64,000 nt of DNA, taken from NCBI GenBank assembly GCA_964187785.1, contig OZ076415.1, forward strand, positions 55,924,001 through 55,988,000, written 5' to 3'. This stretch comes from Amphiscolops sp. MND2022 (lineage: Eukaryota). Position 1 is the first letter of the stretch, and every line of letters begins with the position of its first letter. Below, piece by piece: positions 1 to 64,000 of this stretch. The position numbers were made by a program, and so were the translations under genes. Under the pieces are notes generated by a model, which searched no databases, was not told the DNA's origin, and was given only the letters and a program-made list of their open reading frames with translations.

Positions 1-1600
1 ACTAACAGCAGCATGGAAAAGGCAAATACTTCACTATCTCGCATACTGCCAGTGGCATTTAATGGTTGTTTTATTCCATCTAGTTTTGCAAGTGCAGTGA
101 CTTAGACATAGAGCGCTTGAGCTCGTACCATGGAAAACACTCAAAAATGCCAAAAACGGGTACAAAAGCACACAATAAGTTGCAACAGCGAACAACTACC
201 ATGAACAAACGAATCGCAATTAAATTTTACGCATTTGAAAACTTGTTTCATACCATACTCCAAAAAACCGATACTTCTGGAATGAAGACTGGTTTCTTCA
301 ACATATTTTTTTCTCAACACCCAGACCAGCTAGAGTGAAACGATTTGGACCGTCGGCAACGTCTGTGTTTGTTCTAGCTTTCCATTAAAAACTTTGCTTC
401 TTGGATGCCTCCACGGGAAATGGCAGAAGAGAGTCGGGAACATACGTTTCTGCTCATCTACTAGGCAAATGAAACATGGCACATGCATCAATTGAATACC
501 TCGTACATGGCCTAAAACGCTTTAACGAACTGCGAAACACCTGTTACGACATGCGTTACGGCTTTCTAGCGATCCGCTAAGACCTAACAAAGGTACCCGC
601 TGATGGAAACGTGCAATTTTAGACCATGCCTGTCAGTACATACTTTTTACGAGAACATACAACACGTATTCGGAAAAATTCCCCGAAATACAGGAAAAAC
701 TGAACTCAGACTTTGGCTAAGAAGCTTGTACACTCTTTGACCTTGGTGGTCGTTAGCATTGGAATTTTCTTTAAGAGCGTATTCTACTTTTTTTAGACCG
801 GGGTAGGGTCCCGGGCCGTTACCATTTTCTTAAGGATAAAAAAGGAAAAATCTTTATATTTAAAAATCATTTACAGCATCGTCTTGTGGGAATTAAATGA
901 CTTTGTTCTGGTGACATTTTGCCCAGAAATTTCAAAAAGTTGGCCCAAACGATGTGTTTTGACCATCCCGAGCAAAAATTTTTCTCTATTCTTGGTCAAG
1001 TTCCTCAGAATTGGTTGGTTTTAGAGAAGTGAGTCATAACAGATTACAAAATTTGGAAATAGCCGTCATTTGGTTGGCATAATCAGATTTTGCAAAAAAG
1101 TATAGTTTTTTCGAAGTTTCACACTTTTTGTTACATTTCGATGTTTTTTGATCCATTCATTGAATTTTTTCGAAGTTTCACTAAATAATTGTAAAAAGGT
1201 TTTAAAACACCTTTTTTGCACGTTTTACGACATTTTTCGCTCTCCCATACATTTTTTCGCATACGGGGAATCTGAATCTGCAAACGAAACAACTTTTTTC
1301 TGCAGTTCAAATTTCGCTAATTTTGGTGGTCAAAAATCACTCATTTTCAACCAAACTAGTTTTTTAAATGAAAAAATCAGAGGTTAGAAACATAAAGTTG
1401 TTTAGGGATATTTACAAGAAGAAACATGCTCAGAGTCAATTTGATTGCTTGTATTAGCCAAAAAAAGCTTTTAAATTATTTTCACTTTTTTCAAAACAAG
1501 ATTAGACTTATTTCAAGAAAATTGTCTGTGACAAAATTTATAATTCTTTTTTATATAAAACGTGCATTTTTGTCTTTTCCGTTTTTTGTTATTAGCTGTG
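1..1600. repeat. Copy A of a long repeat (runs off the window start); near-identical to 2993-4720
   Basis: Position 1 (actaacagcagcatggaaaaggcaaatac) recurs at 2993 and colinearity continues to about 1600/4720 (..gttattagctg). Copy B has an extra block of about 120 bp near 3065-3190. Confidence 0.9.
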
Positions 1601-2992
1601 TACCAACACCTTTGAAGTTTTTTTGACCCAATTTGATAATTTTTGATGCTGCATAATCTATCCGAGAGAACGAAACAGTCGTGTACATTCTATCTCCCTC
1701 CCGGGGGTGATGAAAATGTACACGCTAAAATCCAGGTACTACAGATCACATTTTTCTTTTTAGGCGACGCTCTTTATGTTGAAGCCCATGAATTCAAATT
1801 GTTCGTCTGAATTTTGCTACTGACTTGAGGTATGCTGTATGTCTGGTCCTGACATTACCCTCATATACATCACAAACGTCAACGCCACATACTGTTACCA
1901 ACGCCCACCGTCCGTGGGCATGCCGAGGGATGCCCTTCGACGACGTATGGAAATACCTCGGGCGACGCCCGCGCTCCCTGTGTACAGAAGTTCGGTACAC
2001 TTTTGTATCAGTAGGAGCCAAAAGGCACTCTTATTGCACGATTTCCAAACACCGGTACGAGTTAGCGGCTAGGTTTTCTCGCTAGCAATGCACCAACTAG
2101 CACAAGATACGTCAATGGGCTGCAATTTGTCCCCACTTCTCGGCTAAGGTGTTCAGGCACTTCCAAAAAATTTCGAAAAGTTTGCCTTTTTGCACCTCGC
2201 CTTGTGCAGTACGTTCTTGCCAATGTTCAACAAATATTGCACCGATTGGCACAAAACTTCGTAGACACTGCCAGTGGGCACACACAATGCTGTCTCAATG
2301 GTCTGATAGAAGCCCGCAGGCTTTCCTGGGATTTCGACTAGGTATAGACACTCTTTTGCAAAAACAGTCTTTTTTGACACATTTTCGAAAATTGGCTAAG
2401 AGGGTCGACACTACAAATGTTACGGCAGGCAAAATAGGGTCAACGTGTTGCCCCACTGGTCACAGCACTGCCACCAGCCCTTAATTAGCTGTGCCTGTTA
2501 GGTATATTGCACTGTCGGTCCTACAGTTTTAGCTTGTTTCGGCTTTTTAGCTCTTTCTGATGTCAAAACGAACTTTTCTCGACTTTGGTTGGCGCTAGGC
2601 TCATCAAATTTTTGGCACTAAGTTTCTTTTGGTGGTAGTTACGAAAATGCCATCACTTTTCAGCTAGGTCTCAGGAATCAATGACCCGACACAAACTATT
2701 AGGTTTTGTGGAAATCTGATCAAATTCTGTGCGTTCTTCCACTTTTCTCACCACTGAATGGGAGTTTCTACATGCCGTTTGAACAACCACACGTAATTTT
2801 TACTATAAAAACAGAAAATGAGAACGCGCAGGTTCCCAGGCCTCGAAAACACTAAGTGTCCTAGAGGTTTTAATTATGCACTCTGGCAATCATGAAACTC
2901 GCCAAAAATCAAGGTTTTTTGACATGTGATATCTAAGATGACGTTGCAAACTCTTTTAGTTCCTCTTTTTGGTACTGTGAAGTGGACCCAAA

Positions 2993-4720
2993 ACTAACAG
3001 CAGCATGGAAAAGGCAAATACTTCACTATCTCGCACACTCCCAGTTGCATTTAATCGTTGTTTTGTTGCGGTTTTCGCCAAAAACCTGGTTTTTTCATAC
3101 AAAATGCGTCCAAAAAAGGACTCCCTCCAACGGCCTATGTGGTGGACATTACATTATGTAGCAGAATTCTAGGAGGTTTGAGCTGCTTTCCATCTACTTT
3201 TGCAGGTGCAGTGACTTATACCTAGAGCCCTTGAGCTCGTATCATGAAAAACACTCAAAAATGCCAAAAACGGGTACAAAAGCACACAATAAGTTGCAAT
3301 AGCGAACAACTAGCATGAACAAACGAATCCCCGATAAATTTCACGCATTTGAAAAAGTGTTTCATACCATACTCCAAAAATCCGATACTTCTGGAATGAA
3401 GGCTGGAACCTTCAACGTGTTTTTCTCTCAACACCCATACCAGCTAGAGAGAAACGATTTAGACCGTCGGCAACGTCTGTGTTTGTTCTAGCTTTCCAAT
3501 AAAAACTTTGCTTCTAGGACGCTTCCACGGGAAATGGCAGAAGAGAATCGGGAACATACGTTTCTGCTCATCTACTAGGCAAATGAAACATGGCACATGC
3601 ATCAATTGAATACCTCGTACATGGCCTAAAACGCTGAAACGAACTGCAAAACACCTCTTACGACATGCGTTACGGCTTTCTAGCGATCCACTAAAACCTT
3701 ACAAAGGTACCCACTGATAGGAACGTGCAATTTCAGACCATGCCTGTCAACAAATACTTTTTACAAGAACATACAACACGTATTCGGAAAATTCCCCGAA
3801 ATACAGGAAAAATTGAGCACAGACTTGGGCTAAGAAGCTTGTACACTCTTTGACCTTAGTGGTTGTTAGCATTGGAATTTTCTTTAAGAGCGTAGTCTAC
3901 TTTTTTTAGGCCGAGGTAGGGTCCCGGGCCGTTACCATTTTCTTACGGATAAAAAAGGAAAAATCTTTATATTTAAAATTCTTTTACAGCATCGCCTTGG
4001 GATTTGAATGACTTTGTTCTGGTGACATTTTGCCCAGAAATTTCAAAAAGTTGGTCCAAACGATAAGTTTTTGACCATTCCGAGAAAAAATGTTTCGCTA
4101 TTTTGGTCAAGTTCCTCAGAATTGGTTGATTATGGTGAAGTGAGTCATAACAGATTACAAAATTTGCAAATATCCATCATTTGGTTGGCATAATCAGATT
4201 TTGCAAAAAAGTTCAGTTTTTTCAAAATTTCACACTTTTTGTTACATTTCGTTGTTTTTTGGTCCATTCATTGAATTTTTTCGAAGTTTCACTAAATAAT
4301 TGCAAAAAGGTTTTTAAACACATTTTTTGCACGTTTTACGACGTTTTTCGCTCTCCCATACATTTTTTCGCATACGGGGAATCTGAATCTGCAAACGAAA
4401 CAACTTTTTCTGCAGTTCAAAACTCGCTAATTTTGGTGGTCAAAAATGACTCATTTTCAACAGAACTAGTTTTTCAAACGAAAATATCAGATTTTAGAAA
4501 CATAAAGTTGTTTAGGGATATTTATAAGAAGAAACATGCTCAGGGTCAATTTGATTGCTTGTATTAGCCAAAGAAAGCTATTAAATTATTTTCACAATCT
4601 TAAAACGAGACTAGACTTATTTCAAAAATTTGTCTGTGACAAAATTTAAATTTCTCTTTTATATAAAACTTGCATTTTTGGTCATTTCCGTTCGCAAACT
4701 TCTTGAAAAACGTTATTAGC
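2993..4720. repeat. Copy B of the long repeat, cut off on the right by a LINE
   Basis: Colinear with 1-1600; homology stops at about 4720 where LINE sequence begins. The segment 1950-2992 is probably part of the same unit. Confidence 0.85.
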
Positions 4721-6751
4721 TGGTCATTGAAGGTGTGCCTCGTGAAGAGCTTCGTATCAGAGGGCCGAAACGTTTGAGAAATTGTCATGAGGTTGAATTC
4801 CAGAAACGACTTCAACTGAAAGCAAGCCTTGTTAACGTAGCAAGCCTTTGAGAACCAATTATCGCGTCATTGCTCACTTGTGTTTGAATCCACGCATATA
4901 TCGGAAAACACTCTGGATGTTGTTCTGTCTACCTCGCCGGAACTTTTTTCAGTGTTAGTGGATGGGAACTTTTTCTCAGACAATTAACCTGTTTTCGCTC
5001 TGTTCACTATTCCATTACCCCTGACTGAACCTAATACTCAAGTTATTTCCAAATTTTCAATTTTTTTCTCGAAAACACATTTCAATAAAAGCCTCTCTCC
5101 AAATTCTTACACACTCTTGTCTTGTCCCAATTCGGACATGTTGTCAACAACTCTGGAAGAAGATTTTGAGCTATGACACAGAACAGTTTTCGATGCCTTC
5201 GTTCAATCCTGCTCCATGAAATCTTCTCGCCGGAAGCAGTTTTTCTATTACTACTCCTACAATCCACCTGCTGAACAAATAACTTACTGCCGCCAAAATC
5301 AACTGTAAACTTGAATATATCTCAAAACTCCGTAAGATGTCAACAAGTCTATTGAGCCAGACAAGGCCTTTCTAATCGACAGCCTTTCTTCGTATTCAAC
5401 GCATACCTGTTTTAAATATCTACGCTCCTTCTCGTCAAATCTGTTACCGAACCAAATGCTTCGGAAAATTTTATCTGCTAATTAGCGCAAAACAATAGCA
5501 AATCTCTTCAACTCCTTTTCCTGCCCTATCTGTTGGAACTAGTCCCTCTGCATCATTGCCTAATCCGCAAAACCCTGAAATCTTTTTGCGCAATTTCGAA
5601 ATTAACATATATGAAGTTTCCGGACTGTTGCTGAAGGCCTCAACTAGCTGTAGAAGCTCCGATCACATCCCAACCTTTCTCCTCTATCGCTGCTCGGATG
5701 TATTAGCGCCATTAGTCACACAACTAATTGAAATGGTTATCAAAACCAAAGAATGGCCAAGTCTCTGGAAATGTTCAACCATAACACCAACTTACAAATC
5801 AGATGATCCCGAAAATGTCGAAAGTTAGCGACACATCAGTGTTCTGCCTCAGCTGTCAATTATACTCGAGAAGCTACTCTTTCGCTATATCTATTACCAT
5901 GTGAGAAAAAAAGTTTGCACCGAACAACACGGTTTCAAGAGAAAGGGGTCAACTGTAACCCAGCTTCTGCCGTTTTTAGATTAGCTCTATGATCGAAAGG
6001 ACTCAAACATTTCGAGCTATGCTGTCTGTTTTTGATTTTCGGAAAGCTTTTGATTTTGTCACTCATCAACTCCTCCTTCACAAACTAGCATACTTTAGAT
6101 TCGATAGTGATTTCCTCGAACTTTTCCAATCATATCTCTCTTCAAGGTTCCAGCAAGTTTCTGTCAACGGTGTTCTATTACAGTTGTCAAACGTAAACAG
6201 CGGAATGCCGCAGGGAATCGTTGTTGGACCCCTCATTTTCAATCATTTTTAATAACGACCTACACAACAATATCACGAAATCGTCATGTTACCTGTTCGC
6301 TGATGATAGCAAGTTACTATACTATCACGATTCAATCCTGACCAACATGACATTGTCAACTTTCAGAATTGGGCTATCGAAAATCTCATGTTATTCAATA
6401 TTGATAAATGCGAAAGTCCCTTTTTTGATGGGCGAAATAAATCAAGTGCTTCTGTCATGTTGGATAGATTGAAATTCCTTATGTCAACTGCATCAAAGGA
6501 GGCTTGTGTATTTATGTTCAGAGCTCAATCTCATGGAAAGGCAACATTCAGGAGTACTTAGTGGCAGCTCGCAAGTCTTTTCACTTTCTGAAACGCACCA
6601 TCCCTCATAATGTCTCAAAATTTTCATATTGCCGCCTCTTTTGTCCATAGTATACTTCTCTATTGCTCCCAAATCTTGTACCCCTCAATTAGTCAAAGGA
6701 GACAACGAAAACTTCTCAACAGAAAATGTTTATATTGGGTCGCCGGTCTCT

Positions 6752-7868
6752 TGGGATGGCTGTAAATAGGTCGAATTTTCCTGGTCGAAAAGACAGAGGT
6801 CGAACATTTTGATCGAATTGCAGGGATCGAATAGAATGCGGTCGAATTTGATCGAAACCTTCGGGTCGAAAACGTTCTTCGTTTGCCTCAAGTCGGACAG
6901 GAGCAAAGACCTAGCGGGAACGGAGAATGACTATCATAATGTGGGGCGTATGCTGTGTATGCACGCTCGCCCTCACCGTCGCAAAGACCAGCTCCCACTA
7001 CGATCGCTTCGCGATCTCCGTTCCCGCTAGTTCTTTGCTCCTGTTCGACCTCGCTTAGCAAGATGGGAACATAAGCGGCCCCAAGGGGCGGTGCAGGTAC
7101 GTTTCGTCACCAGCCATTCGAGCGACAAAAATTTCATCCCATTTCGGCGACAAAGTGTCGCCCAAATGTCCTGTAGACTAAATGGCCAAATATGTTCACA
7201 TACCCCTAGTGCCCTAAATGCAGAAGCGAAGCGAAGCGACGTGCCATATGGCCATGCCTCAATGTTGCTATATACAACAAACATGCTAACCTCTTCAAAT
7301 ATATCGGTTAATTGATCAATTTGATCAACCCATTTGGTCGACACTTTTGTCGCCCATGTGACCGACGACATTTTGTCGCCCAAATGGCTGGTGACGAAGG
7401 ATTGCATGAAATGGGTCGAATGAAATAGGTCGAAAAGAATTAGGTCGACCCTTTTGGTCGAATAACTTAGGTCGAATTGACTGAGGTCGAATTGGATCGA
7501 ATGGAATTGGGTCGAAATCAATATGTTGTCTCCCTAGAACTTGGCATTTTTCAAGGTCGACCCAAGTCCATTCGACCCAATTCCGAAACGGTGAAGATTC
7601 GACCCATGGCACAGGAGGCCGATTCGACCCATTTCTTTCGACCCATTTCCGTTCAACCGGTGAGGAAGGGTCTCTGGCCCGCAAGGGGCCGCGGGGCACT
7701 AGAGTGAATGGGGACATATCCGAGACACGTTTTATACTTTTCTAGAAAATTCTATCTATAAACAAAATTTCGATCCGCGTGGTTTCGATCCCATTCAAAA
7801 ATTGGTATGTCGACCCGAGGACTAACTCTGATTTCGATCACGTTCCTTCGACCTATTTCCGCCCACCC
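6752..7868. mobile_element. Non-autonomous TIR element rich in ggtcgaa/ttcgacc motifs, inserted in the LINE
   Basis: Flanked by gtctct direct repeats (6746-6751, 7869-7874). Imperfect TIRs gggatggctgtaaataggtcgaa / ttcgacctatttccgcccaccc. Removing it restores the LINE frame YWVAGLWDYHLQL. Confidence 0.75.
7103..7398. repeat. Internal inverted-repeat unit (possible nested MITE)
   Basis: ttcgtcaccagccattcgagcgacaaaa (7103-7130) is inverted relative to ttttgtcgcccaaatggctggtgacgaa (7371-7398); further inverted gcgacaaagtgtcgc blocks lie inside. Confidence 0.6.
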
Positions 7869-8500
7869 GTCTCTGGGACTACCATCTTCAACTCTCGCGA
7901 ACACATACCTTGCCCATATCTTTTTATCCTACACCTCGAGACTCGATTTTCCTAAACAAGACTATCGATAGGAAATACGACCATGTTTCAGCTCAAATGT
8001 CAGAAATCTCTGAACTTCCAGAAGTTCACATCCAGACTATCTTACTTTCAACGAGTCTGCCAATGGTCCAATTTCTGATCCCAGAAAAACTGACATTACT
8101 CAATCTTTCGAATTATTCAAGCCTTTTGTAAACGCCTATATTCATAGTTGCGTGCCCTCTTTCAACTTGCATCGTAGCTGCTCATGGTTTATTAAATGCT
8201 TTTGTAGCATCTGTCGTTCTTAATTTTTCACGCCTAATGACGTCGTTTGTAAATACCATTCATAACTTTGTAATATGCTTTTTATCGAAGGGAATAAAGT
8301 CTTGTAGTAGTAGTATTCGAGACCACGTGCGTGGGTCATCTCCCCCCGTACATGATGACCTACATGGCCCCAGAATAATGACGATGATCGGTGTCATCTG
8401 ATAGGAAAAAAGTTTTGGCCTCCAGATTAAGTTTTTCATTAAATTGCATGTTCGTTTTGTATCAGATAAGTTTAAAACTCGAATGTTTTCTAGAGTTCAC

Positions 8501-11500
8501 ATGGATGAAGCTTCATGTGACGGCTTTCCAGGTGGCGAAGAAAATGAAGATTTGGACCCTCGAATTCAGGTAACTGGTGATAAATTCTGTAAAAATTGTT
8601 GGGCAGAGCGAATGCAGTCGTTGCTTCCATACGTAGAATCTCCTCAGTGAAATGACGATAATGCATTCGGTAGTTAGTTGGAAAATATCTGATCTGAAGT
8701 GTGGTTAAATTTGTTTTGTCGATTAGCCTAACATAGGCTATTCGGTCATATCGGCAGTGTGTGCAAGAACCACGCATACATGCATCAGTGCTAGCGTAGC
8801 GAGAACGATTCAGCGCTTGGGGTCTTTGGTTGTCAGAAATCTGGAGAGAAGTGACGGAAAAGTTTTTATTTCTTCCTAATAATAGACCTGAAGTATTCTG
8901 TATTGTTCCTTCAAACTTTCTATATTACTCTCACTGGAAAAACTGATGAATTTTTGTTTGAATATCAAGCCATCGTATGAATTGAGAAAAAAGATATAAT
9001 CAGTATACGGTACTTGATTGTGTTCAAATCTTTGACGAAAAACCAACTTTCTAAAACGCTCAAGTTATCTACAGTGGAAGCCGCTTAAATGGGACGCGCT
9101 TATAAGAGACAACGCTTGATTGGCACGCATATTTCGGTCCCCTGACTTACCTGACCCGGTCAATTGCACTACTGATATCAGAGACAACGGATATAACAGA
9201 CAAGAATACCCAGTCGCGAGGCGTCCCATATAAGCGGTTTCCACGGTATTTTTTCATCTGTTTAGACTTTTTCCTCGTCGTTATTTTAACTGTACCTCAC
9301 TGAAGTGGACTTCACTACCGCTACATTTACGCGATGCATGTGAATTTTGAATAATTAATAAAAATTAGTACTTGCTTAACTGCAGGTATCAGATACTGGC
9401 CAGGAAACTTCGATGACTTGCATTCCAAAAAACATCGAATGTTCGTGAGCCTCCTCCGTGATTCCTCCATTCTCAAGCCTTTGTAAAAATGATTGGACTT
9501 ATTCCAAAAAAATGAACTGAAATAAATTATTTAGACTTTCAGTTTATTGTGTTAGGTAATTTTTTTTTGTTTCATTTTACTTTTTGGCGTGGGGGGGGGG
9601 GGGGGTGGTGTGCTATAAGTATAATAATTTATAAATGCAATAAACTGCTAAAGCATACATATTCAGCGAAGCAACGTTAAATTTTGTTTTTTTTTGGCGA
9701 CGGACTCACGCCTGCTTATACGTGAAAAAGCAAAGCTGTTCCTTTTTATTGATGAAATCTGCAAAGCTAAGTTCGATTTTCAAATATGAATAATTTTCCT
9801 CTTTGAAATATTCCAGTAATTAGGATTATTCATTTTAGTGGAATAATTGCACTTGCGATAAGCAAGTGTTATGGGAAAGTGCGGGTGCTTTTTTTCCGCG
9901 CGACAACTCTCATTTCACGCGGCAAGTCGCACATTTCACGCGTTCGTGGTCTAGTGGTAAATTGGTTGCTTTTCAACCCCGAGGTTTCGTGCTCGAACCC
10001 GTGGCAATGTGCTTATTGTTTTTACAAGTATTCCGAAGCAGCAGGAGGTTTTCACTTTGTTACGAACATTTTCTTGGAAACGAAATTTTTGAATTTCAGC
10101 TTTTATTCGAATTTTTGGAGATTATGTTCAAATATTATAAAATAGCCAATATTTCGCCAGAAGTGTCTGAATATTCAATTCATTGCAGTTTTCTGCTATA
10201 ATATCGCAATTCCTTGTATTTTACGGGTTATTTGCTATCTGATATAATGTTGATGATGACTTTTATTGGGGCCGAGGGCGAACTATATGCCATGAAGCTG
10301 TCCTCCGAAAAAGGAGACTCTGGCTGGTTGAACGCGCTTCCTCTGCAGAAATATGGTTTCGCCCTAACCAAATCGGAATTCAGAGACGGCTTAGCTCTCC
10401 GATATGGATGGGAACCCAAAAATCTCCCTATTTCGTGTGCATGCGGTGAACCTTTTGAAATGTCTCACGCTTTACACTGTGCAAAAGGCGGATACACCCA
10501 TCTGCGGCACAATGAAATTCGCGACACATTCGCTAAGTCCTTAGGAGACGTCTGCAACGATGTTGAAATCGAACCGAAACTTCAGCCGTTAGAAGGCGAG
10601 ACCTTCGATAATAAATCAACGAGCACTGAAGATGATGCTAGATTAGACATCAAAGCAAACGGACTTTTCGATTCAAGATTCTGCCGAACCTTTTTCGATG
10701 TTAAAATCTTCAACCCATTCGCTAACTCCTGTCCGAAACAAATTCAAGAAGCATACAAACACCACGAAGCTTCAAAGGAACGCAAATACGAGCAACGTAT
10801 CATAGATGTCGAAAATAGCTCTTTCAGCCCACTCGTGTTTGCGACTACAGGAGGAGCCGGACCGTCTGCGTCGAAAGTCATCACAAGGCTCGCGGTCAAG
10901 CTCAGCGACAAAACTACTGAGCCTTACGCCGATGTCGTAGGTTTTATCAGAACGAAGGTTAGTTTTGCACTTTTGAAGAGTTCAATTTTGTGTATTAGAG
11001 GATGTAGATCTCTTAAACGTACGGTCATTCAGACCGAGTCCTCTATGAGCGCGATCGTCGAAGAGGGGAGGCTCTCAAGCTCTCAGTAATTCTGTAACGA
11101 GCAAATTAATTTGTGAGATGCTGTTTTATAGACGAGCATATTCTTTGCGATTTGTTGTTTTGTTTTATAAATTAGTCCTCCGCTTGCCGATGTTTTCACA
11201 TTTATTTTCATGGGACCGTTACTGACACCGCAAGGAGGCTCTGCAGTTTGCAGCGTTTCGACACCTTCCACACCATTTTGACAAGCCCCCTCTGTAACCT
11301 GGGCCATACATACGTAGACCATTACCTTTCTGATTTCGAGGCGCACGGTCCATATAATTCTGTAATAGAGGAAAATTGCAAATTTAAGGGAAACTCTTTA
11401 CGACTAGCCAATAACATTACAGTACGTCGTTTTTGTGCCCAAATTCGCCACGTCTACAGTTTCTTGATCTTTATGAAAATCAACCTTGCCGAAAAGGTAA

Positions 11501-14500
11501 CTCAATTCCTCTTTTATTGGAAAACCTTTCAGAAATTAATTCTTTCTACTATAAAACTTTTCCTCTAGTTTCTGGAAAGCCAGAGCTTCCTTCCGGCTAG
11601 GGTTGACCATCGTCTGATGCAAGTTAATTAGCTCTACAGGCTCTGTAATATCTCTTCTGGTTGAACCATATCTCGAAGAGAAACCCACAAGACTGGATGC
11701 TCGTGGAACGTCTTGAGCAGGAGCGCAAAGTATTGCCCGTGAGTTGGTCAACTAGAAATCAGTTCAGTTAATCCTTTCGTTGTGGGTGTTCTCTGGGCAG
11801 ACACACCCCATCTTTACGGCAGAGGCACTTCCTGGCATATCCAGATGCAAGTCCTCTTCACCATTCAGCCTCTTCAGAATAAGATTCTGGAATCTTCTCT
11901 CATTCTCTGGAATGCCAGAGTGGTCCGCCAATTTGTTTTAATTAGTTGTTGACCAAAGGGTCAAAGAGCTTCGGCGAGAACACTTTCGGCATTGAGACTT
12001 TTCGGCTTTATGAGCCTTTTTTTCCATTACGATATAATGCCGCAACGAACTAGCAAGATCTTGCTAGTCTGATTAACAGCCAATAGAACCGCGTTATTAT
12101 TTCTGATACGCGGTACGAGTTTTGCTCGTTACACTGTGTGATTTGGCGTTACGCGTAGTGATCAAACTACAGCTAATGACTACTTTACACTCTCTACAAT
12201 TACGTACTTTGACTGGTTTCCACTTCACACACGAAGACGGAAATTGATTGTTTTACACTTTAACCTGGTACACAATTTGACTGGAATTCACTTTCAAAGT
12301 ATTCACGCATGTAATTATATAAATTAGTCAAATTAGTGTACATGTAAACCAGTCAAAGTGAATAGTGTGAAAGTCAACCTAATTACCGACTGCAATTACA
12401 ATGTGAAGCGTTTTTGTTAAGTAAGAAAGCAATACGATGTATCGTTTCTTTGGTGTAAACTAGTCAAACTTTGATCACTTTCCCCGTTTTCAATGAATGA
12501 TATTTCTAAGTACTCGAAAAGTGAATTCTAGTCAAACATTGACTAATTTACGTGGTAGATAGCTCTAAGTACTCGAAAAGTGAATTCTAGTCAAACGTTG
12601 ACTAATTTACGCTTTATACACGTTACGGAATTGAGCCAATGGTAGGTTGAAATTCTTGACTGGTTTCCACTTTTCTCTAATTACGCTCAATGACCAAAAT
12701 CCGCAATTTCTAATTACACTGTGCATCAAAATTGACGATGAACACATTGCATGATTTCATGCTGTTTGACTAGATTAGGTTCGTTCTCGTTTTACGGAAA
12801 AGACACTTTACACTTGATGATAAATTCCACTTTTGCGGCATTTGTATCGTACTGTCGAAATTTTTTAAATGTCCCCAAATTTGAACTTTTTCAAATGTCC
12901 CCAAAGAGTCCTCCTTTCATTTTTTTGATATTTTGCAACAGAACGAATGTTAAAAATCCCAAAGGGTCCTTTTTCATACTTTTCGGCACTTTGAGACTGT
13001 TCAAAATTCTCATTTTTAAAAATATTTCTGCTTTAGCAGGAATATTATTGTAACCTCAAACTTTCTACTTTTTTTCAGTACAATTTTTTGGACGATACTG
13101 AATAATTCAGATATTTTGTTCGGCAGTGACTGTAAGCGTGGGAAATAAATTTCTCAAGCTGCCGACAACAATTCAATTCTAGTGCGATGGAACGAGCGAG
13201 TGGTAATTATCCATTCGTATGCTGACGTCATTGAGATGAAGCGAGCGAATGTTCGCAATTGTGCTTTCGTTGCCCCGAGTTATTGAGATGAAGCGAATGA
13301 GTGTTAATTATTCGTTCGTTGAGAGCTTCGCCTGCATTCAAATGCGAATGCGAAACTTCGTCTACGCTTAGTAGTTATATTTTCTTTAGTCCGAGAAGAA
13401 TTAAAGGCGGTGTAAACTTGTACAGTGATTACATGTAATTGTGCGCTAAATAATGATTAAACAAGAGTGCATTGGTATTCCAGATATGATTCTTTTATTA
13501 ATGAATTTTTTGTTTCAAAAAAATAAAGATTAAAGCAGAAATAGTACTGAGCCCCGGAGGGCCCTATTTTTTGAAAAATTTTTATTTAAAGACTCCTCTT
13601 TTTTTGTTTTTTTTTTCAAAAATTTATAATGTCTACAAAAGGTCCACCCTTCTCTTTGTTTGATATCTTGCAAAAAATCCTAACGGGTCCCTTTTTTCAG
13701 ATTTTTCGGCACTATGAGATTGCCATTAAAATTTCTCATTTTTGTGTTTTTCGAAATTTTTTTATTAAAGAGTCCCCCTTCAATTTTTGGAAATTTTGCA
13801 ACAGAATGGATGTTAAAAAATCTCAAAGGGTCCCCTCTTTCACACTTTCCGGCATTGTGACATTTTTCAAAAGGAATAACTTTCGTGTTAAAATTAGGTT
13901 TTCTCAGGTCCGGCACCCTATATCCGATTTTTGTTGTTTTAAAAGACCGGTGTTTTTTCTATGCGACTTTTTTTTAAAAATTGTTTCACAGAAGCCCCTC
14001 CTCAATTTTTGCCAGAAACGAAACGTTTTGCGAGAGTTAAGGACTCCTCAAGGTTTTTGGCACTATGCGACTTACCGGAGACCATCAAAAATTTTTTCGA
14101 AAAATTTCGAATTTTTTTCCTCAATTTTCTGTTTTTTAAAAGGTTTTTCGTTGAGAAAGATGCGTTTTTTGCTGTTTTCAGTTGGGGAAGAATGGTTTTC
14201 GAGACTTATGGGTATCCTTTCGGGTATTTTTTGGCGCTGTATGTTGTAAAATTGATGAAATTTTAATGTCCTTTTACCCTTGGTTCTCCTTATGATATTG
14301 CTTATTTGGTTTTCTTCAAAAGTTCGCAAGTGTTTGCGAAGCACGGCTTCGCCTCTGTGTATTTTATGGGCTCTAATAAGTTTTGCAATAAATTAGGCAA
14401 GCTTTTATTTTGAATAAATTTCTTCATGAGTTTTCTTAGCCAGCCCTGATCATGATGTTCGATGTCAAATTCGTTGTTATAGCTTGAGCTGGACGTTCTG

Positions 14501-16571
14501 AATAAAGCCAGTACCGATATCAATGTTTTGGAGAAGTCATTGGAAGAAGAAAGACGGAGCTATGACCAAACTTTTGCTGAAGTCACTCAAAAGTTGAATT
14601 TCCTTCAAAGCAAATTAAAATCAGCCATTGAAAAGGCTCGGACATATTATGATCTGAAGGAGAAATTCAAAACGGTTCGTATGATCAGTACCTTTCTGAC
14701 TGATTAGTTTGGTCAGCATATTGTACAAAATATTGATTCATAATTGAGAAGCCAAGTTTTTATCACAATGATAAATTGCACTTACTGATTGCCCTGCATT
14801 TGTTCTAATCCGTAACGTTTGCGTGTAATCGGCGATCAAAAATAATTCAGCGAGAAATTCCCTCAACTTTATTGCCCGTTTATTCTCAAATATTTACTCC
14901 ATGAAATCCTTCACAATTTACTGCTGTAAACCCTATTTTTAGTCTGTGTGTACTTGCAATTACTACTTCACCCCGACGAGAATTGAAATATGAAAAAAAT
15001 GAACGTCATAGCTGTGATTGTTCCGGAGTTGAAGTTCTCTCAGCGTCCTCCCATTTTTTGTGTCCCATCTATATCATTTGGTTAATCGAATAATTTTGAC
15101 AGATTCGGTTCGACAAATCAGCTGATGATCTTAGCAGACAAACCGTGTATTAACCGATTTTTCAAACAGATGGTTAAACCATTATGTAAATCTCAGATCC
15201 CTGGTTCGGACCTGAATTCGCATGTTCCGAAGCATTTGTTTGTCGTTCAGGCACAAGCAGCGGCTCAGACCGCAGCCAAGCGATATGACCGTGCCATCTC
15301 TTCACACCAGGCAGCCCAGCAGATGGTGTCTGTGGCGGAAGTCGGCTTCAAGAACAGTGCCAGAGCTGCTTCCAGTCTAGCTAATGGTGGAGGTGGTGCT
15401 GAGACTTCTTCCGCATCCTCTCATCATTCTTCCAGCTCAAGTGACTCTGGTTCCAACTTCCAGAGTAAACAACAAAAAGGTCATTCTTTTTCTGTGCCAG
15501 AAATGCATTGCATGTACATGTTTTGTTAAGTCATCAATGAGCGCTGATGTATATGGCTGAATAATTTCATAGTCGGTTTCTGTAGAACTTGAAATGGAGA
15601 GAAAGGTGTTCAATGCGCTCCTTTGCTTCATAATTGGGAAAACTGTTATTCTGCAGTTAAGACCCATTTCATTCTCCGTTTAGTTTGCTGCTGTTCATGT
15701 TAGAAGTGATTGGTGTACTTTACAGGACCCTCGTTGGGTGAGCAGCGCAGTAGTGGGGGGTCATTCGATCTTGCGTGGCAAGAGATGCTGAACGTGGCAG
15801 TGGCCAAAGTGAACCTCGCTGAACGAGAACTTGCTGTGACTGAAGCAGAACACCAGGCCAAGATGCTTAGTGTTGCTGAAATGGACACACAGCTCAAGCA
15901 CCTCTCCAAAGAATTCAAAGGATCCATTAAAAAGTCCAAGTTGGTGCTCATTTCTTGTCCACTTGTTGGTAAACGCGAGTGTCCGGAAAACTTTATTGGG
16001 ATTAGAAGCATCGGCGTATGGAAACCTAATGCTCCAGAACTAATTTGGTTTCTTTAAAAATTAAATGTCTTTATTTGGCCTTGGCTAGATATAATTCAGA
16101 AACACTTTTCGAAAATCCGATTTTCGTTCCTTATTCGCATTTCATGTGCAATTTGAGGGCGGTTATTGTACAGATTACTTTTTTCTTGAACATTTCCTGT
16201 GAGTTCATTTTACAGCCAACTTTTTTCTTGTTTTTAGTGATTAATGTGTTTTAGGCCCTACTACGAAGTAAAATCGATGAGCAATTTTCAATTCGAAGTT
16301 AGTATGTATTCTGGAAACCGTCTGGGCTGTTTCGAACTATGTTTGATATGCTGTGTGTTTGCAGGAGCAATTACGCAGAATAAAGCACATCGAGAGCAAG
16401 ATCAGTGAGAATAAGCAGAAGTACGCCACTGCTCTACGCAACCTGGAGGCCATCAGTGAAGAGATCCACTTCCGAAGGGAGAGCAGATTGGGGCCCAGGG
16501 GACAAGGAGTAGGGGCTGAACATGTGGACGATGACGTTGACCCATCACTGCATCCAGGGATGTTGAGCTAA
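8501..16571 (+). CDS. SH3BP5: SH3BP5/Sab-family coiled-coil protein (Rab11-GEF family), multi-exon
   Basis: Exons 8501-8569, 14483-14674, 15251-15479, 15726-15939, 16255-16297 and 16365-16571, all with AG/GT and compatible phases. Product: ..EDLDPRIQ|LELDVLNKASTDIN..AIEKARTYYDLK..FDLAWQEMLN..SIKKSK|PYYE..YATALRNLEAISEEIHFRR, matching the SH3BP5 motifs DPRIQ, WQEMLN, KSKPYFE and LxNLExISxEIH. Could be SH3BP5 or SH3BP5L type. Confidence 0.88.
9072..9246. mobile_element. Tc1/mariner(pogo)-like MITE
   Basis: TA-cagtggaagccgcttaaatgggacgc ... gcgtcccatataagcggtttccacgg-TA: 26-bp imperfect TIR with TA on both flanks. Confidence 0.75.
10214..11089 (+). mobile_element. 5'-truncated RLE-clade (CRE-like) non-LTR retrotransposon: zinc knuckle plus restriction-like endonuclease
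   Basis: Uninterrupted ORF: EKGDSGWLNALPL..FRDGLALRYG..CACGEPFEMSHALHC (CCHC)..RHNEIRD..VEIEP..ARLDI..FFDVK..KERKY..FSPLVFATTGG. Homology starts at about 10275 and no RT domain is present. Confidence 0.85.
11230..12030 (-). pseudogene. Heavily decayed gag-like ORF with possible CCHC knuckle remnants
   Basis: Minus-strand frames give MEKRLIKPKSL.., C-R-R-(x)-G-E-F-G-H-K-T-T-Y-C (about 11440, needs frameshift/deletion) and WCGRC..C..C (about 11270). Many stops; recognition is tentative. Confidence 0.3.
12190..12690. repeat. Low-copy repeat region with ttgactggtttccac/tagtcaaa motifs and a tandem duplication of about 58 bp
   Basis: ctaagtactcgaaaagtgaattctagtcaaac[a/g]ttgactaatttacg occurs twice (about 12507 and 12565). 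ttgactggtttccact occurs at about 12209 and 12657. Confidence 0.5.
13021..13570 (+). mobile_element. HINE-like family B, copy 1 (nested in family C)
   Basis: Starts with the hairpin aatatttctgct-tt-agcaggaatatt and ends taaagcagaaatagt + gccc-cgga-gggc + T-run. Near-identical to 45205-45746 apart from an 11-bp insertion (taaatttctca). Confidence 0.8.
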
Positions 16572-16819
16572 TAGATAGTGAAATAGAATATTGAACGAAA
16601 TTTGTTCATTTGAGCATTTCAGTTGAAATTTCCAATTATGTTCGAAATTGGAGAGATATTCACTGATTTTTAATTGGAGTCATGCTTGCACAACAGTGTT
16701 CTACCTTCGCTCGGATTCTCATCAGTTAAAAACGCATTTTGATTTCTGTTTCCCGAATTAGAGGTGAAGTTTATTAATTTGTACCCGCTAACATCCTTGA
16801 CTGTCATGCAGAAGATAGT

Positions 16820-17332
16820 ATGTCGAAGCAATCTACCCCAGTTTCCCGCATAAGAGAGAGGCAAGATCCAATAGGCGCAGACTCCCTGGAATTACACATC
16901 ACTCCTGTCATTTCTCCCAACCATAGGCAATACTCACAACTCACTCCCGAGGATGCCAAGTCGTTGGCTCTGGGTCAAACATCGGTTGATCAATTTCTGG
17001 TGGACGAATCCAGCACCTTATCGCTTTCTCAGCAGTTGGAGAATGACTTCAAACTGGACCCACATGGTATTTCGCAATCGGAAAGGAATGTCAACCTACC
17101 TGAGTCGGAAACTTTATCTTGTGGTGTGGACGATTCAGAATCAATATCATCGACATTTTCAACCCCCAAAAAGTTCGTCTTTGACTCCAAACCAGTGGAA
17201 TCTACCTTTTCACAAACCTTCAATCTTCCTAATACAGCCACGGGCTCTGGGCTGAAGAAAATCAGTCTTCGAGTTTCGCGTTCAGCTTCTGACGAAACAC
17301 TTTATCGCTCAGCGTGTAAACTTTTCCCCTGA
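16820..17332 (+). CDS. Ser-rich ORF, probable (alternative) last exon of the SH3BP5-like gene
   Basis: 170-aa open frame preceded by ctgtcatgcag. Low-complexity Ser/Thr-rich, like SH3BP5 C-tails. No clean phase-compatible GT donor was found in the preceding exon, so the join is unresolved. Confidence 0.45.
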   Translation: MSKQSTPVSRIRERQDPIGADSLELHITPVISPNHRQYSQLTPEDAKSLALGQTSVDQFLVDESSTLSLSQQLENDFKLDPHGISQSERNVNLPESETLSCGVDDSESISSTFSTPKKFVFDSKPVESTFSQTFNLPNTATGSGLKKISLRVSRSASDETLYRSACKLFP

Positions 17333-18092
17333 AATTTTGTATGGGTTCAGAATACTTTATCACTTGTTCATTTCCATAGAATCTTAGTTTGTGTTGGAGC
17401 ACCTTGTACAGTTTTACAATTTACCATTTCTCAATCTTTCTACCCTTGAAGCAAATGAATATTGTTTCTATCGCTATAGCAATGATACTTTCGGATGATA
17501 GAGAAAAGCCATCAAATGATGGTACGCATGAGTTTTTTGAGAACTGTTTTTTGACAAACTTCTGTTAGCGTTTAAAAAGTAAAATTTTATGTAAAGAAAT
17601 CCAGAGAACTAGTCATTGTAGTTTTACGAGTGTCCTTGAGATCATTTAGCGAATGGTTTAACCACGTGGCATAGAAGTCCATTCATTAGTGAACGTTTAT
17701 ATTTCTGCGTTTATAATTTGAGAAACGTATTCACCAACTGAAGCCTGAATTAGGTTGTTGTCGGTGCAAGTTCTATAGAGCTCAACAGAGATAAGTGAAA
17801 TTATATTACTTGTCTGTCAAAGACCTGTCAAGGTCTTTTTTTCTCAAATCTCGTCGCTTTTTTCAATATCGTAAATGTTAGAGGTTTTTTCCATCATTGG
17901 TGTCATGAATAGAGTCAGAGAGTAGCTTGTTGTAACAATTTAACCCAGTAATGTCTAGTTGTACTATTTGTTTAATATCTTGAAGTGTAAAAATAAGCTT
18001 GAAGTGTAACAGAATAATTAGAGCTGTGAAACAGACCTGGGACATTGAAAAGAGTCGCATTGAGGTTTTATTCCTTTTTTGTCTTTTCAGAA

Positions 18093-21000
18093 ATGGCCTT
18101 GGACAAGTGCAAGCTTGTTTTCAGAGGAGTTCCTCTCGATATCAGTGAGGTCAGTTTACAGAATATTAATTACTCTTTTGGTCAATCTTTTCGAATAAAA
18201 CGTCCTGGTTTTTGCTTGGCTTTGAACATTAACTTTGTACGTCTATGACTTGATAATGAGGTAGCTCACATGAAAAATTCTGCCTGAAATACCACTGGAG
18301 TTGGCGATGATAACTAAACGTGATCCTCATAACTTCGAGCTGAAAATCTTGACAGGTCTCTGAAAGGTTTTAAAAAATGAAAACAAAAATTCTCGTTGAA
18401 AGACATCTTTTCCATTTGAAATATTTTCTCAATTGAAATTCTTGCTTTGTGGCCAATTTCTCAAACATATTCAGCTTGGAAGATTGTTGAGCTTTCCGGC
18501 TCGTTAAAAGGACAACCCAAAAAGAAAAAATCTGTCCTTTCAATAATTGTCTTCATTTAGCGTATGACTTAAGTTGGGATGTCTCTCCGGATAAAACCCG
18601 GCCAATAGTTGATTCTGCTTCTATTTTAGAACGATTTCGTGAATTTCATCAAGCATCAATCGGGAGTAACGCCGAGAAGCGTCAACTTGGCCAAGTTCAC
18701 AGTCAACCCGACCAACCAAATGGGGTTAGTTTGTCACTTTTATAATCCTAGCTTCGTCTTTTAGAGCATTTGCAGATGACGTCAACCATCCGCCGAAAGT
18801 CTGGTGATAGATTACTCTCTGAAACAGTATCCGCCTTGTGCTCTCTGACTATTTCTTTGAAACTGTTGAAGTACTTGCTTAAACCTTCTGTCTGCAAACT
18901 TGATACTAAAATCCTGGTTGAATGTTTGTTTTTTTTAGAAAGCGCCGTGAAACAAATGGAGAAAGGTATCATTTAACTGTATCTTCAAAACTCATATTTA
19001 GGTTTCTTGACTGTCGAAATTATGTGAAAACTGAAAAAATCTGCTTGATTAAAATATTTCAATTCCTGAGGTGCGATTTTCATAGGTTTTCCGTTCATTT
19101 TGCCATTTTTGGTTTTTCAAATATTTAAAAAAAAATTTCGTTAAAATGTTTCACCTGACGACCATGATAAAATGTTCATCACGCCTGTGATATTTTATCT
19201 AACTCAGCGAGTCACAATTCGTTGTGTCTATTCAAGTAACACAGCCATAGTCCAAGGGGTGCATTCATTCAAAATTAATAAGTTTGCGTTTACGCAAAAT
19301 TTAAAAAAAGTAAAGTCTGGTTGGAATTGGACGTTTCACTCCGTTAAGTTGTTTTTAAATTGATTTAATCCGAGAATTTATATTGAAAGGATAGGCGAAT
19401 TTTCATCTATAAAAAGATGTTTGGATTTTTCTGATTTGTTTTTACAGTTTCAGATATATTACCGAGACTACAATGATAGCATTACGGGTTTGGCTTAAGC
19501 CTCGCGGTTTCTTACCTCACGGTTTGATATATCTTTGTGCCACTCTTAGCTCTGAATGTGCCTATTTCCCGATGAAACGTGATACAAATCGGCTTAACAT
19601 ATGGTTTTTGGTTATAACCGCTTTTCATGACCTGGGTGAAGTTTTGTCTGCACCAGTAAATGATGTAGCATCGTTTTTTGTCAAGTTTTCTTCAATGTAA
19701 TGCCGGATTATTTGCTGCTAGGAAGCCATTTATTTGGAAGGATATACAATAATATAAGTTAACAGAAGTTTATTAGACTTATGAATATTTCATCCAATCA
19801 GGGCAGAAAATGAGCTTAAGCAGCTCTTCGAGTTTCTGCCCACATCAAAAAAGTTCCGAATTTTTGTTGAGTTACAGAGAATTTGGCGAGTTACTCAAAC
19901 GCTTGATATCTTTGCGTATCCCTGTCTTTGAGCCAGTTTATGCTTGCCGTAATCTATTTTCAACCGATTTCGATTCAATGACAGTCCGACTGTAGGGGAT
20001 AGTCGCTTTTTGCTCCTTCTAGTATAATATGGATGATTACAAGCTGTATTTAGTGAACTGAGAGGTGATTCCATTCTCAATTGTTTGAAAACTTCTGCGA
20101 AAAGAAAGCTCCATTAGGTATATTTCGAATACAGTCATAATTTTGTTCCGTTCAAAAATATATCCAACAGTATCGTACTTCTTTCTGAAAAAAATAGCCC
20201 GTTTTCTTCGTTGAGCCTTTTCAATTTTATATAGATTGTCTTTCGCTTCACTCCCATAAGTCAGTATTCCATGAGAAATTGATTTACCAAACGAATTGTA
20301 GAACATTAAAAGGAATTTTATCGGATAAATTTCGCGAATTTTATAAATCATCCCTCTGATTTGATTCACTTTACGATATGCTCAATCTGATCTTGAAAAA
20401 GTAGTTTTTAGTCGGCGCTTCATGAAGTGAAACGCGACTATTATAGTGACTTTTTTCTATCCACACGAACTGACCAAAATAGTTCTTAAAAGTTCTACAA
20501 AATATTATTGCACTAAATTTCACCATTTGGCCTAGTGAACTGAACCAAAAAAGTTTTTCCAGTTTCTCCGCGTAACATACCATACCGGGCGAGACCAAAG
20601 GGTCCCCCTTTCATTTTTTCTCGGCACTGCGAGACTTTTCTTTCGAAAAAAATTTTCCCCAAAGGGTCCCCCCTTCAATTTTTTGCTGTTTTGGGTCAGA
20701 ATGGATGTTGGAAAATCCCAAAGGGTCCCCCCTTACAGTTTTTTTCGGCACTGAGATTTTTTCCGAAAATAAAATTTTCCCCTTGGATATGGCGCCGACT
20801 TGGGCCGGTCCCGGCTTGTTTTTTCTATTTTACTGCTCAAAGTTGTTTATTCGATCCAATTCCATTTGTAAAAAACATTGATTTCAGGGGCCAGCTTTCA
20901 CCATAGAATTATCGTCTGCAAAGATGAATATTTTGCTACTATTTCCAATATAACTGGGCAAATCATTGATATAGACTAACAAGCCGAGAACGGCCAAAGT

Positions 21001-24000
21001 CGGCGCCATATCTAAGGCTCAAAATTTAAAAGGGGGACCCTTCGGGCTTTGTGAAACTCCAGCTGGTTGCAAAAAATTTGAAAAAGATTTGAAGGGGGGA
21101 CCCTTTGGAGACATGAATCCCTTTGCGATTTTTTGACATCCATTGTGTTGCAAAATATCGAAACAAATGAAGGGGGACCCTCTGGTGCAATCCAAAAAAC
21201 TTCAAAAAAAGTGCTGAATAAAAGTGGGGCTAAGGTGTGTTTTCGAGGTTGTGGACGTCTGTTTTGTTTTTTCTTTTCGTTTTGGACGCGCTTCTGAGGT
21301 TGGAGTTGTTGAGGTTTGAAGTTGTTGAAGTTTGAGGTTGTTGAACAAATGAACAAAAAAGTGGACCTTTCGTGTCTAAAAAAAACTACCCAATATAATA
21401 GTCGGGCACATTTTCTACTAAAATGCGCCGACTAAAAACATGAAAGGTCCTAAGATCGATCCTTGATGCACGCCAGTATTGATCTGTAGTTCATCAGTCT
21501 TATCGTTAACAGTCTCTATATATTGGTATCTATTGGCTAAATTGTCTATCAAAATTTCAAAGATTGGTCCTCTGTAACCATAGGCATATATTTTATTCAA
21601 TATCGATGACCTGGGGTATCGAACGTTTTCTGGGGAACGATAAAACACGCTTGACCCGTTGACTTTTGTCAATTTTTTCTCTTATGTCGTCAGTTACAGT
21701 TCTGATTGCATGAACGCACGAGTTTTTTTCGAAACCCAAATTGCTCCAATGCAAACAATTTACTTTTTACGGAAAACTGAACCATGCGTTTGTACAAAAG
21801 TTTTTCAAAGATTTTGCTGATAGAACATAAACTTATCATCCTGTAGTTCTCTGGAAAAGTTTTATCTCCTTTTTTGAAAATAGGAACAACCTTCGCTAGT
21901 TTCAGGAATTCCGGATTTTCGAGATGCTCATATTAATAGCTCCACTCAGATATTTCTCGATTTCTGGGGAACAGTGTTTCAGCATTTTGTTGCTCAATCC
22001 CTCGTGACCCGTCCTTTTCTTACTTTTAGCGCGATTATTATTTGTGCCACTTCATTTCGTCACAGTAAGTGAGTACCATTGTCTTTTGAAAATTTGGTAC
22101 GTTCACTAGGCTATCGTATCCTGGGACTTCTGCTGATGGGATTCCTCCGATGGATGTGAAATATTAAGTTTTTTGATGTCTGGGATGACATTTTTGGGTT
22201 CATCTTTTGCCACTTGATATTTCAGTGTGTGGTATATGGTTTTACTGGAGGGGTTAAGTCCGGGTTTTTTGTAGTTACAATCTCGCTTTGCATTTCTAAA
22301 TAGTGATGTAACTATATTTCTTTGTCTCTTGTACAAATCCTTGTTACTTGTACAGATCCCTGTTTCATGTTTTTTTTGCTTGTAGTTTTTTCATGTAATA
22401 TATTTCATGTCAGGTAAGAGACACCTGCCGAAGTGATATTTTCAACTTGAGATCTACTAGGAAGCATTCTCTGGCAACGTTATCATTCGATTATAACGTA
22501 TTTAGTTGAAATGGTTTCAGTTTTCGTCGAATTATATGTGAAGGAAGATTAAGGTCGTCCCCGGTTTCTATGTATTTGATTTAAACTTTTTTCGTAGAAA
22601 TGAAATAATTAAAAATAAAAAAACTGAACAACTACAAGTAGAACGAAAACATTTCGAGTAAAAATAACAGGACACTTTTTCATTTGAACTGTCTCTTTCG
22701 TTTCAAAATACTGTGCGATGTTTTTTTGAACTTCGAAAGGGGCCATTAGCTATGGTTTCTGTTAACCAGCATTCAGGGAGTTTTCAAATGTGACTTGAAA
22801 TCTGTTTCTGTCTTGCAGGTTCGTGGAGTTCGACAACGAGAGAGATGCTGGGATGGCTCTGTGCAGCTGCATGCAGGCTGAGTACCTCGGTCACACCATC
22901 ACAGTGAGTTATTTGAAAGATAAACCGAAGCAGGAAGAGTCGACTGCCCATGATCACAGATCCGACTCACAACCACCTCACAACCAGTGATGACCATTTA
23001 AAATAAAACACTGCAGTTTAGTTTCGTTAGCAAGCATTTGTAGTAACGCACAAAAGCACTGGCGTGAGTGTAGGTTATTATGGTATAAATGTATGGTATA
23101 AATAAAGAATTTAAACCCCTTTCAATGGAAGTTTGATATCTATAGAAAATCACCCCTTGGAAGGACCTGAATCTGGAAAGTGTTGAACCAAGGCTCATGA
23201 CATGTTATCTCATTATTGAGTGCTGTCGGCTGCGTTCTGGAGGCTTCTCTCCATTTTCCTCATTTTTCTACCATAAACCATTGGTCATCATTAACAGAGG
23301 TGGAAGACAAAGATTTCAACCTAATTCAAGGCCTGTTACAAACAACCCACCTTTTGCTCCCGTCACGGAGAGCCAGCCAAACGCGCAAAGTGAGTATCGA
23401 ACATAGGAAAAAGTAGTTCATGCAATCAGTTGACTGTAGAGCTCAATTGCGTCATTCAAAGTTGGCAATGAAATGCCCGGAATAAATGGTCATATATGTT
23501 CCTTTGCTCAACTTCGTAGAAATATCTTCGGAATCTACTATCTTTGTTGTTTAGGACAAGTTCAGCGATTAAACAATGAGGAGAATTTCAAGTTGTGTGT
23601 CTACCAAGTTGCCAAAGATGCTGACAAAGTTAGTTCTAACAGTATATGAGTCACGCTCACTCAAACATCTAATCCATCACCGGATGACTTCTTGAGTGTT
23701 GAAAATAAGTTTTCATTTCCCAACAAAATTGAACTCTACTGAAAAACAAGACGGGAACGTCTAAAGTCGGCGCTATATCTAAGGCTCAAAAAGCGCAAAG
23801 TTTTTAAAATTGTAAAAGGGGGGACGATTTCGGCTTTCCGAAAATCCAGTTTGTTGCAAAATATCAAAAAAATGAAGGAGGGCCTTTCGAGACATTTAAA
23901 AAAATTCGAAAATTTTTTTGTAGAAATTTTTTCGAAAAAAAAATGAGAATTTTGAAAGTCTCATAGTGCCGAAAAATTTGAAAGGGGAGACCTTTTGGGC

Positions 24001-27000
24001 TTTTTGAAACTTCAGTTTGCTGCAAAATATCAAAAAACTTGAAGGGGGACCGTTTGGCGACAAAAGAAAATTCGAAAAAAAAGTCGCACAGTGCCGAAAA
24101 AAATTCAAAGGGGGGACCCTGTAGTTCCGTCCGGTTTTGTATCTTACGTTAAAAATTGAGTACACGAAAGGGGGGACCCTTTGCAGTAACTCAGATATGA
24201 TTCCGCTTGCCGGTGCAGTACTTTTAGTAGTTCTGTAAAAAGTGTCCACTACGCATACATTCTGTGGTCTGACGAAAAAAAAAGAAAAAAAACTTGCCAC
24301 TGTAATAGTCGGGCTCATTTTCTTCTAAAATGCGCCGACTAAAAAAAGAGTACGCCGACTTCTGTAGAATGCTATTTCAAAATACAAGTTCGAAACTAGT
24401 CTTGAACTAGGAGTACAAAAGCAACATGAATCAGGGGTACAGCTTCTTTATCGACATTTAGCTGACGATTTTTTTGTTCGTCCTTCGGAAAATAAAAGAT
24501 GAAATCTTAATAGTGGTGTAGTTTGGTTAAACCCATGAAGTAAAGACCTTCAACATTAAAGGCCTGTGTCGTTAGTTGATTTTAACAGTTTGCACTTGAA
24601 TGTCAGTTTTCCATTTTTCCAGGGCGACTTCGAGAAGTTCATCGCTGACAAAACTGGATGTCAACCGACTGATATTTTCTTTGCCCATTTCAAAAAAACA
24701 GTATCAGATGTGAAGAACGCGTGAGTGTCGCCCATCTTGCTACTTTTTTGTTTTGAACTCTGGGTTCTTTGAACTTGGATTTGTCATTGATTGAAAAGTG
24801 TCTGATACTTGAGACTTTTGAAAAAAATAATTCCTTGCAGATTCTGTCTTGATTCTTATGATCTGACAATCGGAAGTGCTTTCGGTGGTAATTACGTCAC
24901 GCTACACTTTCTGACTTCTTTCAAAATCTGTCTTGATCTAAAGACTTGGAAAATTCATGAACACCAGGATACCAAAAAGCTCGATTTGGCGGTTTGGCTA
25001 ACGAACATTTTCAAAGCGCAATATCTGGTAATTTGTTCAGGTTACAAAAAAGTCTCAGGAGCAAAATTCTCTCAAACTTTGAGCTGTTCTCAGCTTTTTT
25101 CGTAGTAACTTTCTGACAAAGCTACATGGCTTAAAGTTCGAAATTTTGCTCATCTTAGCCTGTGATAGAGATGTTGTTGCAATGGTTTTCAACATGGCGT
25201 TTCCAGTTAACCGCATTTTTGGAAAAATTTGCTGTACTCAAAGTTCTGGTAACCAACTGTGAATTGAATGCTCCGGAAAAAGTTCCTACCGATTACATGT
25301 ACACCTTGTTGGCAATTTTTAAACTCCTAGCGTCGCTTTTACAGGTCAAGGATAGTGTGAGTTGAATTGACCCCTAAATCAAGTTATGTGTTAGTTGAAC
25401 AATCTCTGGTTTTGTTATCTCGAAAGTTCGTGTTCCTTGTCTTAAGACCCATCCTAAATGAAGATTGGTTATTGCATCCTGACTCAAATTTTGATTTTCA
25501 ATTATTTGTTCAGTTATGTAAATCGTTTTCCGTCAAATTCTTATCTCTGATTTGTTGGATGCCTTTATCGGGGCTCGAGATTGGCGTCCTCTTTTTTGAA
25601 CGTTCTGCATTTATGGTGAAATTCAGTGTTTCAATGCGTATTTTTCTAGGTGTTCTGTACTCCTTCTTATCAGAAATGCATTATATTCTAATGTTTCTAT
25701 AAAATAGACCAGATCCTCTTTGCTACTCCAGCTAAAAAGTACGCCATTGACAATCTTTTGTTCAATTCGCTGAGTCTAATATTTAAATTTGTATCAGAAC
25801 TAAACTCCGTACCAACTGGATCGCAAAAGTCGTATTTATCCGGAACACTTATTAGTATTTTTGCCGAAGTTTTCATACTAACGTAAATATTCTTGACTTT
25901 AGGTTTGTTACGTTCAAGAATCCAGAAGAGGCTGCTAAGGCGAAAGCCATCATAAATGAAGGCATTTGCTACTGTGGAAGAACACTGCAAGCTGCGTACG
26001 CTTACGCCAAGGAAGGGTTAGTACACAAAAGCCAAGGCTTTTATCCAACGAATAGTCGAAAGTATTGTATGTATGTAACAACATTCAAGCTAATCTTTGC
26101 TGATCCCAAGTTTCAGAGAAGCTGTTGTTGTGCGAAAGTTGTATTGAAGCCAAAGTTATCATATGATTCTTTGCAACAATACGTTGAATTGTTTCAGGCG
26201 TCCCACGAAACCTGCCCAGAATTTCGATGATACTGCGTCAGTGAGAAGCTTTGCCAGCAGCAGTTTCTCAAATGACCATAGAAACAATCCAAGCGAAGTC
26301 AATGGTTACAGCCATCTCAACAGGCAAGTCTTGTGGTCAAACAGTCAGAACGCGGGCAAACATTTGCGACCTTGTTATCTTCAAAAATTGGTCACTCTGG
26401 GTATATCTGATCTTGTCAGACGCATACACTCAGCTAAAAGATTAATCCATGCATGTGCAAGTTGCCTTGGAAATTGTAGGGCTTGATTTTTCTCAGCTGG
26501 TCCAATGGCAAAGTGGGAATACTTGAATGCACGAAGACTGGAGTATGTCCGAATTTTATCAAAAAGCGCTTTTTCATCGTTTTATGAGTTTTTTTGAGCA
26601 GTTTTTTGGTTGGAGCGACTGCGTAACACCTTCATATCTTACTTTAATCACAGGCCCGATTTTAATGCCAACAGGCATTTTGGGACACAAAACTCCAGTG
26701 GCAGTGGCGGAGACATGAACAGGCCAAGATCTTACCAGGGTGGAAATAACAACAGTCATGCAAGGACGAGACCAGTCACTAGTTTCTTGCAACAGTCAAC
26801 GGCTTATACAGAGGACAAGTCATCCTCGGTGACCGGGTCAAGTGTCACTCTGGTGGCTAGTCCTTCGGGTATGAACCTCAACATGCCACCTTTCAACGAG
26901 AAACAGGTCAGTAACAGGCCTTTCATTAATCTTGTCTTCATTTTGCATTTGCTTCTTAGTTGCTTGCTTGTGAATGTCAGACGCTTTTTAGTGGGCTCAT

Positions 27001-30000
27001 TTCAAACGAAAAGTGTTCCTGAAATAATTCTTGTTCGTTTTTAAAGAAATTGAAACTGAGATGTCTCTACCTGAATGTTTACTTGATGAAGGTCCGTAGT
27101 TTACTATTATTTCGTCAAGAGCTCTATTATTGTTGCTTCCGTCCGCAATATTTCAGTTCTGGTTCTTTCTACTTGGGCAGTAAAATAGAAAAAACAAGCC
27201 GGGACCGGCCCAAGTCGGCGCCATATCCAAGGCTCAAAAATAGCCAAAGGACTTCCAAGTGTCAATTTACAGTACTCGAAAACCGAAAAACCAAAAAATG
27301 GACCGAGTGGCGCGCCGGGGCCCGCTAGCGCGAGCCCCTGGCGCGCTAAAAGGGGGACACTTCCGAAATTATCAACATTTTTGTCGCAGTTGAAAGGGGG
27401 ACCCTTTGGAGAAAAAACAAAATTTTCGAAAGAAAGTCTCACAATGCCGATAAACTGAAAGGGGGACCCTTTGGGTTTTTCAACATCCATTCTGTCGCAA
27501 AACAGCAAAAAATTGAAGGGGACCCTTTGGGGAAAAAATTTTCCGAAAAAAAGTCTCGCAATGCCGAAAAAAAATTGAAAAGGACCCTTTGGTCTCGCCC
27601 GGTGTGGTATGTTACGCGGGAAAACAGGAAAAACCTTTTTGGTTCAGTTCGCTAGGCCAAATGGTGCAATAATCTTTTGTAGAACTTTTAAGAACTATTT
27701 TGGTCAGTTCGTGTGGATTGAAAAAAAGTCACTATAATAACTTCATGAAGCGCCGAAATATTGGTTTGGTGTTTTCGAACTATTGCCTCCCTTAATTCGG
27801 AGGATGGTGCTAGTTGTCGTAGCGAATTTTGGAAAGTAATTAAGGGACGTTTTTCTATAGCTCCAATGTCCTAGATTCTCAAATCGATAATTCCGTATAT
27901 GGGAATCTTGAACCAAAGTTCGCCTTATATGGATCGCCCTCGGTTAAGGCCTATTAACAGCCAAGTTTTATAAATAAGGACAGGACTTCTAAGTGCCCAG
28001 AAACAATTTGAGAAAATTAAAGTGAAAATAACAAAAAAACTAAGGTTATCCTTCGGTGAAAAACAATCCCAAAATCGCAATGCCGAAAAAATATGGGGAC
28101 CCTTCTGTCTCATCGGCTTTTGACCTTTGAGTGGAATGTTTTAAAAAATAGTACCCTGTTGGGAATCGAACTTTGTCCTCCTGCTTCGGAAGCCAACGCA
28201 TTAGCTCCTAGACCAATTGGACGTACGGCGACAACTCATATCAAGCGACAACTCATATCAGGCGACAAGTCATATCAAGTTGAAAAAGCGACAACTCATA
28301 TCAATCAAAACTCATATCAGAAAAATAAAGTCTGTAAAAGAAAATTTTCTCCAAATATTTCATTAAATAATTAGAGAAAATTAGGTAATTGATAAGGAAT
28401 TATTCGAGATTAAAAAATAGTAACAAGAGTTCATGGTAAATATCAGTGTAATTTTGGAATTTCTAATTGCAGTTAATTATGTTTGTTAATAATTTGTTCT
28501 TGAAGTAAAATTTAGGTATTTGTAACCTCTTGGCAAACTTGATGAGTTGTGGCTTTTTCCATATTGATATGAATTATCGCTTGATATGAGTTGTCGCCTT
28601 TTCAAATTGATATGAGTTGTCGCCCGATATGAGTTGTCGCTTGATATGAGTTGTCGCTATGCCCCAATTGGAGTCTCAGTCACTCTGTTTTCGCCACATT
28701 CGGGCCTGTCTCAGAGTGACTGTAATAGTCAGGCGTCCTTCGTTGCATGCATGTCGGCGATTCGTCGAGGAATGTTTTTTTCTTTATTTTCCCGAAAGTT
28801 TCATCTGTGCTAGTTAATTTGGTGTTTGCTTGTGCACCAAAAACGAGCACTTAGAGTTTCCGAGTTTTTTTAGTTGAAGTTTGAATAAAGTTTGATCTTT
28901 GCGTTTCAGTCGGACAACAGAGGAGGACAAAAGAAGCTTTTTTCGCCGAATAAACTTTGCATTATGCCGCTCCCGGCATCGATTTCAAACGAGAAGGTTG
29001 AAGCTCTTTTTCCCAATGCTTCGCACATAGTTTCCGTTTCACTGACGAAGCCTCGAAAGAATCAGTTCGCTACTGGAGAAGTTTGTTGCGCTTTTGTTGA
29101 GTTCGACTCGGAAGAACATTGCACAGAAGCTCTTGAAAGTACCTCCGAAAACATAGAGGTCGAAGGAATGAAGTGTAGAGTTCAAAGAGCAATGGAAAAG
29201 GTAGAAATGATAAAAGTTCAGGTGGGAAGTAGAGTGCATCGAGGGAACAATTTTTCCTTAGATATGGTTTTACATGTTGCAGTCAAATGGTCAAGTTTTT
29301 GTCGGTTTTTCAAATCACCGTAAAGTTGGCTGGCTGATATTTGGATGACTCAGGTTGGACCGCATAGCCGGGTTTCGCTATAAGATCTGAAATGAGACAT
29401 TACCTCACTGTGAATAATGAAGCTGTAAGCCAATTATTTAGTTGAAATAGAAGTTGTACTCTACTTCTCTTATTCTGACCTCCATGTATTGTGATGCATG
29501 CGTTTGTTGAATTCTGTTGTTGTTGGGGGATTTGTTGATCCGCCCATTCTGTTACTGACTGAGTTAACACCGACTGAATTAGTTATAATTGACTTTAAAG
29601 ATTTCGTGCGAAAAATGTGCTTTTTGAGCAACTTTTCATCAATTGTACCATCTCAAGTGAAATTTGCTTTTGCAATGCAGACCAATTCAACCTGAACAAA
29701 TTAATGTCGAGTTTCAATCAATCAACATTATTAGTTCAAAGATTGTTGGCAAAACTGAATCTTAGCGAAAAAAGTGGTATTCAATCTCTTGCTCTAAATA
29801 CTGAGAATTTTGCAAAGATTCTGTTTCTACAAAAATGCGCGAGAGTTCAATTAATGGAGACCAAGATTTGATGATTTTTTTGCATGTGAATGTTTTTTGT
29901 CGAATTCTTACAAGCATGTCTATGAAAATCTGTTCTTGTTCTAATATAGATTACATATAAGAAGATGCGAGTGCCGCTTAAGCCCAATTGTGAGGCTATC

Positions 30001-33000
30001 TGACCTTTTTGAAGGTTCAAACTTCGGAAGTTATTCCGTGCATTGTATGTTATTGTAGATAAACTTGGTCGCTTTTTGTATTTGTCGCAGATAATCCGCT
30101 TCGTTTGTTTGTTTCTCGTTATGGCGGGTTGAAAAATCATATGATTGACTATTTCTTTCGACATTCAGTACATAAAGGTAATGCACTTCTGTTATGTTTC
30201 AAAGCTATCCTATCTTTTGTATCATCATTAAACGAGCTGCGATTGATCTTACCGTTGCTCAAACGTTGCCCGTTCTTCCACCATTTTTTGATACGTGTTG
30301 TTTAGATCTGTTTTGTTGTTTCTGGGTTGTAAATTTTCAATGTGCAACTTTGGTGCTTTTGTGAAGCAAAGGGTTTTTTCAAAACCTGCATAGTAGCGAA
30401 GTTTTTAAATACTTGGTTATTTCAAGGAGTTCAGTGAACTCCGTACAGTTCGTACCAATCCGAGATGTCTACTTCATTGAAAGCGATGTGTTGTCATCCG
30501 ATTAGTCAGTAGTTCCCATTTTCGACACTTTATTCAGTTCGATTAAATAGGTCACACTGTAATGTACTTGATGGTTTGAACCATCAAGTTTGATCGTTTT
30601 TTTTTTTAAAAAAAAAATTAAGGATCCAAGAAAACGGAGTTTTACAGGTTTCGCAATGAAAGTTCGAAAAATTGAGAACAGAATTTTTACGACTGTCCAG
30701 AATTATTCTTACTAACTCGTATCTGATCGAATTTTTTCTTCAATTTCTTTCCTGTGAAGCGTGCATTGATGTTCTTCAATTGAATCCTTAATTTCTGTTG
30801 TTTCTTTCCTTCTGTGTGTATGTTAAATTTAGTTTTCTTTCACTGTTTTGTTTTAGCCAAGTTTCGGCACTTGTTCGGCCAACCAAAAACAACCGGCTCC
30901 TGAGAAGGAACAACCGAATGCACCTCAAGGTAACCATCGACCTCAAAGCAATCCAATGTCGCCTTCTACTTCAAGTAAGCAATACAAGAGCTGCACAATC
31001 TATACTTTAGTTCTCAAATGATACACCGCCTCTCAAACTGAATTTTCGTTTTTGATATAAAGTTCATCGGTATTTTAAGTAAGTTTTGAAGGTTATAGTT
31101 TCATAATTCACTGTCAATTCCAGTTTATAGATAATTGGAAAAAATCCTTCATATTGTTACCTTAAAACTCATTTGCTCGACCGAATAATATATACGGCTG
31201 TTTTAAATATCATGTTGGAGCGAGCAATTCAATAAATTATATTGCTCGGCCCTCATTGAAAAAGGGCGTGAAACGTCAACTTTGGATTTTTGAAGCTTCA
31301 CCTTTTTTGAAAAAATACCACACTTCGCATTGTTTCAGCTGTGACATAAAGATACCCTTCAAAAGACAGTTGTTTAGTTTAGTTGTCAAAAATTTGACCT
31401 CATGTAGTCAGTATTTAACCTTAAGTTGACCAGGAAAATTCTGGATCCATCCAAAAATTGGGTGCTTAAACTTTAAACCGTAATATCTCCTAAACTATCC
31501 AAGCCCGACAAATGATTTATACAGCGTTCGAAAGATGAGCATCAGGGCTTTCAAATCAATTTTTAAACCGCTGGGCCCGCTTCGGCTCCGGAATTTGCGC
31601 CAAAACTTTGCACGCGTCGTGTCTCTGATTGCTTTTCAGCATGTTTCAAAACATGCTGGGACCGCTTTGACCCAATGTTGATACCAGTGGGATAAAAGGG
31701 CCACAAACGAAAACTGGGAAAACGGAAAATCACTCAATTTTTTTTTATTTTTTGGTCAATATTCCGTGAAAAGGCGCCGAATGCTTTGCAATATTGTCTG
31801 AAAATCTTATTCAAGAGTTTTCTTTACCATTCAATCAGTTGGTGCGTTAGAATTTGCAGAAACTAAATGTGCCGAATTCGGCACGGTGGCCAGGTTAAGG
31901 TTAAAGTAAACTGATCATTATGTAATTTTGTTAGAATTTTGTGAACACTAAATATTTTAGTCTGTCCAAATATACAAGCAGAGAACAGCTCAAAGTTTCC
32001 GTTACGCTTCAAAAAGCGAAAATTAAGGAGTCGTAAGGTGATTTTTCTGGAAACAAAGTGGNNNNNNNNNNNNNNNNNNNNNNNNNNNNNNNNNNNNNNN
32101 NNNNNNNNNNNNNNNNNNNNNNNNNNNNNNNNNNNNNNNNNNNNNNNNNNNNNNNNNNNNNNNNNNNNNNNNNNNNNNNNNNNNNNNNNNNNNNNNNNNN
32201 NNNNNNNNNNNNNNNNNNNNNNNNNNNNNNNNNNNNNNNNNNNNNNNNNNNNNNNNNNNNNAGTCGGCCGAGACATATTAAAACCAGACAAGTGTTCATC
32301 TATCAATCGCTGTGAACAACGTAATTAATTGATTGACATTATGGTTCGAAGATGCTGTCTACATTTAACACTGGATTCCAGTTTACTTGTCATGGTGTTT
32401 TTATCAACCATGTTTGATAGTGTTCAAACCATATTTGCAGCCAAGATTCCCAAGTATCTTGTAAGTTTTTCGTGATCATGGTGCTAATTTTTACACTATA
32501 CAAGATTCGGTTATAATGGGGATAAATATAAGGCATGAAAGTCCAAAAAACTTAGTTTTTGTCCAAATATCTTGGGCCCGGATATCTTGCATGAACTAGA
32601 AGGTATGACGAATAGAAATACACTCGAACGAGTCAACTGGTAATTTAACAAAATAATTCTAGATTAGTCTGCAATGAGCGCTTCGTGGTCTTTTTGAGCT
32701 GGTACTTCGTCAGTTTTTTCTCGCTTTGGAGGTTACTTCCCCAGCTTATTGTCCTTAATTTCAGGTGACGCTCCACCAAAAGTTGCCAACGACTCTCAAC
32801 GGAGTGCTGCAGTTTCTCCCGGGAAGACGCCGCTCAAGTCGAATCAGTCAAGCACTTCCCGCAATAGCTGTGATTTGAGTACAACTTCAGCTTCCAGGTT
32901 AGAATTCTTATCCACCACTTTTCGTGCACCAATTTTGTTCGAGATTTCAGCCGTAATATTTGGAAAATTTACTTGAATACATCATGAATGAAACTATACA

Positions 33001-36000
33001 GTATTCAGCTGATTTTCTTGAGAAACGAAAAATCTTAGTTTTAGCACGAGCATTTTTTCTTCCATCATATCTGCCAATAGTTATTTGATGTACTGGAAAG
33101 TACTTTCCACTTGTACTAGCGATTAATGAGGATTTTTAGGCCTGGTGACGGGGCTTGAGAAGCAGGAGTACCCGGGCTCGAGTCCCGCACTGGACCAAGT
33201 TTTTTATATGTCCAAATATAGAGGTGAACCAAAGTGTTGCCCAATTGGTTTTTTCGGCACTGTGCGACTTTTCCACGGTTTTAAACTGTAAAGTCTCCAT
33301 TTAATTTTAAGCAAGGGAAAAGCGTTTTGCGAGCATAGAGTCCCCCTTTGGGTTTTTGGCACTGTACAGCTTACTGAGGATTTTTGTCGGAAAAAAGTTC
33401 TCCCGAAATTTTTCAACTTGTTTTCACATTTTCTGTTAAGGAAAACGTTTTTCGAGTCTTAAGGGTGACCAAGTTATGTGTTGGTACTTTAGGGAAAATG
33501 TGAGTTTTTCTATATTTTTGTTTAAAGCCTAGGTAAAAGACAGACAACTCAGTATAGGTTCACTGCTTCTATTTTTGATGTTTTTAGTTGAGAAAATGCG
33601 TTGTTCGAACCTTAAGGGACAATAGTTGGGTCATTTCGCCACTGTGCGACTTTTAAAGATTTGGAAATTATCAAAAATTCGTGATTGTTATGTTTTAGGT
33701 TCACCAGCCGGGAACGGCCCAAGTCGGTGCCCCCCATTGTTCAAAAAGACACTATTGCTAAAGTTTCATCATTTTACAGTGCCAAAATATAACGGAAAAA
33801 GACCAACTTTTTCCCCGACTGGAAACAACAAAAACTCATTGAAAAAATTCGGTAATTTTTTTTTCGAAAAAAGTCGCATAGTGCCGGAAACCCTAAGGAG
33901 TCCTCTATGCTCGCAAAACGTTTCGTTCCTAGTAAAAATTGAGGGGGCTTTAAGAAAAACAATTTAGAAGAAAGTCGCATAGAAGAACGCTGGTGTTGTA
34001 AAGAATAAAATTCGGATATAGCGTGCTGGACCACTAAGAAAACCTAATACCAAAACGAGCAATACTCATTTTCAAAAAATCTCAATTCCGAAATTTGTAA
34101 AAGGGCAAATTTTGAGTTTGGAAGTATTTCAAAAGGACGCTTTGGGTTCTTTGAAAATGCAGTTTGTTGCAAAATATCAAAAAAATTGAAGGGAGACATC
34201 AAAAAATTTTCGAAAAAAGTCAAAAAACCGAAATGAAAGGCATTAAGAAAATTTGATCAAGTGTGAGACTCGAACCCACATCTTTCTGCTTCTCAGACCT
34301 TAAAAAATCCGGATTGACCTCCGTGCTAATTGGCAGTAGAAGGTACAAGTTACTGAGCAACAGCTTATAAAACTTATAAAATCTGTCAGTTCGTCGGTCT
34401 TGAAAATAGTTTTGAAAAGTCACTACTATAGTATGCTCTTTCTACGAAAGCGCCGACTAAAAAGAAGTCTTTTTCACCCGGAAAGGTTTTCCTTGTTTTT
34501 TGGTAGAAATACCATCTAAGAATACCCTAGGAAATACCACAAATTTCATGTTTTTTCGACATAGCGACGTTTTACCAAAATTCGGCTTTTAAATTTTTTA
34601 GTTGAGAAAAATCTTTTCCCTGAAAGGTCCCTATGAAAACTTTTCTTATCGTACGATTTTCTTTGAAGTTGTTCCTCACTGAACAGTTTACACATCCGTG
34701 TTAAGTTCCTTTGTGTTTTCGATTTTAACCAACTATTTCGGATATTTATCTACGAATAAGCGATGGAATATTCAAAATGCCCGTTTGGGACACTACATGC
34801 ATATATTTATGATCTAGGTATCAGATATATATATATTCCGTTGCTTTTCCGCTGTTTAACTATTTTTCCGTGAGTGTCTATACGAAAAATATCAGTACCA
34901 CTGCGCCTCTTGTTCGGTGTAAGTTCAGCATTATGTAAAGGTTTTCAAATCCAAACTCTCAGCTCTATCCGTTTGAGTCGTGAAATTGGCGACTTCCCCT
35001 TACTAACAAGAAGACCCTTCAATATTTTTTCGAAGTCGAGAAAAAAGTTCAAAGCTTTGAAACTTCAAATGGGTCACCTATGATATGAAAAAAATGGACT
35101 CTTGGATAAATTGGCTCAGTTGTATTCCTTTTCACAGTGGATCACGAGATGAAGCCAAAGTTCTGACGCTGAAGAACGTGAAGTTCGCCAGCTTGTCGAG
35201 AGTGCAGCCAGTTGCGATTCAGGTGATAGAGTACAACAGTCACTTAGACTTCATTTTCGATGTGGTCGACACACAAACGGACCCAAATCTTCAAAGCATC
35301 CTCAACGCCCGCGGTAAAATACATATTTTGTATCGGTTATAGGGCTCATTTGCTTAAAATATCTGTACTTGTTAGTGTTTCATTTCACGCAATTCAGCCT
35401 TAGCGAATTCAATGTGTGATAAAAATTTGTATCCGAAGGACTTGTCAAAAATTTGCTTGAGATGAATCCAAACTTTTCAGTGGAAATCTAAACTTTCGAT
35501 GTGTCAAAACGTTATGTACCAATTGCCCTTGTTGCAACCTAGCGACAGCGCAGATGTAAAAGTGTAATTGGTGTAATGCCTATACCAAGAAGGTGCAAGT
35601 TTTGGTTTCTTGGAATTTGGCTGTAAAAGTAAAGTTGATTATTTGTCTTAAAATCGAGGCCAGTAGAAGAAACGTGTTGTAACAGCTAAGCTTAGTGGTA
35701 TGAGCTAGGAAAAACTCTGTTATAGCCTAAAATGTCAAAGAACGAAATTATAGCAGTGAAATGTGTTTGTTGAAGGTGAGAGAGCGCCTCGCGTGAACTA
35801 CGTGCTGCCAGGCGAAGTACTGCTGACAACATTGCCCGGCAAGAGAGATTACTCAAGAGTGGTTGTCCGCAACCCGGACCTGCCAGCCGGTGTTAGCGTG
35901 GAAGATCTGGACACTTGCGCCCAGTTCTCAGTGGCCCTGCAGAACTTGACAGCCGGTGTTAGCGTGGAAGATCTGGACACTTGCGCCCAGTTCTCAGTGG

Positions 36001-39000
36001 CCCTGCAGAACTTGAAGCTGATAAACGAAGAATGTCTCGCCTCCCCTGTTAAGAGGTTCCACGGTGCACTCATCAAATGCCAGGTAACTTGTCACTAGTC
36101 ATTGATGTCATTATTTTTATACTAACCTTCGCAAACTGGTTGATATGGATGAAAGTTATCCTCGATTTGAGTTCTCACGGAGATAGTCCCGATAAGTTAT
36201 CATGAGTCTAAATTTGAGATACCCTTTCTGCAGTACTCAGGCTCCTGGCTTCATGGGATATAGTTTTTGAGGAACAAGCAATTCGAGAGTTTCAGGTTAG
36301 ACAGAAAAGGAATTCAGATGTTTCTGAAGCTTTCCATGCTTCTCCTCCCAATGAGCAACACGTTCGCTTCAAACTATTTGAGGCTTGCCGTTGACTGATT
36401 ATAATTGGATTTTTGCATTTTCTGTCGTTTATTGTAACGATTTGACCGCTGAATGAGTTGAACGGATTGTTTCAGCCACTTGAAGATCAGTTGAACGAAT
36501 TCAATGAAATCCTGGAGCAGTATCTCATTGGAGACGAAGATAACCTTGGAAACCAATATATGATGGTTTTCAATCAGCTCTTCAACTGGGTCGATATCGA
36601 GATCATAAATGGTTAATCATTCTCACTGATCGTCATGATTATACAACATGGATGCACCACAAAACGGCCGATTTTCTACACTGTGGCATAACTAGGGTCG
36701 ATTTGGAAAGTGTGACAAAAAGGTCGATTTGGAAATTAACTTGGAAATTAACCGAATGGCTGATTGCCAAATATAACAAAATGACCGATTTAGTGAGCAT
36801 CATTTTATCGAGTTAGTTAACTTGAATTGGTTGGATCACTCGGCCTTCATCCTTCCGGGGCCCTTTGCGAAAAATTTCAAGGTATTTGCATTTGAGTCCT
36901 TTTTAGTCGGCGCATTTTAGTAGAAAATGTGCCCGACTCTTACAATGGGTAGTTCTTTTTAGACGCGTAAGGTCCACTTTTTTGTTCAAAAACGTCAAAC
37001 CTCAACAACTCGAACCTCAAAAGCCCGTCCAAAACGAAAAGAAGAAACAAAACAGACGTCCAGAACCTCGAAATCACACTAAGGATCCCCCCATAGCTCC
37101 ACTTTTTTTGAAACTTTTTGGATTGCACCAAAGGGTCCCCCTTCATTTGTTTCGACATTTTGCAACACAATGGATGTCAAAAAATCCAAAGGGTCCCTTT
37201 TACATTTTTCGGCACTGTGACACTGTTCAAAAATCTCATTTCAAAAAAGTCCCCAAAGGGCTCCCCTTCATTTTTTTTCATATTTTGCAACCAGCTGGAG
37301 TTTCACAAAGCCCGAAGGGTCCCACTTTTACAATTTTGAGCCTTAGATATAGCGCCGATTTTGGCCGTTCTCGGCTTGTTTCTCTATAATGTTAGGTAAA
37401 GTGTTATGTATGCGTTTTAGATGTGAATAACGTGAAAGACACGCTAACTGAAGTCATGATCGAAACTGGGCTTGGCTTTACTCCCAAGACCAACGAAGAT
37501 ATAACCAGAGAAATGTGTATGGATCCACTCAAAATCGACAAGGTTACTTACATCAACTGAAACTTCCCAAAAATCATCTATTATTTCAGTTTTTGCACTA
37601 GTGGATTTCATATCTCTTTTAATTTGATATTAAACCCGCCTGCTCTGATCCTCATTCGGAGTTGAATCTGTGCCCCGTTAAACACCTTTCGGAAAATTTA
37701 AATCGCAATAATTAGTTTAGGACAAAAATAAGCTTGGCTCCAATTCGAAGCTCTGCGCTGTGCGTCAGAGGATACCGAAACACAATTCCTCAGTTGAAAA
37801 TTCGTCTGCACATCTATTGCAGAGACGTGTACAAGGGAAGGCTGTCGCGATTTACCACAAACCAATCCCGGTGCTCGTCTTGACGCAATCCTTTGTGATT
37901 TTATTGCTTTTTGGGTGTTTTATTTCCACAAATTGGTCTTCAACTTCCTGAAGTTTTCCCATTTAATTTTACTGGATCGTTGTTGACACATCTAGGAGCC
38001 TTTGTATCTTGCAGCGTGATGGCACCACTTCCAACACTCAATTTCAGACTGGGTCTCTCGTTGAATAATGGGCAAACATCACTTTTTGCAAAAAAATTCC
38101 GTATTTCATAAATGTACAGTCTGAATTGTTGATCAGCGGAGTTGAGTAAAATTTTCACACAACTGCGTATTGATTGGGATTCTTGTCCAAAACTAGAACA
38201 AGCAGTGAAAAGATTCCGAAGATGTATTTCTGATTTTTTTGCAATGACTATATTTGAAGAGCCTGGGTAATCTCAAAAGTAGTTTTCTGTGAATGTTTGC
38301 AGGGCGACAAGACGTACGAATGTATTTTGTCGAATGTGATTTCTCCGAGTGAGATGTACGTTCACGACACCAGCCAATCCGATCTGGACTTTCTCGAGAC
38401 ATGGAGCCATGGAGAACTCATCACTGTGCCCAACTACCATCCTTTCGTTAGTCTCCAATCTTTCATTCCCTCTGAAATATTCAAGTTCTAATAATTCTAC
38501 TGCATCAAAATATTGAGAAGTAGTGGTCTTGTCAAATCGTGACATTTCGGAATGCAATTTTTTGCCAATTACGTCATAATAAGTTTTAGAAACAGCTAAA
38601 TACGTTTACTTCAAAAATACCTGATCAAATTCTGATGACGACTTCCCAAACTAACAAGCTGGGAACGGCCGAAGTCGGCGCCATATGAACTTATAGAACT
38701 TTTTATTTATCATACAGTGCCAAAAAATACAGATGTGGTACCCTTGAAATCATCAAAAAACCCCAACTTTTGAAAAAAAAGTTGAATAGTTCCGAAAAAC
38801 CCAAAAGAAGACCCTTTAGTCTCGCAAAACCGAAAACTTCAAAAAAGTGAAAGGATTTTTTACGAAAAAGTCGCAGTGCCGAAAAAAAATCAGAAGAGGT
38901 GCCCTTTGCTCTTATGGACTTTGCAAAAAAAGTTCTTTCCGGTATACCCACCCTTACAGCCACGCACTCGTCCTCTAGCTGAGTGGCCGTACTCAAGTCG

Positions 39001-42000
39001 TACTGGTGCAAGTAATAGAAAATCTGCGCTGTGGAATTTTTAGCTTTTGGCGTTCGTATAAAAGTCCCATTGTTTTTGCTCAAAGCCCAGACGATAGACA
39101 GAGCTATGCTAATCACGTTGTCGGACCGTCGGATTCGTGAAAGCAGCTGAAAAGGCTGGCTATAGCATGTTTTGTTACGGCTCAATTGGCAAACTCGGTG
39201 TTTACTTAATTAGACGATACTTCTCGCCACTTAAATGCAAAGTATAATTGACGTCAACAATGAAATGATTCAAATCAGCTAAGTTAGTGTCGATCTCGTA
39301 GAGAAATCAGCTAAGTCATTGTCGATCTCGTAGAGAAATCAGCTAAGTCAGAGTCGATCTCGTAGAGAATCAGCTAAGTCAGTGTCGATCTCGTAGAGAA
39401 ATCAGCTAAGTCAGAGTCGATCTCGTAGAGAATCAGCTAAGTCAGAGTCTATCTCGTAGAGCGAATTTTACAAAGTCCCACTATTGGTCGGAATTTTTCT
39501 AAGATATCACACTGAAAATCGTCACATTGAAAATCTTTAACCCCCCAAACGGTTTTTCCCAAAGACTATTAATCGTAGAGACCTGAAAGTTGGTACACGC
39601 ATACCTGAGCAGTTACCCGAGTCGAGACCTCCCAGTTCCGGGCTATTACCACTGGAAGTGACCTAGGTAGACTCCCATATGAACTCGTCGGTGGAGCATA
39701 AAGTAAGTCATATAACATATGGACTCGATGCCCCATAGGATTTGAAGCCATTTACGCATAATTTTGGAAAGCTACGACGCGCGTAGGAGGAGCATAGATC
39801 CTGTGTAAATAAACCCCGAACGTTATGTAAATAGCCACCGAATTCCACCAATTGACCCGAGGAACATGAAACTTACCTAAGAGGTTTACCTAGCAACCCT
39901 CTGTAATATACACGAAAAATACATTAATACACCATGCGCGGAGTAATATTTAAGGCACGTTGGACCGGGCGTGCGGGCCCGACCGATAAATGACATTTGA
40001 CCTTGGCCTGTAATATCTCAAACGAACTGGAATAACGAGTGTAGTCGATTTTTAACGTTAATGAAGTAGTATTTGTGTCCCATGCGGGGGTAACCGCCCT
40101 GAGTAAACAAACGATACGCATGTAACTCGTGAACCATTGACCCTATGACAATATAACTTGACATGTAGCAACTTTGGATGAGTACAAATAACTTCAATGT
40201 CACGGAAGAACCTCAAGGGCATCATATATCCTCAACCCCTGAACATATAGAAGAACTTACTATAAAACATGTTAATCAGTGTCTTTGCACGATAATTTTT
40301 GCATTTCAGTCAGGCGAGAAGATTCGCGTTGTATCGCACTTAGAATGATGAAGAGGTGCCCCTTACGCGTAGAGGACATATAAACCATGTAATTGAAGAT
40401 CATTGAACAGCACTCTCGACATTAGAATAATCTCGGGTGACTTGAAATATTAAAATGTTAGCTGTGTACAACTCTTGTTAAATTATTTGTCTTTGGAGGT
40501 AAAGAATGCTTAGTCGAAGTGTAACCAGTAGCGTTCGCCTTGCAATAAAAGGAAATAGCAAACATGGAGCAAATGCCAAGTATGGTGAAACGCGAAGATG
40601 AAACCACCCAAAACACGTGCGATGAATCAACACAATTGAGGCGGAATTAGAACAGCCACAACGGAGTTAGAGAGCTACAAGCAAGTTGAGCCTTTGGACG
40701 AAGGCAAGAAACTTAGCTAAGCTAGAGAACTCGTTCGTCAGGAGTAGTACTAACAAGATGGGTACGTCTAAAGTCGACGCTATATCTAAGGCTCAAAAAG
40801 CGCAGGTTTTGAAAATTGTAAAAGGGGGGACCCTTTGGGCTTGTTGAAAATCCAGTTTGTTGCAGAATATTAAAAAAATGCAGGGGCCCTCTGAAGGAAA
40901 ATGAAGTTTCGAGAAAAAAATTAGCACAATTCCTAGAAAAAATTGAAAGAGGGGACCCTTCAGTGTCCTCCGCTTTCGCAAATGCTCGAAAAAGTTCATG
41001 GCCAAAGCAGCGACTGGAACTCGTGACCGGGGGCCTTTCATGCTCGATAAGACTGGGAACAAAAATTTTTTTTTCGAAAAAAAATTCGTATTTTCGGAAA
41101 ATGTTGCATAGTGCGGAAAATGTAAAAGGGGGGACCCTTTGGGATTTATTAACATACATTCTGTTGCAAAATATCAAAAAACTCGAAGGGGGACTCTTTT
41201 GAGACATTAAAAATGCACTAAGTTTCCGCTGGCCCGACTTGGCCTAAGGCATTAGTGGTTTCTGTTGTAGGAAAAGTGGACCAATCAGGGTGAGGATTGT
41301 AGTCTGACGAAAAAAAAATAAAAACTAGCCACTGTAATAGTCGGTCTCTTTTCACTAGAAAAGCGCCTACTAGAAACAACAAGCCGGGACCGGCCCAAGT
41401 CGGCGCCATATCCAAGGCTCAAAAATAGCAAAAAGACTTCCAAGTGTCAAGTACTCTTTTACAGTACTCGAAAATCGAAATTTTTTGAAAATTTTTTTTT
41501 TTGAAAAAATTACGTACTAAAAAAATTGGACCGAGTGGCGCGCCGGGGCTCGCTAGCGCGAGCCCTTGGCGCGCTAACGTCTCACAATGCCAAAAAACTG
41601 AAAGGGGGGACCCTTTGAGGTTTTTCAACATCCATTCTGTCGCAAAACATGAAAAAATTGAAGAAATTTTTTTTTATTTTCGGGAAAAAATCTCACAATG
41701 CCGAAAAAAACTGAAAGGAGGAACCCTTTGGGATTTTCCAACATCCATTCTGTCGCAAAACATCAAAAAAATGCAGGGGGGACCCTTTGAGGAAAAAAAA
41801 TTTCGAAAAAAAAATTCCGAAAAAAAAATTTCTCGCAGTGCCGAAAAAAGTTGAAAGGGGGGACTCTTTGGTCTCTCCCGGTATGGTATATTACGCGGAA
41901 AAACAGGTAAAACCATTTTGGTCCAATTCGCTAGGCCAAATGGTGCAATTTGACACCATAATATTTTGTAGAACTTTTAAGAACTATTTTGGTCAGTTCG

Positions 42001-45000
42001 TGTGGATAGAAAAAAAAAGAGTCACTATAATAGTCGCGTTTCACTTCATGAAGCGCCGACTAAAAATTGTACAAGTCCGGGACTTGTGATCGCATAGTTG
42101 CTCGAATTGTGGATCTCAATCTTAGCTAGTTTTGTTATTTTGATTTCATAATTATTAGAAAGACGTTTGATTATCGCTATTGAAAGTAGTTTGATTATTG
42201 AACATCTCTTTTTGTGATCGATTGAGTTGGGCCGAAGAGCATACTGTAGAGAAACCTAGCCAAGCTACTTAACGCAAAACACTTATCCACCAAACAAAAA
42301 CTTTTTTCTGTTAGAGTTAGATTCTTGGGAAAGTCTCTACGCTCTCGCAATCTAAATTTTCTACATGCCCCTACTAAAATCGCCGATATGGATTGACGAA
42401 CTTTTCAAGCCTTGTCGATAACTTTGTGAAAGATATTGAATAATTTTTGGAGAATTTTGTTTCCTGAGAGTCTGGTCAAATTTGTTTCCTATAGTTGAAG
42501 TTTATCGAATTTGTGGCTTTCAGGAGTTTTTAAGCATAACAAAATTCATGAATTTAATTCTGGATACACAATATAATACCAGCAGTTTTTCACATACGAA
42601 TTTACTGGATCCAATAATAGATTTCATGTTTAAAAAAATCAGGTAAAAAAGATAATTCTTTTGATGGGTTCCAATAATTTAATGAATAAATTAAACTATA
42701 TAATTAGATTGGTCACCGCTGAGCAAGTAAGTTTTTTGACAGTGATCGCGCGAGTATTGAATTTCGACTTTTCAATTGCTCGCTGAGAGCTTTGACTACT
42801 TCCAAAGAAGTGATTCCAAAGTTTTTTTCGTTTAGTTGCATTATTTTTTGTTCGAATGTACAAGGGTGCTCCTTCAATCGAGCAACAAAAGCTTATAATC
42901 CAAGATTTGGATGATATGAATGAATCCTAATACGTTTGTACTTTTTTCCGAATCTGAGATGATTTTTGAAATGAGCACTTTTCTAACAGTGTGCATTGTA
43001 CCTTAAAATAAATAATTTGAATTGTACCCATGATAGAGGACGAGAAATAAGCGCTCAAAGTTGAAAAAGTTGGGTAATGTCACACTTTTTTGACAGAAAA
43101 TAGTGAAATTTGCCTGTTGAAATTGAATGGCGATAGGCTTCGTTTCGCCTAAAGAACGTTTTAAATTTCACGAAAAGAATTCACAAAATTAATTCTCATC
43201 AAATCTCACTAAAAAAGCTCGTGAAAAAAACATGGTGTTTATTTTTGATTACAACACTTCGTATTTCTGTAGCCCTTCGAAGCAGTTTGTACATTACTGG
43301 ATGGCCAATGGTGTCGGGCGAAAGTGCTCAGTGTGGATGAGGGACATGCAAATTTGTTCACTGTCGACTGGGGCGAGTATGCCAGGCAGCCGTTCAATAA
43401 AATCAGACCGGCGCCTCGCAACTGGATCTACAACCCCGTCACTAACAATGTCATCCTGGGACAGGCGGTTCACTTATGCTTGGAAGGTACGTTGCATCGT
43501 TCATGCATTCAACAAAAGCATGGACAATGTGTGCTTAGGAGTCTCAAAAGCCACGTTTTGCACCACAATTTGCCTTTCGTCTACGTTTAAATTCACTGGC
43601 AGTGCCATTTACTTGGAATCCCGAAGGTGTAAGCTCAAATGTCTCCCTATTTATATGTGGTGCCTGCGCGTAGTTTTTAGTAATTCCAGACTAGCGGAAA
43701 TATAACATGCAAAATTGAACCCAAAGTAATGAGTCAATGCATTCCATGATTTGATTGTGTCATTAAATAACAGTAGTTTTTAGCATGCTTGTGCTGATTC
43801 AATGAAAGTAAGACATACAATGGATTGGTATCAATTGATTTTTGTCCGTCTGTTTTTCTCACCTTTAAAAGACGTACATGTACTCAAAAAGTTGTGCTTT
43901 GTGTAGTGTTTTTAGTAGACCGAGCTTTCATTGTTGTGTTGGTGTCCTTTTCAATCCGTCTGTGTCAGCTAATCGCGAAACTTAACTAGTATTTTGAAAT
44001 TTAAAAATAAGTTTGAACGTTTTTAGTAGGAACTATTGTCATTATTACGGTTTTTGTTTCGATCATAATTTTCGATAGCTAATTCTGCAGTATTTTCATC
44101 TTGCACAACAATTACGGAAAGTCTACTTTTGAGACCACCAATTCTAAGTATTTTGGCTTTGTGAGATATTGAAGGTGTCTTTTTCTTTTGAGGATTGGGA
44201 TTGTACGGGATAGACGACTGTTTCACAAAAATGTATATGAAATCAACGATTTGGCTATACGAATTGCTATCAATCAATATACGAGCGATACGGAGCATCG
44301 TTTTCTGACACTATCACATCTTTGTTCTCACCGAATTTCGAAAAATCAAATGGGATTTAGAAATCACAGTTTTTATTCAATGAACTTCATTCTCACAATG
44401 CATCGATTGATTGGGTATATGAGGTATATGGAAAATCAGCCTTTTAATGTTATTAGAGAAAATTCGCATACTACTGCGGGGGATCTTCAAGATCAAATTT
44501 GCCGAATTTGGCATTATTCACGCTATCGAAGCGCGAACAGATCTTCTTGGACTTGTTCACTGTCGCATGAAGCCGATTGAGTCTTCATCACTACTTTTTG
44601 TCATCACTACTTGTTATTTTTTTAAGGAGTGGACCGGTCTGTGAAATATTCAACAGAGCACTTGAATATGTTCAGAAGCACCATTTTACCCCGTGACAAT
44701 ACAATCACTGTGCGGGTAGTTGACCTGAACAAACGCTGCCGATCACACCTGTGTCAGGTGTTTCTAACTGACCAAGCCGCTTTCAAAACCCCGAATGTGC
44801 TGCAGATATGCCACCAGAAGAACATCATTCCTAGTGATCCTCTTCCTATGCAACAACCAGGTATAAGTCACCTCTATTTGCGTGGACAGATTGTTGTATC
44901 TAACACAGATGTAAGGTTCCGAGGATGCATAGGTGTTACATTTTTCTCACTTCTAATTTAACAAAGTTGCGTTGAGCAAAAATTGAATCTGCTCATTTTC

Positions 45001-47711
45001 AGGTTTTTCTCTATTACTAGCATTTACTGGGAGCCGATTTTTGAGTTTCGCTTTCTGTTTAGAAAATTTTTCCAAAGTCCTGAAATTGACGCTAATATCT
45101 GCCGGAATAATTTTGTTTCACCTAATTTTTTCGTGCTTCAGAGCAGTGCGCTGACTTTTTGTAGTACTAATTTTCTTCATACTTTCGTTTCGGATCAACT
45201 TATTAATATTTCTGCTTTAGCAGGAATATTATTGTAACCTCAAACTTTCTACTTATTTTTTTTCAGAACAATTTTTGTCGTGATACTGAATAATTCAGAT
45301 ATTTTGTTCGGCAGTGACTGTAAGCGTGGGAAAGCTGCCGACAACAATTCAATTCTAGTGCGATGGAACGAGCGAGTGGTAATTATCCATTCGTATGCTG
45401 ACTTCATTGAGATGAAGCGAGCGAATGTTCGTAATTGTGCTTTCGTTGCCCCGAGTTATTGAGATGAAGCGAATGAGTGTTAATTATTCGTTCGTTGAGA
45501 GCTTCGCCTGCATTCAAATGCGAATGCGAAACTTCGTCTACGCTTAGTAGTTATATTTTCTTTGGTCCGAGAAGAATTAAAGACGGTGTAAACTTGTACA
45601 GTGATTACATGTAATTGTGCGCTAAATAATGATTGAACAAGAGTGTATTGGTATTCCAGATATGATTTTTATTTATGATTTTTTTGTTTCAAAAAAAATA
45701 AAGATTAAAGCAGAAATAGTACTGAGCCCCGGAGGGGCCTATTTTTGAGAAATGATCACTGTGGGGCCAACTGTGAGATATGGACACCAATTTTTGACAA
45801 ACATTTCGGACGATAGATAGCTGTCTTCATACTCTAGTAATACCATGTATTCGGAAAAGTTGTTGAGCCAATAGTTTTGACATTTCCAAAAAAAATGAGT
45901 TTTTGCGAACTTGCACGATCAAATTTCAAGGTGTTTGTAAAAGCTGTTTTGTAAAGCTTCTTGTGACATCTGTTTCATATAGCCATTCAGTTGAATTAAA
46001 CTTTCCATCAAAACTTTTTGTTTCAACTGCTCAAACCTAATTTGATATGTGCACTCTTCGTACTGTCTGCAACAATTACTTCCCATGAAAAACTGACACC
46101 ACCATTATTTAAGTTGCATTTAAAGCAAAAATCAATCTTCACCGGAAAAGTTTCATACCCAATCTTTATTCATGGAAGTTAGTTTTATGTATGAAGAAAG
46201 TTGACTTTTACTTAGTTTGGCAATCATCAGAATTCTGAATTACTAGTATGGTAAATGAGTCGTGGTCATCTATCTTGACAGACATCGAAATGTAAATTTC
46301 GAAGCATGTTTTAGTACCTAAAGCAGATATATGAAGCAAAAAATTTGGCTCAGTTTTGATCATGACATTCTCAAATAAGCAAAAATATAAACTAGATGGA
46401 ATTCTAGGTGGCTTTTGCATATGTAATTTTTCGGAATTTTACAAAGGTTTTAGATGAAATTTTTTGTCCGAAACTTTTTAGCAATCAACAGTGCAAACCG
46501 TTTCTCCTAGTGTACTGAACGAGAACTTCGTTGTTCCTTGCTTCCATATATCATATATACCATGTGAATCGAGGCGATCAAACTGACGATGTGACCATCC
46601 TTGTAACTTCATGAAAAGGGCAAAATTTCGGTTCTTTTTAAACAGCGTCTCAATTTACTTTCCCTAAAATTTAAAATTTTGACAAATAGTCGTTTCTTTT
46701 CGAATCGTGGATTCTTTTCGAAAAAATGGGGTATAGATGTATGTGGGTTAGACTTAAATGTCGCGTCTCAAATTATCTCATCCGCCGAACAATGACAGAT
46801 CTATCGAGATGAGTCATATTTGTAAAAAACTTGTTGCTAGATTTTTCCTGTTTTTCGCGGAATACTTGATTGATCTCAGTAGATCTGTCTTTATATTTTT
46901 CCAAATGCTTTTACGGAAGTTGGTTTTACCTTTTCAGTTTGGTTTGAAAAATACATCAGGATAATCAGTGTTCTTTTATTCTTTTTTCAGCAGTTGCTGC
47001 TGCGCAATTGGGTAGCTCTGCTGTTGCTCCGGAGCCAGAGCAAGAGCGCTCCGTTTCGATGACCCCATCTTCAAGTTGCAACGAGAGGAGAGTGAATGGG
47101 GTCGCTGGACCACCGACCTCCACACCCAAACAAGGTTTATAATTGACTAGTGCCACGGACAGACCCATTATCATCCGTTTTATAGGTCGTTCTAGATCGA
47201 AATTGCGATGACGTCAAAAATCTGTATAAAAATCTGTAGCTTTTAGTATAAAAAGCTTGCCAAAAAGTATCAAATAGCTGAAAGACAGTGTACTAAAAAT
47301 TACATAAGGCCTTCTAATCGACGCAATGTCGCTTCCCTACTTGACGACGCTTCTCGAGCTAATTGTATACTGAACAAATTGTAATTTTCCAATCAAAGAT
47401 TGATTTCATTTAACTTCCCTGTCGATATCAGCCATAGATTTTTTTCGAGTTGTGCTTTAACAAATGCCGCTCTGACGATATGATAGAATCGATGGAATAA
47501 CCAATGCCTTTTACGATGGGGCAAATTTATTGTGCATTTGATCTTCGTTTCAGAGTCCCTTGCAATTCCTGCGGAGTTTAATGCAGACGATTTCGACGTG
47601 CAACAAGAAATACTGAATCTTCGAGAAGAAGTTAAACAGCTTCGTGAGGAAGTGGCCGATCTTAAAATCGAAAATGCTGATTTAGTTCGGCTCGTCACTG
47701 GGACCAATTAA
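18093..47711 (+). CDS. 3xRRM + 2x extended Tudor + C-terminal coiled-coil protein (21 exons)
   Basis: Phase-consistent exons: 18093-18149, 18630-18724, 22819-22986, 23298-23389, 23555-23628, 24623-24720, 25903-26016, 26198-26323, 26654-26906, 28910-29200, 30857-30929 (or 30974), 32765-32897, 35138-35313, 35776-36083, 36476-36611, 37421-37542, 38303-38446, 43273-43486, 44627-44860, 46991-47134, 47554-47711. RNP motifs: KLVFRGVP/MGFVEF, KLCVYQV/NAFVTF, KLCIMPLP/CAFVEF. Tudor 2: VISPSEMYV..DGQWCRAKVLSVDEGHANLFTVDWGE..QAVHLCLEG. Tudor 1 is divergent: PGEVLL..DYSRVVV..VSVEDLDTC..ALIKC. An assembly gap lies in intron 11. Confidence 0.82.
20408..20820 (+). mobile_element. HINE-like family A copy
   Basis: 5' ttagtcggcgc..cgcgacta (subTIR plus partial inverted repeat); internal aaagggtcccc modules; 3' gcgccgact + gccg-gtcc-cggc + ttgtt. 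Confidence 0.85.
20978..21438 (-). mobile_element. HINE-like family A copy inserted in LINE RT
   Basis: Both termini are present; removing it rejoins the codons P-F-M-F-L-V-Y-I within a T-run. Confidence 0.88.
23745..24344 (-). mobile_element. HINE-like family A copy
   Basis: Plus strand aacaagacgggaacgtctaaagtcggcgc ... aatgcgccgactaaaa. Confidence 0.85.
27193..27758 (-). mobile_element. HINE-like family A copy (with internal GC hairpin)
   Basis: aacaagccgggaccggcccaagtcggcgcc at 27193; degenerate 5' end cttcatgaagcgccga at about 27755. Confidence 0.8.
28219..28664. mobile_element. MITE with gcgacaactcatatc subterminal repeats, copy 1
   Basis: Ends ggacgtacggcgacaactcatatcaagcgacaactcatatc / gatatgagttgtcgcttgatatgagttgtcgctatgccc. 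Flanked by a ccaattgg direct repeat (28213-28220, 28664-28671), so the TSD is 5 bp (caatt) or 8 bp depending on boundary choice. Confidence 0.8.
31419..31900. mobile_element. piggyBac-like MITE
   Basis: TTAA-ccttaagttgacc ... ggccaggttaagg-TTAA: CC/GG ends, TTAA flanks and a short imperfect TIR. Confidence 0.55.
32062..32261. other. Assembly gap (200 N)
   Basis: Run of N characters. Confidence 1.
33703..34463 (-). mobile_element. HINE-like family A copy (diverged); related fragments at 33230-33650
   Basis: ccagccgggaacggcccaagtcggtgcc at 33703; gcgccgactaaaaa at 34450; contains a tRNA-like segment at about 34255-34310. Confidence 0.7.
35884..36015 (+). repeat. Perfect in-frame 66-bp tandem duplication inside a coding exon
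   Basis: cagccggtgttagcgtggaagatctggacacttgcgcccagttctcagtggccctgcagaacttga occurs twice (35884-35949, 35950-36015). Confidence 0.97.
36901..37380 (+). mobile_element. HINE-like family A copy
   Basis: ttttagtcggcgcattttagtagaaaatgtgcccgact ... gcgccgattttggccgttctcggcttgtt. The internal sequence is shared with 20978-21438. Confidence 0.88.
38653..38905 (-). mobile_element. Family A 3' fragment
   Basis: aacaagctgggaacggccgaagtcggcgccatat plus internal modules; no 5' end seen. Confidence 0.6.
39272..39461. repeat. Minisatellite, 6 units of 31-32 bp
   Basis: (a)aatcagctaagtcag[t/a]gtcgatctcgtagag repeated head to tail with no spacers. Confidence 0.95.
40752..41373 (-). mobile_element. HINE-like family A copy (first of a tandem pair)
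   Basis: aacaagatgggtacgtctaaagtcgacgc at 40752; 5' end aaaagcgcctactag at 41360-41373. Confidence 0.8.
41378..42065 (-). mobile_element. HINE-like family A copy (second of a tandem pair)
   Basis: aacaagccgggaccggcccaagtcggcgcc at 41378; tagtcgcgtttcacttcatgaagcgccgactaaaa ending at 42065. Confidence 0.88.
45205..45746 (+). mobile_element. HINE-like family B, copy 2
   Basis: Same termini as 13021-13570; 3' stem-loop gcccc-gga-ggggc followed by ctattttt. Confidence 0.8.
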
Positions 47712-48059
47712 CTTTTCCAGCTCATAACTTATTCTCATATCTATTTGTTCTTTTTCATTCTGAGCTTCTTGATGATATTATTGTTTTACAGCAATTTGTG
47801 GGCTTTTTGCACATGACGAAGTCAATGTGCATTGCAGTCCAGCTAAGTAAGTTTTTTTCCACTATAGTCAACTTCATAATGAGCGCCTTTTAGATAAAAG
47901 CCAAAACCCCAGAGATATTCGAACCTGCAGCCTCCCGATTGCACGGCATAAGTGTTGACCACTGTGCCATAGGGACGTCATTGAACAAAGTTGAACTGTT
48001 GAATATATACGCATGCGATTAAAATAATATATACGTATATTAAAATAATCGATGTCTTC

Positions 48060-48095
48060 GTCATGTGTTGCGAAGCACCGCTTCGCCTCTGTGTT
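48060..48095 (+). mobile_element. Isolated family C 3' terminus
   Basis: gtgttgcgaagc-acc-gcttcgcctctgtgttaa, the same hairpin and tail as at 14336 and 53521. Confidence 0.55.
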
Positions 48096-48897
48096 AATGT
48101 CAAAGTTTGGACGTGGTCGCTTTGGACACTTTAAACACCATAGGTCATGAAAAATGAAATATTGCATCATCAAGAAGTGAGTTTCCTTGAAGTTCTTTTT
48201 TGAATTATGACTGATGTCCTAGATTAGGTCTCAGAATGAATTGCAAAGGCTTATGTTTTTCTTCTCAGTGGAGACATAATTCTTCTCGGTGGTTCGTTAT
48301 TATAAAACCGTTTTTGTTTGTTGAAACTTCTGACATTTCAACATTATATTTGAATTTATTTTCATTGATGAATTTATTTTCGTTTCTTTTGTAGTCATTA
48401 TTTACTTGAATTATCTTCATTCTCGTCCATTGAATATTCAAGTTACATATAGACTTGAATAACTGGCTAGCGTCGTTGAATCAGTGTTATTTTGCTGGTT
48501 AAAGTTGAAAACAAATCTTGCCGTGGGTTAATGATTGTCTAATCGCAAATTTCCACGGCGTAGACTAAAACGAAGAAAACACGTTCCAAAACCAATGGTG
48601 AATTCGGAAAAACTGAACTGAAATACGGTTAGGCAGAGGATTATAAGCTTTTGGAACAGACTAACAGAGCCGGAGAACATTTTCTCTAACTTGATCTTGA
48701 ATAATTAAGTTATTTGATCAGCAGTACAAATGGAACTCTAAACATGAAAGCGTTTTTTACATTGTTTTCGAACATGTGGAATTGATATCTAGAAACCGGT
48801 TACAACAATTTATGAAGAAGTCGCCGGGCAATTGTCTTGCTGCGGCATCAGCTCCAATTCGATCACTGACATATGTCGCACATACAGACATAAACTA

Positions 48898-49655
48898 CAG
48901 TAGCGTTCTAAAATATCGCAACCTCATAGCATAAAATGGCAAAATTCAAAACCAAGTATCTCATAAACTGTCTCGAATACAAAATTTTGCCAGCTAGGAA
49001 AGTTTCTTAAAATTTTATCTAGTTTACAAAAATGTTTGTTTGAAATTTCTACGACCGTTACCAAAAAAGTTGGAGATTGCAAATTTTAGTAAATTTTATT
49101 CAAAATTTGAGTTTTTTCGAAAATTGAGTAACTTAGAATAAATTTTTTTGGATTTTTTTTCATTGGGAAACTTCCTATAATTTCCCGAACCTACTGAATT
49201 GTTTTGATCGAGAATTTTTTTCGAATCAGAAAAATTACACTAAATTTTGTGTCTATGAGCACTGAAGTACATGTATTAAGATAGGCTATAAGAATTGTAT
49301 TTAGAAAATTGATGATTTTTATTTGAAATCGAAAAAGTTTTCAGATCAAATTATATCAGCATCCTCAGGAGATTTAGGGGCAAATGATTCACTGAAAATT
49401 TTTCAAAAATACATGTTCAATTTTGTGAAAATCCAGAAAAAGTACAAATTTGATTAAATTTTGTCAAAATTTCCAATTTCTAACTTTTGTAATTTTTGTC
49501 GCAGAAATTTCAAACAAACTGTTTTGTAAACTAGATAAAATTCTAAGAAACTTTCCTAGCTGACACTTTTCCGTATTTGTGACAGTTTTCAAGAAAATTG
49601 GATTTGAAATTTGCAATTTTAAGCATTGGAGTTGCGATATTTTAGAACGCTACTG
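48898..49655. mobile_element. Tc1/mariner-like MITE with long TIRs
   Basis: TA-cagtagcgttctaaaatatcgcaac ... gttgcgatattttagaacgctactg-TA. The inverted homology extends well over 100 bp (ctaggaaagtttctt..ttttatctagtttacaaaa). Confidence 0.85.
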
Positions 49656-50564
49656 TACAGATAGTTACATATCAATCCTCAACAAAAAAAGATGCCATTT
49701 TTATGGGTAACTTGGGCCGCAAGCTCGGCGTTACCTGTGATTAGAGCTAAGTTTGGACAGCTCAGCTTTGGAAAAGTGCCCTTTCTGCACCGTACAAAGG
49801 AAAAACGATGAATACAATCTATTACTATGCAACCACTTTAAAGCGGATCGCCAGACTAACGGATCCAAGTTATTACAATAAACCAAATCTTTCTAAACTT
49901 GACCAGCTTATGAATTGCAAATCAAAAAGTCGCGAAATTTTGCTTCTGGTCCAAAATTCTGGAATATTGCCGCAACATTCTTAATGAATGACTACTTTGA
50001 TTTCTTTTCATTATAGTTTATACGCTCATCATAAATTTCTGCTCACTGCTTGTTGGAACATAACAAGTTTCTAGTTTTCAGTTGACTTTGGTGGTTCATT
50101 TTTAGTTGAAAACTGACCGTTGCAGTGGTTTTTTTAGAGACCAGCGAACTGACATATTTCTATAAGCATTTCTCTGAGTTTCTGTACTCTCCCAAATTCC
50201 GTTATTTCCGAAGTTAACTGCTGTTTCCTAGGAAGAAGGCGGAGGTTCGGAAATATTGCGATTTATCCGAATTTTGGACGTTTTATCCAAATTAAATTGC
50301 CTTTCTAATTATATCCGAAGTAATAGATGTTTCTGGTGGGAAAAGATGAGAAATATCTGAGTTTTTCGATATTTCTGTTAATGAAAGCAAAAAAGCTTTT
50401 CTAAAGCCAAAAAAAGTCCCACTTTGTGTTTTTTGTTACTGTGAAATTGGGAATTGATGCAAAAGAGAAATCTTGAAGCTTTGAAGTACTCTTGCTCTTT
50501 TTGAGCCAGCGCGGTGCCGACTTATGCTGTTCCAGGCTTGTTTCTCATACATATATGAAAACTG

Positions 50565-50864
50565 AACAAGTCGTGAACGGCTCAAGTTGGCGCCATATCT
50601 AAGTATCAAAAATCCAAAAAATGTTATAGTACTGGAAACTTGACCCTAAAGCATTACTTTGGACCCAAATTTTGTGAAAGTTTGGGGAAAAATTGAGTTA
50701 TACGAGAAATAAAAACGTTTTATCCGAACTTTGAAGACGTTATTACTGAACATTGAAAACGTTGCATCCGTACTTTGAAAGAACTCTGTAAGAAAAATGG
50801 ACCACATAGAGTGAGATTGTCAGCTGAAAAAATTACCCATTGCAATAGTGGGGCCGACTAAAAA
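50565..50864 (-). mobile_element. Diverged family A copy, facing another family A 3' end at 50505-50542 (+)
   Basis: aacaagtcgtgaacggctcaagttggcgccatatctaag ... gccgactaaaa; gccgacttatgctgttccaggcttgtt lies just upstream. Confidence 0.6.
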
Positions 50865-51496
50865 GACTGTCTGTAGAAACCAAAAACGCTAGTGTTCCCT
50901 TTTGTCGGGCGGTATTAATTACTACGGGTCTGATTGGAAAATTTGGAACAATACGCAGGGGGTGATTCTGGGGTTTGGAGGTTGGCTTTAAGTTTTTCAA
51001 TGTCACCGGGCATCACGATGTTCAGGTCACCGGTTTCCACTAAAAAGACCATCACTGTGAGGGGAGGCTTTTTTAATTGACTAACTACTGTTTACCTATT
51101 AATCGTTCATTGAGAAGCTCGCTTGTATTCAAAAGGTCATTGCCGCTAACTAGCAGACTTTTTAATTCTTGTACGAAAGCGTATAGTCTAATATTTGTAT
51201 TCTTACAGACAAAATTTTATCTGCAATTACGCTGCTCAAATTAAGAAGTCTCTTCGGAAATGAAGGATTAACTTCGGATTTTTTGTAAAGATTTCATCAC
51301 GGAAAAAATGTATGTGGAAATCAAACAGTTACAGAAAATTTTTTGAGCCTCATGAAGCTGATTTTTTGAACTGCTGTTTGAATAGATTCCAGAGCCCTCC
51401 CATCTTAGAAGGTCGAAAGCTGAGACGGTAAAGTTCAGATACAGCCACTGTGAAAATTGTTGAATTGCAAGTTGAATTTTTATTTTTCAGAAGGCA

Positions 51497-54400
51497 ATGA
51501 ACGTTGATGGCGGCCCAGTTGGATCTGCCTCAGGTGCTACCGGTATGCCCCCCGTCACTTCTGTCACAAACCTCGATGCTTACTCCTACCAACCTGAGAA
51601 GAGCGTCCTACCACCCCACACGTCTGCCTCCCGATATGAATACCCCCAGTCACACAGCACCTTCGCCAGACCCTGGCAGAGCAACGATTGGGTGAAACCC
51701 ACTGTGGAGAGCAGTCGTTCACCTTCTTACAACACCCAGCAAGATGTACCCTCTGCCTATTTCAATGGAAACGGAACTAACTTCTCTGGATCGGTGCCTC
51801 AATCCAGGGATGGCCCTGACTTATAAGAAATATACATCAACTAGAAATTGTTGAATTTAAATCCTGTGTTTCTAGAGATACCTTGTTTTTGGAAGGGCAC
51901 TTGAAACTCTTGCAAAAATTCGTCAATTAAGCTAGAAAATCTTTCATTATTATCTTATCAATGTTATAGTTTTTTACACTTGCGATAAGCAAGTGTTATG
52001 GGAAAGGCGGGCGCTTTTTTTCCGGGCGACAACTCTCTCATTTCACGCGGCAAGTCGCACAATTCACGCGCTCGTGGTCTAGTGGTGAGATGTTTGCTTT
52101 TCAACCCTGGCAGAGGTTTCATGTTCGAACCTGTGCGTATGCGCTAATTTTTTAAAAGTGTTCCGAAGCAGGTTTTCGCTTTTTTCGGCACTATGAGACT
52201 CCCCCTTTTTGGCTTTGACTTTCGAAAATTTTTTAATGTCCCCAAAGTGTCCTTCCTTCAATTCGTTTGATATTTTACAACAGAACAAATGTTAGAAAAT
52301 CCCAAATGATCCCTCTTTTCAGATTTTTTGGCACTGAGACTGTGAAAAATTCTCATTTTTTTCGAAAATTTTTCAAAGACTCCAATAGGTTCCCCTTCAA
52401 TTTTTTTTGAATTTTTGCAACAGAATGGATGTTAAAAAATTTCAAAGGGTCCCCTTTTACAGTTTTCGGCATTGTGAGATTTTTTAAAAGGAAGAAAAGG
52501 AAGAATTTTTGTCTTAAAATTAGGTTTTCTCAGGCCCAGCAGGCTATATCCGATTTTCGTTTTTTTTAAAGACCGGTGTTTTTTCTATGCGACTTTTTTT
52601 GAATTCGTTTTTATCGAAGCCCCCCTCAATTTTTAGGAGTCGGAAAAAATTTTCGACTACTTATGCAATCGTGTCGTTCTTGTTTTTTTTCTCCCGATCT
52701 TTTCATGAAAATTTCAAGTTTCTCAAAAACTGTCCCTACGATTTTCATAAAATTTTGCAGTCATTCTACACCCAAAAGGGCCCCTACGTGCTGAAAGGCA
52801 TCAAAATCGTATGACTGGAATGTGAGAAACATAGCCAAAATTAGCCCAAAAATTTCTTCGATTTTCTCAAAAACTCTTCATACGATTCGAACGAAATTTT
52901 CTACAGTCATTCTACCCATATTAAAGACCTATATGTGCAATGGCATCAAAATCGTATGGCTGGGATGTGAGAAACAGCCAAAATTAACCCAAATATGGCC
53001 AAAAAACAGCCATTTTTTGACTTTTATTGATTTTCTCAAAATTTCTATGCGATTCGAACGAAATTTTCTAGTCATTCTACACCATGATATGGTCCTATGT
53101 GTGCAATTTCAATAATCTCGTATGACTGGGATTCGAGTGAGTCAGAAGACTTATTTCTAATTGGTTTCCATGGAAGCCCCTTGAAACGAAACGTTTTGCG
53201 AGCATAAAGGGACTCCTCAGGGTTTTCGGGACTATGTGACTTACCAGAGACCTTCATCAAAAATTTTTTCGAACATTTTCGAGAAAATTATTTTCCTCAA
53301 CTCTTTTTCATTTCTGAAAGGTTGTCGGTTGAGAATATGGGTTTTTGCTGTTTTCAGTAGGGGAAGAATGGTTTTCGAGGCTTATGCGTATCCCTTCGGG
53401 TATTTTTTGGGGCTGTAAAATTGATGAAATTTTAACATTATTGTCCTTTTACCCTTGGTTGTCTGTATGATACTGCTCTTTGGTTTTCTTTTGAAAAGTT
53501 CACAACTTTCTTAAGTGTTTGCGAAGCACGGCTTCGCCTCCGTGTTAAACGTTGTATATCAAGGAGTATGTCGACTCTAAATCGATAGAATGCACAAGAA
53601 ATTGAAAGCCATCCTTGTGACAAACAGTGAGCACCAAACAATGCAGACAGCACTTCCCTCTGTATCTTCCCAGAGAGCAACAGCAATGAGTGACTTTAAA
53701 CCTCCCCGAATGCTTCACAACGATGGAGGACAAACATCTAGTATCCTACCGCCTTCCACAACTAACTTCGCTCCCGTTCAGCCTCCGCATCCAGTGATGA
53801 CCAAAACATTAAATTGTACCCTTAAACTCCTGAAAGTTGGAGTATGATTACTTTGTACTTCTTTATTCAATTTTTGCGTTGACGGGAATGTGGAAACGGA
53901 ACGAGAATCATTTTTGGCTGATTCACGACCTGTTTATATGAGTTGTTCCAAAATGATGGCTTTTTCAATTCGAGTTTCATTCATTGATGTAAATCATCTT
54001 TGTTTTTACACATTGAGTTTCTACAACTGAAGTTACCATCGTTAATTGGATTGTGTATCGTATTATTGATGAATATTTTCAAAATTTAAAGGTGTATACA
54101 TCATTTACTCAAATAGGTTTTTCCCAAGTTTTTCAGTTTCACTAAATCATATCAATAAAGAACAAATGTCTTTCCGAGAGCTTGCTATTTTGGTGTACCG
54201 TATATCGTATACAAATAGCTGGTCATGACGAATCATCTATTACATCAGAGCATGCCACCATGTGAACCGTACTACCCCATGCCGCCGCCGCCGCCTCCCC
54301 ATCAGTATCCCCCCTCTGGGCCCCCTCCTCACTCTGTGCCCTACCCAAATTACTCCTACTACCCTGCACAACACCCACCTCACATGACCGCTTACCCTCA

Positions 54401-57400
54401 GGCCCCACAGCCGCCCGTCACGACCATGTACTCTTACCCTACCCCGCCTCACAAAGACCAACATCACCAAGGTTGGGCGTGAAAGTTCATTTAATCTGAA
54501 GTAGTACTGTATTTATAGTGGGATTTTTGAAATGCGCCGGGCATATATGCACAATGTTCCAATTGGTACTTGGCAATTTAGAGTCCAGTCGTGTCAAAAG
54601 ATATCATGACAAAAGTGTAATACCTGATTTTGTGTGAGCATTTTCAAAATATATATTGATAAATTGATCATATTAATGAATATTACTACAAAAGTGTTTA
54701 TGTAACTTACTATTTGTTCATCTCTAGTTTCGCGTGTTTCGTTTCTGTTTCTAAAGTTATGATCATTTTCATCACAAGCGTTGGATATTTTGCCGATTTT
54801 CAGTTTGCTTGAAAAGTATGAATTTTGAAGATTTTAGGAAGCAGGTATAAATTTCTACTGACATAATTCATAACCACAAATTGGCTATTTTTAGATGAGT
54901 TTTCAGGTATTTTCCAGTTGTGAAAAAGGCAATTATATTTAAAAAGTAGTTGCTCAAAATTTCTCCTAAAAAACCGAATGAACACGTTACACCACACATA
55001 GATGAGTTTTTTCGCATTTGTGAACGGCCCAACCTTTATCGCTTAACAGAACAAATGGTTCCCCAGACCCCAGAGTCATTGATGCCACCGTCACTCTCTG
55101 GTAATGTGAAATCAGGCGGTACTGGCAACTTGACTCCTATTCATCAGATGACAGAGGAAAGCGAATTCAGTAATTCCATGCAAGATATGAAAAGCTGTAG
55201 TGACGAAGCACCCGAACTGGCCTATTACGATCCAAGTTGGGAGGTCTGGGAAATGTTCAGGAAAGTGTATTCTGCACAATTAATGAAGTTTAAAAGATAA
55301 TTTCAAATTTTTAAATCAAGAAATTGGATTAAAAAAACCTCCGTTAAGACCAAGAATTTGACAATTGAAGATGCAAAATCATCATTTCACCATTTGATGA
55401 AAATTTGTAAGGCCCGACAGTAAAGTGAATTGACAACGAAAAGTTTGTGAAGGGCTCAAAAGGTTCTTGTGCAAAACCATCGAACTGACCAGGTTAACTC
55501 CTCCAAGTTATTGTGGAAAAAACCCTGAAAACATTAAGAGTGAGATTTTGCACTATACTATTGTGAGAAAAGTAAAGAGCAATACACTACAGGAAGGATG
55601 CCAAACTGAGTGAGTTGTTTCCTGGCCGCGATCGCAGCAAAATCAGGCGGGTGCTAATGAGTTGCAAACAGAACATGCGACAGTCAATCATCAAGCTATC
55701 AAGCGAGAACAACCAGCCCAAGTTCACTCCTCAGTCTTCAAAGGTAGGATTGACCTTCATCAAAAACAATTCATGTGGCCAGTGCATCAATTAATGTAAT
55801 CTGTTTCGAATGCATTGATGATTCTCAATTTGACGTTTTGCAGAATCAGGTGTAGAAATTGATGTCTACAAATGGTGTGTTAGACAAACGATTAGCTGAA
55901 AAAGTGTCGAATAATTTTCTGCTTGCATATGATTTGGGTGTCTTACATTGCTTCGATGCATGTCGGTTTAAGGGCCAGCATTCGAAGCTGCTGATGGACG
56001 AGCTCAACAATCTGAGTGACATTGAGAAGATGCCGGATATTGACAAGATGGAAGAAGACGACCAAGAGGAGGAACAATATACAACAAGTGACATCTCATG
56101 CATCATTCAATTTTTTCACAAACATCCATCGTCATAATCCAGTTTTATTTAGCTTTCCTGGTCATTCTAAATATTCTTTAAAAATTACGTCGACCTCATC
56201 AAATTTGCTATAAAGCTATGCAGTATTTGGTGCAATTTGACTTTAAAATTTGGGAAGACTTAGCATTTTTGGATGAGTTGTAAGTTAATCAACGGAAATT
56301 CAAAGTGCTTTTTGAGAGAAATATTGACGATTCTGGTAAGGCGATCGAATCGTCCAATGTTTTTTCTCATGCTCTGATGGTCATTATGATGTAAGACATG
56401 AGATTTCACAGAGAGCCTGGAACCTACGAACCCCATCACAGGAACGACAGAAGATGAGATCAGGAAGCAGCAGGAATGCCTGGAGTACGAAAGACTCATG
56501 GAGTTGTACGACAACGACAAGACCATGGTAGAAAAGGCCCTCCAGGTCAGTGACCTTTGCTCAAATAATTCTTCAGTCTATGCTCTATAGAAGCTGGTGC
56601 TGTTAGGCGAAGTGTTTCATCAGAGTAAGACAGAGTATTACCCTGGTCATAAATTTCCACCGTTTCTACCGTTTTGATATGGATTGTGTATTTGGAATGA
56701 AAATTCAAGCCAGGTTCTTTCTGAAACAATCATTAAGAAAGGGAATGTTCATTAGAGCATGTTTCAGGTATATAGAGACGAGAGAGCAGCCGCCGCTGCA
56801 GAGGCCAAGTTGCAAGCAGCAGCCGCTGAGAAAAAACGTAGATCGCGACAGACATCCAAGTTTGCTCTGGTTAGACGTTTGATCTTGTTTTAGTGCTGTA
56901 ATTTCAAGTTCCTTTCAAAAACCTGTTTGAAAACTTCAGGGATGGCACCAGCGATCAGTCATTATGAAACTTTTATTATACTTATTTTGAAGATGAAAAT
57001 TCGAAGCACTTTATAGTTGTGTGATGACATCACGTTTTTTTTTGCCAGAGTGAAGACGCTCAAATAGATCCTATAATGCCACCGAAGTGGTGCACAACTG
57101 CCCGCACCAGGGCGAAGGCTGCCGAGGGTCCCAGAAGAGGAACGGGTGGTGGGTCCCTACATATGTCTGACGTCATACGAGACGATGCCACTCTGGCCGC
57201 ACTGGGCATACCTCTGTCAGACGAAGAGGATTCCGAGGAAGAGAAAGACAACAAGAAGGTGAGCGTTGGGTTGAGGAGACCTCCCGTGGGACAGGAGGAC
57301 GATGAAAAAGACGAGGATTACGAGCAGGAATCCGGTACTGAGTATACTTATCTTTACTGAGGGTAACGGCGGAAGCCTTAGAAGTAAACCAAAAACAGCT

Positions 57401-60400
57401 CTAGGTGCCATTGGCGGCATATCGTAATAATGCCTATGCTCTTTATTGTTAATCTAAAGACAACAATCCGGGAATGGCCCAAGTTGACGCCGCCCAGACA
57501 AGGCTCACGAAGCGTTAATTTCATCAAATGTTGTCGGTATCTGTTTTTGAGAGTTTCGTGAAATATCAGTGTCGAAATTGGTCAACTCAATGTCCGGTGT
57601 TCCGATGGCGGTTTCTTGGTTCTTATCTACTTCTGTGATTCACGGAAGATTTTACGGTAACCGCTGGTGTAAACCTTTTGGACTGTTTTTGTACATGCAA
57701 GGCGGAGGTTAGTAAAGTGGACCTTCTATTGTTCCGCGGCCCGGAGAAAAGGACCAGTCATTGGAAAACGCACTTTTTAGTCGGCTCTTCATGAAATAAA
57801 ACGCGACTATTATAATGGTTTTTCGTATTTTTTCAGTCCTTTCGAAGTGGCCATAGAAATTTAACAATGCCCTCAGGAGGCTCCCTTTCATATTTTGACA
57901 TACCGATATGATAAAAAAATTTAAGGGTTATTTTCGGCGCTGTGTTACTTTTCGAAAAAATTATATTTCCAAGGAGGTCCCTCTTTGTGTTTTTGATGTA
58001 TTAGTTGGAAACAAGCCTTTTGAGCCAAAGTGCCGCTACTTTGAATTTTGCCACCTTGCGACTTTTTTTGGAATATTTTTTTCCTAACAAAAGGGTTTTT
58101 GCTTCGTTTTTCCAAGTGAAAACAAGCCGGGAACGGCCCAAGTCGGCGCCATATCTAAGGCTCAAAAATAGCAAAAGGACTTCAAAGTGTCAAGTATTCT
58201 CTTCTACAGTACCCACATGTGGAAAAAATAGAAAAAGACATTTTTTCGAAGTTTTTATCAAATTTTTTGGTCTCCGATAAGTCGCATAGTGCCGAAAAAT
58301 GTAGAAAATGTAGAAATAGTGCCTCAAAAAAGCCTAATTAACCTCTATCTCAAGTGCCAGTAGAAGTAGTGTGACATTTAGTGTTAGTTCAAGTCAGCTT
58401 AAATAGCTTATAAAATCTGTCACTTCGTTGGTCTTAAAAAAGTCACTATAGTCTGCGTTTTTCTACGAAAAGTGCCGACTAAAAAAAGTTACTACTATAG
58501 TCTGCGTTTTTCTACGAAAGGCGCTGACTAAAAAGCCCTTTCAAGCCGAAAAGACCTATCTTTGTTTTTTTCAGCACTGTGCGTTTGATAAAACGGATCA
58601 AATATTTCAATTTTTGACAAATTTTGTACAAATGCTATTTTTGTACTGTTCACAGTTCAACAACGAAATTAGCTACTTGGCAAATTCTTGTATATGTGCT
58701 TTTTTTCTTGTCTAAAGAGTCAAGTTTTCCAAATTTTTGCAAGTTTCGGAGGTTATTGGCTACGCTCGAACCGTAAGTACATGTCACTAAATTATCTCAG
58801 TGCTCATTTGGCGTCCTATTTAAAAAGCGCTGATCAAAATGTTTTTTTTTGTATCATTTTTGATTAAATCAATGTCATTCATAGTAAAAAGATATCGAAT
58901 GCCAAAAAACGTTTCTGCCTTTGCCCTGCAAGCACTAGTAATCATTGTCAACAGCGTCCAGAATTTCATTTTAATAAATAGTCATAAAAACTGATTGAGC
59001 GTAACAATCAGGGCCTCCGTAAAAATAATTGTATTGCAGTTATTTTCAATAAATAATTTATTTTTTGGTATTTTTGTAGTCCAATAATTTATTTTCAACG
59101 GAGCTTCAGGGAAATAATTGAGGGGCTCAAATGCACTTATTAGTCGGCGCATTTTAGAAGAAAATGAGCCCGACTATTACAGTGGCTAGTTTTTTTTTTT
59201 TCGTCAGATAACAGAATGTATGCGTAGTGGACACTTTTTACAGAACAGAACTACTAAACTAAAGTACTGGATCGGCAAACGGGGAGCGTATTTAAGATAG
59301 TGCAAAGGGTCCCCCCTTTCAGTTACTCCATTTTTATCGTAAGATACAAAACCTGACGAGACAATAGGGTCCCCCCTTTGAGTTTTTTTCGGCACTGTGC
59401 GACTTTTTTTCGAAATTTTTTTTGTCTCCAAAGGGTCCCCCCTTCAATTTTTTGCTGTTTTGCGACAAAATGGATGTTGGAAAATTCCAAAGGGTCCCCC
59501 CTTTCAGTTTTTTTCGGCACTGTGAGATTTTTTTTCGAAAATAAAAAATTTTCATCCCTTCAATTTTTTGATGTTTTGCGACTGAATGGATGGTGAAAAA
59601 CCCCAAAAGGTCCCTCCTTTCAGTTTTTTTCGGCACTGTGAGATTTTTTCCGAAAATTATGTTCTCTCCAAAGGGTCCCCCTTCAATTTCTTTGATATTT
59701 TACAACACATTGGGTGTTTAAAAATCCCAAAGGGTCCCCCCTTTCAGTTTTTCGGCATTGTGAGACTTTTTTTCGAAAATTTGTTTTTTCTCCAAAGGGT
59801 TCCTCCTTCAACTGCAACAAAAATGTTGACAATTTCGGAAGTGTCCCTCTTTTAGCGCGCCAGGGGCTCGCGCTAGCGGGCCCCGGCGCGCCACTCAGTC
59901 CATTTTTTTGGTTTTTCGAAAAAAAAATTCGATAAAATTTCGAAAAAAAAATTTTTAAGTTTTTTTCAAAAGTCTTTTGCGCTTTTTGAGCCTTAGATAT
60001 GGCGCCGACTTTAGACGTTCTCGTCTTGTTGTGTAAATTATTGACAATTAGGGGTCAGCTCGATTTCAATAGTGCGGCCGCATCATACATTGTTTCAATA
60101 ATTTAACCTATTGCAATTATTTATTTTTCATACCAAGTTAAGGAAATTAGGGAATAATTGAGGGGAAGACGTCAATATTATTGCAATTATTTTTACGGAG
60201 GCCCTGGTTACAATGCCACATTTGTATTGGAGACTTTCTTCATAAATTACATGATTGGACCGGGTCAGAAGCGTAATTTCTTGCGACATAGGTAGTGGAA
60301 AGGAGGAGGACGAAGATTCCAACGAAAGCCTCAGTGGCGACCAAGACAGTGAAGTGGAGAAGGTCAGACAGAAAAGCGGCTGGCTTGGCAAGCAGAGACG

Positions 60401-63400
60401 CGGCAGGGCTAGAGGTAAATGAAACTACCACCGATAACTTTCTTTGACTTCCACCAATTGTTGTCGGTGGCATTTTATAAACAATTTTGTATGCAGGTAG
60501 AGCGTCTTCGGACGACGAGTATGCTCCCTCTAGAGGCGGAGGGGGACGCAGAAGACAGTCAGATGATGACTTCGTGGTAGGCACTGACGAAGAGGACTCA
60601 GAGGCTGCTTCAAGGGGCAGGCAGTCTGATGAAAGCGAAGAGTCAGATGTCTCTTCTGAAGACAGTGGTGACTTCGGCAGCAAGAAAAAGAAAAAGAAAC
60701 CCAACAAGAAACAAAAGCAGGCAAAACAAAAACAGAACAGTCGCAAGAGAAAGGTTAGTATCGAAGTAACAAATCTAACAGCTCATATTGACGTACCTTT
60801 GAGGTCTAAGTGGCGCCAAATATTGGAGCTATGATGCAAATAAACCATCAGTGAACATATCTAACGACTTTTGTTGACTCTGTCACCTTGCCCTTGGTGT
60901 TTCACGGGTGAATCTTTTTTGATTAAAACCCCCACTCATCTTCCAATCGATGATTATGACGATTATCGTTGTTAAGATGAAGCCTTTTTTTGGTCCCAGA
61001 CTTTAAAAACCGTAGGCTACTTGCTTGTTTTAGTATTAATCATTTTTTCTTATAGGCGGATTTGGTTTCGGACGAAGAGGAAGATGAAGCTTCTCTAGTG
61101 AAGACGAGAGGTGTGAGAGCTTCGAAGGCGACCAAAGACTACTCCGAGTTTTTCAAGAAACAGAAGATGGAGACGGCAGAGACGAAAGAAGTGGACGAAA
61201 ATGGAGAGGAAGTTGAAGCTAACAATGACTCCGAGCTCAGCGAAGAAATTGATGAGTCATCAGAAGAATACCAGGTAAACATTTGTTCACCCAAGATTTT
61301 TGAATGATGCTGAAATGGTGTCATCATCATTTCTTACCTCAAAGTTCGGTAATTTTGCCAAAGATGAATCGGATACACCCCTTTATTTAGTTAATACGCA
61401 GCTTAATTGTGACTTTTCACTCACTGTTGGTTAGAATTCCTTGTCTGTTTACTGGGACAACAGGTCTATATTGAATTTCTTTGCCCATCGTTCTTCTTCT
61501 CCATCTGAGCGTAAGAATCCAGTTTATCGTAATGGAAAGAAGAAAACTTCTCAAATGTGTCGTCTATTCCGATGCAGAAAAGGTTTGTTTTTCCCTATGA
61601 TCAATAAGTTTGCTTGAGACTTACTTTTCTTATGTCATGTCTGCACTTGCTTAATGTGAGTACAAGAGATCCGTGTAACTGATCATTTATTTCAAGCGTT
61701 TAAGTAAAGTTAGTATTTCTACTTTCGTAATTGTTGCATAGATCAATTGAATTTCTTCGAACGACTGATCCTGGCTGCTACTGTGATTGCTGTAATTGCA
61801 TTTGAACATTATAATACTTTCTCACGTGGAAAGATGTTTTTCAGATTACTTGAAATTGATAATCTCAATTAATTGGAATATTTTCTACTCATTCCAACAA
61901 AACTCGAAAGTTTTTATGAAGTTGAATCCAATTTCTTTTTTACTCCGAAGTTGTTTTGGTAACACATTACATAATGATTAGTGTGTGATATATCAATGAT
62001 CTTCATCAGATCCATTGAAGCATCGACAAGGTTTCGAGTTTACGACTGCTTCAACGCTTCCACGACTGACTTTTAGTTGTTGCATGTCTACTGAGAACTG
62101 TGGAATGATTAGAAGATCTTTTCAGGCGTCTTCTGATCCCGATGAATATGACTTGAGCAAGAAAGCCAAGAACAAAGCCAAGGCGGTCAAAGCGGCTCGC
62201 ATCAAGGCCATTCGTGACGCGAGAGACCAAAGGAGGAAGAACAGGAGGACCAGCTCTGACGAGGACCCCGATTTCAACCCCCAGCGGAAGCTCAGGGGAC
62301 AAGGCCGAAAACGCAAAGGTACCGTTTTGACCTCAGCTCAATTTTTATTTTCAAATTCTGGACACTAATTATTTTCCCAAGAAGTATCAACGGTTTTATT
62401 TGGGTTTCTGTCGAGGTCATTCTGATCGTTACTCTTTTGCTTTGTATTCGACGTTGCATGGAACAAAAGACGGCTATACTTTGGACACGTACGGCGACAA
62501 CTCATATCAAGCGACGACTCATGTCAGAAATTTGTTAATTGATCATCATTGATCATTATGATAAATAATTATAAGAAATTATAAAATAGTAACAAAATTT
62601 TACAGTAAATATTAGTGTAATGGATAATCACTTCCTTGCCACACTTTTGAGCAGAGCGCATAAAATGCGAAATTATTCCAAATAAACTTTGAAATTTCTA
62701 ATTGCAGCAAATTATAAATTGCACTTGAGGTTGAATTTAAGTATTTCTAACATATTGGCAAACCTGATACGAGTTGTCGCTTTTTCTCAATTGATATCAG
62801 GCATCGCTTGATATGAGTTGTTGCTATGCCCTGGGGACAATGTTACCGGGTTTTTAAGCCTCGCGAAGTGAGGATTAAGTTAGGCCGAAATGCATCTGAA
62901 CAGTTGGCTTATCTCAACTGTCATGCAGTAGGTTAAGGATCTGAATATTGTCCTATTTGGTTTTTGAAGCGATTCGTATTTGCAGCATACAAGCCGCCAT
63001 TGCTTAAAAATAGTCTCACGAGGTACCTGTAGATCCTTTAATATCAAAATGCCGCGATTCTCTTAACATGGTAATCGCCTAAAATCAACAGAAGGAAGCA
63101 CTGCTAAAGTTTCAAGATCATGATACTATCCATTCGAGAAACAAGCCCCGAGAACGTTTTTTTGACAATAGATCCAGATTATGTTTCTGCGTTGACTTTA
63201 TTACCTCGTTGTTTAACTACTAGGCAACTTCAGACATTTCAACCTGTAGTAGAACTTTTGAATGAAATTTTTTGGTGACACTAGCCGGATTGAAAAAAGA
63301 AAAACAACCTATAACGGAGGGTCTATGTTTCGTCTAACGCCGACTCAACTCAAAGAGCCGACTCAATTAATGTTCAAAGAGACTGGATGAAACGGGAAAA

Positions 63401-63684
63401 TTTGCAGAAATTTTCGAGAAATATTTTAACTGATCGGTTTTTGCTTCGGCTTCAAAGATTCTATACAATTGGCCTGATAGAGTTTTGACTTTTGAGCGTA
63501 GCACCGGCTTATGCCTACGATTTTTAGTATAAGTCGATATAAGTTTAGTAATAGTAAAATGTTGCTTCTAGGTGTTATCAATGATGACTCGGATGAAGAT
63601 TTTGGAGACGGCGACTTCGGAAACAGTCACGCCAGAGACGATGAAGACAGTGACAGACCTTTCGACCACAACCTCTCCAAAGAT
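51497..63684 (+). CDS. Partial multi-exon gene: Pro-rich N-terminus, CUE-like segment, acidic/basic low-complexity region; continues beyond the window
   Basis: Supported exons: 54249-54471, 55050-55243, about 55593/55597-55743, 55973-56087, 56412-56545, 56768-56869, 57049-57334, 60292-60414, 60497-60753, 61056-61274, 62126-62318, 63572-63684. Boundaries of the ORFs at 51497-51826 and 53590-53847 are unresolved. (K)DAKLSELFPGRDRSKIRRVLMSCKQNMRQSIIKL fits a CUE pattern. Confidence 0.65.
51976..53546 (+). mobile_element. HINE-like family C copy with internal tandem repeat
   Basis: 5' acacttgc-gataa-gcaagtgt; tRNA-like segment at about 52070-52135; aaagggtcccc modules; about 3 tandem units at 52700-53130; 3' aagtgttt + gcgaagc-acg-gcttcgc (53521-53537). 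Confidence 0.8.
57776..58535. mobile_element. Cluster of family A pieces: + copy from 57776, - copy 58131-58535 with a duplicated 5' terminus, and a degenerate 3' end at about 57463
   Basis: ttttagtcggctcttcatgaa at 57776; aacaagccgggaacggcccaagtcggcgcc at 58131; ctatagtctgcgtttttctacgaaa..gactaaaaa twice at about 58446 and 58495. Confidence 0.7.
59009..60206. mobile_element. hAT-like MITE containing a nested family A element
   Basis: TIR cagggcctccgtaaaaataattg / caattatttttacggaggccctg; 8-bp flanks gtaacaat (59001-59008) and gttacaat (60207-60214). Confidence 0.85.
59140..60030 (+). mobile_element. HINE-like family A copy (full length)
   Basis: ttagtcggcgcattttagaagaaaatgagcccgact ... gcgccgactttagacgttctcgtcttgtt. 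Confidence 0.88.
62483..62831. mobile_element. MITE with gcgacaactcatatc subterminal repeats, copy 2
   Basis: Same termini (acgtacggcgacaactcatatcaagcgac ... gatatgagttgttgctatgccc) and a similar AT-rich core to 28219-28664. Confidence 0.75.
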
Positions 63685-64000
63685 GTTAGTTGGTTTCATG
63701 CGCGTGTTCCGAGTGGTTATTATTTTGAGCAGGGTCTTTCTATCACCAATGGCTGTAGAAAAATTCACCTAATTCTGATATGAAAACTTCTGCTGTTTTC
63801 GAGGCGGAGTTTTTGATTCAATAGCTTTGTTTTGCTCCTATCGATTTTTCCCATGCGACATGTATTATAAAGACTTCCCTGTGTATGAAATTTGTGATGC
63901 ATTTTAATTAGGTATTTTGATTTCAATTGTTTGAGTTTCTGTGGATAATCTTTTTCCATTGTGGCAATTGATTTTCATGTTGAAGGACAAGCAGTCAATC

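Follow-up and report, generated by a model that had tools for sequence, protein, structure and literature searches.

Background

Closest to the elements described here are Drosophila DINE-1/INE-1 and the HINEs known from Culex and from the mite Metaseiulus occidentalis (Thomas et al. 2014, PMC4067079), as well as the Pacific oyster's Cg_HINE families with their satellite-like repeats (Vojvoda Zeljko et al. 2020, PMC7492417). HLE2 (Helitron2/Helentron) is used in the sense of HELIANO (Li et al. 2024, PMC11417382), the paper that reports DUF6570 as the HLE2 marker, and FoHeli was described in Fusarium (Chellapan et al. 2016, PMC5148889). The published HINE/HLE2 criterion is a pair of inverted repeats of 11-18 nt, of which the left lies 2-5 nt from the 5' terminus and the right is subterminal.

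Here we describe three element families, A, B and C, in a 64-kb window (the whole stretch of DNA analysed) of the Amphiscolops sp. MND2022 assembly. Judging from their sequences and from those of larger elements in the same assembly, they are in all likelihood (probability roughly 0.88) three HINE families, i.e., non-autonomous Helentron (HLE2) derivatives, each moved in trans by its own Helentron lineage within the same genome. Autonomous driver elements with matching ends are present elsewhere in the genome for A and C, and probably for B.

Terminal structure and copy number

A first-pass annotation, made from the letters of the window, had proposed three sequence-unrelated families with one common Helentron/HINE terminal layout, comprising about 14 copies of A, two of B and two to three of C. 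Both the layout and the family sizes are borne out (Table 1). A has ten complete copies (300-894 bp) and four partial ones, B has two copies that are 94% identical, and C has one complete copy and two partial ones; overall, element sizes in the window run from 300 to 1580 bp. All three families share the order T-run, 5' inverted repeat in a hairpin, inverted copy near the 3' end, short stem-loop. "Sequence-unrelated" holds for the termini but not for the interiors, where A and C have a tandem repeat of ~120 bp in common.

Table 1. Elements and assembly gap in the window (positions are those of the window)
Feature	Position	Strand	Remarks
HINE-C 5' fragment	9844-10041	+	outside the interval annotated earlier
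HINE-C-type 3' part	12877-14360	+	interrupted by HINE-B copy 1; terminates in CGCAAGTGTTTGCGAAGCACGGCTTCGCCTCTGTGT
HINE-B copy 1	13013-13572	+	nested inside C-type element
HINE-A complete, 416 bp	20405-20820	+	5' TTTTTAGTCGGCGC, 3' GCGCCGACTTGGGCCGGTCCCGGCTTGTT
HINE-A complete, 461 bp	20978-21438	-	
HINE-A complete, 603 bp	23745-24347	-	
HINE-A partial	27193-27739	-	3' end and body; 5' side truncated
Assembly gap (N)	32062-32261	.	touches no element; between 27193-27739 and 33702-34463
HINE-A complete, 762 bp	33702-34463	-	degenerate 3' end (CTGGTG)
HINE-A complete, 481 bp	36900-37380	+	
HINE-A 3' end fragment	38653-38686	-	
HINE-A complete, 625 bp	40752-41376	-	head-to-tail with copy 41378-42066
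HINE-A complete, 689 bp	41378-42066	-	
HINE-B copy 2	45200-45746	+	surrounded by unique DNA
HINE-A isolated 3' end	50514-50542	+	
HINE-A short complete copy, 300 bp	50565-50864	-	
HINE-C complete, 1.58 kb	51971-53545	+	5' palindrome, tRNA-like stretch, 120-bp repeats common with A, 3' subterminal repeat and 7-bp hairpin
HINE-A isolated 5' end	57774-57823	+	
HINE-A complete	58121-58534	-	two stacked 5' ends (58487 and 58534)
HINE-A complete, 894 bp	59137-60030	+	several internal ~120-bp repeats

Every A copy takes the form TTTTT-AGTCGGCGC-loop-CGACT ... GCGCCGACT-T-(4-bp stem, 4-nt loop)-TTGTT, and the motif TTAGTCGGCGC, with at most one mismatch, matches the window 11 times against 0.21 expected. 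The A copies at 27193-27739 and 20405-20820 have 20 nt in common past CTTGTT. B starts with the palindrome AATATTTCTGCT-tt-AGCAGGAATATT and finishes with TAAAGCAGAAATA-gtactga-GCCCC-gga-GGGGC-CTATTTT, and C starts with ACACTTGC-gataa-GCAAGTGT and finishes with GCAAGTGT-tt-GCGAAGC-acg-GCTTCGC-CTCYGTGT. The inverted repeats are thus AGTCGGCGCC in A (10 nt), TATTTCTGCTTTA in B (13 nt) and ACACTTGCGA in C (10 nt), so B falls inside the published 11-18 nt while A and C are 1 nt under its lower bound. In each family, about five Ts precede the left repeat, the right repeat begins 29-42 nt inside the 3' end and the 3' stem-loop ends 5-8 nt before the terminus.

The 5' hairpins have folding energies of -6.2 to -11.1 kcal/mol (z of -2.8 to -7.0 versus shuffled sequences). 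At the 3' end, C has a 7-bp stem (z = -2.7) and B a 5-bp GC stem. The 4-bp 3' stem of A is supported by covariation and not by energy, which is not significant (z about 0): one pair is C-G in 13/32, A-T in 16/32 and something else in 3/32 (one a T-G wobble), with about 6-9% of A copies non-conforming at that position.

Genome-wide copy counts, suggested in the first-pass annotation as a check, were run on end motifs and gave ~53,700 for A, 1,200-2,400 for B and 2,400 for C, with 0 matches for the reversed patterns used as a control. By these counts the elements make up ~3% of the genome, and their share of the window is 15.7%. The wider proposal of the first-pass annotation, that Helentron lineages drive much of the intron content, is not supported as worded.

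Insertion sites and tandem arrays

The earlier reading had reported no obvious target-site duplication (TSD) and had named a defined-length TSD, as in cut-and-paste elements, as evidence that would count against it. We scanned 17 B copies and 12 A copies at all offsets and at lengths of 2-9, and found no TSD at any offset or length; the best results (at most 4/17 for B and 2/12 for A) were about equal to those of permuted flank pairs. Comparison of a nested insertion with its uninterrupted paralogue (the A copy at 58121-58534, minus strand) likewise shows entry at an oligo-T with no duplication. The earlier description of the targets as T-rich needs correcting for A, whose flanks show no particular richness in T once the constant TTTTT is passed.

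Tandem junctions contain 5 Ts, while single copies have 5+2 (A) or 5+4 or more (B). By this arithmetic A fits a simple T-T target and B does not, TTTT-T being the better fit for B. A local search with joined flanks gave no match, and B copy 2 has flanks that occur only once in the assembly. The data are thus consistent with, but do not prove, insertion between two Ts.

Head-to-tail arrays of A and of B have a single 5-T junction. Between the adjoining A copies at 40752-41376 and 41378-42066, the junction reads CTTGTT-G-TTTCT-AGTAGGCGC. The 3' ends of C are regularly spaced at ~2.05 kb and may form a C array; the one C junction read had no adjoining 5' end.

Short, non-coding elements with inverted repeats and a high copy number could also be MITEs of cut-and-paste DNA transposons, with the inverted repeats serving as transposase binding sites. 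We regard this as very improbable: the 3' repeat is subterminal and followed by a hairpin, making the ends asymmetric, head-to-tail arrays exist, and the full-length elements with matching ends (see below) encode Rep-helicase proteins, not DDE transposases. For such a MITE one would expect inverted repeats at the very ends of the element together with a TSD of fixed length, but here the right repeat lies 29-42 nt inside and there is no TSD at any offset.

Autonomous elements with matching ends

As the first-pass annotation had stated, the 64-kb window holds no autonomous RepHel gene: tblastn with four RepHel proteins as queries found no RepHel coding sequence there. Elsewhere in the genome, both ends of A and of C were found on RepHel elements, while for B the 3' terminus alone was found and the 5' end was not reached.

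The A driver is an 11-kb Helentron (C1:34704850-34715797) whose start and finish coincide exactly with the A termini. In at least seven Helentron copies, homology starts at query position 150 (TTTTT-AGTCGGCGCC) and stops at position 759 (CTTGTT), with mutually unrelated flanks; among at least four of the copies, identity over 5.6 kb reaches 99-100%. The element has ORFs of 376 aa and 2304 aa, the latter intact and encoding Helitron_like_N (Rep, 3.3e-17), PIF1 helicase (2.5e-25) and DUF6570 (8.8e-13) domains. A JAB/MPN match is weak (E = 2.7e-4, below the Pfam cut-off), and an AP-endonuclease match (Exo_endo_phos) is borderline (4.9e-5, 23.6 bits vs a Pfam cut-off of 24.5). Going by its sequence, this driver is young and intact. 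Five further sub-lineages all begin with the A 5' end, and one is 96.7% identical to window copies over the first 60 nt: the A copy at 23745-24347 matches, at that level, 5' ends upstream of Helentron Rep matches at C7:64223088 and near C13:1141 (L078, L082).

The C driver is a 14.2-kb USP-type Helentron (C7:53236035-53250245), in which C termini at positions 35 and 14245 of L032+L033 flank the USP, Rep and helicase ORFs. Compared with the window copies, its identity is 83-90% over the 5' 60 nt and 80-83% over the 3' 60 nt, and the C 3' end also occurs on two more RepHel copies, ~5 kb downstream. Protein domains are a USP-type deubiquitinase (UCH), DUF6570, Rep and PIF1 helicase. The endonuclease is recognised by homology only: the last ORF aligns with the C-terminus of the OTU-type driver (below), which can itself be aligned to the endonuclease region of the A driver. 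The copy examined is decayed and frameshifted.

This Helentron also bears on the tRNA-like stretch (GTGGTCTAGTGG ... GGTTCGAACC) that follows the C 5' palindrome, a feature that would suit a tRNA-derived SINE copied via RNA. Such an origin for C is highly unlikely, as ARAGORN and Rfam called no tRNA in the window, C has no TSD and no A-rich or simple-repeat tail, and the 14.2-kb Helentron carries the same stretch together with both C termini.

The probable driver of B, on sequence evidence, is an OTU-type Helentron with an intact ORF of 2244 aa and OTU, DUF6570, Rep and PIF1 helicase domains. Its C-terminal region is homologous to the A driver endonuclease, so here too the endonuclease is seen by homology alone. 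A B-type 3' terminus, without a HINE-B body, lies 1.75 kb past the stop of this ORF in the same orientation. It consists of the terminal 40 nt only, i.e., exactly the repeat, hairpin and T-run, joined to a unique 3' UTR, and its last 36 nt are identical to a HINE-B copy bearing the canonical 5' end.

Alternatively, B could be Helentron-like in layout but driven by something else (another lineage, an endonuclease-less Helitron2-type element or an extinct one), with the end beside the OTU-type element being a stray 5'-truncated insertion. The OTU-type element is single copy, and no B 5' end is present in the 8.8 kb upstream of its ORF. The subterminal repeat near it has only 9 bases identical to that of HINE-B (CTGCAGAAATA vs AAGCAGAAATA), and identity over the last 60 nt is just 77%. 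With ~15 RepHel lineages inspected, we estimate the chance of one such co-occurrence at roughly several percent, and the B 3' end ATTTT resembles Helitron2 and FoHeli ends (PMC5148889). We nevertheless consider a different driver unlikely, given the composition, orientation and 36-nt identity of the OTU-associated end. Moreover, the DNA upstream of the ORF enters a 217-bp tandem array that extends past the sequence examined, so the 5' end of the B driver may lie further out.

With the OTU-type Helentron as the probable B driver, the three driver proteins all carry DUF6570 and are pairwise only 24-36% identical. The lack of a fixed TSD and the presence of RepHel elements with matching termini therefore support the co-existence of several Helentron lineages in this genome, as had been proposed. 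A separate 1320-aa Helitron-like lineage lacks the ends of A, B and C in the ~7 kb to each side of it.

Proposed mode of transposition

Following the Helitron/HLE2 literature, Rep would nick one strand at the 5' end, the helicase would unwind 5' to 3', and the 3' repeat plus stem-loop would serve as the stop signal. The released strand would then circularise and enter an oligo-T (T-T) site without duplicating it. Each HINE family retains only its driver's terminal signals (T-run, 10-13-nt 5' hairpin repeat, 3' inverted copy and stem-loop). Arrays joined head to tail, a second 3' end found behind some drivers, and stacked 5' ends would result from missed stop signals and re-initiation.

Comparison with known systems

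Canonical Helitrons (HLE1) share with these elements a rolling-circle Rep-helicase transposase, a 3' hairpin and the lack of a TSD. However, A, B and C have no 5'-TC, no 3'-CTRR and no A-T target, and they end in CTTGTT, TATTTT and GTGT, respectively. We rejected HLE1 on these ends (A, TTTTTAGTC...CTTGTT; B, (T)AATATT...CCTATTTT; C, TTTTTACAC...CTCYGTGT).

The likeness to Drosophila DINE-1/HINE drawn in the first-pass annotation is sound, with the repeat, hairpin, stem-loop, T-string and no-TSD features all corresponding (PMC4067079). As in DINE-1/INE-1 and the mite and Culex HINEs, a subterminal inverted repeat lies a few nt from the 5' end and is associated with an inverted repeat or palindrome, which is DINE-1-like in A and closer to the palindromic mite type in B and C. 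Also in common with those HINEs are a 3' repeat followed by a short stem-loop, boundary T strings, central tandem repeats and autonomous Helentron partners with matching ends. The differences are that the end sequences are unrelated to published ones, the A and C repeats are 10 nt rather than 12-15 nt, and the 3' repeat and hairpin are nearer the terminus (repeat start 29-42 nt, hairpin end 5-8 nt). The partners here also add JAB/MPN-type (a weak match) and USP-type deubiquitinase domains to the known OTU type.

Oyster Cg_HINE elements offer a parallel for several families in one genome, each with its own flanks and central tandem repeats, some of the repeats being common to more than one family, and for probable oligo-T targets, no TSD and thousands of copies. 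No autonomous partner was tied to any Cg_HINE (PMC7492417), whereas here the A and C partners are matched end to end.

HLE2 and FoHeli elements share asymmetric terminal inverted repeats, a stem-loop past the right repeat, in some families a hairpin at each end, and head-to-tail copies consistent with a circular intermediate; their T-T or TTTT-T insertion sites may apply here too. The DUF6570 marker and the accessory UCH, OTU and Exo_endo_phos domains also agree with HLE2 (PMC11417382). There is no difference in kind. The accessory domains quoted from that paper do not include JAB/MPN, whose match here is weak (E = 2.7e-4). Because matching full-length drivers exist elsewhere in the genome for A and C, and probably for B, the three families do not represent a new kind of element; they are new, well-documented members of the established DINE-1/HINE, HLE2 kind.

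Copies of the three families in the window

The genome (1.07 Gb, an animal, 13 large contigs) contributes a window, C7:55924001-55988000, with a GC content of 33-44%, in which the motifs of three families of short non-autonomous Helentron (HLE2) derivatives, HINE-A, HINE-B and HINE-C, are genuine and far in excess of chance. With at most one mismatch, TTAGTCGGCGC occurs 11 times (0.21 expected), the family B 12-mer occurs six times (0.72 expected) and the family C palindrome twice (0 expected). By comparing the window with itself and pairing the ends, we recovered ten complete (300-894 bp) and four partial copies of family A, two copies of family B that are 94% identical to each other, and one complete copy, one 5' fragment and one 3' part of family C. 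These numbers agree with the first-pass annotation, which had counted about 14 copies or ends of A, two of B and two to three of C, and the C 5' fragment lies slightly beyond its range of 13021-60030. One B copy is nested within the C 3' part, and the three families together make up 10,019 bp, or 15.7% of the window. As had also been reported, no RepHel (Rep plus helicase) coding sequence was found in the window. The assembly gap touches none of the described elements, so continuity across it is irrelevant to the finding.

Termini of the three families and coordinates of the features described (window positions unless a contig, C, or an extracted locus, L, of the same genome is named)
Feature	Position	Sequence or remark
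Family A, 5' end		TTTTT-AGTCGGCGC(C)-loop-(C)CGACT
Family A, 3' end		GGCGCCGACT-T-(4-bp stem, 4-nt loop)-TTGTT
Family B, 5' end		(T-run)A-ATATTTCTGCT-tt-AGCAGGAATAT
Family B, 3' end		TAAAGCAGAAATA-gtactga-GCCCC-gga-GGGGC-CTATTTT
Family C, 5' end		TTTTT-ACACTTGC-gataa-GCAAGTGT
Family C, 3' end		GCAAGTGT-tt-GCGAAGC-acg-GCTTCGC-CTCYGTGT
B copies 1 and 2	13013-13572 (+); 45200-45746 (+)	copy 1 is the nested one
C 5' fragment	9844-10041	
Assembly gap	32062-32261	neighbouring elements at 27193-27739 and 33702-34463
SH3BP5-like ORF fragment (exon)	15248-15361 (+)	E = 1e-5
RNA recognition motif (RRM) ORF fragment	28964-29173 (+)	E = 3e-5
Duplicated 1.5-kb segment	1-1583 and 2993-4692	92% identity; second copy has about 123 bp extra, between 3064 and 3188
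Inverted repeat pair	48896-49116 / 49437-49657	221-bp arms, 81% identity
Inverted repeat pair	28228-28319 / 28565-28657	92-bp arms, 91% identity
Short tandem array	39272-39461	32-bp period, units 94-95% identical
Stacked A 5' ends	58472-58534; L079 437-540; L069 87-250; L048 134-230; L038 6425-6460	
Oligo-T after A 5' hairpin, struck repeatedly	58534/58487; L079; L048	
About 120-bp repeat (..caaagggtccccc..tttttcggcactgagac..)	20570-20780; 52220-52490; 59340-59810	central arrays of HINE-A and HINE-C
tRNA-like stretches	52060-52140; 9940-10010; L032 230-330; L034 1840-1875	GTGGTCTAGTGG ... GGTTCGAACC, and GTGGGTTCGATTCTC
A driver	C1:34704850-34715797	about 10.95 kb
HINE-A unit behind A driver	L034 1759-2229; L077	about 470 bp, 5'-truncated
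C-type (USP) Helentron	C7:53236035-53250245	L032 and L033
217-bp tandem array	C13:25898500-25900732	L084, about 2770-5000
GIY-YIG element	G000:C1:73780734-73790733	L031; hairpin arrays at 1170-1320 and 9080-9500
A head-to-tail array	C1:7576-10986	units of about 484 bp
B head-to-tail array	C2:5660577 onward	537-bp units
Spaced C 3' ends	C1:24546871 onward	regular spacing of about 2.05 kb

The SH3BP5 and RRM fragments indicate that the window overlaps host genes, and with at least two host gene fragments present it is plausible that several of the elements are intronic. The window also holds a duplicated segment, a short tandem array and two inverted-repeat pairs; the latter are unrelated to A, B and C and may be foldback or MITE-like elements.

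Terminal architecture

The layout proposed in the first pass (a 5' hairpin containing a subTIR, then a 3' subTIR and a stem-loop) was seen in all three families, with inverted repeats of 10 nt in A and C and 13 nt in B. The 5' hairpins fold significantly better than shuffled sequences (z -2.8 to -7.0), as does the 3' hairpin of C (z -2.7), while the 4-bp stem at the A 3' end does not. That stem is supported by covariation instead of folding energy: in 32 distinct copies its second pair is C-G (13 copies), A-T (16) or, once each, C-A, A-A and T-G, and a genome search whose pattern left the stem-pair positions free gave about six broken combinations, counted by eye, among the first 100 of its 53,668 matches. 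The families had been described as unrelated in sequence, which holds for their termini but not for their interiors, as A and C have a tandem repeat of about 120 bp in common.

Insertion sites

The reported absence of a TSD was borne out: in 17 B and 12 A copies, scanned at every offset, the flanks showed no duplication of 2-9 bp. The idea of T-rich targets fared less well: outside the constant TTTTT, the DNA around A is not notably T-rich. On contig C13, an inner HINE-A lies between GTGAC-TTTTTCCTG and AAGACTTACGAACTGACAG, and the corresponding site of an uninterrupted window copy at 58487 reads GTGAC-TTTTTT-AAGACCAACGAAGTGACAG, making it a paralogous empty site. The two together show that the oligo-T was entered without duplication and that the inner element ends in CTTGTT. 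Joined-flank searches among the extracted loci returned no paralogous empty sites. No second match to the left flank of B copy 2 exists in the assembly, which therefore contains no alternative haplotig for it.

In single copies the left side carries five Ts and the right side two (A) or at least four (B), and tandem junctions contain a single five-T run in both A (CTTG-TTTTT-(T/A)GTC, locus L071) and B (CCTA-TTTTT-AATATT). The A counts are exactly those that would be predicted if TTTT...CTTGT were inserted between a host T and T. The B counts would better fit a TTTT-T target, as given for Helitron2 (PMC5148889). Several complete A elements have stacked 5' ends immediately upstream, where the first 30-55 nt (repeat and hairpin) recur one to three times. 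This would reflect either preferential insertion into the oligo-T that follows the 5' hairpin or renewed initiation at the 5' signal.

Abundance and arrays

Genome searches gave 53,668 matches for the A 3' end (at most two mismatches), 1,185 for the B 5' 41-mer (at most two), 1,310 for the B 3' 37-mer (none allowed) and 2,394 for the C 3' 30-mer (at most three), with zero matches for each reversed control. A first look at family B by BLAST gave 2,387 candidates, the best 40 of which are 96-98% identical. Family A exceeds 50,000 copies (about 2.5-3% of the genome), and at typical lengths the three families come to roughly 3%. Both A and B form head-to-tail arrays. For the regularly spaced C 3' ends, the one junction read is followed by unrelated sequence with no 5' end, so a simple head-to-tail array is not demonstrated for C.

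Drivers of families A and C

The genome contains more than 150 Helitron_like_N matches belonging to several lineages, and RepHel elements with matching termini were found among them, end to end for A and C and at the 3' end only for B.

For family A, an A-type 3' end lies downstream of an intact 2304-aa RepHel ORF at C1:3471, in the same orientation. When the genome was searched with this driver's 3' region, other copies (99% identical) stopped exactly at CTTGTT (query position 759), and with its 5' region, copies began exactly five Ts before AGTCGGCGCC (query position 150). At the junctions of six copies the ends are constant and the flanks unrelated. Identity among four copies is 99-100% across 5.6 kb, and length varies among copies by internal duplications, not nested elements. 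Besides the 2304-aa protein, the driver encodes a 376-aa ORF for which Pfam gave no match. The 2304-aa protein matches JAB/MPN (weakly, 2.7e-4), DUF6570, Helitron_like_N, PIF1, Pif1_2B and Exo_endo_phos (4.9e-5, 23.6 bits against a cut-off of 24.5). The sub-lineages related to it (68-75% nucleotide identity) all start with the A 5' end, and one of them (L078, L082) is 96.7% identical over the first 60 nt to two window copies, 23745-24347 and 59137-60030. Behind some A drivers lies a truncated HINE-A unit that ends in a second 3' signal, 470 bp after the first. The driver copies at C10 and C3:394 include this unit, which suggests that the first stop signal was read through.

For family C, a USP-carrying Helentron 2.7 Mb upstream of the window starts with tttttACACTTGCgataaGCAAGTGTtatggg and has its 3' terminus, cGCAAGTGTttGCGAAGCacgGCTTCGCctctgtgt, 14.2 kb from that start. 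Identity to the window C copies is 83-90% over its first 60 nt and 80-83% over its last 60 nt. Same-strand ORFs between the termini match UCH, DUF6570, Helitron_like_N and PIF1, and the last ORF shows homology to an OTU-type Helentron protein in the C-terminal region of the latter, which aligns with the endonuclease region of the A driver. The copy examined is broken by frameshifts. A C 3' end in the right orientation also lies about 5 kb downstream of two more RepHel copies (C4:5549 and C1:49940345). Nine further RepHel lineages, scanned on their 3' side, yielded one more C-type end.

A candidate driver of family B

The B end was absent from the 3' sides of those nine lineages, and motif scans of about 15 lineages did not find a B driver. 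A relaxed BLAST of B against the extracted loci gave a 36-nt match in L037, on the minus strand of C13, representing a 3' terminus of B type, CTGCAGAAATAATACTGA-GCCCC-gca-GGGGC-CTATTTT, situated on the same strand as an intact 2244-aa ORF and 1.75 kb past its stop. About 1 kb of this distance is a nested pair of HINE-A copies. The encoded protein has OTU, DUF6570, Helitron_like_N and PIF1 matches, and its alignment with the A driver extends through the endonuclease region. Within the 3' untranslated region, only the last 40 nt recur elsewhere, matching hundreds of B ends at 93-100%; the remainder is single copy. At C2:8959854, a HINE-B copy with the canonical 5' 41-mer has 36 nt identical to the OTU-type terminus. 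The B-type 5' palindrome (TTTTT-AATATTTCTGC...GCAGGAATATT) was not found in the 8.8 kb upstream of the ORF, and we therefore regard the OTU-type Helentron as the probable partner of B only. Upstream of this Helentron is a 217-bp tandem array that continues beyond the stretch examined; highly abundant genome-wide, the repeat might be carried by a further HINE family as its cargo.

Other lineages were rejected as drivers. A RepHel lineage with a GIY-YIG domain (Rep, PIF1 and GIY-YIG in an ORF of 2372 aa in the L031 copy and about 2376 aa in others) is flanked by hairpin arrays of another kind, and A, B and C motifs are missing from its flanks. Its upstream array consists of tandem hairpins, ATCACTGA-TCGACGGAAAGCGTGG-TCAGTGAT, its downstream array of five hairpins, GGAA-TCGACGATGAGCGTGG-TTCC, and the loop motif TCGACG..GCGTGG is common to both. 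No A, B or C end was seen within about 7 kb to either side of a 1320-aa Helitron-like lineage, and scans of 10 kb downstream of the lineages of 2545 aa and 2603 aa gave no motif of the three families.

Internal repeats

The central arrays of HINE-A and HINE-C are built from a repeat of about 120 bp, which is also present in the 5' untranslated region of JAB/MPN-type Helentrons (L078-L082). The motif "aagggtccccc ... ttcggcactg" is common to these central repeats and the 5' untranslated regions of the A-driver sub-lineages, so the repeats seem driver-derived, and the satellite-like cargo of both families appears, from these sequence matches, to originate from the drivers. Separately, tRNA-like stretches occur near the 5' end inside HINE-C and the C-type Helentron, and another lies in the HINE-A unit that follows the A driver. 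Neither ARAGORN nor Rfam made a call on these stretches, which might be remnants of promoters or tRNA fragments that were captured.

Mechanism and comparison with known elements

In flies, mites and bivalves, HINEs rank among the most abundant repeats, often with no driver assigned to them. To our knowledge, how the transposase recognises the ends has been worked out for no Helentron. On a bolder reading, to which we give a probability of roughly 40%, the three deeply diverged Helentron clades of this genome, with JAB/MPN, OTU and USP deubiquitinases, would have private Rep-recognised ends and orthogonal HINE families, and at least the JAB/MPN driver would still be active. If so, the genome would be a natural set of matched Rep-terminus pairs from which end recognition in Helentrons could be read. 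One driver is intact in several near-identical copies. Such pairs would be material for testing recognition of the 5' hairpin and of the 3' repeat with its stem-loop, as well as cross-mobilisation. More than 50,000 family A copies can now be confidently classified, and rolling-circle transposition can account for the tandem repeats they have scattered. No principle is changed by the finding.

These HINEs and their Helentrons have termini in common, and the drivers encode Rep, helicase and endonuclease-like domains. By analogy with the Helitron and HLE2 literature, rather than from this window, Rep would nick at the 5' end, the helicase would strip off one strand, the 3' repeat and stem-loop would act as the termination signal, and a circular single-stranded intermediate would integrate at oligo-T. 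Bypass of an end and re-initiation could then give rise to arrays, extra ends and captured repeats. The Helitron steps follow Grabundzija et al. 2016, to the extent that this work is cited in PMC5148889, and the HLE2 steps follow PMC4067079 and PMC11417382.

The original interpretation as DINE-1/HINE-like elements stood up, as every defining feature of HINE/HLE2 that could be assessed was found. Two features depart from the published pattern in degree: the A and C repeats measure 10 nt, and the hairpins lie very near the 3' end. A literature search with the A repeat sequence returned unrelated papers only. The closest descriptions are those of DINE-1 and the mite and Culex HINEs (PMC4067079), and of the oyster Cg_HINEs with their satellite-like repeats (PMC7492417). 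The oyster study linked no HINE to a Helentron (PMC7492417), whereas two of the families described here are tied end to end to Helentrons.

Follow-up and report, generated by a model that had tools for sequence, protein, structure and literature searches.

Extended Tudor scaffolds determine which PIWI protein meets which RNA. Few of them bear RRMs; the long isoform of Vreteno and TDRD10 do so, and these are insect-specific or of unknown function. BmVreteno also has a short, RRM-less isoform. Extended Tudor proteins are also active outside the piRNA pathway, as SND1 and TDRD3 illustrate. The cage that reads symmetric dimethyl-arginine (sDMA) is composed of four aromatic residues and a conserved Asn (PMC8249470). 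BmVreteno contains an RNA-binding RRM and three extended Tudor (eTudor) domains, of which two lack an intact cage, and it dimerises (PMC10711660). Krimper has a dimerisation domain, and its cage-less eTud1 binds unmethylated Ago3 (PMC8249470). In this study, we describe a gene of Amphiscolops sp. MND2022 whose product is a further form of the RRM-plus-extended-Tudor scaffold represented by Vreteno, TDRD10, and Krimper.

The gene lies in a stretch of 64,000 nucleotides, referred to here as the window. The spliced model consists of 21 exons, all on the + strand, at 18093-47711. It forms one continuous open reading frame (ORF) of 1,085 aa from the ATG at 18093 to the stop codon at 47709-47711, with a single stop and no internal stops or frameshifts; the protein is 1,063 aa long once a 66-bp tandem duplication is removed. 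A genome search found the gene to be single-copy, and no retrocopy showing mRNA structure was found in this genome. The locus is a real, intact protein-coding gene. The protein is predicted to begin with a divergent RRM pair, continue through a Ser/Asn-rich linker, a canonical RRM, and a Pro/Ser-rich linker to a tandem pair of extended Tudor domains, and end with a short tail and a leucine-zipper-like coiled coil. The assignments of RRM3, Tudor 2, and the coiled coil are firm, those of RRM2 and Tudor 1 are probable, and the modelled start codon and first half of RRM1 are weak. The pieces named in a preliminary description of this DNA are all present where it placed them and join into one ORF, and the strings that it quoted (QWCR..FTVDWGE, DYSR..VEDLDTC, and QQEILNLREEVKQLREEVADLKIENADL) were found in the sequence.

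The same exons, from the second half of RRM1 to the coiled coil, occur in the same order on a contig without gaps from a related species. The model of the relative has 15 exons over 53 kb and a 1,005-aa ORF with a single stop. Intron phase is identical at every junction common to the two species, and four window introns are missing in the relative, in which exons 3 and 4, 8 and 9, 13 and 14, and 19 and 20 are directly fused. The intron between exons 9 and 10 is 2 kb in one species and 21.7 kb in the other; exon order, strand, and phases are nonetheless kept. Across all modules, pN ranges from 0.11 to 0.49 whereas pS, at 0.7-1.0, is saturated, a pattern indicating that every module is under purifying selection. 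A word-index search with Tudor 1 returned matches in three species only. A search of library representatives with RRM3 retrieved no full-length relative; the matches were ORFs of exon size, a single transcript that lacks a Tudor domain, and generic RRM proteins.

Three RRMs had been proposed for the N-terminal part, and they hold to different degrees. RRM3 is encoded whole in one phase 0-0 exon (exon 10, 28910-29200). It matches Pfam RRM_1 with 24.2 bits, above the cut-off of 20.7, with an hhalign probability of 98.9%; its best PDB match is nucleolin (8.6e-6). RRM2 gives partial matches. Its strand 1 (FKLCVYQV) is encoded by exon 5 (23555-23628; 63% identity to the relative), its helix 1 and strand 2 by exon 6 (24623-24720; 51% identity over the match), and the part from RNP1 (AFVTFKNPEEA) to strand 4 by exon 7 (25903-26016; 64% identity), with equal splice phases in the two species for all three. 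Exon 7 alone has a partial RRM_1 match of 14.4 bits, whereas the whole of RRM2 (exons at 23555-26016; 64% identity to the relative) reaches an hhalign probability of 89% over 60 columns and scores 14.8 bits at positions 2-59 of a purpose-built RRM profile.

RRM1 is matched in its second half only. Exon 3 (22819-22986) encodes this half (FVEFDNERDA..HTITVSY) and a linker, and is 50% identical to its counterpart in the relative (E 1e-15) with the same acceptor phase. The RRM_1 match (PF00076) is partial, covering strand 3 to strand 4 only with 14.7 bits, and hhalign gives 74% over 32 columns only; by language-model comparison, the look-alikes of this half are RRMs (0.90, 181 shared features). 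The donor at 22903 (ACA|gtgagt) was rejected because its phase does not fit exon 5; past it, the frame is open and alignable in both species. Exon 4 (23298-23389) encodes a linker; in the relative, a single ORF covers the counterparts of exons 3 and 4. The first half of RRM1 is modelled. Exon 1 (18093-18144), which would provide the ATG and the RNP2-like strand KLVFRGVP, was placed by sequence reading and phase fit. Exon 2 (18630-18732), which would encode helix 1 and strand 2, has a weak donor (TTT|gtcact); to join exon 3, the donor must be in phase 2. Contig walks found no counterpart of exons 1 and 2 in the 20.7 kb upstream of exon 3 in the relative. The low-complexity linker described between the RRMs was borne out. 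It comprises the Ser/Asn-rich exon 8 (26198-26323), which has a GC donor (CAG|GCAAGT), and exon 9 (26654-26906; 53% identity), a low-complexity stretch with a phase-0 donor in both species. The exon 8/9 junction is fixed because the two are a single exon in the relative.

Two extended Tudor domains had also been proposed, and the evidence for Tudor 2 is the stronger. Exon 17 (38303-38446; 68% identity) encodes its N-terminal strands (YECILSNVISPSEMYVHD), and the corresponding exon of the relative matches Pfam TUDOR at positions 4-28 with 14.3 bits. Exon 18 (43273-43486) encodes the core (DGQWCRAKV..LFTVDWGE), which matches Pfam TUDOR (PF00567) with 27.7 bits in the window and 30.9 bits in the relative at a cut-off of 23; PDB matches of Tudor 2 were Tudor-SN and TDRKH (0.01-0.07). 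Its C-terminal SN-like part is encoded by exon 19 (44627-44860; 70% identity), which is joined to exon 20 in the ORF of the relative. Tudor 1 is encoded by exons 13 to 16. Exon 13 (35138-35313; 71% identity), joined to exon 14 in the ORF of the relative, contains the N-terminal strands and helix; exon 14 (35776-36083; 66% identity over the match, with the duplication counted as a gap) contains the core (DYSRVVV..VSVEDLDTC); exon 15 (36476-36611; 52% identity) contains the C-terminal SN-like part; and exon 16 (37421-37542; 72% identity) contains the end of the domain (DVNN..ETGLGF) and the inter-Tudor linker. The phases of exons 15 and 16 are equal in the two species. Tudor 1 had no match to PF00567 in exon scans of the window or the relative, and none to the PDB by phmmer or with a three-species profile; hhalign of Tudor 1 against Tudor 2 gave a probability of 0.1%, and the AlphaFold2 model was unusable (pLDDT 38.7). 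Its probable assignment comes from its language-model look-alikes, which are Tudor clusters (0.93, 198/256 features; 0.92 and 196 for the third species), and from a motif order that fits a Tudor domain.

The aromatic cages appear degenerate, in agreement with the preliminary description, which had called that of Tudor 2 partial and that of Tudor 1 seemingly lost. When Tudor 2 was aligned with Drosophila Tudor-SN, three cage tyrosines were replaced by C, T, and W, and the Asn by E; the first cage position, read by eye, is Leu. For Tudor 1, for which the cage was assessed by motif reading only, one Tyr is kept (DYSR) and VEDLDT replaces F.DYGN. By these readings, each Tudor domain keeps one of the four cage aromatics and lacks the Asn, and neither appears to have a full sDMA cage. 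As both cages are degenerate, PIWI binding is not implied.

The C-terminal part consists of a Pro/Ser-rich tail (exon 20, 46991-47134; 68% identity) and the terminal heptad coiled coil with the stop codon (exon 21, 47554-47711; 49% identity, E 9e-14). The coiled coil had been noted previously; it is conserved at 55% in the relative, and its homodimer model passes the controls. The model is parallel and in register, with a score of 0.57 against 0.02 for the best control. The score mark used was reached by 21/30 proteins solved as same-chain pairs and by 0/23 solved as single chains. Three runs agreed in 100% of contacts, and the partner pLDDT was at least 80. The predicted dimer may mirror generic zipper behaviour.

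The layout differs from those of Vreteno (RRM, MYND, and eTudors) and TDRD10 (RRM and one eTudor), as had been suggested. The present protein resembles Vreteno of Drosophila and Bombyx, and Veneno, in that RRMs at the N-terminus precede extended Tudor domains arranged in tandem, not all of which have an intact cage (PMC10711660). The RRM of Vreteno binds RNA and Vreteno is a self-associating scaffold (PMC10711660); the likeness here lies in the domains and the predicted dimer. The present protein differs from Vreteno in its number of RRMs (up to three), in its coiled coil at the C-terminus, and in lacking the MYND zinc finger that lies between the RRM and the Tudors of Vreteno. No CxxC motif occurs in the model of either species, with at most 5 Cys per 45 residues, and zf-MYND had no match in the exon Pfam scans. 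TDRD10 is much shorter than the present protein. The order of RRM, linker, and extended Tudor in vertebrate TDRD10 corresponds to that of RRM3, linker, and Tudor 1 (PMC12147562, Table 1); by domain layout, on which alone the two were compared, the second Tudor, two more RRM-like domains, and the zipper set the present protein apart from TDRD10 with its one RRM and one Tudor. With Drosophila Krimper, it shares two extended Tudor domains and, by prediction, the nature of a dimerising scaffold (PMC8249470). Krimper differs in having no RRM, an N-terminal dimerisation domain, and one Tudor with a full cage, whereas both cages are degenerate here.

RRM3 also has relatives in a Tudor-less paralogue family of the P0002 type, one copy of which lies in this genome (G000:C4:26262822-26265824). 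The two RRMs of this family are 45-47% identical to RRM3 in tblastn matches and 48% identical by library search, and share with it the motif PRKN..GEVCCA.VEFDS. In contrast to the present protein, the family has an N-terminal coiled-coil and low-complexity region and ends after the second RRM. A Tudor domain was found in 0/27 RRM3-like proteins among 1.84 billion library representatives.

Regarding function, we give an even chance to the proposal that the product of this single-copy, 21-exon gene is a modular scaffold, about 1,063 residues long, that would serve as an adaptor of nuage-type granules. The tail would make the protein a parallel dimer, the RRMs would hold RNA, and the two cage-poor extended Tudor domains would dock partner proteins without requiring sDMA; the docked partners would most likely be PIWI-clade or other germ-granule proteins. 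Given a dimer tail, RNA-holding RRMs, and methylation-free Tudor docking, the protein would link RNA and protein partners in the manner of Vreteno or Krimper. We infer the piRNA or germline role by analogy with these proteins. A distinctly less probable reading, though one to be taken seriously, accepts one gene as modelled and makes the product a general cytoplasmic scaffold for RNP granules or mRNA regulation, in which the Tudor folds are plain protein-docking modules. The degenerate state of both cages fits this reading, as does TDRD10, a vertebrate RRM and eTudor protein without known function (PMC12147562, Table 1). It is opposed by the finding that the multi-eTudor (T3) genes of metazoans mostly function together with PIWI proteins (PMC12147562) and by the cage-poor eTudors of Krimper, and probably of BmVreteno, which still bind PIWI proteins (PMC8249470, PMC10711660).

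Both readings take the RRM and Tudor parts as one gene, which is very probably the case. The preliminary description had cautioned that the join crosses an assembly gap. The gap is confirmed at 32062-32261; however, it falls within an intron, the one that separates exon 11 from exon 12, and leaves the reading frame untouched. The flanking exons are collinear with the gap-free contig of the relative, and their phases match without an extra exon. A newly found exon, L0 (exon 11, 30857-30974), encodes a Pro/Gln/Ser-rich linker, entered in phase 0 and left in phase 1. Exon 12 (L1, 32765-32897) encodes a Ser-rich linker with 49% identity to the relative (E 9e-6) and a conserved donor (AG|gttaga). 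A direct splice from RRM3 to L1 was rejected, since the conserved AAG|GTA donor is in phase 0 and the L1 acceptors are in phase 1 or 2; alternative donors that fit the phase are weak and differ between the species.

It is improbable that two neighbouring genes are present instead, a three-RRM gene ending just past exon 10 and a double-Tudor gene with its first exon upstream of L1. The frame is open for 40 codons beyond the donor at 29200, as such an ending would allow, but DNA and protein conservation stops exactly at AAG|GTA in both species and the tails past it share neither sequence nor length nor the position of the stop. The L0 exons of the two species are only marginally similar (P = 0.025 in a shuffling test), which leaves room for two genes; against this, L0 is in each species the sole pair of strong acceptor and strong donor open in frame in its interval, its length is 3n+1 in both (118 and 112 nt), and it makes the required change from phase 0 to phase 1. 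Among the long relatives of RRM3, the nearest, P0002, whose 599-aa ORF is complete in a transcript, ends soon after its last RRM without a Tudor domain, as the first of two genes would, and the sequencing runs that contain the locus are four DNA runs of one sample, with no RNA run among them. No conserved Met with which a separate Tudor gene could start is present in L0, L1, or exon 13, and the preservation of exon order, strand, and phases despite widely different intron sizes also argues for a single gene.

The Tudor 1 core contains an exact, in-frame 66-bp tandem duplication (first copy 35884-35949, + strand; second copy 35950-36015). In a read comparison covering 32300-38299, contigs from all four DNA runs skipped 66 bases at this site, and the duplication is missing from the relative and from the third species; it probably arose in assembly or represents a rare allele. 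That the duplication and the gap mark a decaying or mis-assembled, broken copy is very unlikely, given the preserved frame of the duplication and its absence from the read contigs, the uninterrupted 21-exon ORF, a pN far under pS in every module, and the intronic position of the gap.

We propose more tentatively, as a possibility that we hold to be rather doubtful, that the protein is a lineage-restricted piRNA or germ-granule adaptor that takes the place of the Vreteno/Krimper type in the animal group to which this species belongs. Such an adaptor would, as a dimer, carry as many as six RRMs along with four extended Tudors without cages, tether target RNA, and dock unmethylated PIWI proteins, and it would owe part of its make-up to exon shuffling, in which a paralogous RRM gene donated a phase 0-0 RRM exon. 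A recent survey lists 12 unnamed Tudor groups, mostly lineage-specific (PMC12147562), so the surprise is moderate. The present protein shows that accessory domains are swapped freely in the extended Tudor family. With several RRMs, two cage-poor Tudors, and a zipper, it would be a compact natural test case from a poorly studied animal lineage, and it could reveal Tudor docking that needs no methylation and is coupled to the direct binding of RNA.

The DNA of the window is animal, with large introns filled with repeats. The peptides quoted in the preliminary description were recovered in stop-free plus-strand segments between 18.0 and 47.7 kb. Exon junctions were set from splice sites, phases, and comparison with a related species. 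The resulting model (18093-47711, plus strand) has 21 exons, 3,258 coding bases, a sole stop at its end, and 1,085 aa; exon 8 ends at a GC donor in textbook context (AG|GCAAGT). The 3' end of SH3BP5 lies upstream on the same strand (16347-17332; Pfam PF05276, 45.5 bits). The final SH3BP5 coding exon stops at 17332, about 760 bases ahead of the modelled start codon; hence, the gene studied begins downstream of 17332. A search of the sequence retrieved upstream of this gene in the related species gave no SH3BP5 counterpart. The gene is present as one copy in the 1.07-Gb genome. Very high-copy repeats occur in introns at 33100-34500 and 36900-37500, with a summed contig word depth of 10^4 to 8x10^5 versus about 10-15 in unique sequence; their translated frames hold a KGPPF/SPKGPPF-like motif recurring across the window.

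The orthologous locus lies on contig ctg88442 of the relative (ENA ERZ26859043; 431 kb), of which 77.8 kb were walked and 71.8 kb merged into a single sequence with zero N. The window exons match this contig from the second half of RRM1 through the terminal coiled coil, with order and strand kept and a protein identity of 34-81% across matched exons. From exon 3 on, the relative's model comprises 15 exons, whose joined ORF (1,005 aa) contains one stop only, and all common junctions agree in phase. Introns are unalignable between the two species and synonymous sites have reached saturation (pS 0.7-1.0); pN is 0.11-0.49 in each module, and Tudor 1 is the best-conserved module (76% identity). The ORF, the RRM3 and Tudor 2 domains, and the selective constraint of the gene are demonstrated. 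Four window introns are missing from the relative: 22987-23297, 26324-26653 (a GC-AG intron), 35314-35775, and 44861-46990. The relative fuses exons 3+4, 8+9, 13+14, and 19+20 into single ORFs; therefore, those joins are fixed directly. Intron 35314-35775 is also present in a third species (P0029, ENA ERZ1742291). Relatives of the gene turned up in just three of the species sampled. The intron before RRM3 spans 21.7 kb in the relative versus 2.0 kb in the window and contains fragments of a DNA_pol_B_2 (Polinton-like) element; farther downstream, between its counterparts of exons 11 and 12, the relative carries a weak RT_RNaseH_2 fragment.

In each of the two species, conservation of the RRM3 exon, in DNA as well as protein, breaks off precisely at AAG|GTA, a phase-0 donor. 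The next conserved exon, L1 (exon 12, 32765-32897), has acceptors of phase 1 or phase 2. A direct splice from RRM3 to L1 would require weak, non-homologous donors; therefore, the interval was scanned and every exon candidate with phase-0 entry was enumerated in both species. Exactly one candidate per species had an open frame between an acceptor and a donor that were both strong. This candidate, L0, is exon 11 in the window (30857-30974, plus strand; acceptor ttttgttttag, donor gtaagc), and its counterpart in the relative has acceptor tttgatttcag and donor gtaaga. L0 is 3n+1 long (118 nt in the window, 112 nt in the relative) and rich in Pro, Gln, Lys, and Ser in both; its peptide similarity between species is marginal (P = 0.025, shuffles). 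Inclusion of L0 keeps one reading frame from RRM3 through L0 and L1 to Tudor 1 in both species. The assembly gap (Ns at 32062-32261) sits within the L0-L1 intron and affects zero coding bases, the flanking phases fit without any extra exon, and the gap-free contig of the relative shows identical exon order across the join. For a separate Tudor gene, the two-species comparison gave no conserved Met in L0, L1, or exon 13 able to start it, and read-through tails past RRM3 are unconserved. A search for sequencing runs containing the locus returned no RNA run. Judged by the comparison of the two species, the RRM and Tudor parts very likely form a single gene, continuous across the assembly gap as the preliminary description had modelled.

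Pfam scans were run on single exons with curated cut-offs (RRM_1, 20.7 bits; TUDOR, 23 bits). Three RRMs had been proposed, of which RRM3 is firm (24.2 bits on 28889-29320); the whole domain (28910-29200) lies in one symmetric phase 0-0 exon. Two partial RRM matches fell under the cut-off (14.7 bits on 22799-22987; 14.4 bits on 25856-26227). RRM2 is divergent, aligns with 60 columns of an RRM profile (hhalign 89%), retains RNP1 (AFVTFKNPEEA), and is 64% identical in the relative. RRM1 is supported only from strand 3 through strand 4; its first half is modelled from exons 1 and 2, which resemble RNP2 and helix 1, with a weak donor, and a search of 20.7 kb of the relative's upstream sequence gave no counterpart of these exons.

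An exhaustive HMMER search of 1.84 billion cluster representatives, with the RRM3 exon as query, yielded no relative of full length. Its matches were the ORF of the window itself, two exon-sized ORFs of one ENA assembly, P0002, and generic RRM proteins; none of the 27 matches carried TUDOR. P0002 is a complete 599-aa transcript ORF of another species (Logan SRR19327882) with two RRM3-like RRMs and without a Tudor domain. A paralogue without a Tudor domain, on a different chromosome (G000:C4:26262822-26265824), has RRMs akin to RRM3. Its unnamed family, to which P0002 also belongs, has two RRM3-type RRMs with a weak Pfam match, an N-terminal coiled-coil and low-complexity region, and no Tudor domain. 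The paralogue's RRM likewise appears to occupy one symmetric phase 0-0 exon, and this layout would permit exon shuffling between the two genes.

TUDOR scored 27.7 bits on 43273-43587, and Tudor 2, encoded by three exons, is an extended Tudor domain of the standard kind. Tudor 1, encoded by four exons, shares the motif order of Tudor 2; it was unmatched in Pfam, PDB, and hhalign, and AlphaFold gave no usable model. Its language-model look-alikes were Tudor clusters for both the relative's exon (0.93, 198/256 features) and the third species' core (0.92, 196 features); applied to exon 3 (RRM1), this approach gave RRM clusters. Tudor 1 is likely a Tudor domain. Its core exon contains an exact, in-frame 66-bp tandem duplication (35884-35949 = 35950-36015) that adds 22 repeated residues. 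In each of the four DNA runs, which come from one sample, Logan contigs go directly from 35883 to 35950, and the segment is single-copy in the relative and the third species. Either an assembly artefact or a rare allele probably accounts for this duplication in a coding exon, and the true protein length is probably 1,063 aa.

Readers of sDMA are defined by four aromatics plus Asn (PMC8249470), a set absent from both domains. The cage loss proposed for Tudor 1 agrees with a motif reading in which one Tyr is kept; the partial cage ascribed to Tudor 2 likewise falls short, with C, T, and W at cage positions and E replacing Asn (alignment to Drosophila Tudor-SN). Neither species' model has a MYND finger (zero CxxC motifs).

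The last exon encodes the proposed terminal heptad coiled coil, which is conserved in the relative. A two-copy model was parallel and in register (score 0.57 versus 0.02 for the best control), with contact agreement of at least 100% over three runs and partner pLDDT of at least 80. Of 30 proteins solved as pairs of one chain, 21 attain this score mark, as do 17 of 29 eukaryotic pairs; among proteins solved as single chains, 0 of 23 do. Self-pairing through the coiled coil is supported by this model, not proven.

The protein may act as a dimeric scaffold that would hold RNA through its RRMs, with partners docking on its pair of cage-poor extended Tudor domains independently of methyl-arginine. 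Precedents are BmVreteno, which has an RNA-binding RRM and three eTudors (two without an intact cage) and dimerises (PMC10711660), and Krimper, which has a dimerisation domain and a cage-less eTud1 that binds unmethylated Ago3 (PMC8249470). As the preliminary description held for the first two, the layout differs from Vreteno, TDRD10, and Krimper: Vreteno carries a MYND finger and lacks a zipper, whereas the gene studied has a zipper and no MYND finger; TDRD10 has a single RRM and a single Tudor domain; and Krimper, unlike this gene, has no RRM. Since Tudor genes confined to one lineage are common (12 unnamed groups; PMC12147562), the gene is ranked as a variation on a known theme. Because most animal multi-eTudor genes act in a germ-granule/piRNA setting (PMC12147562), a germ-granule or piRNA role would, by analogy, be its most likely setting.
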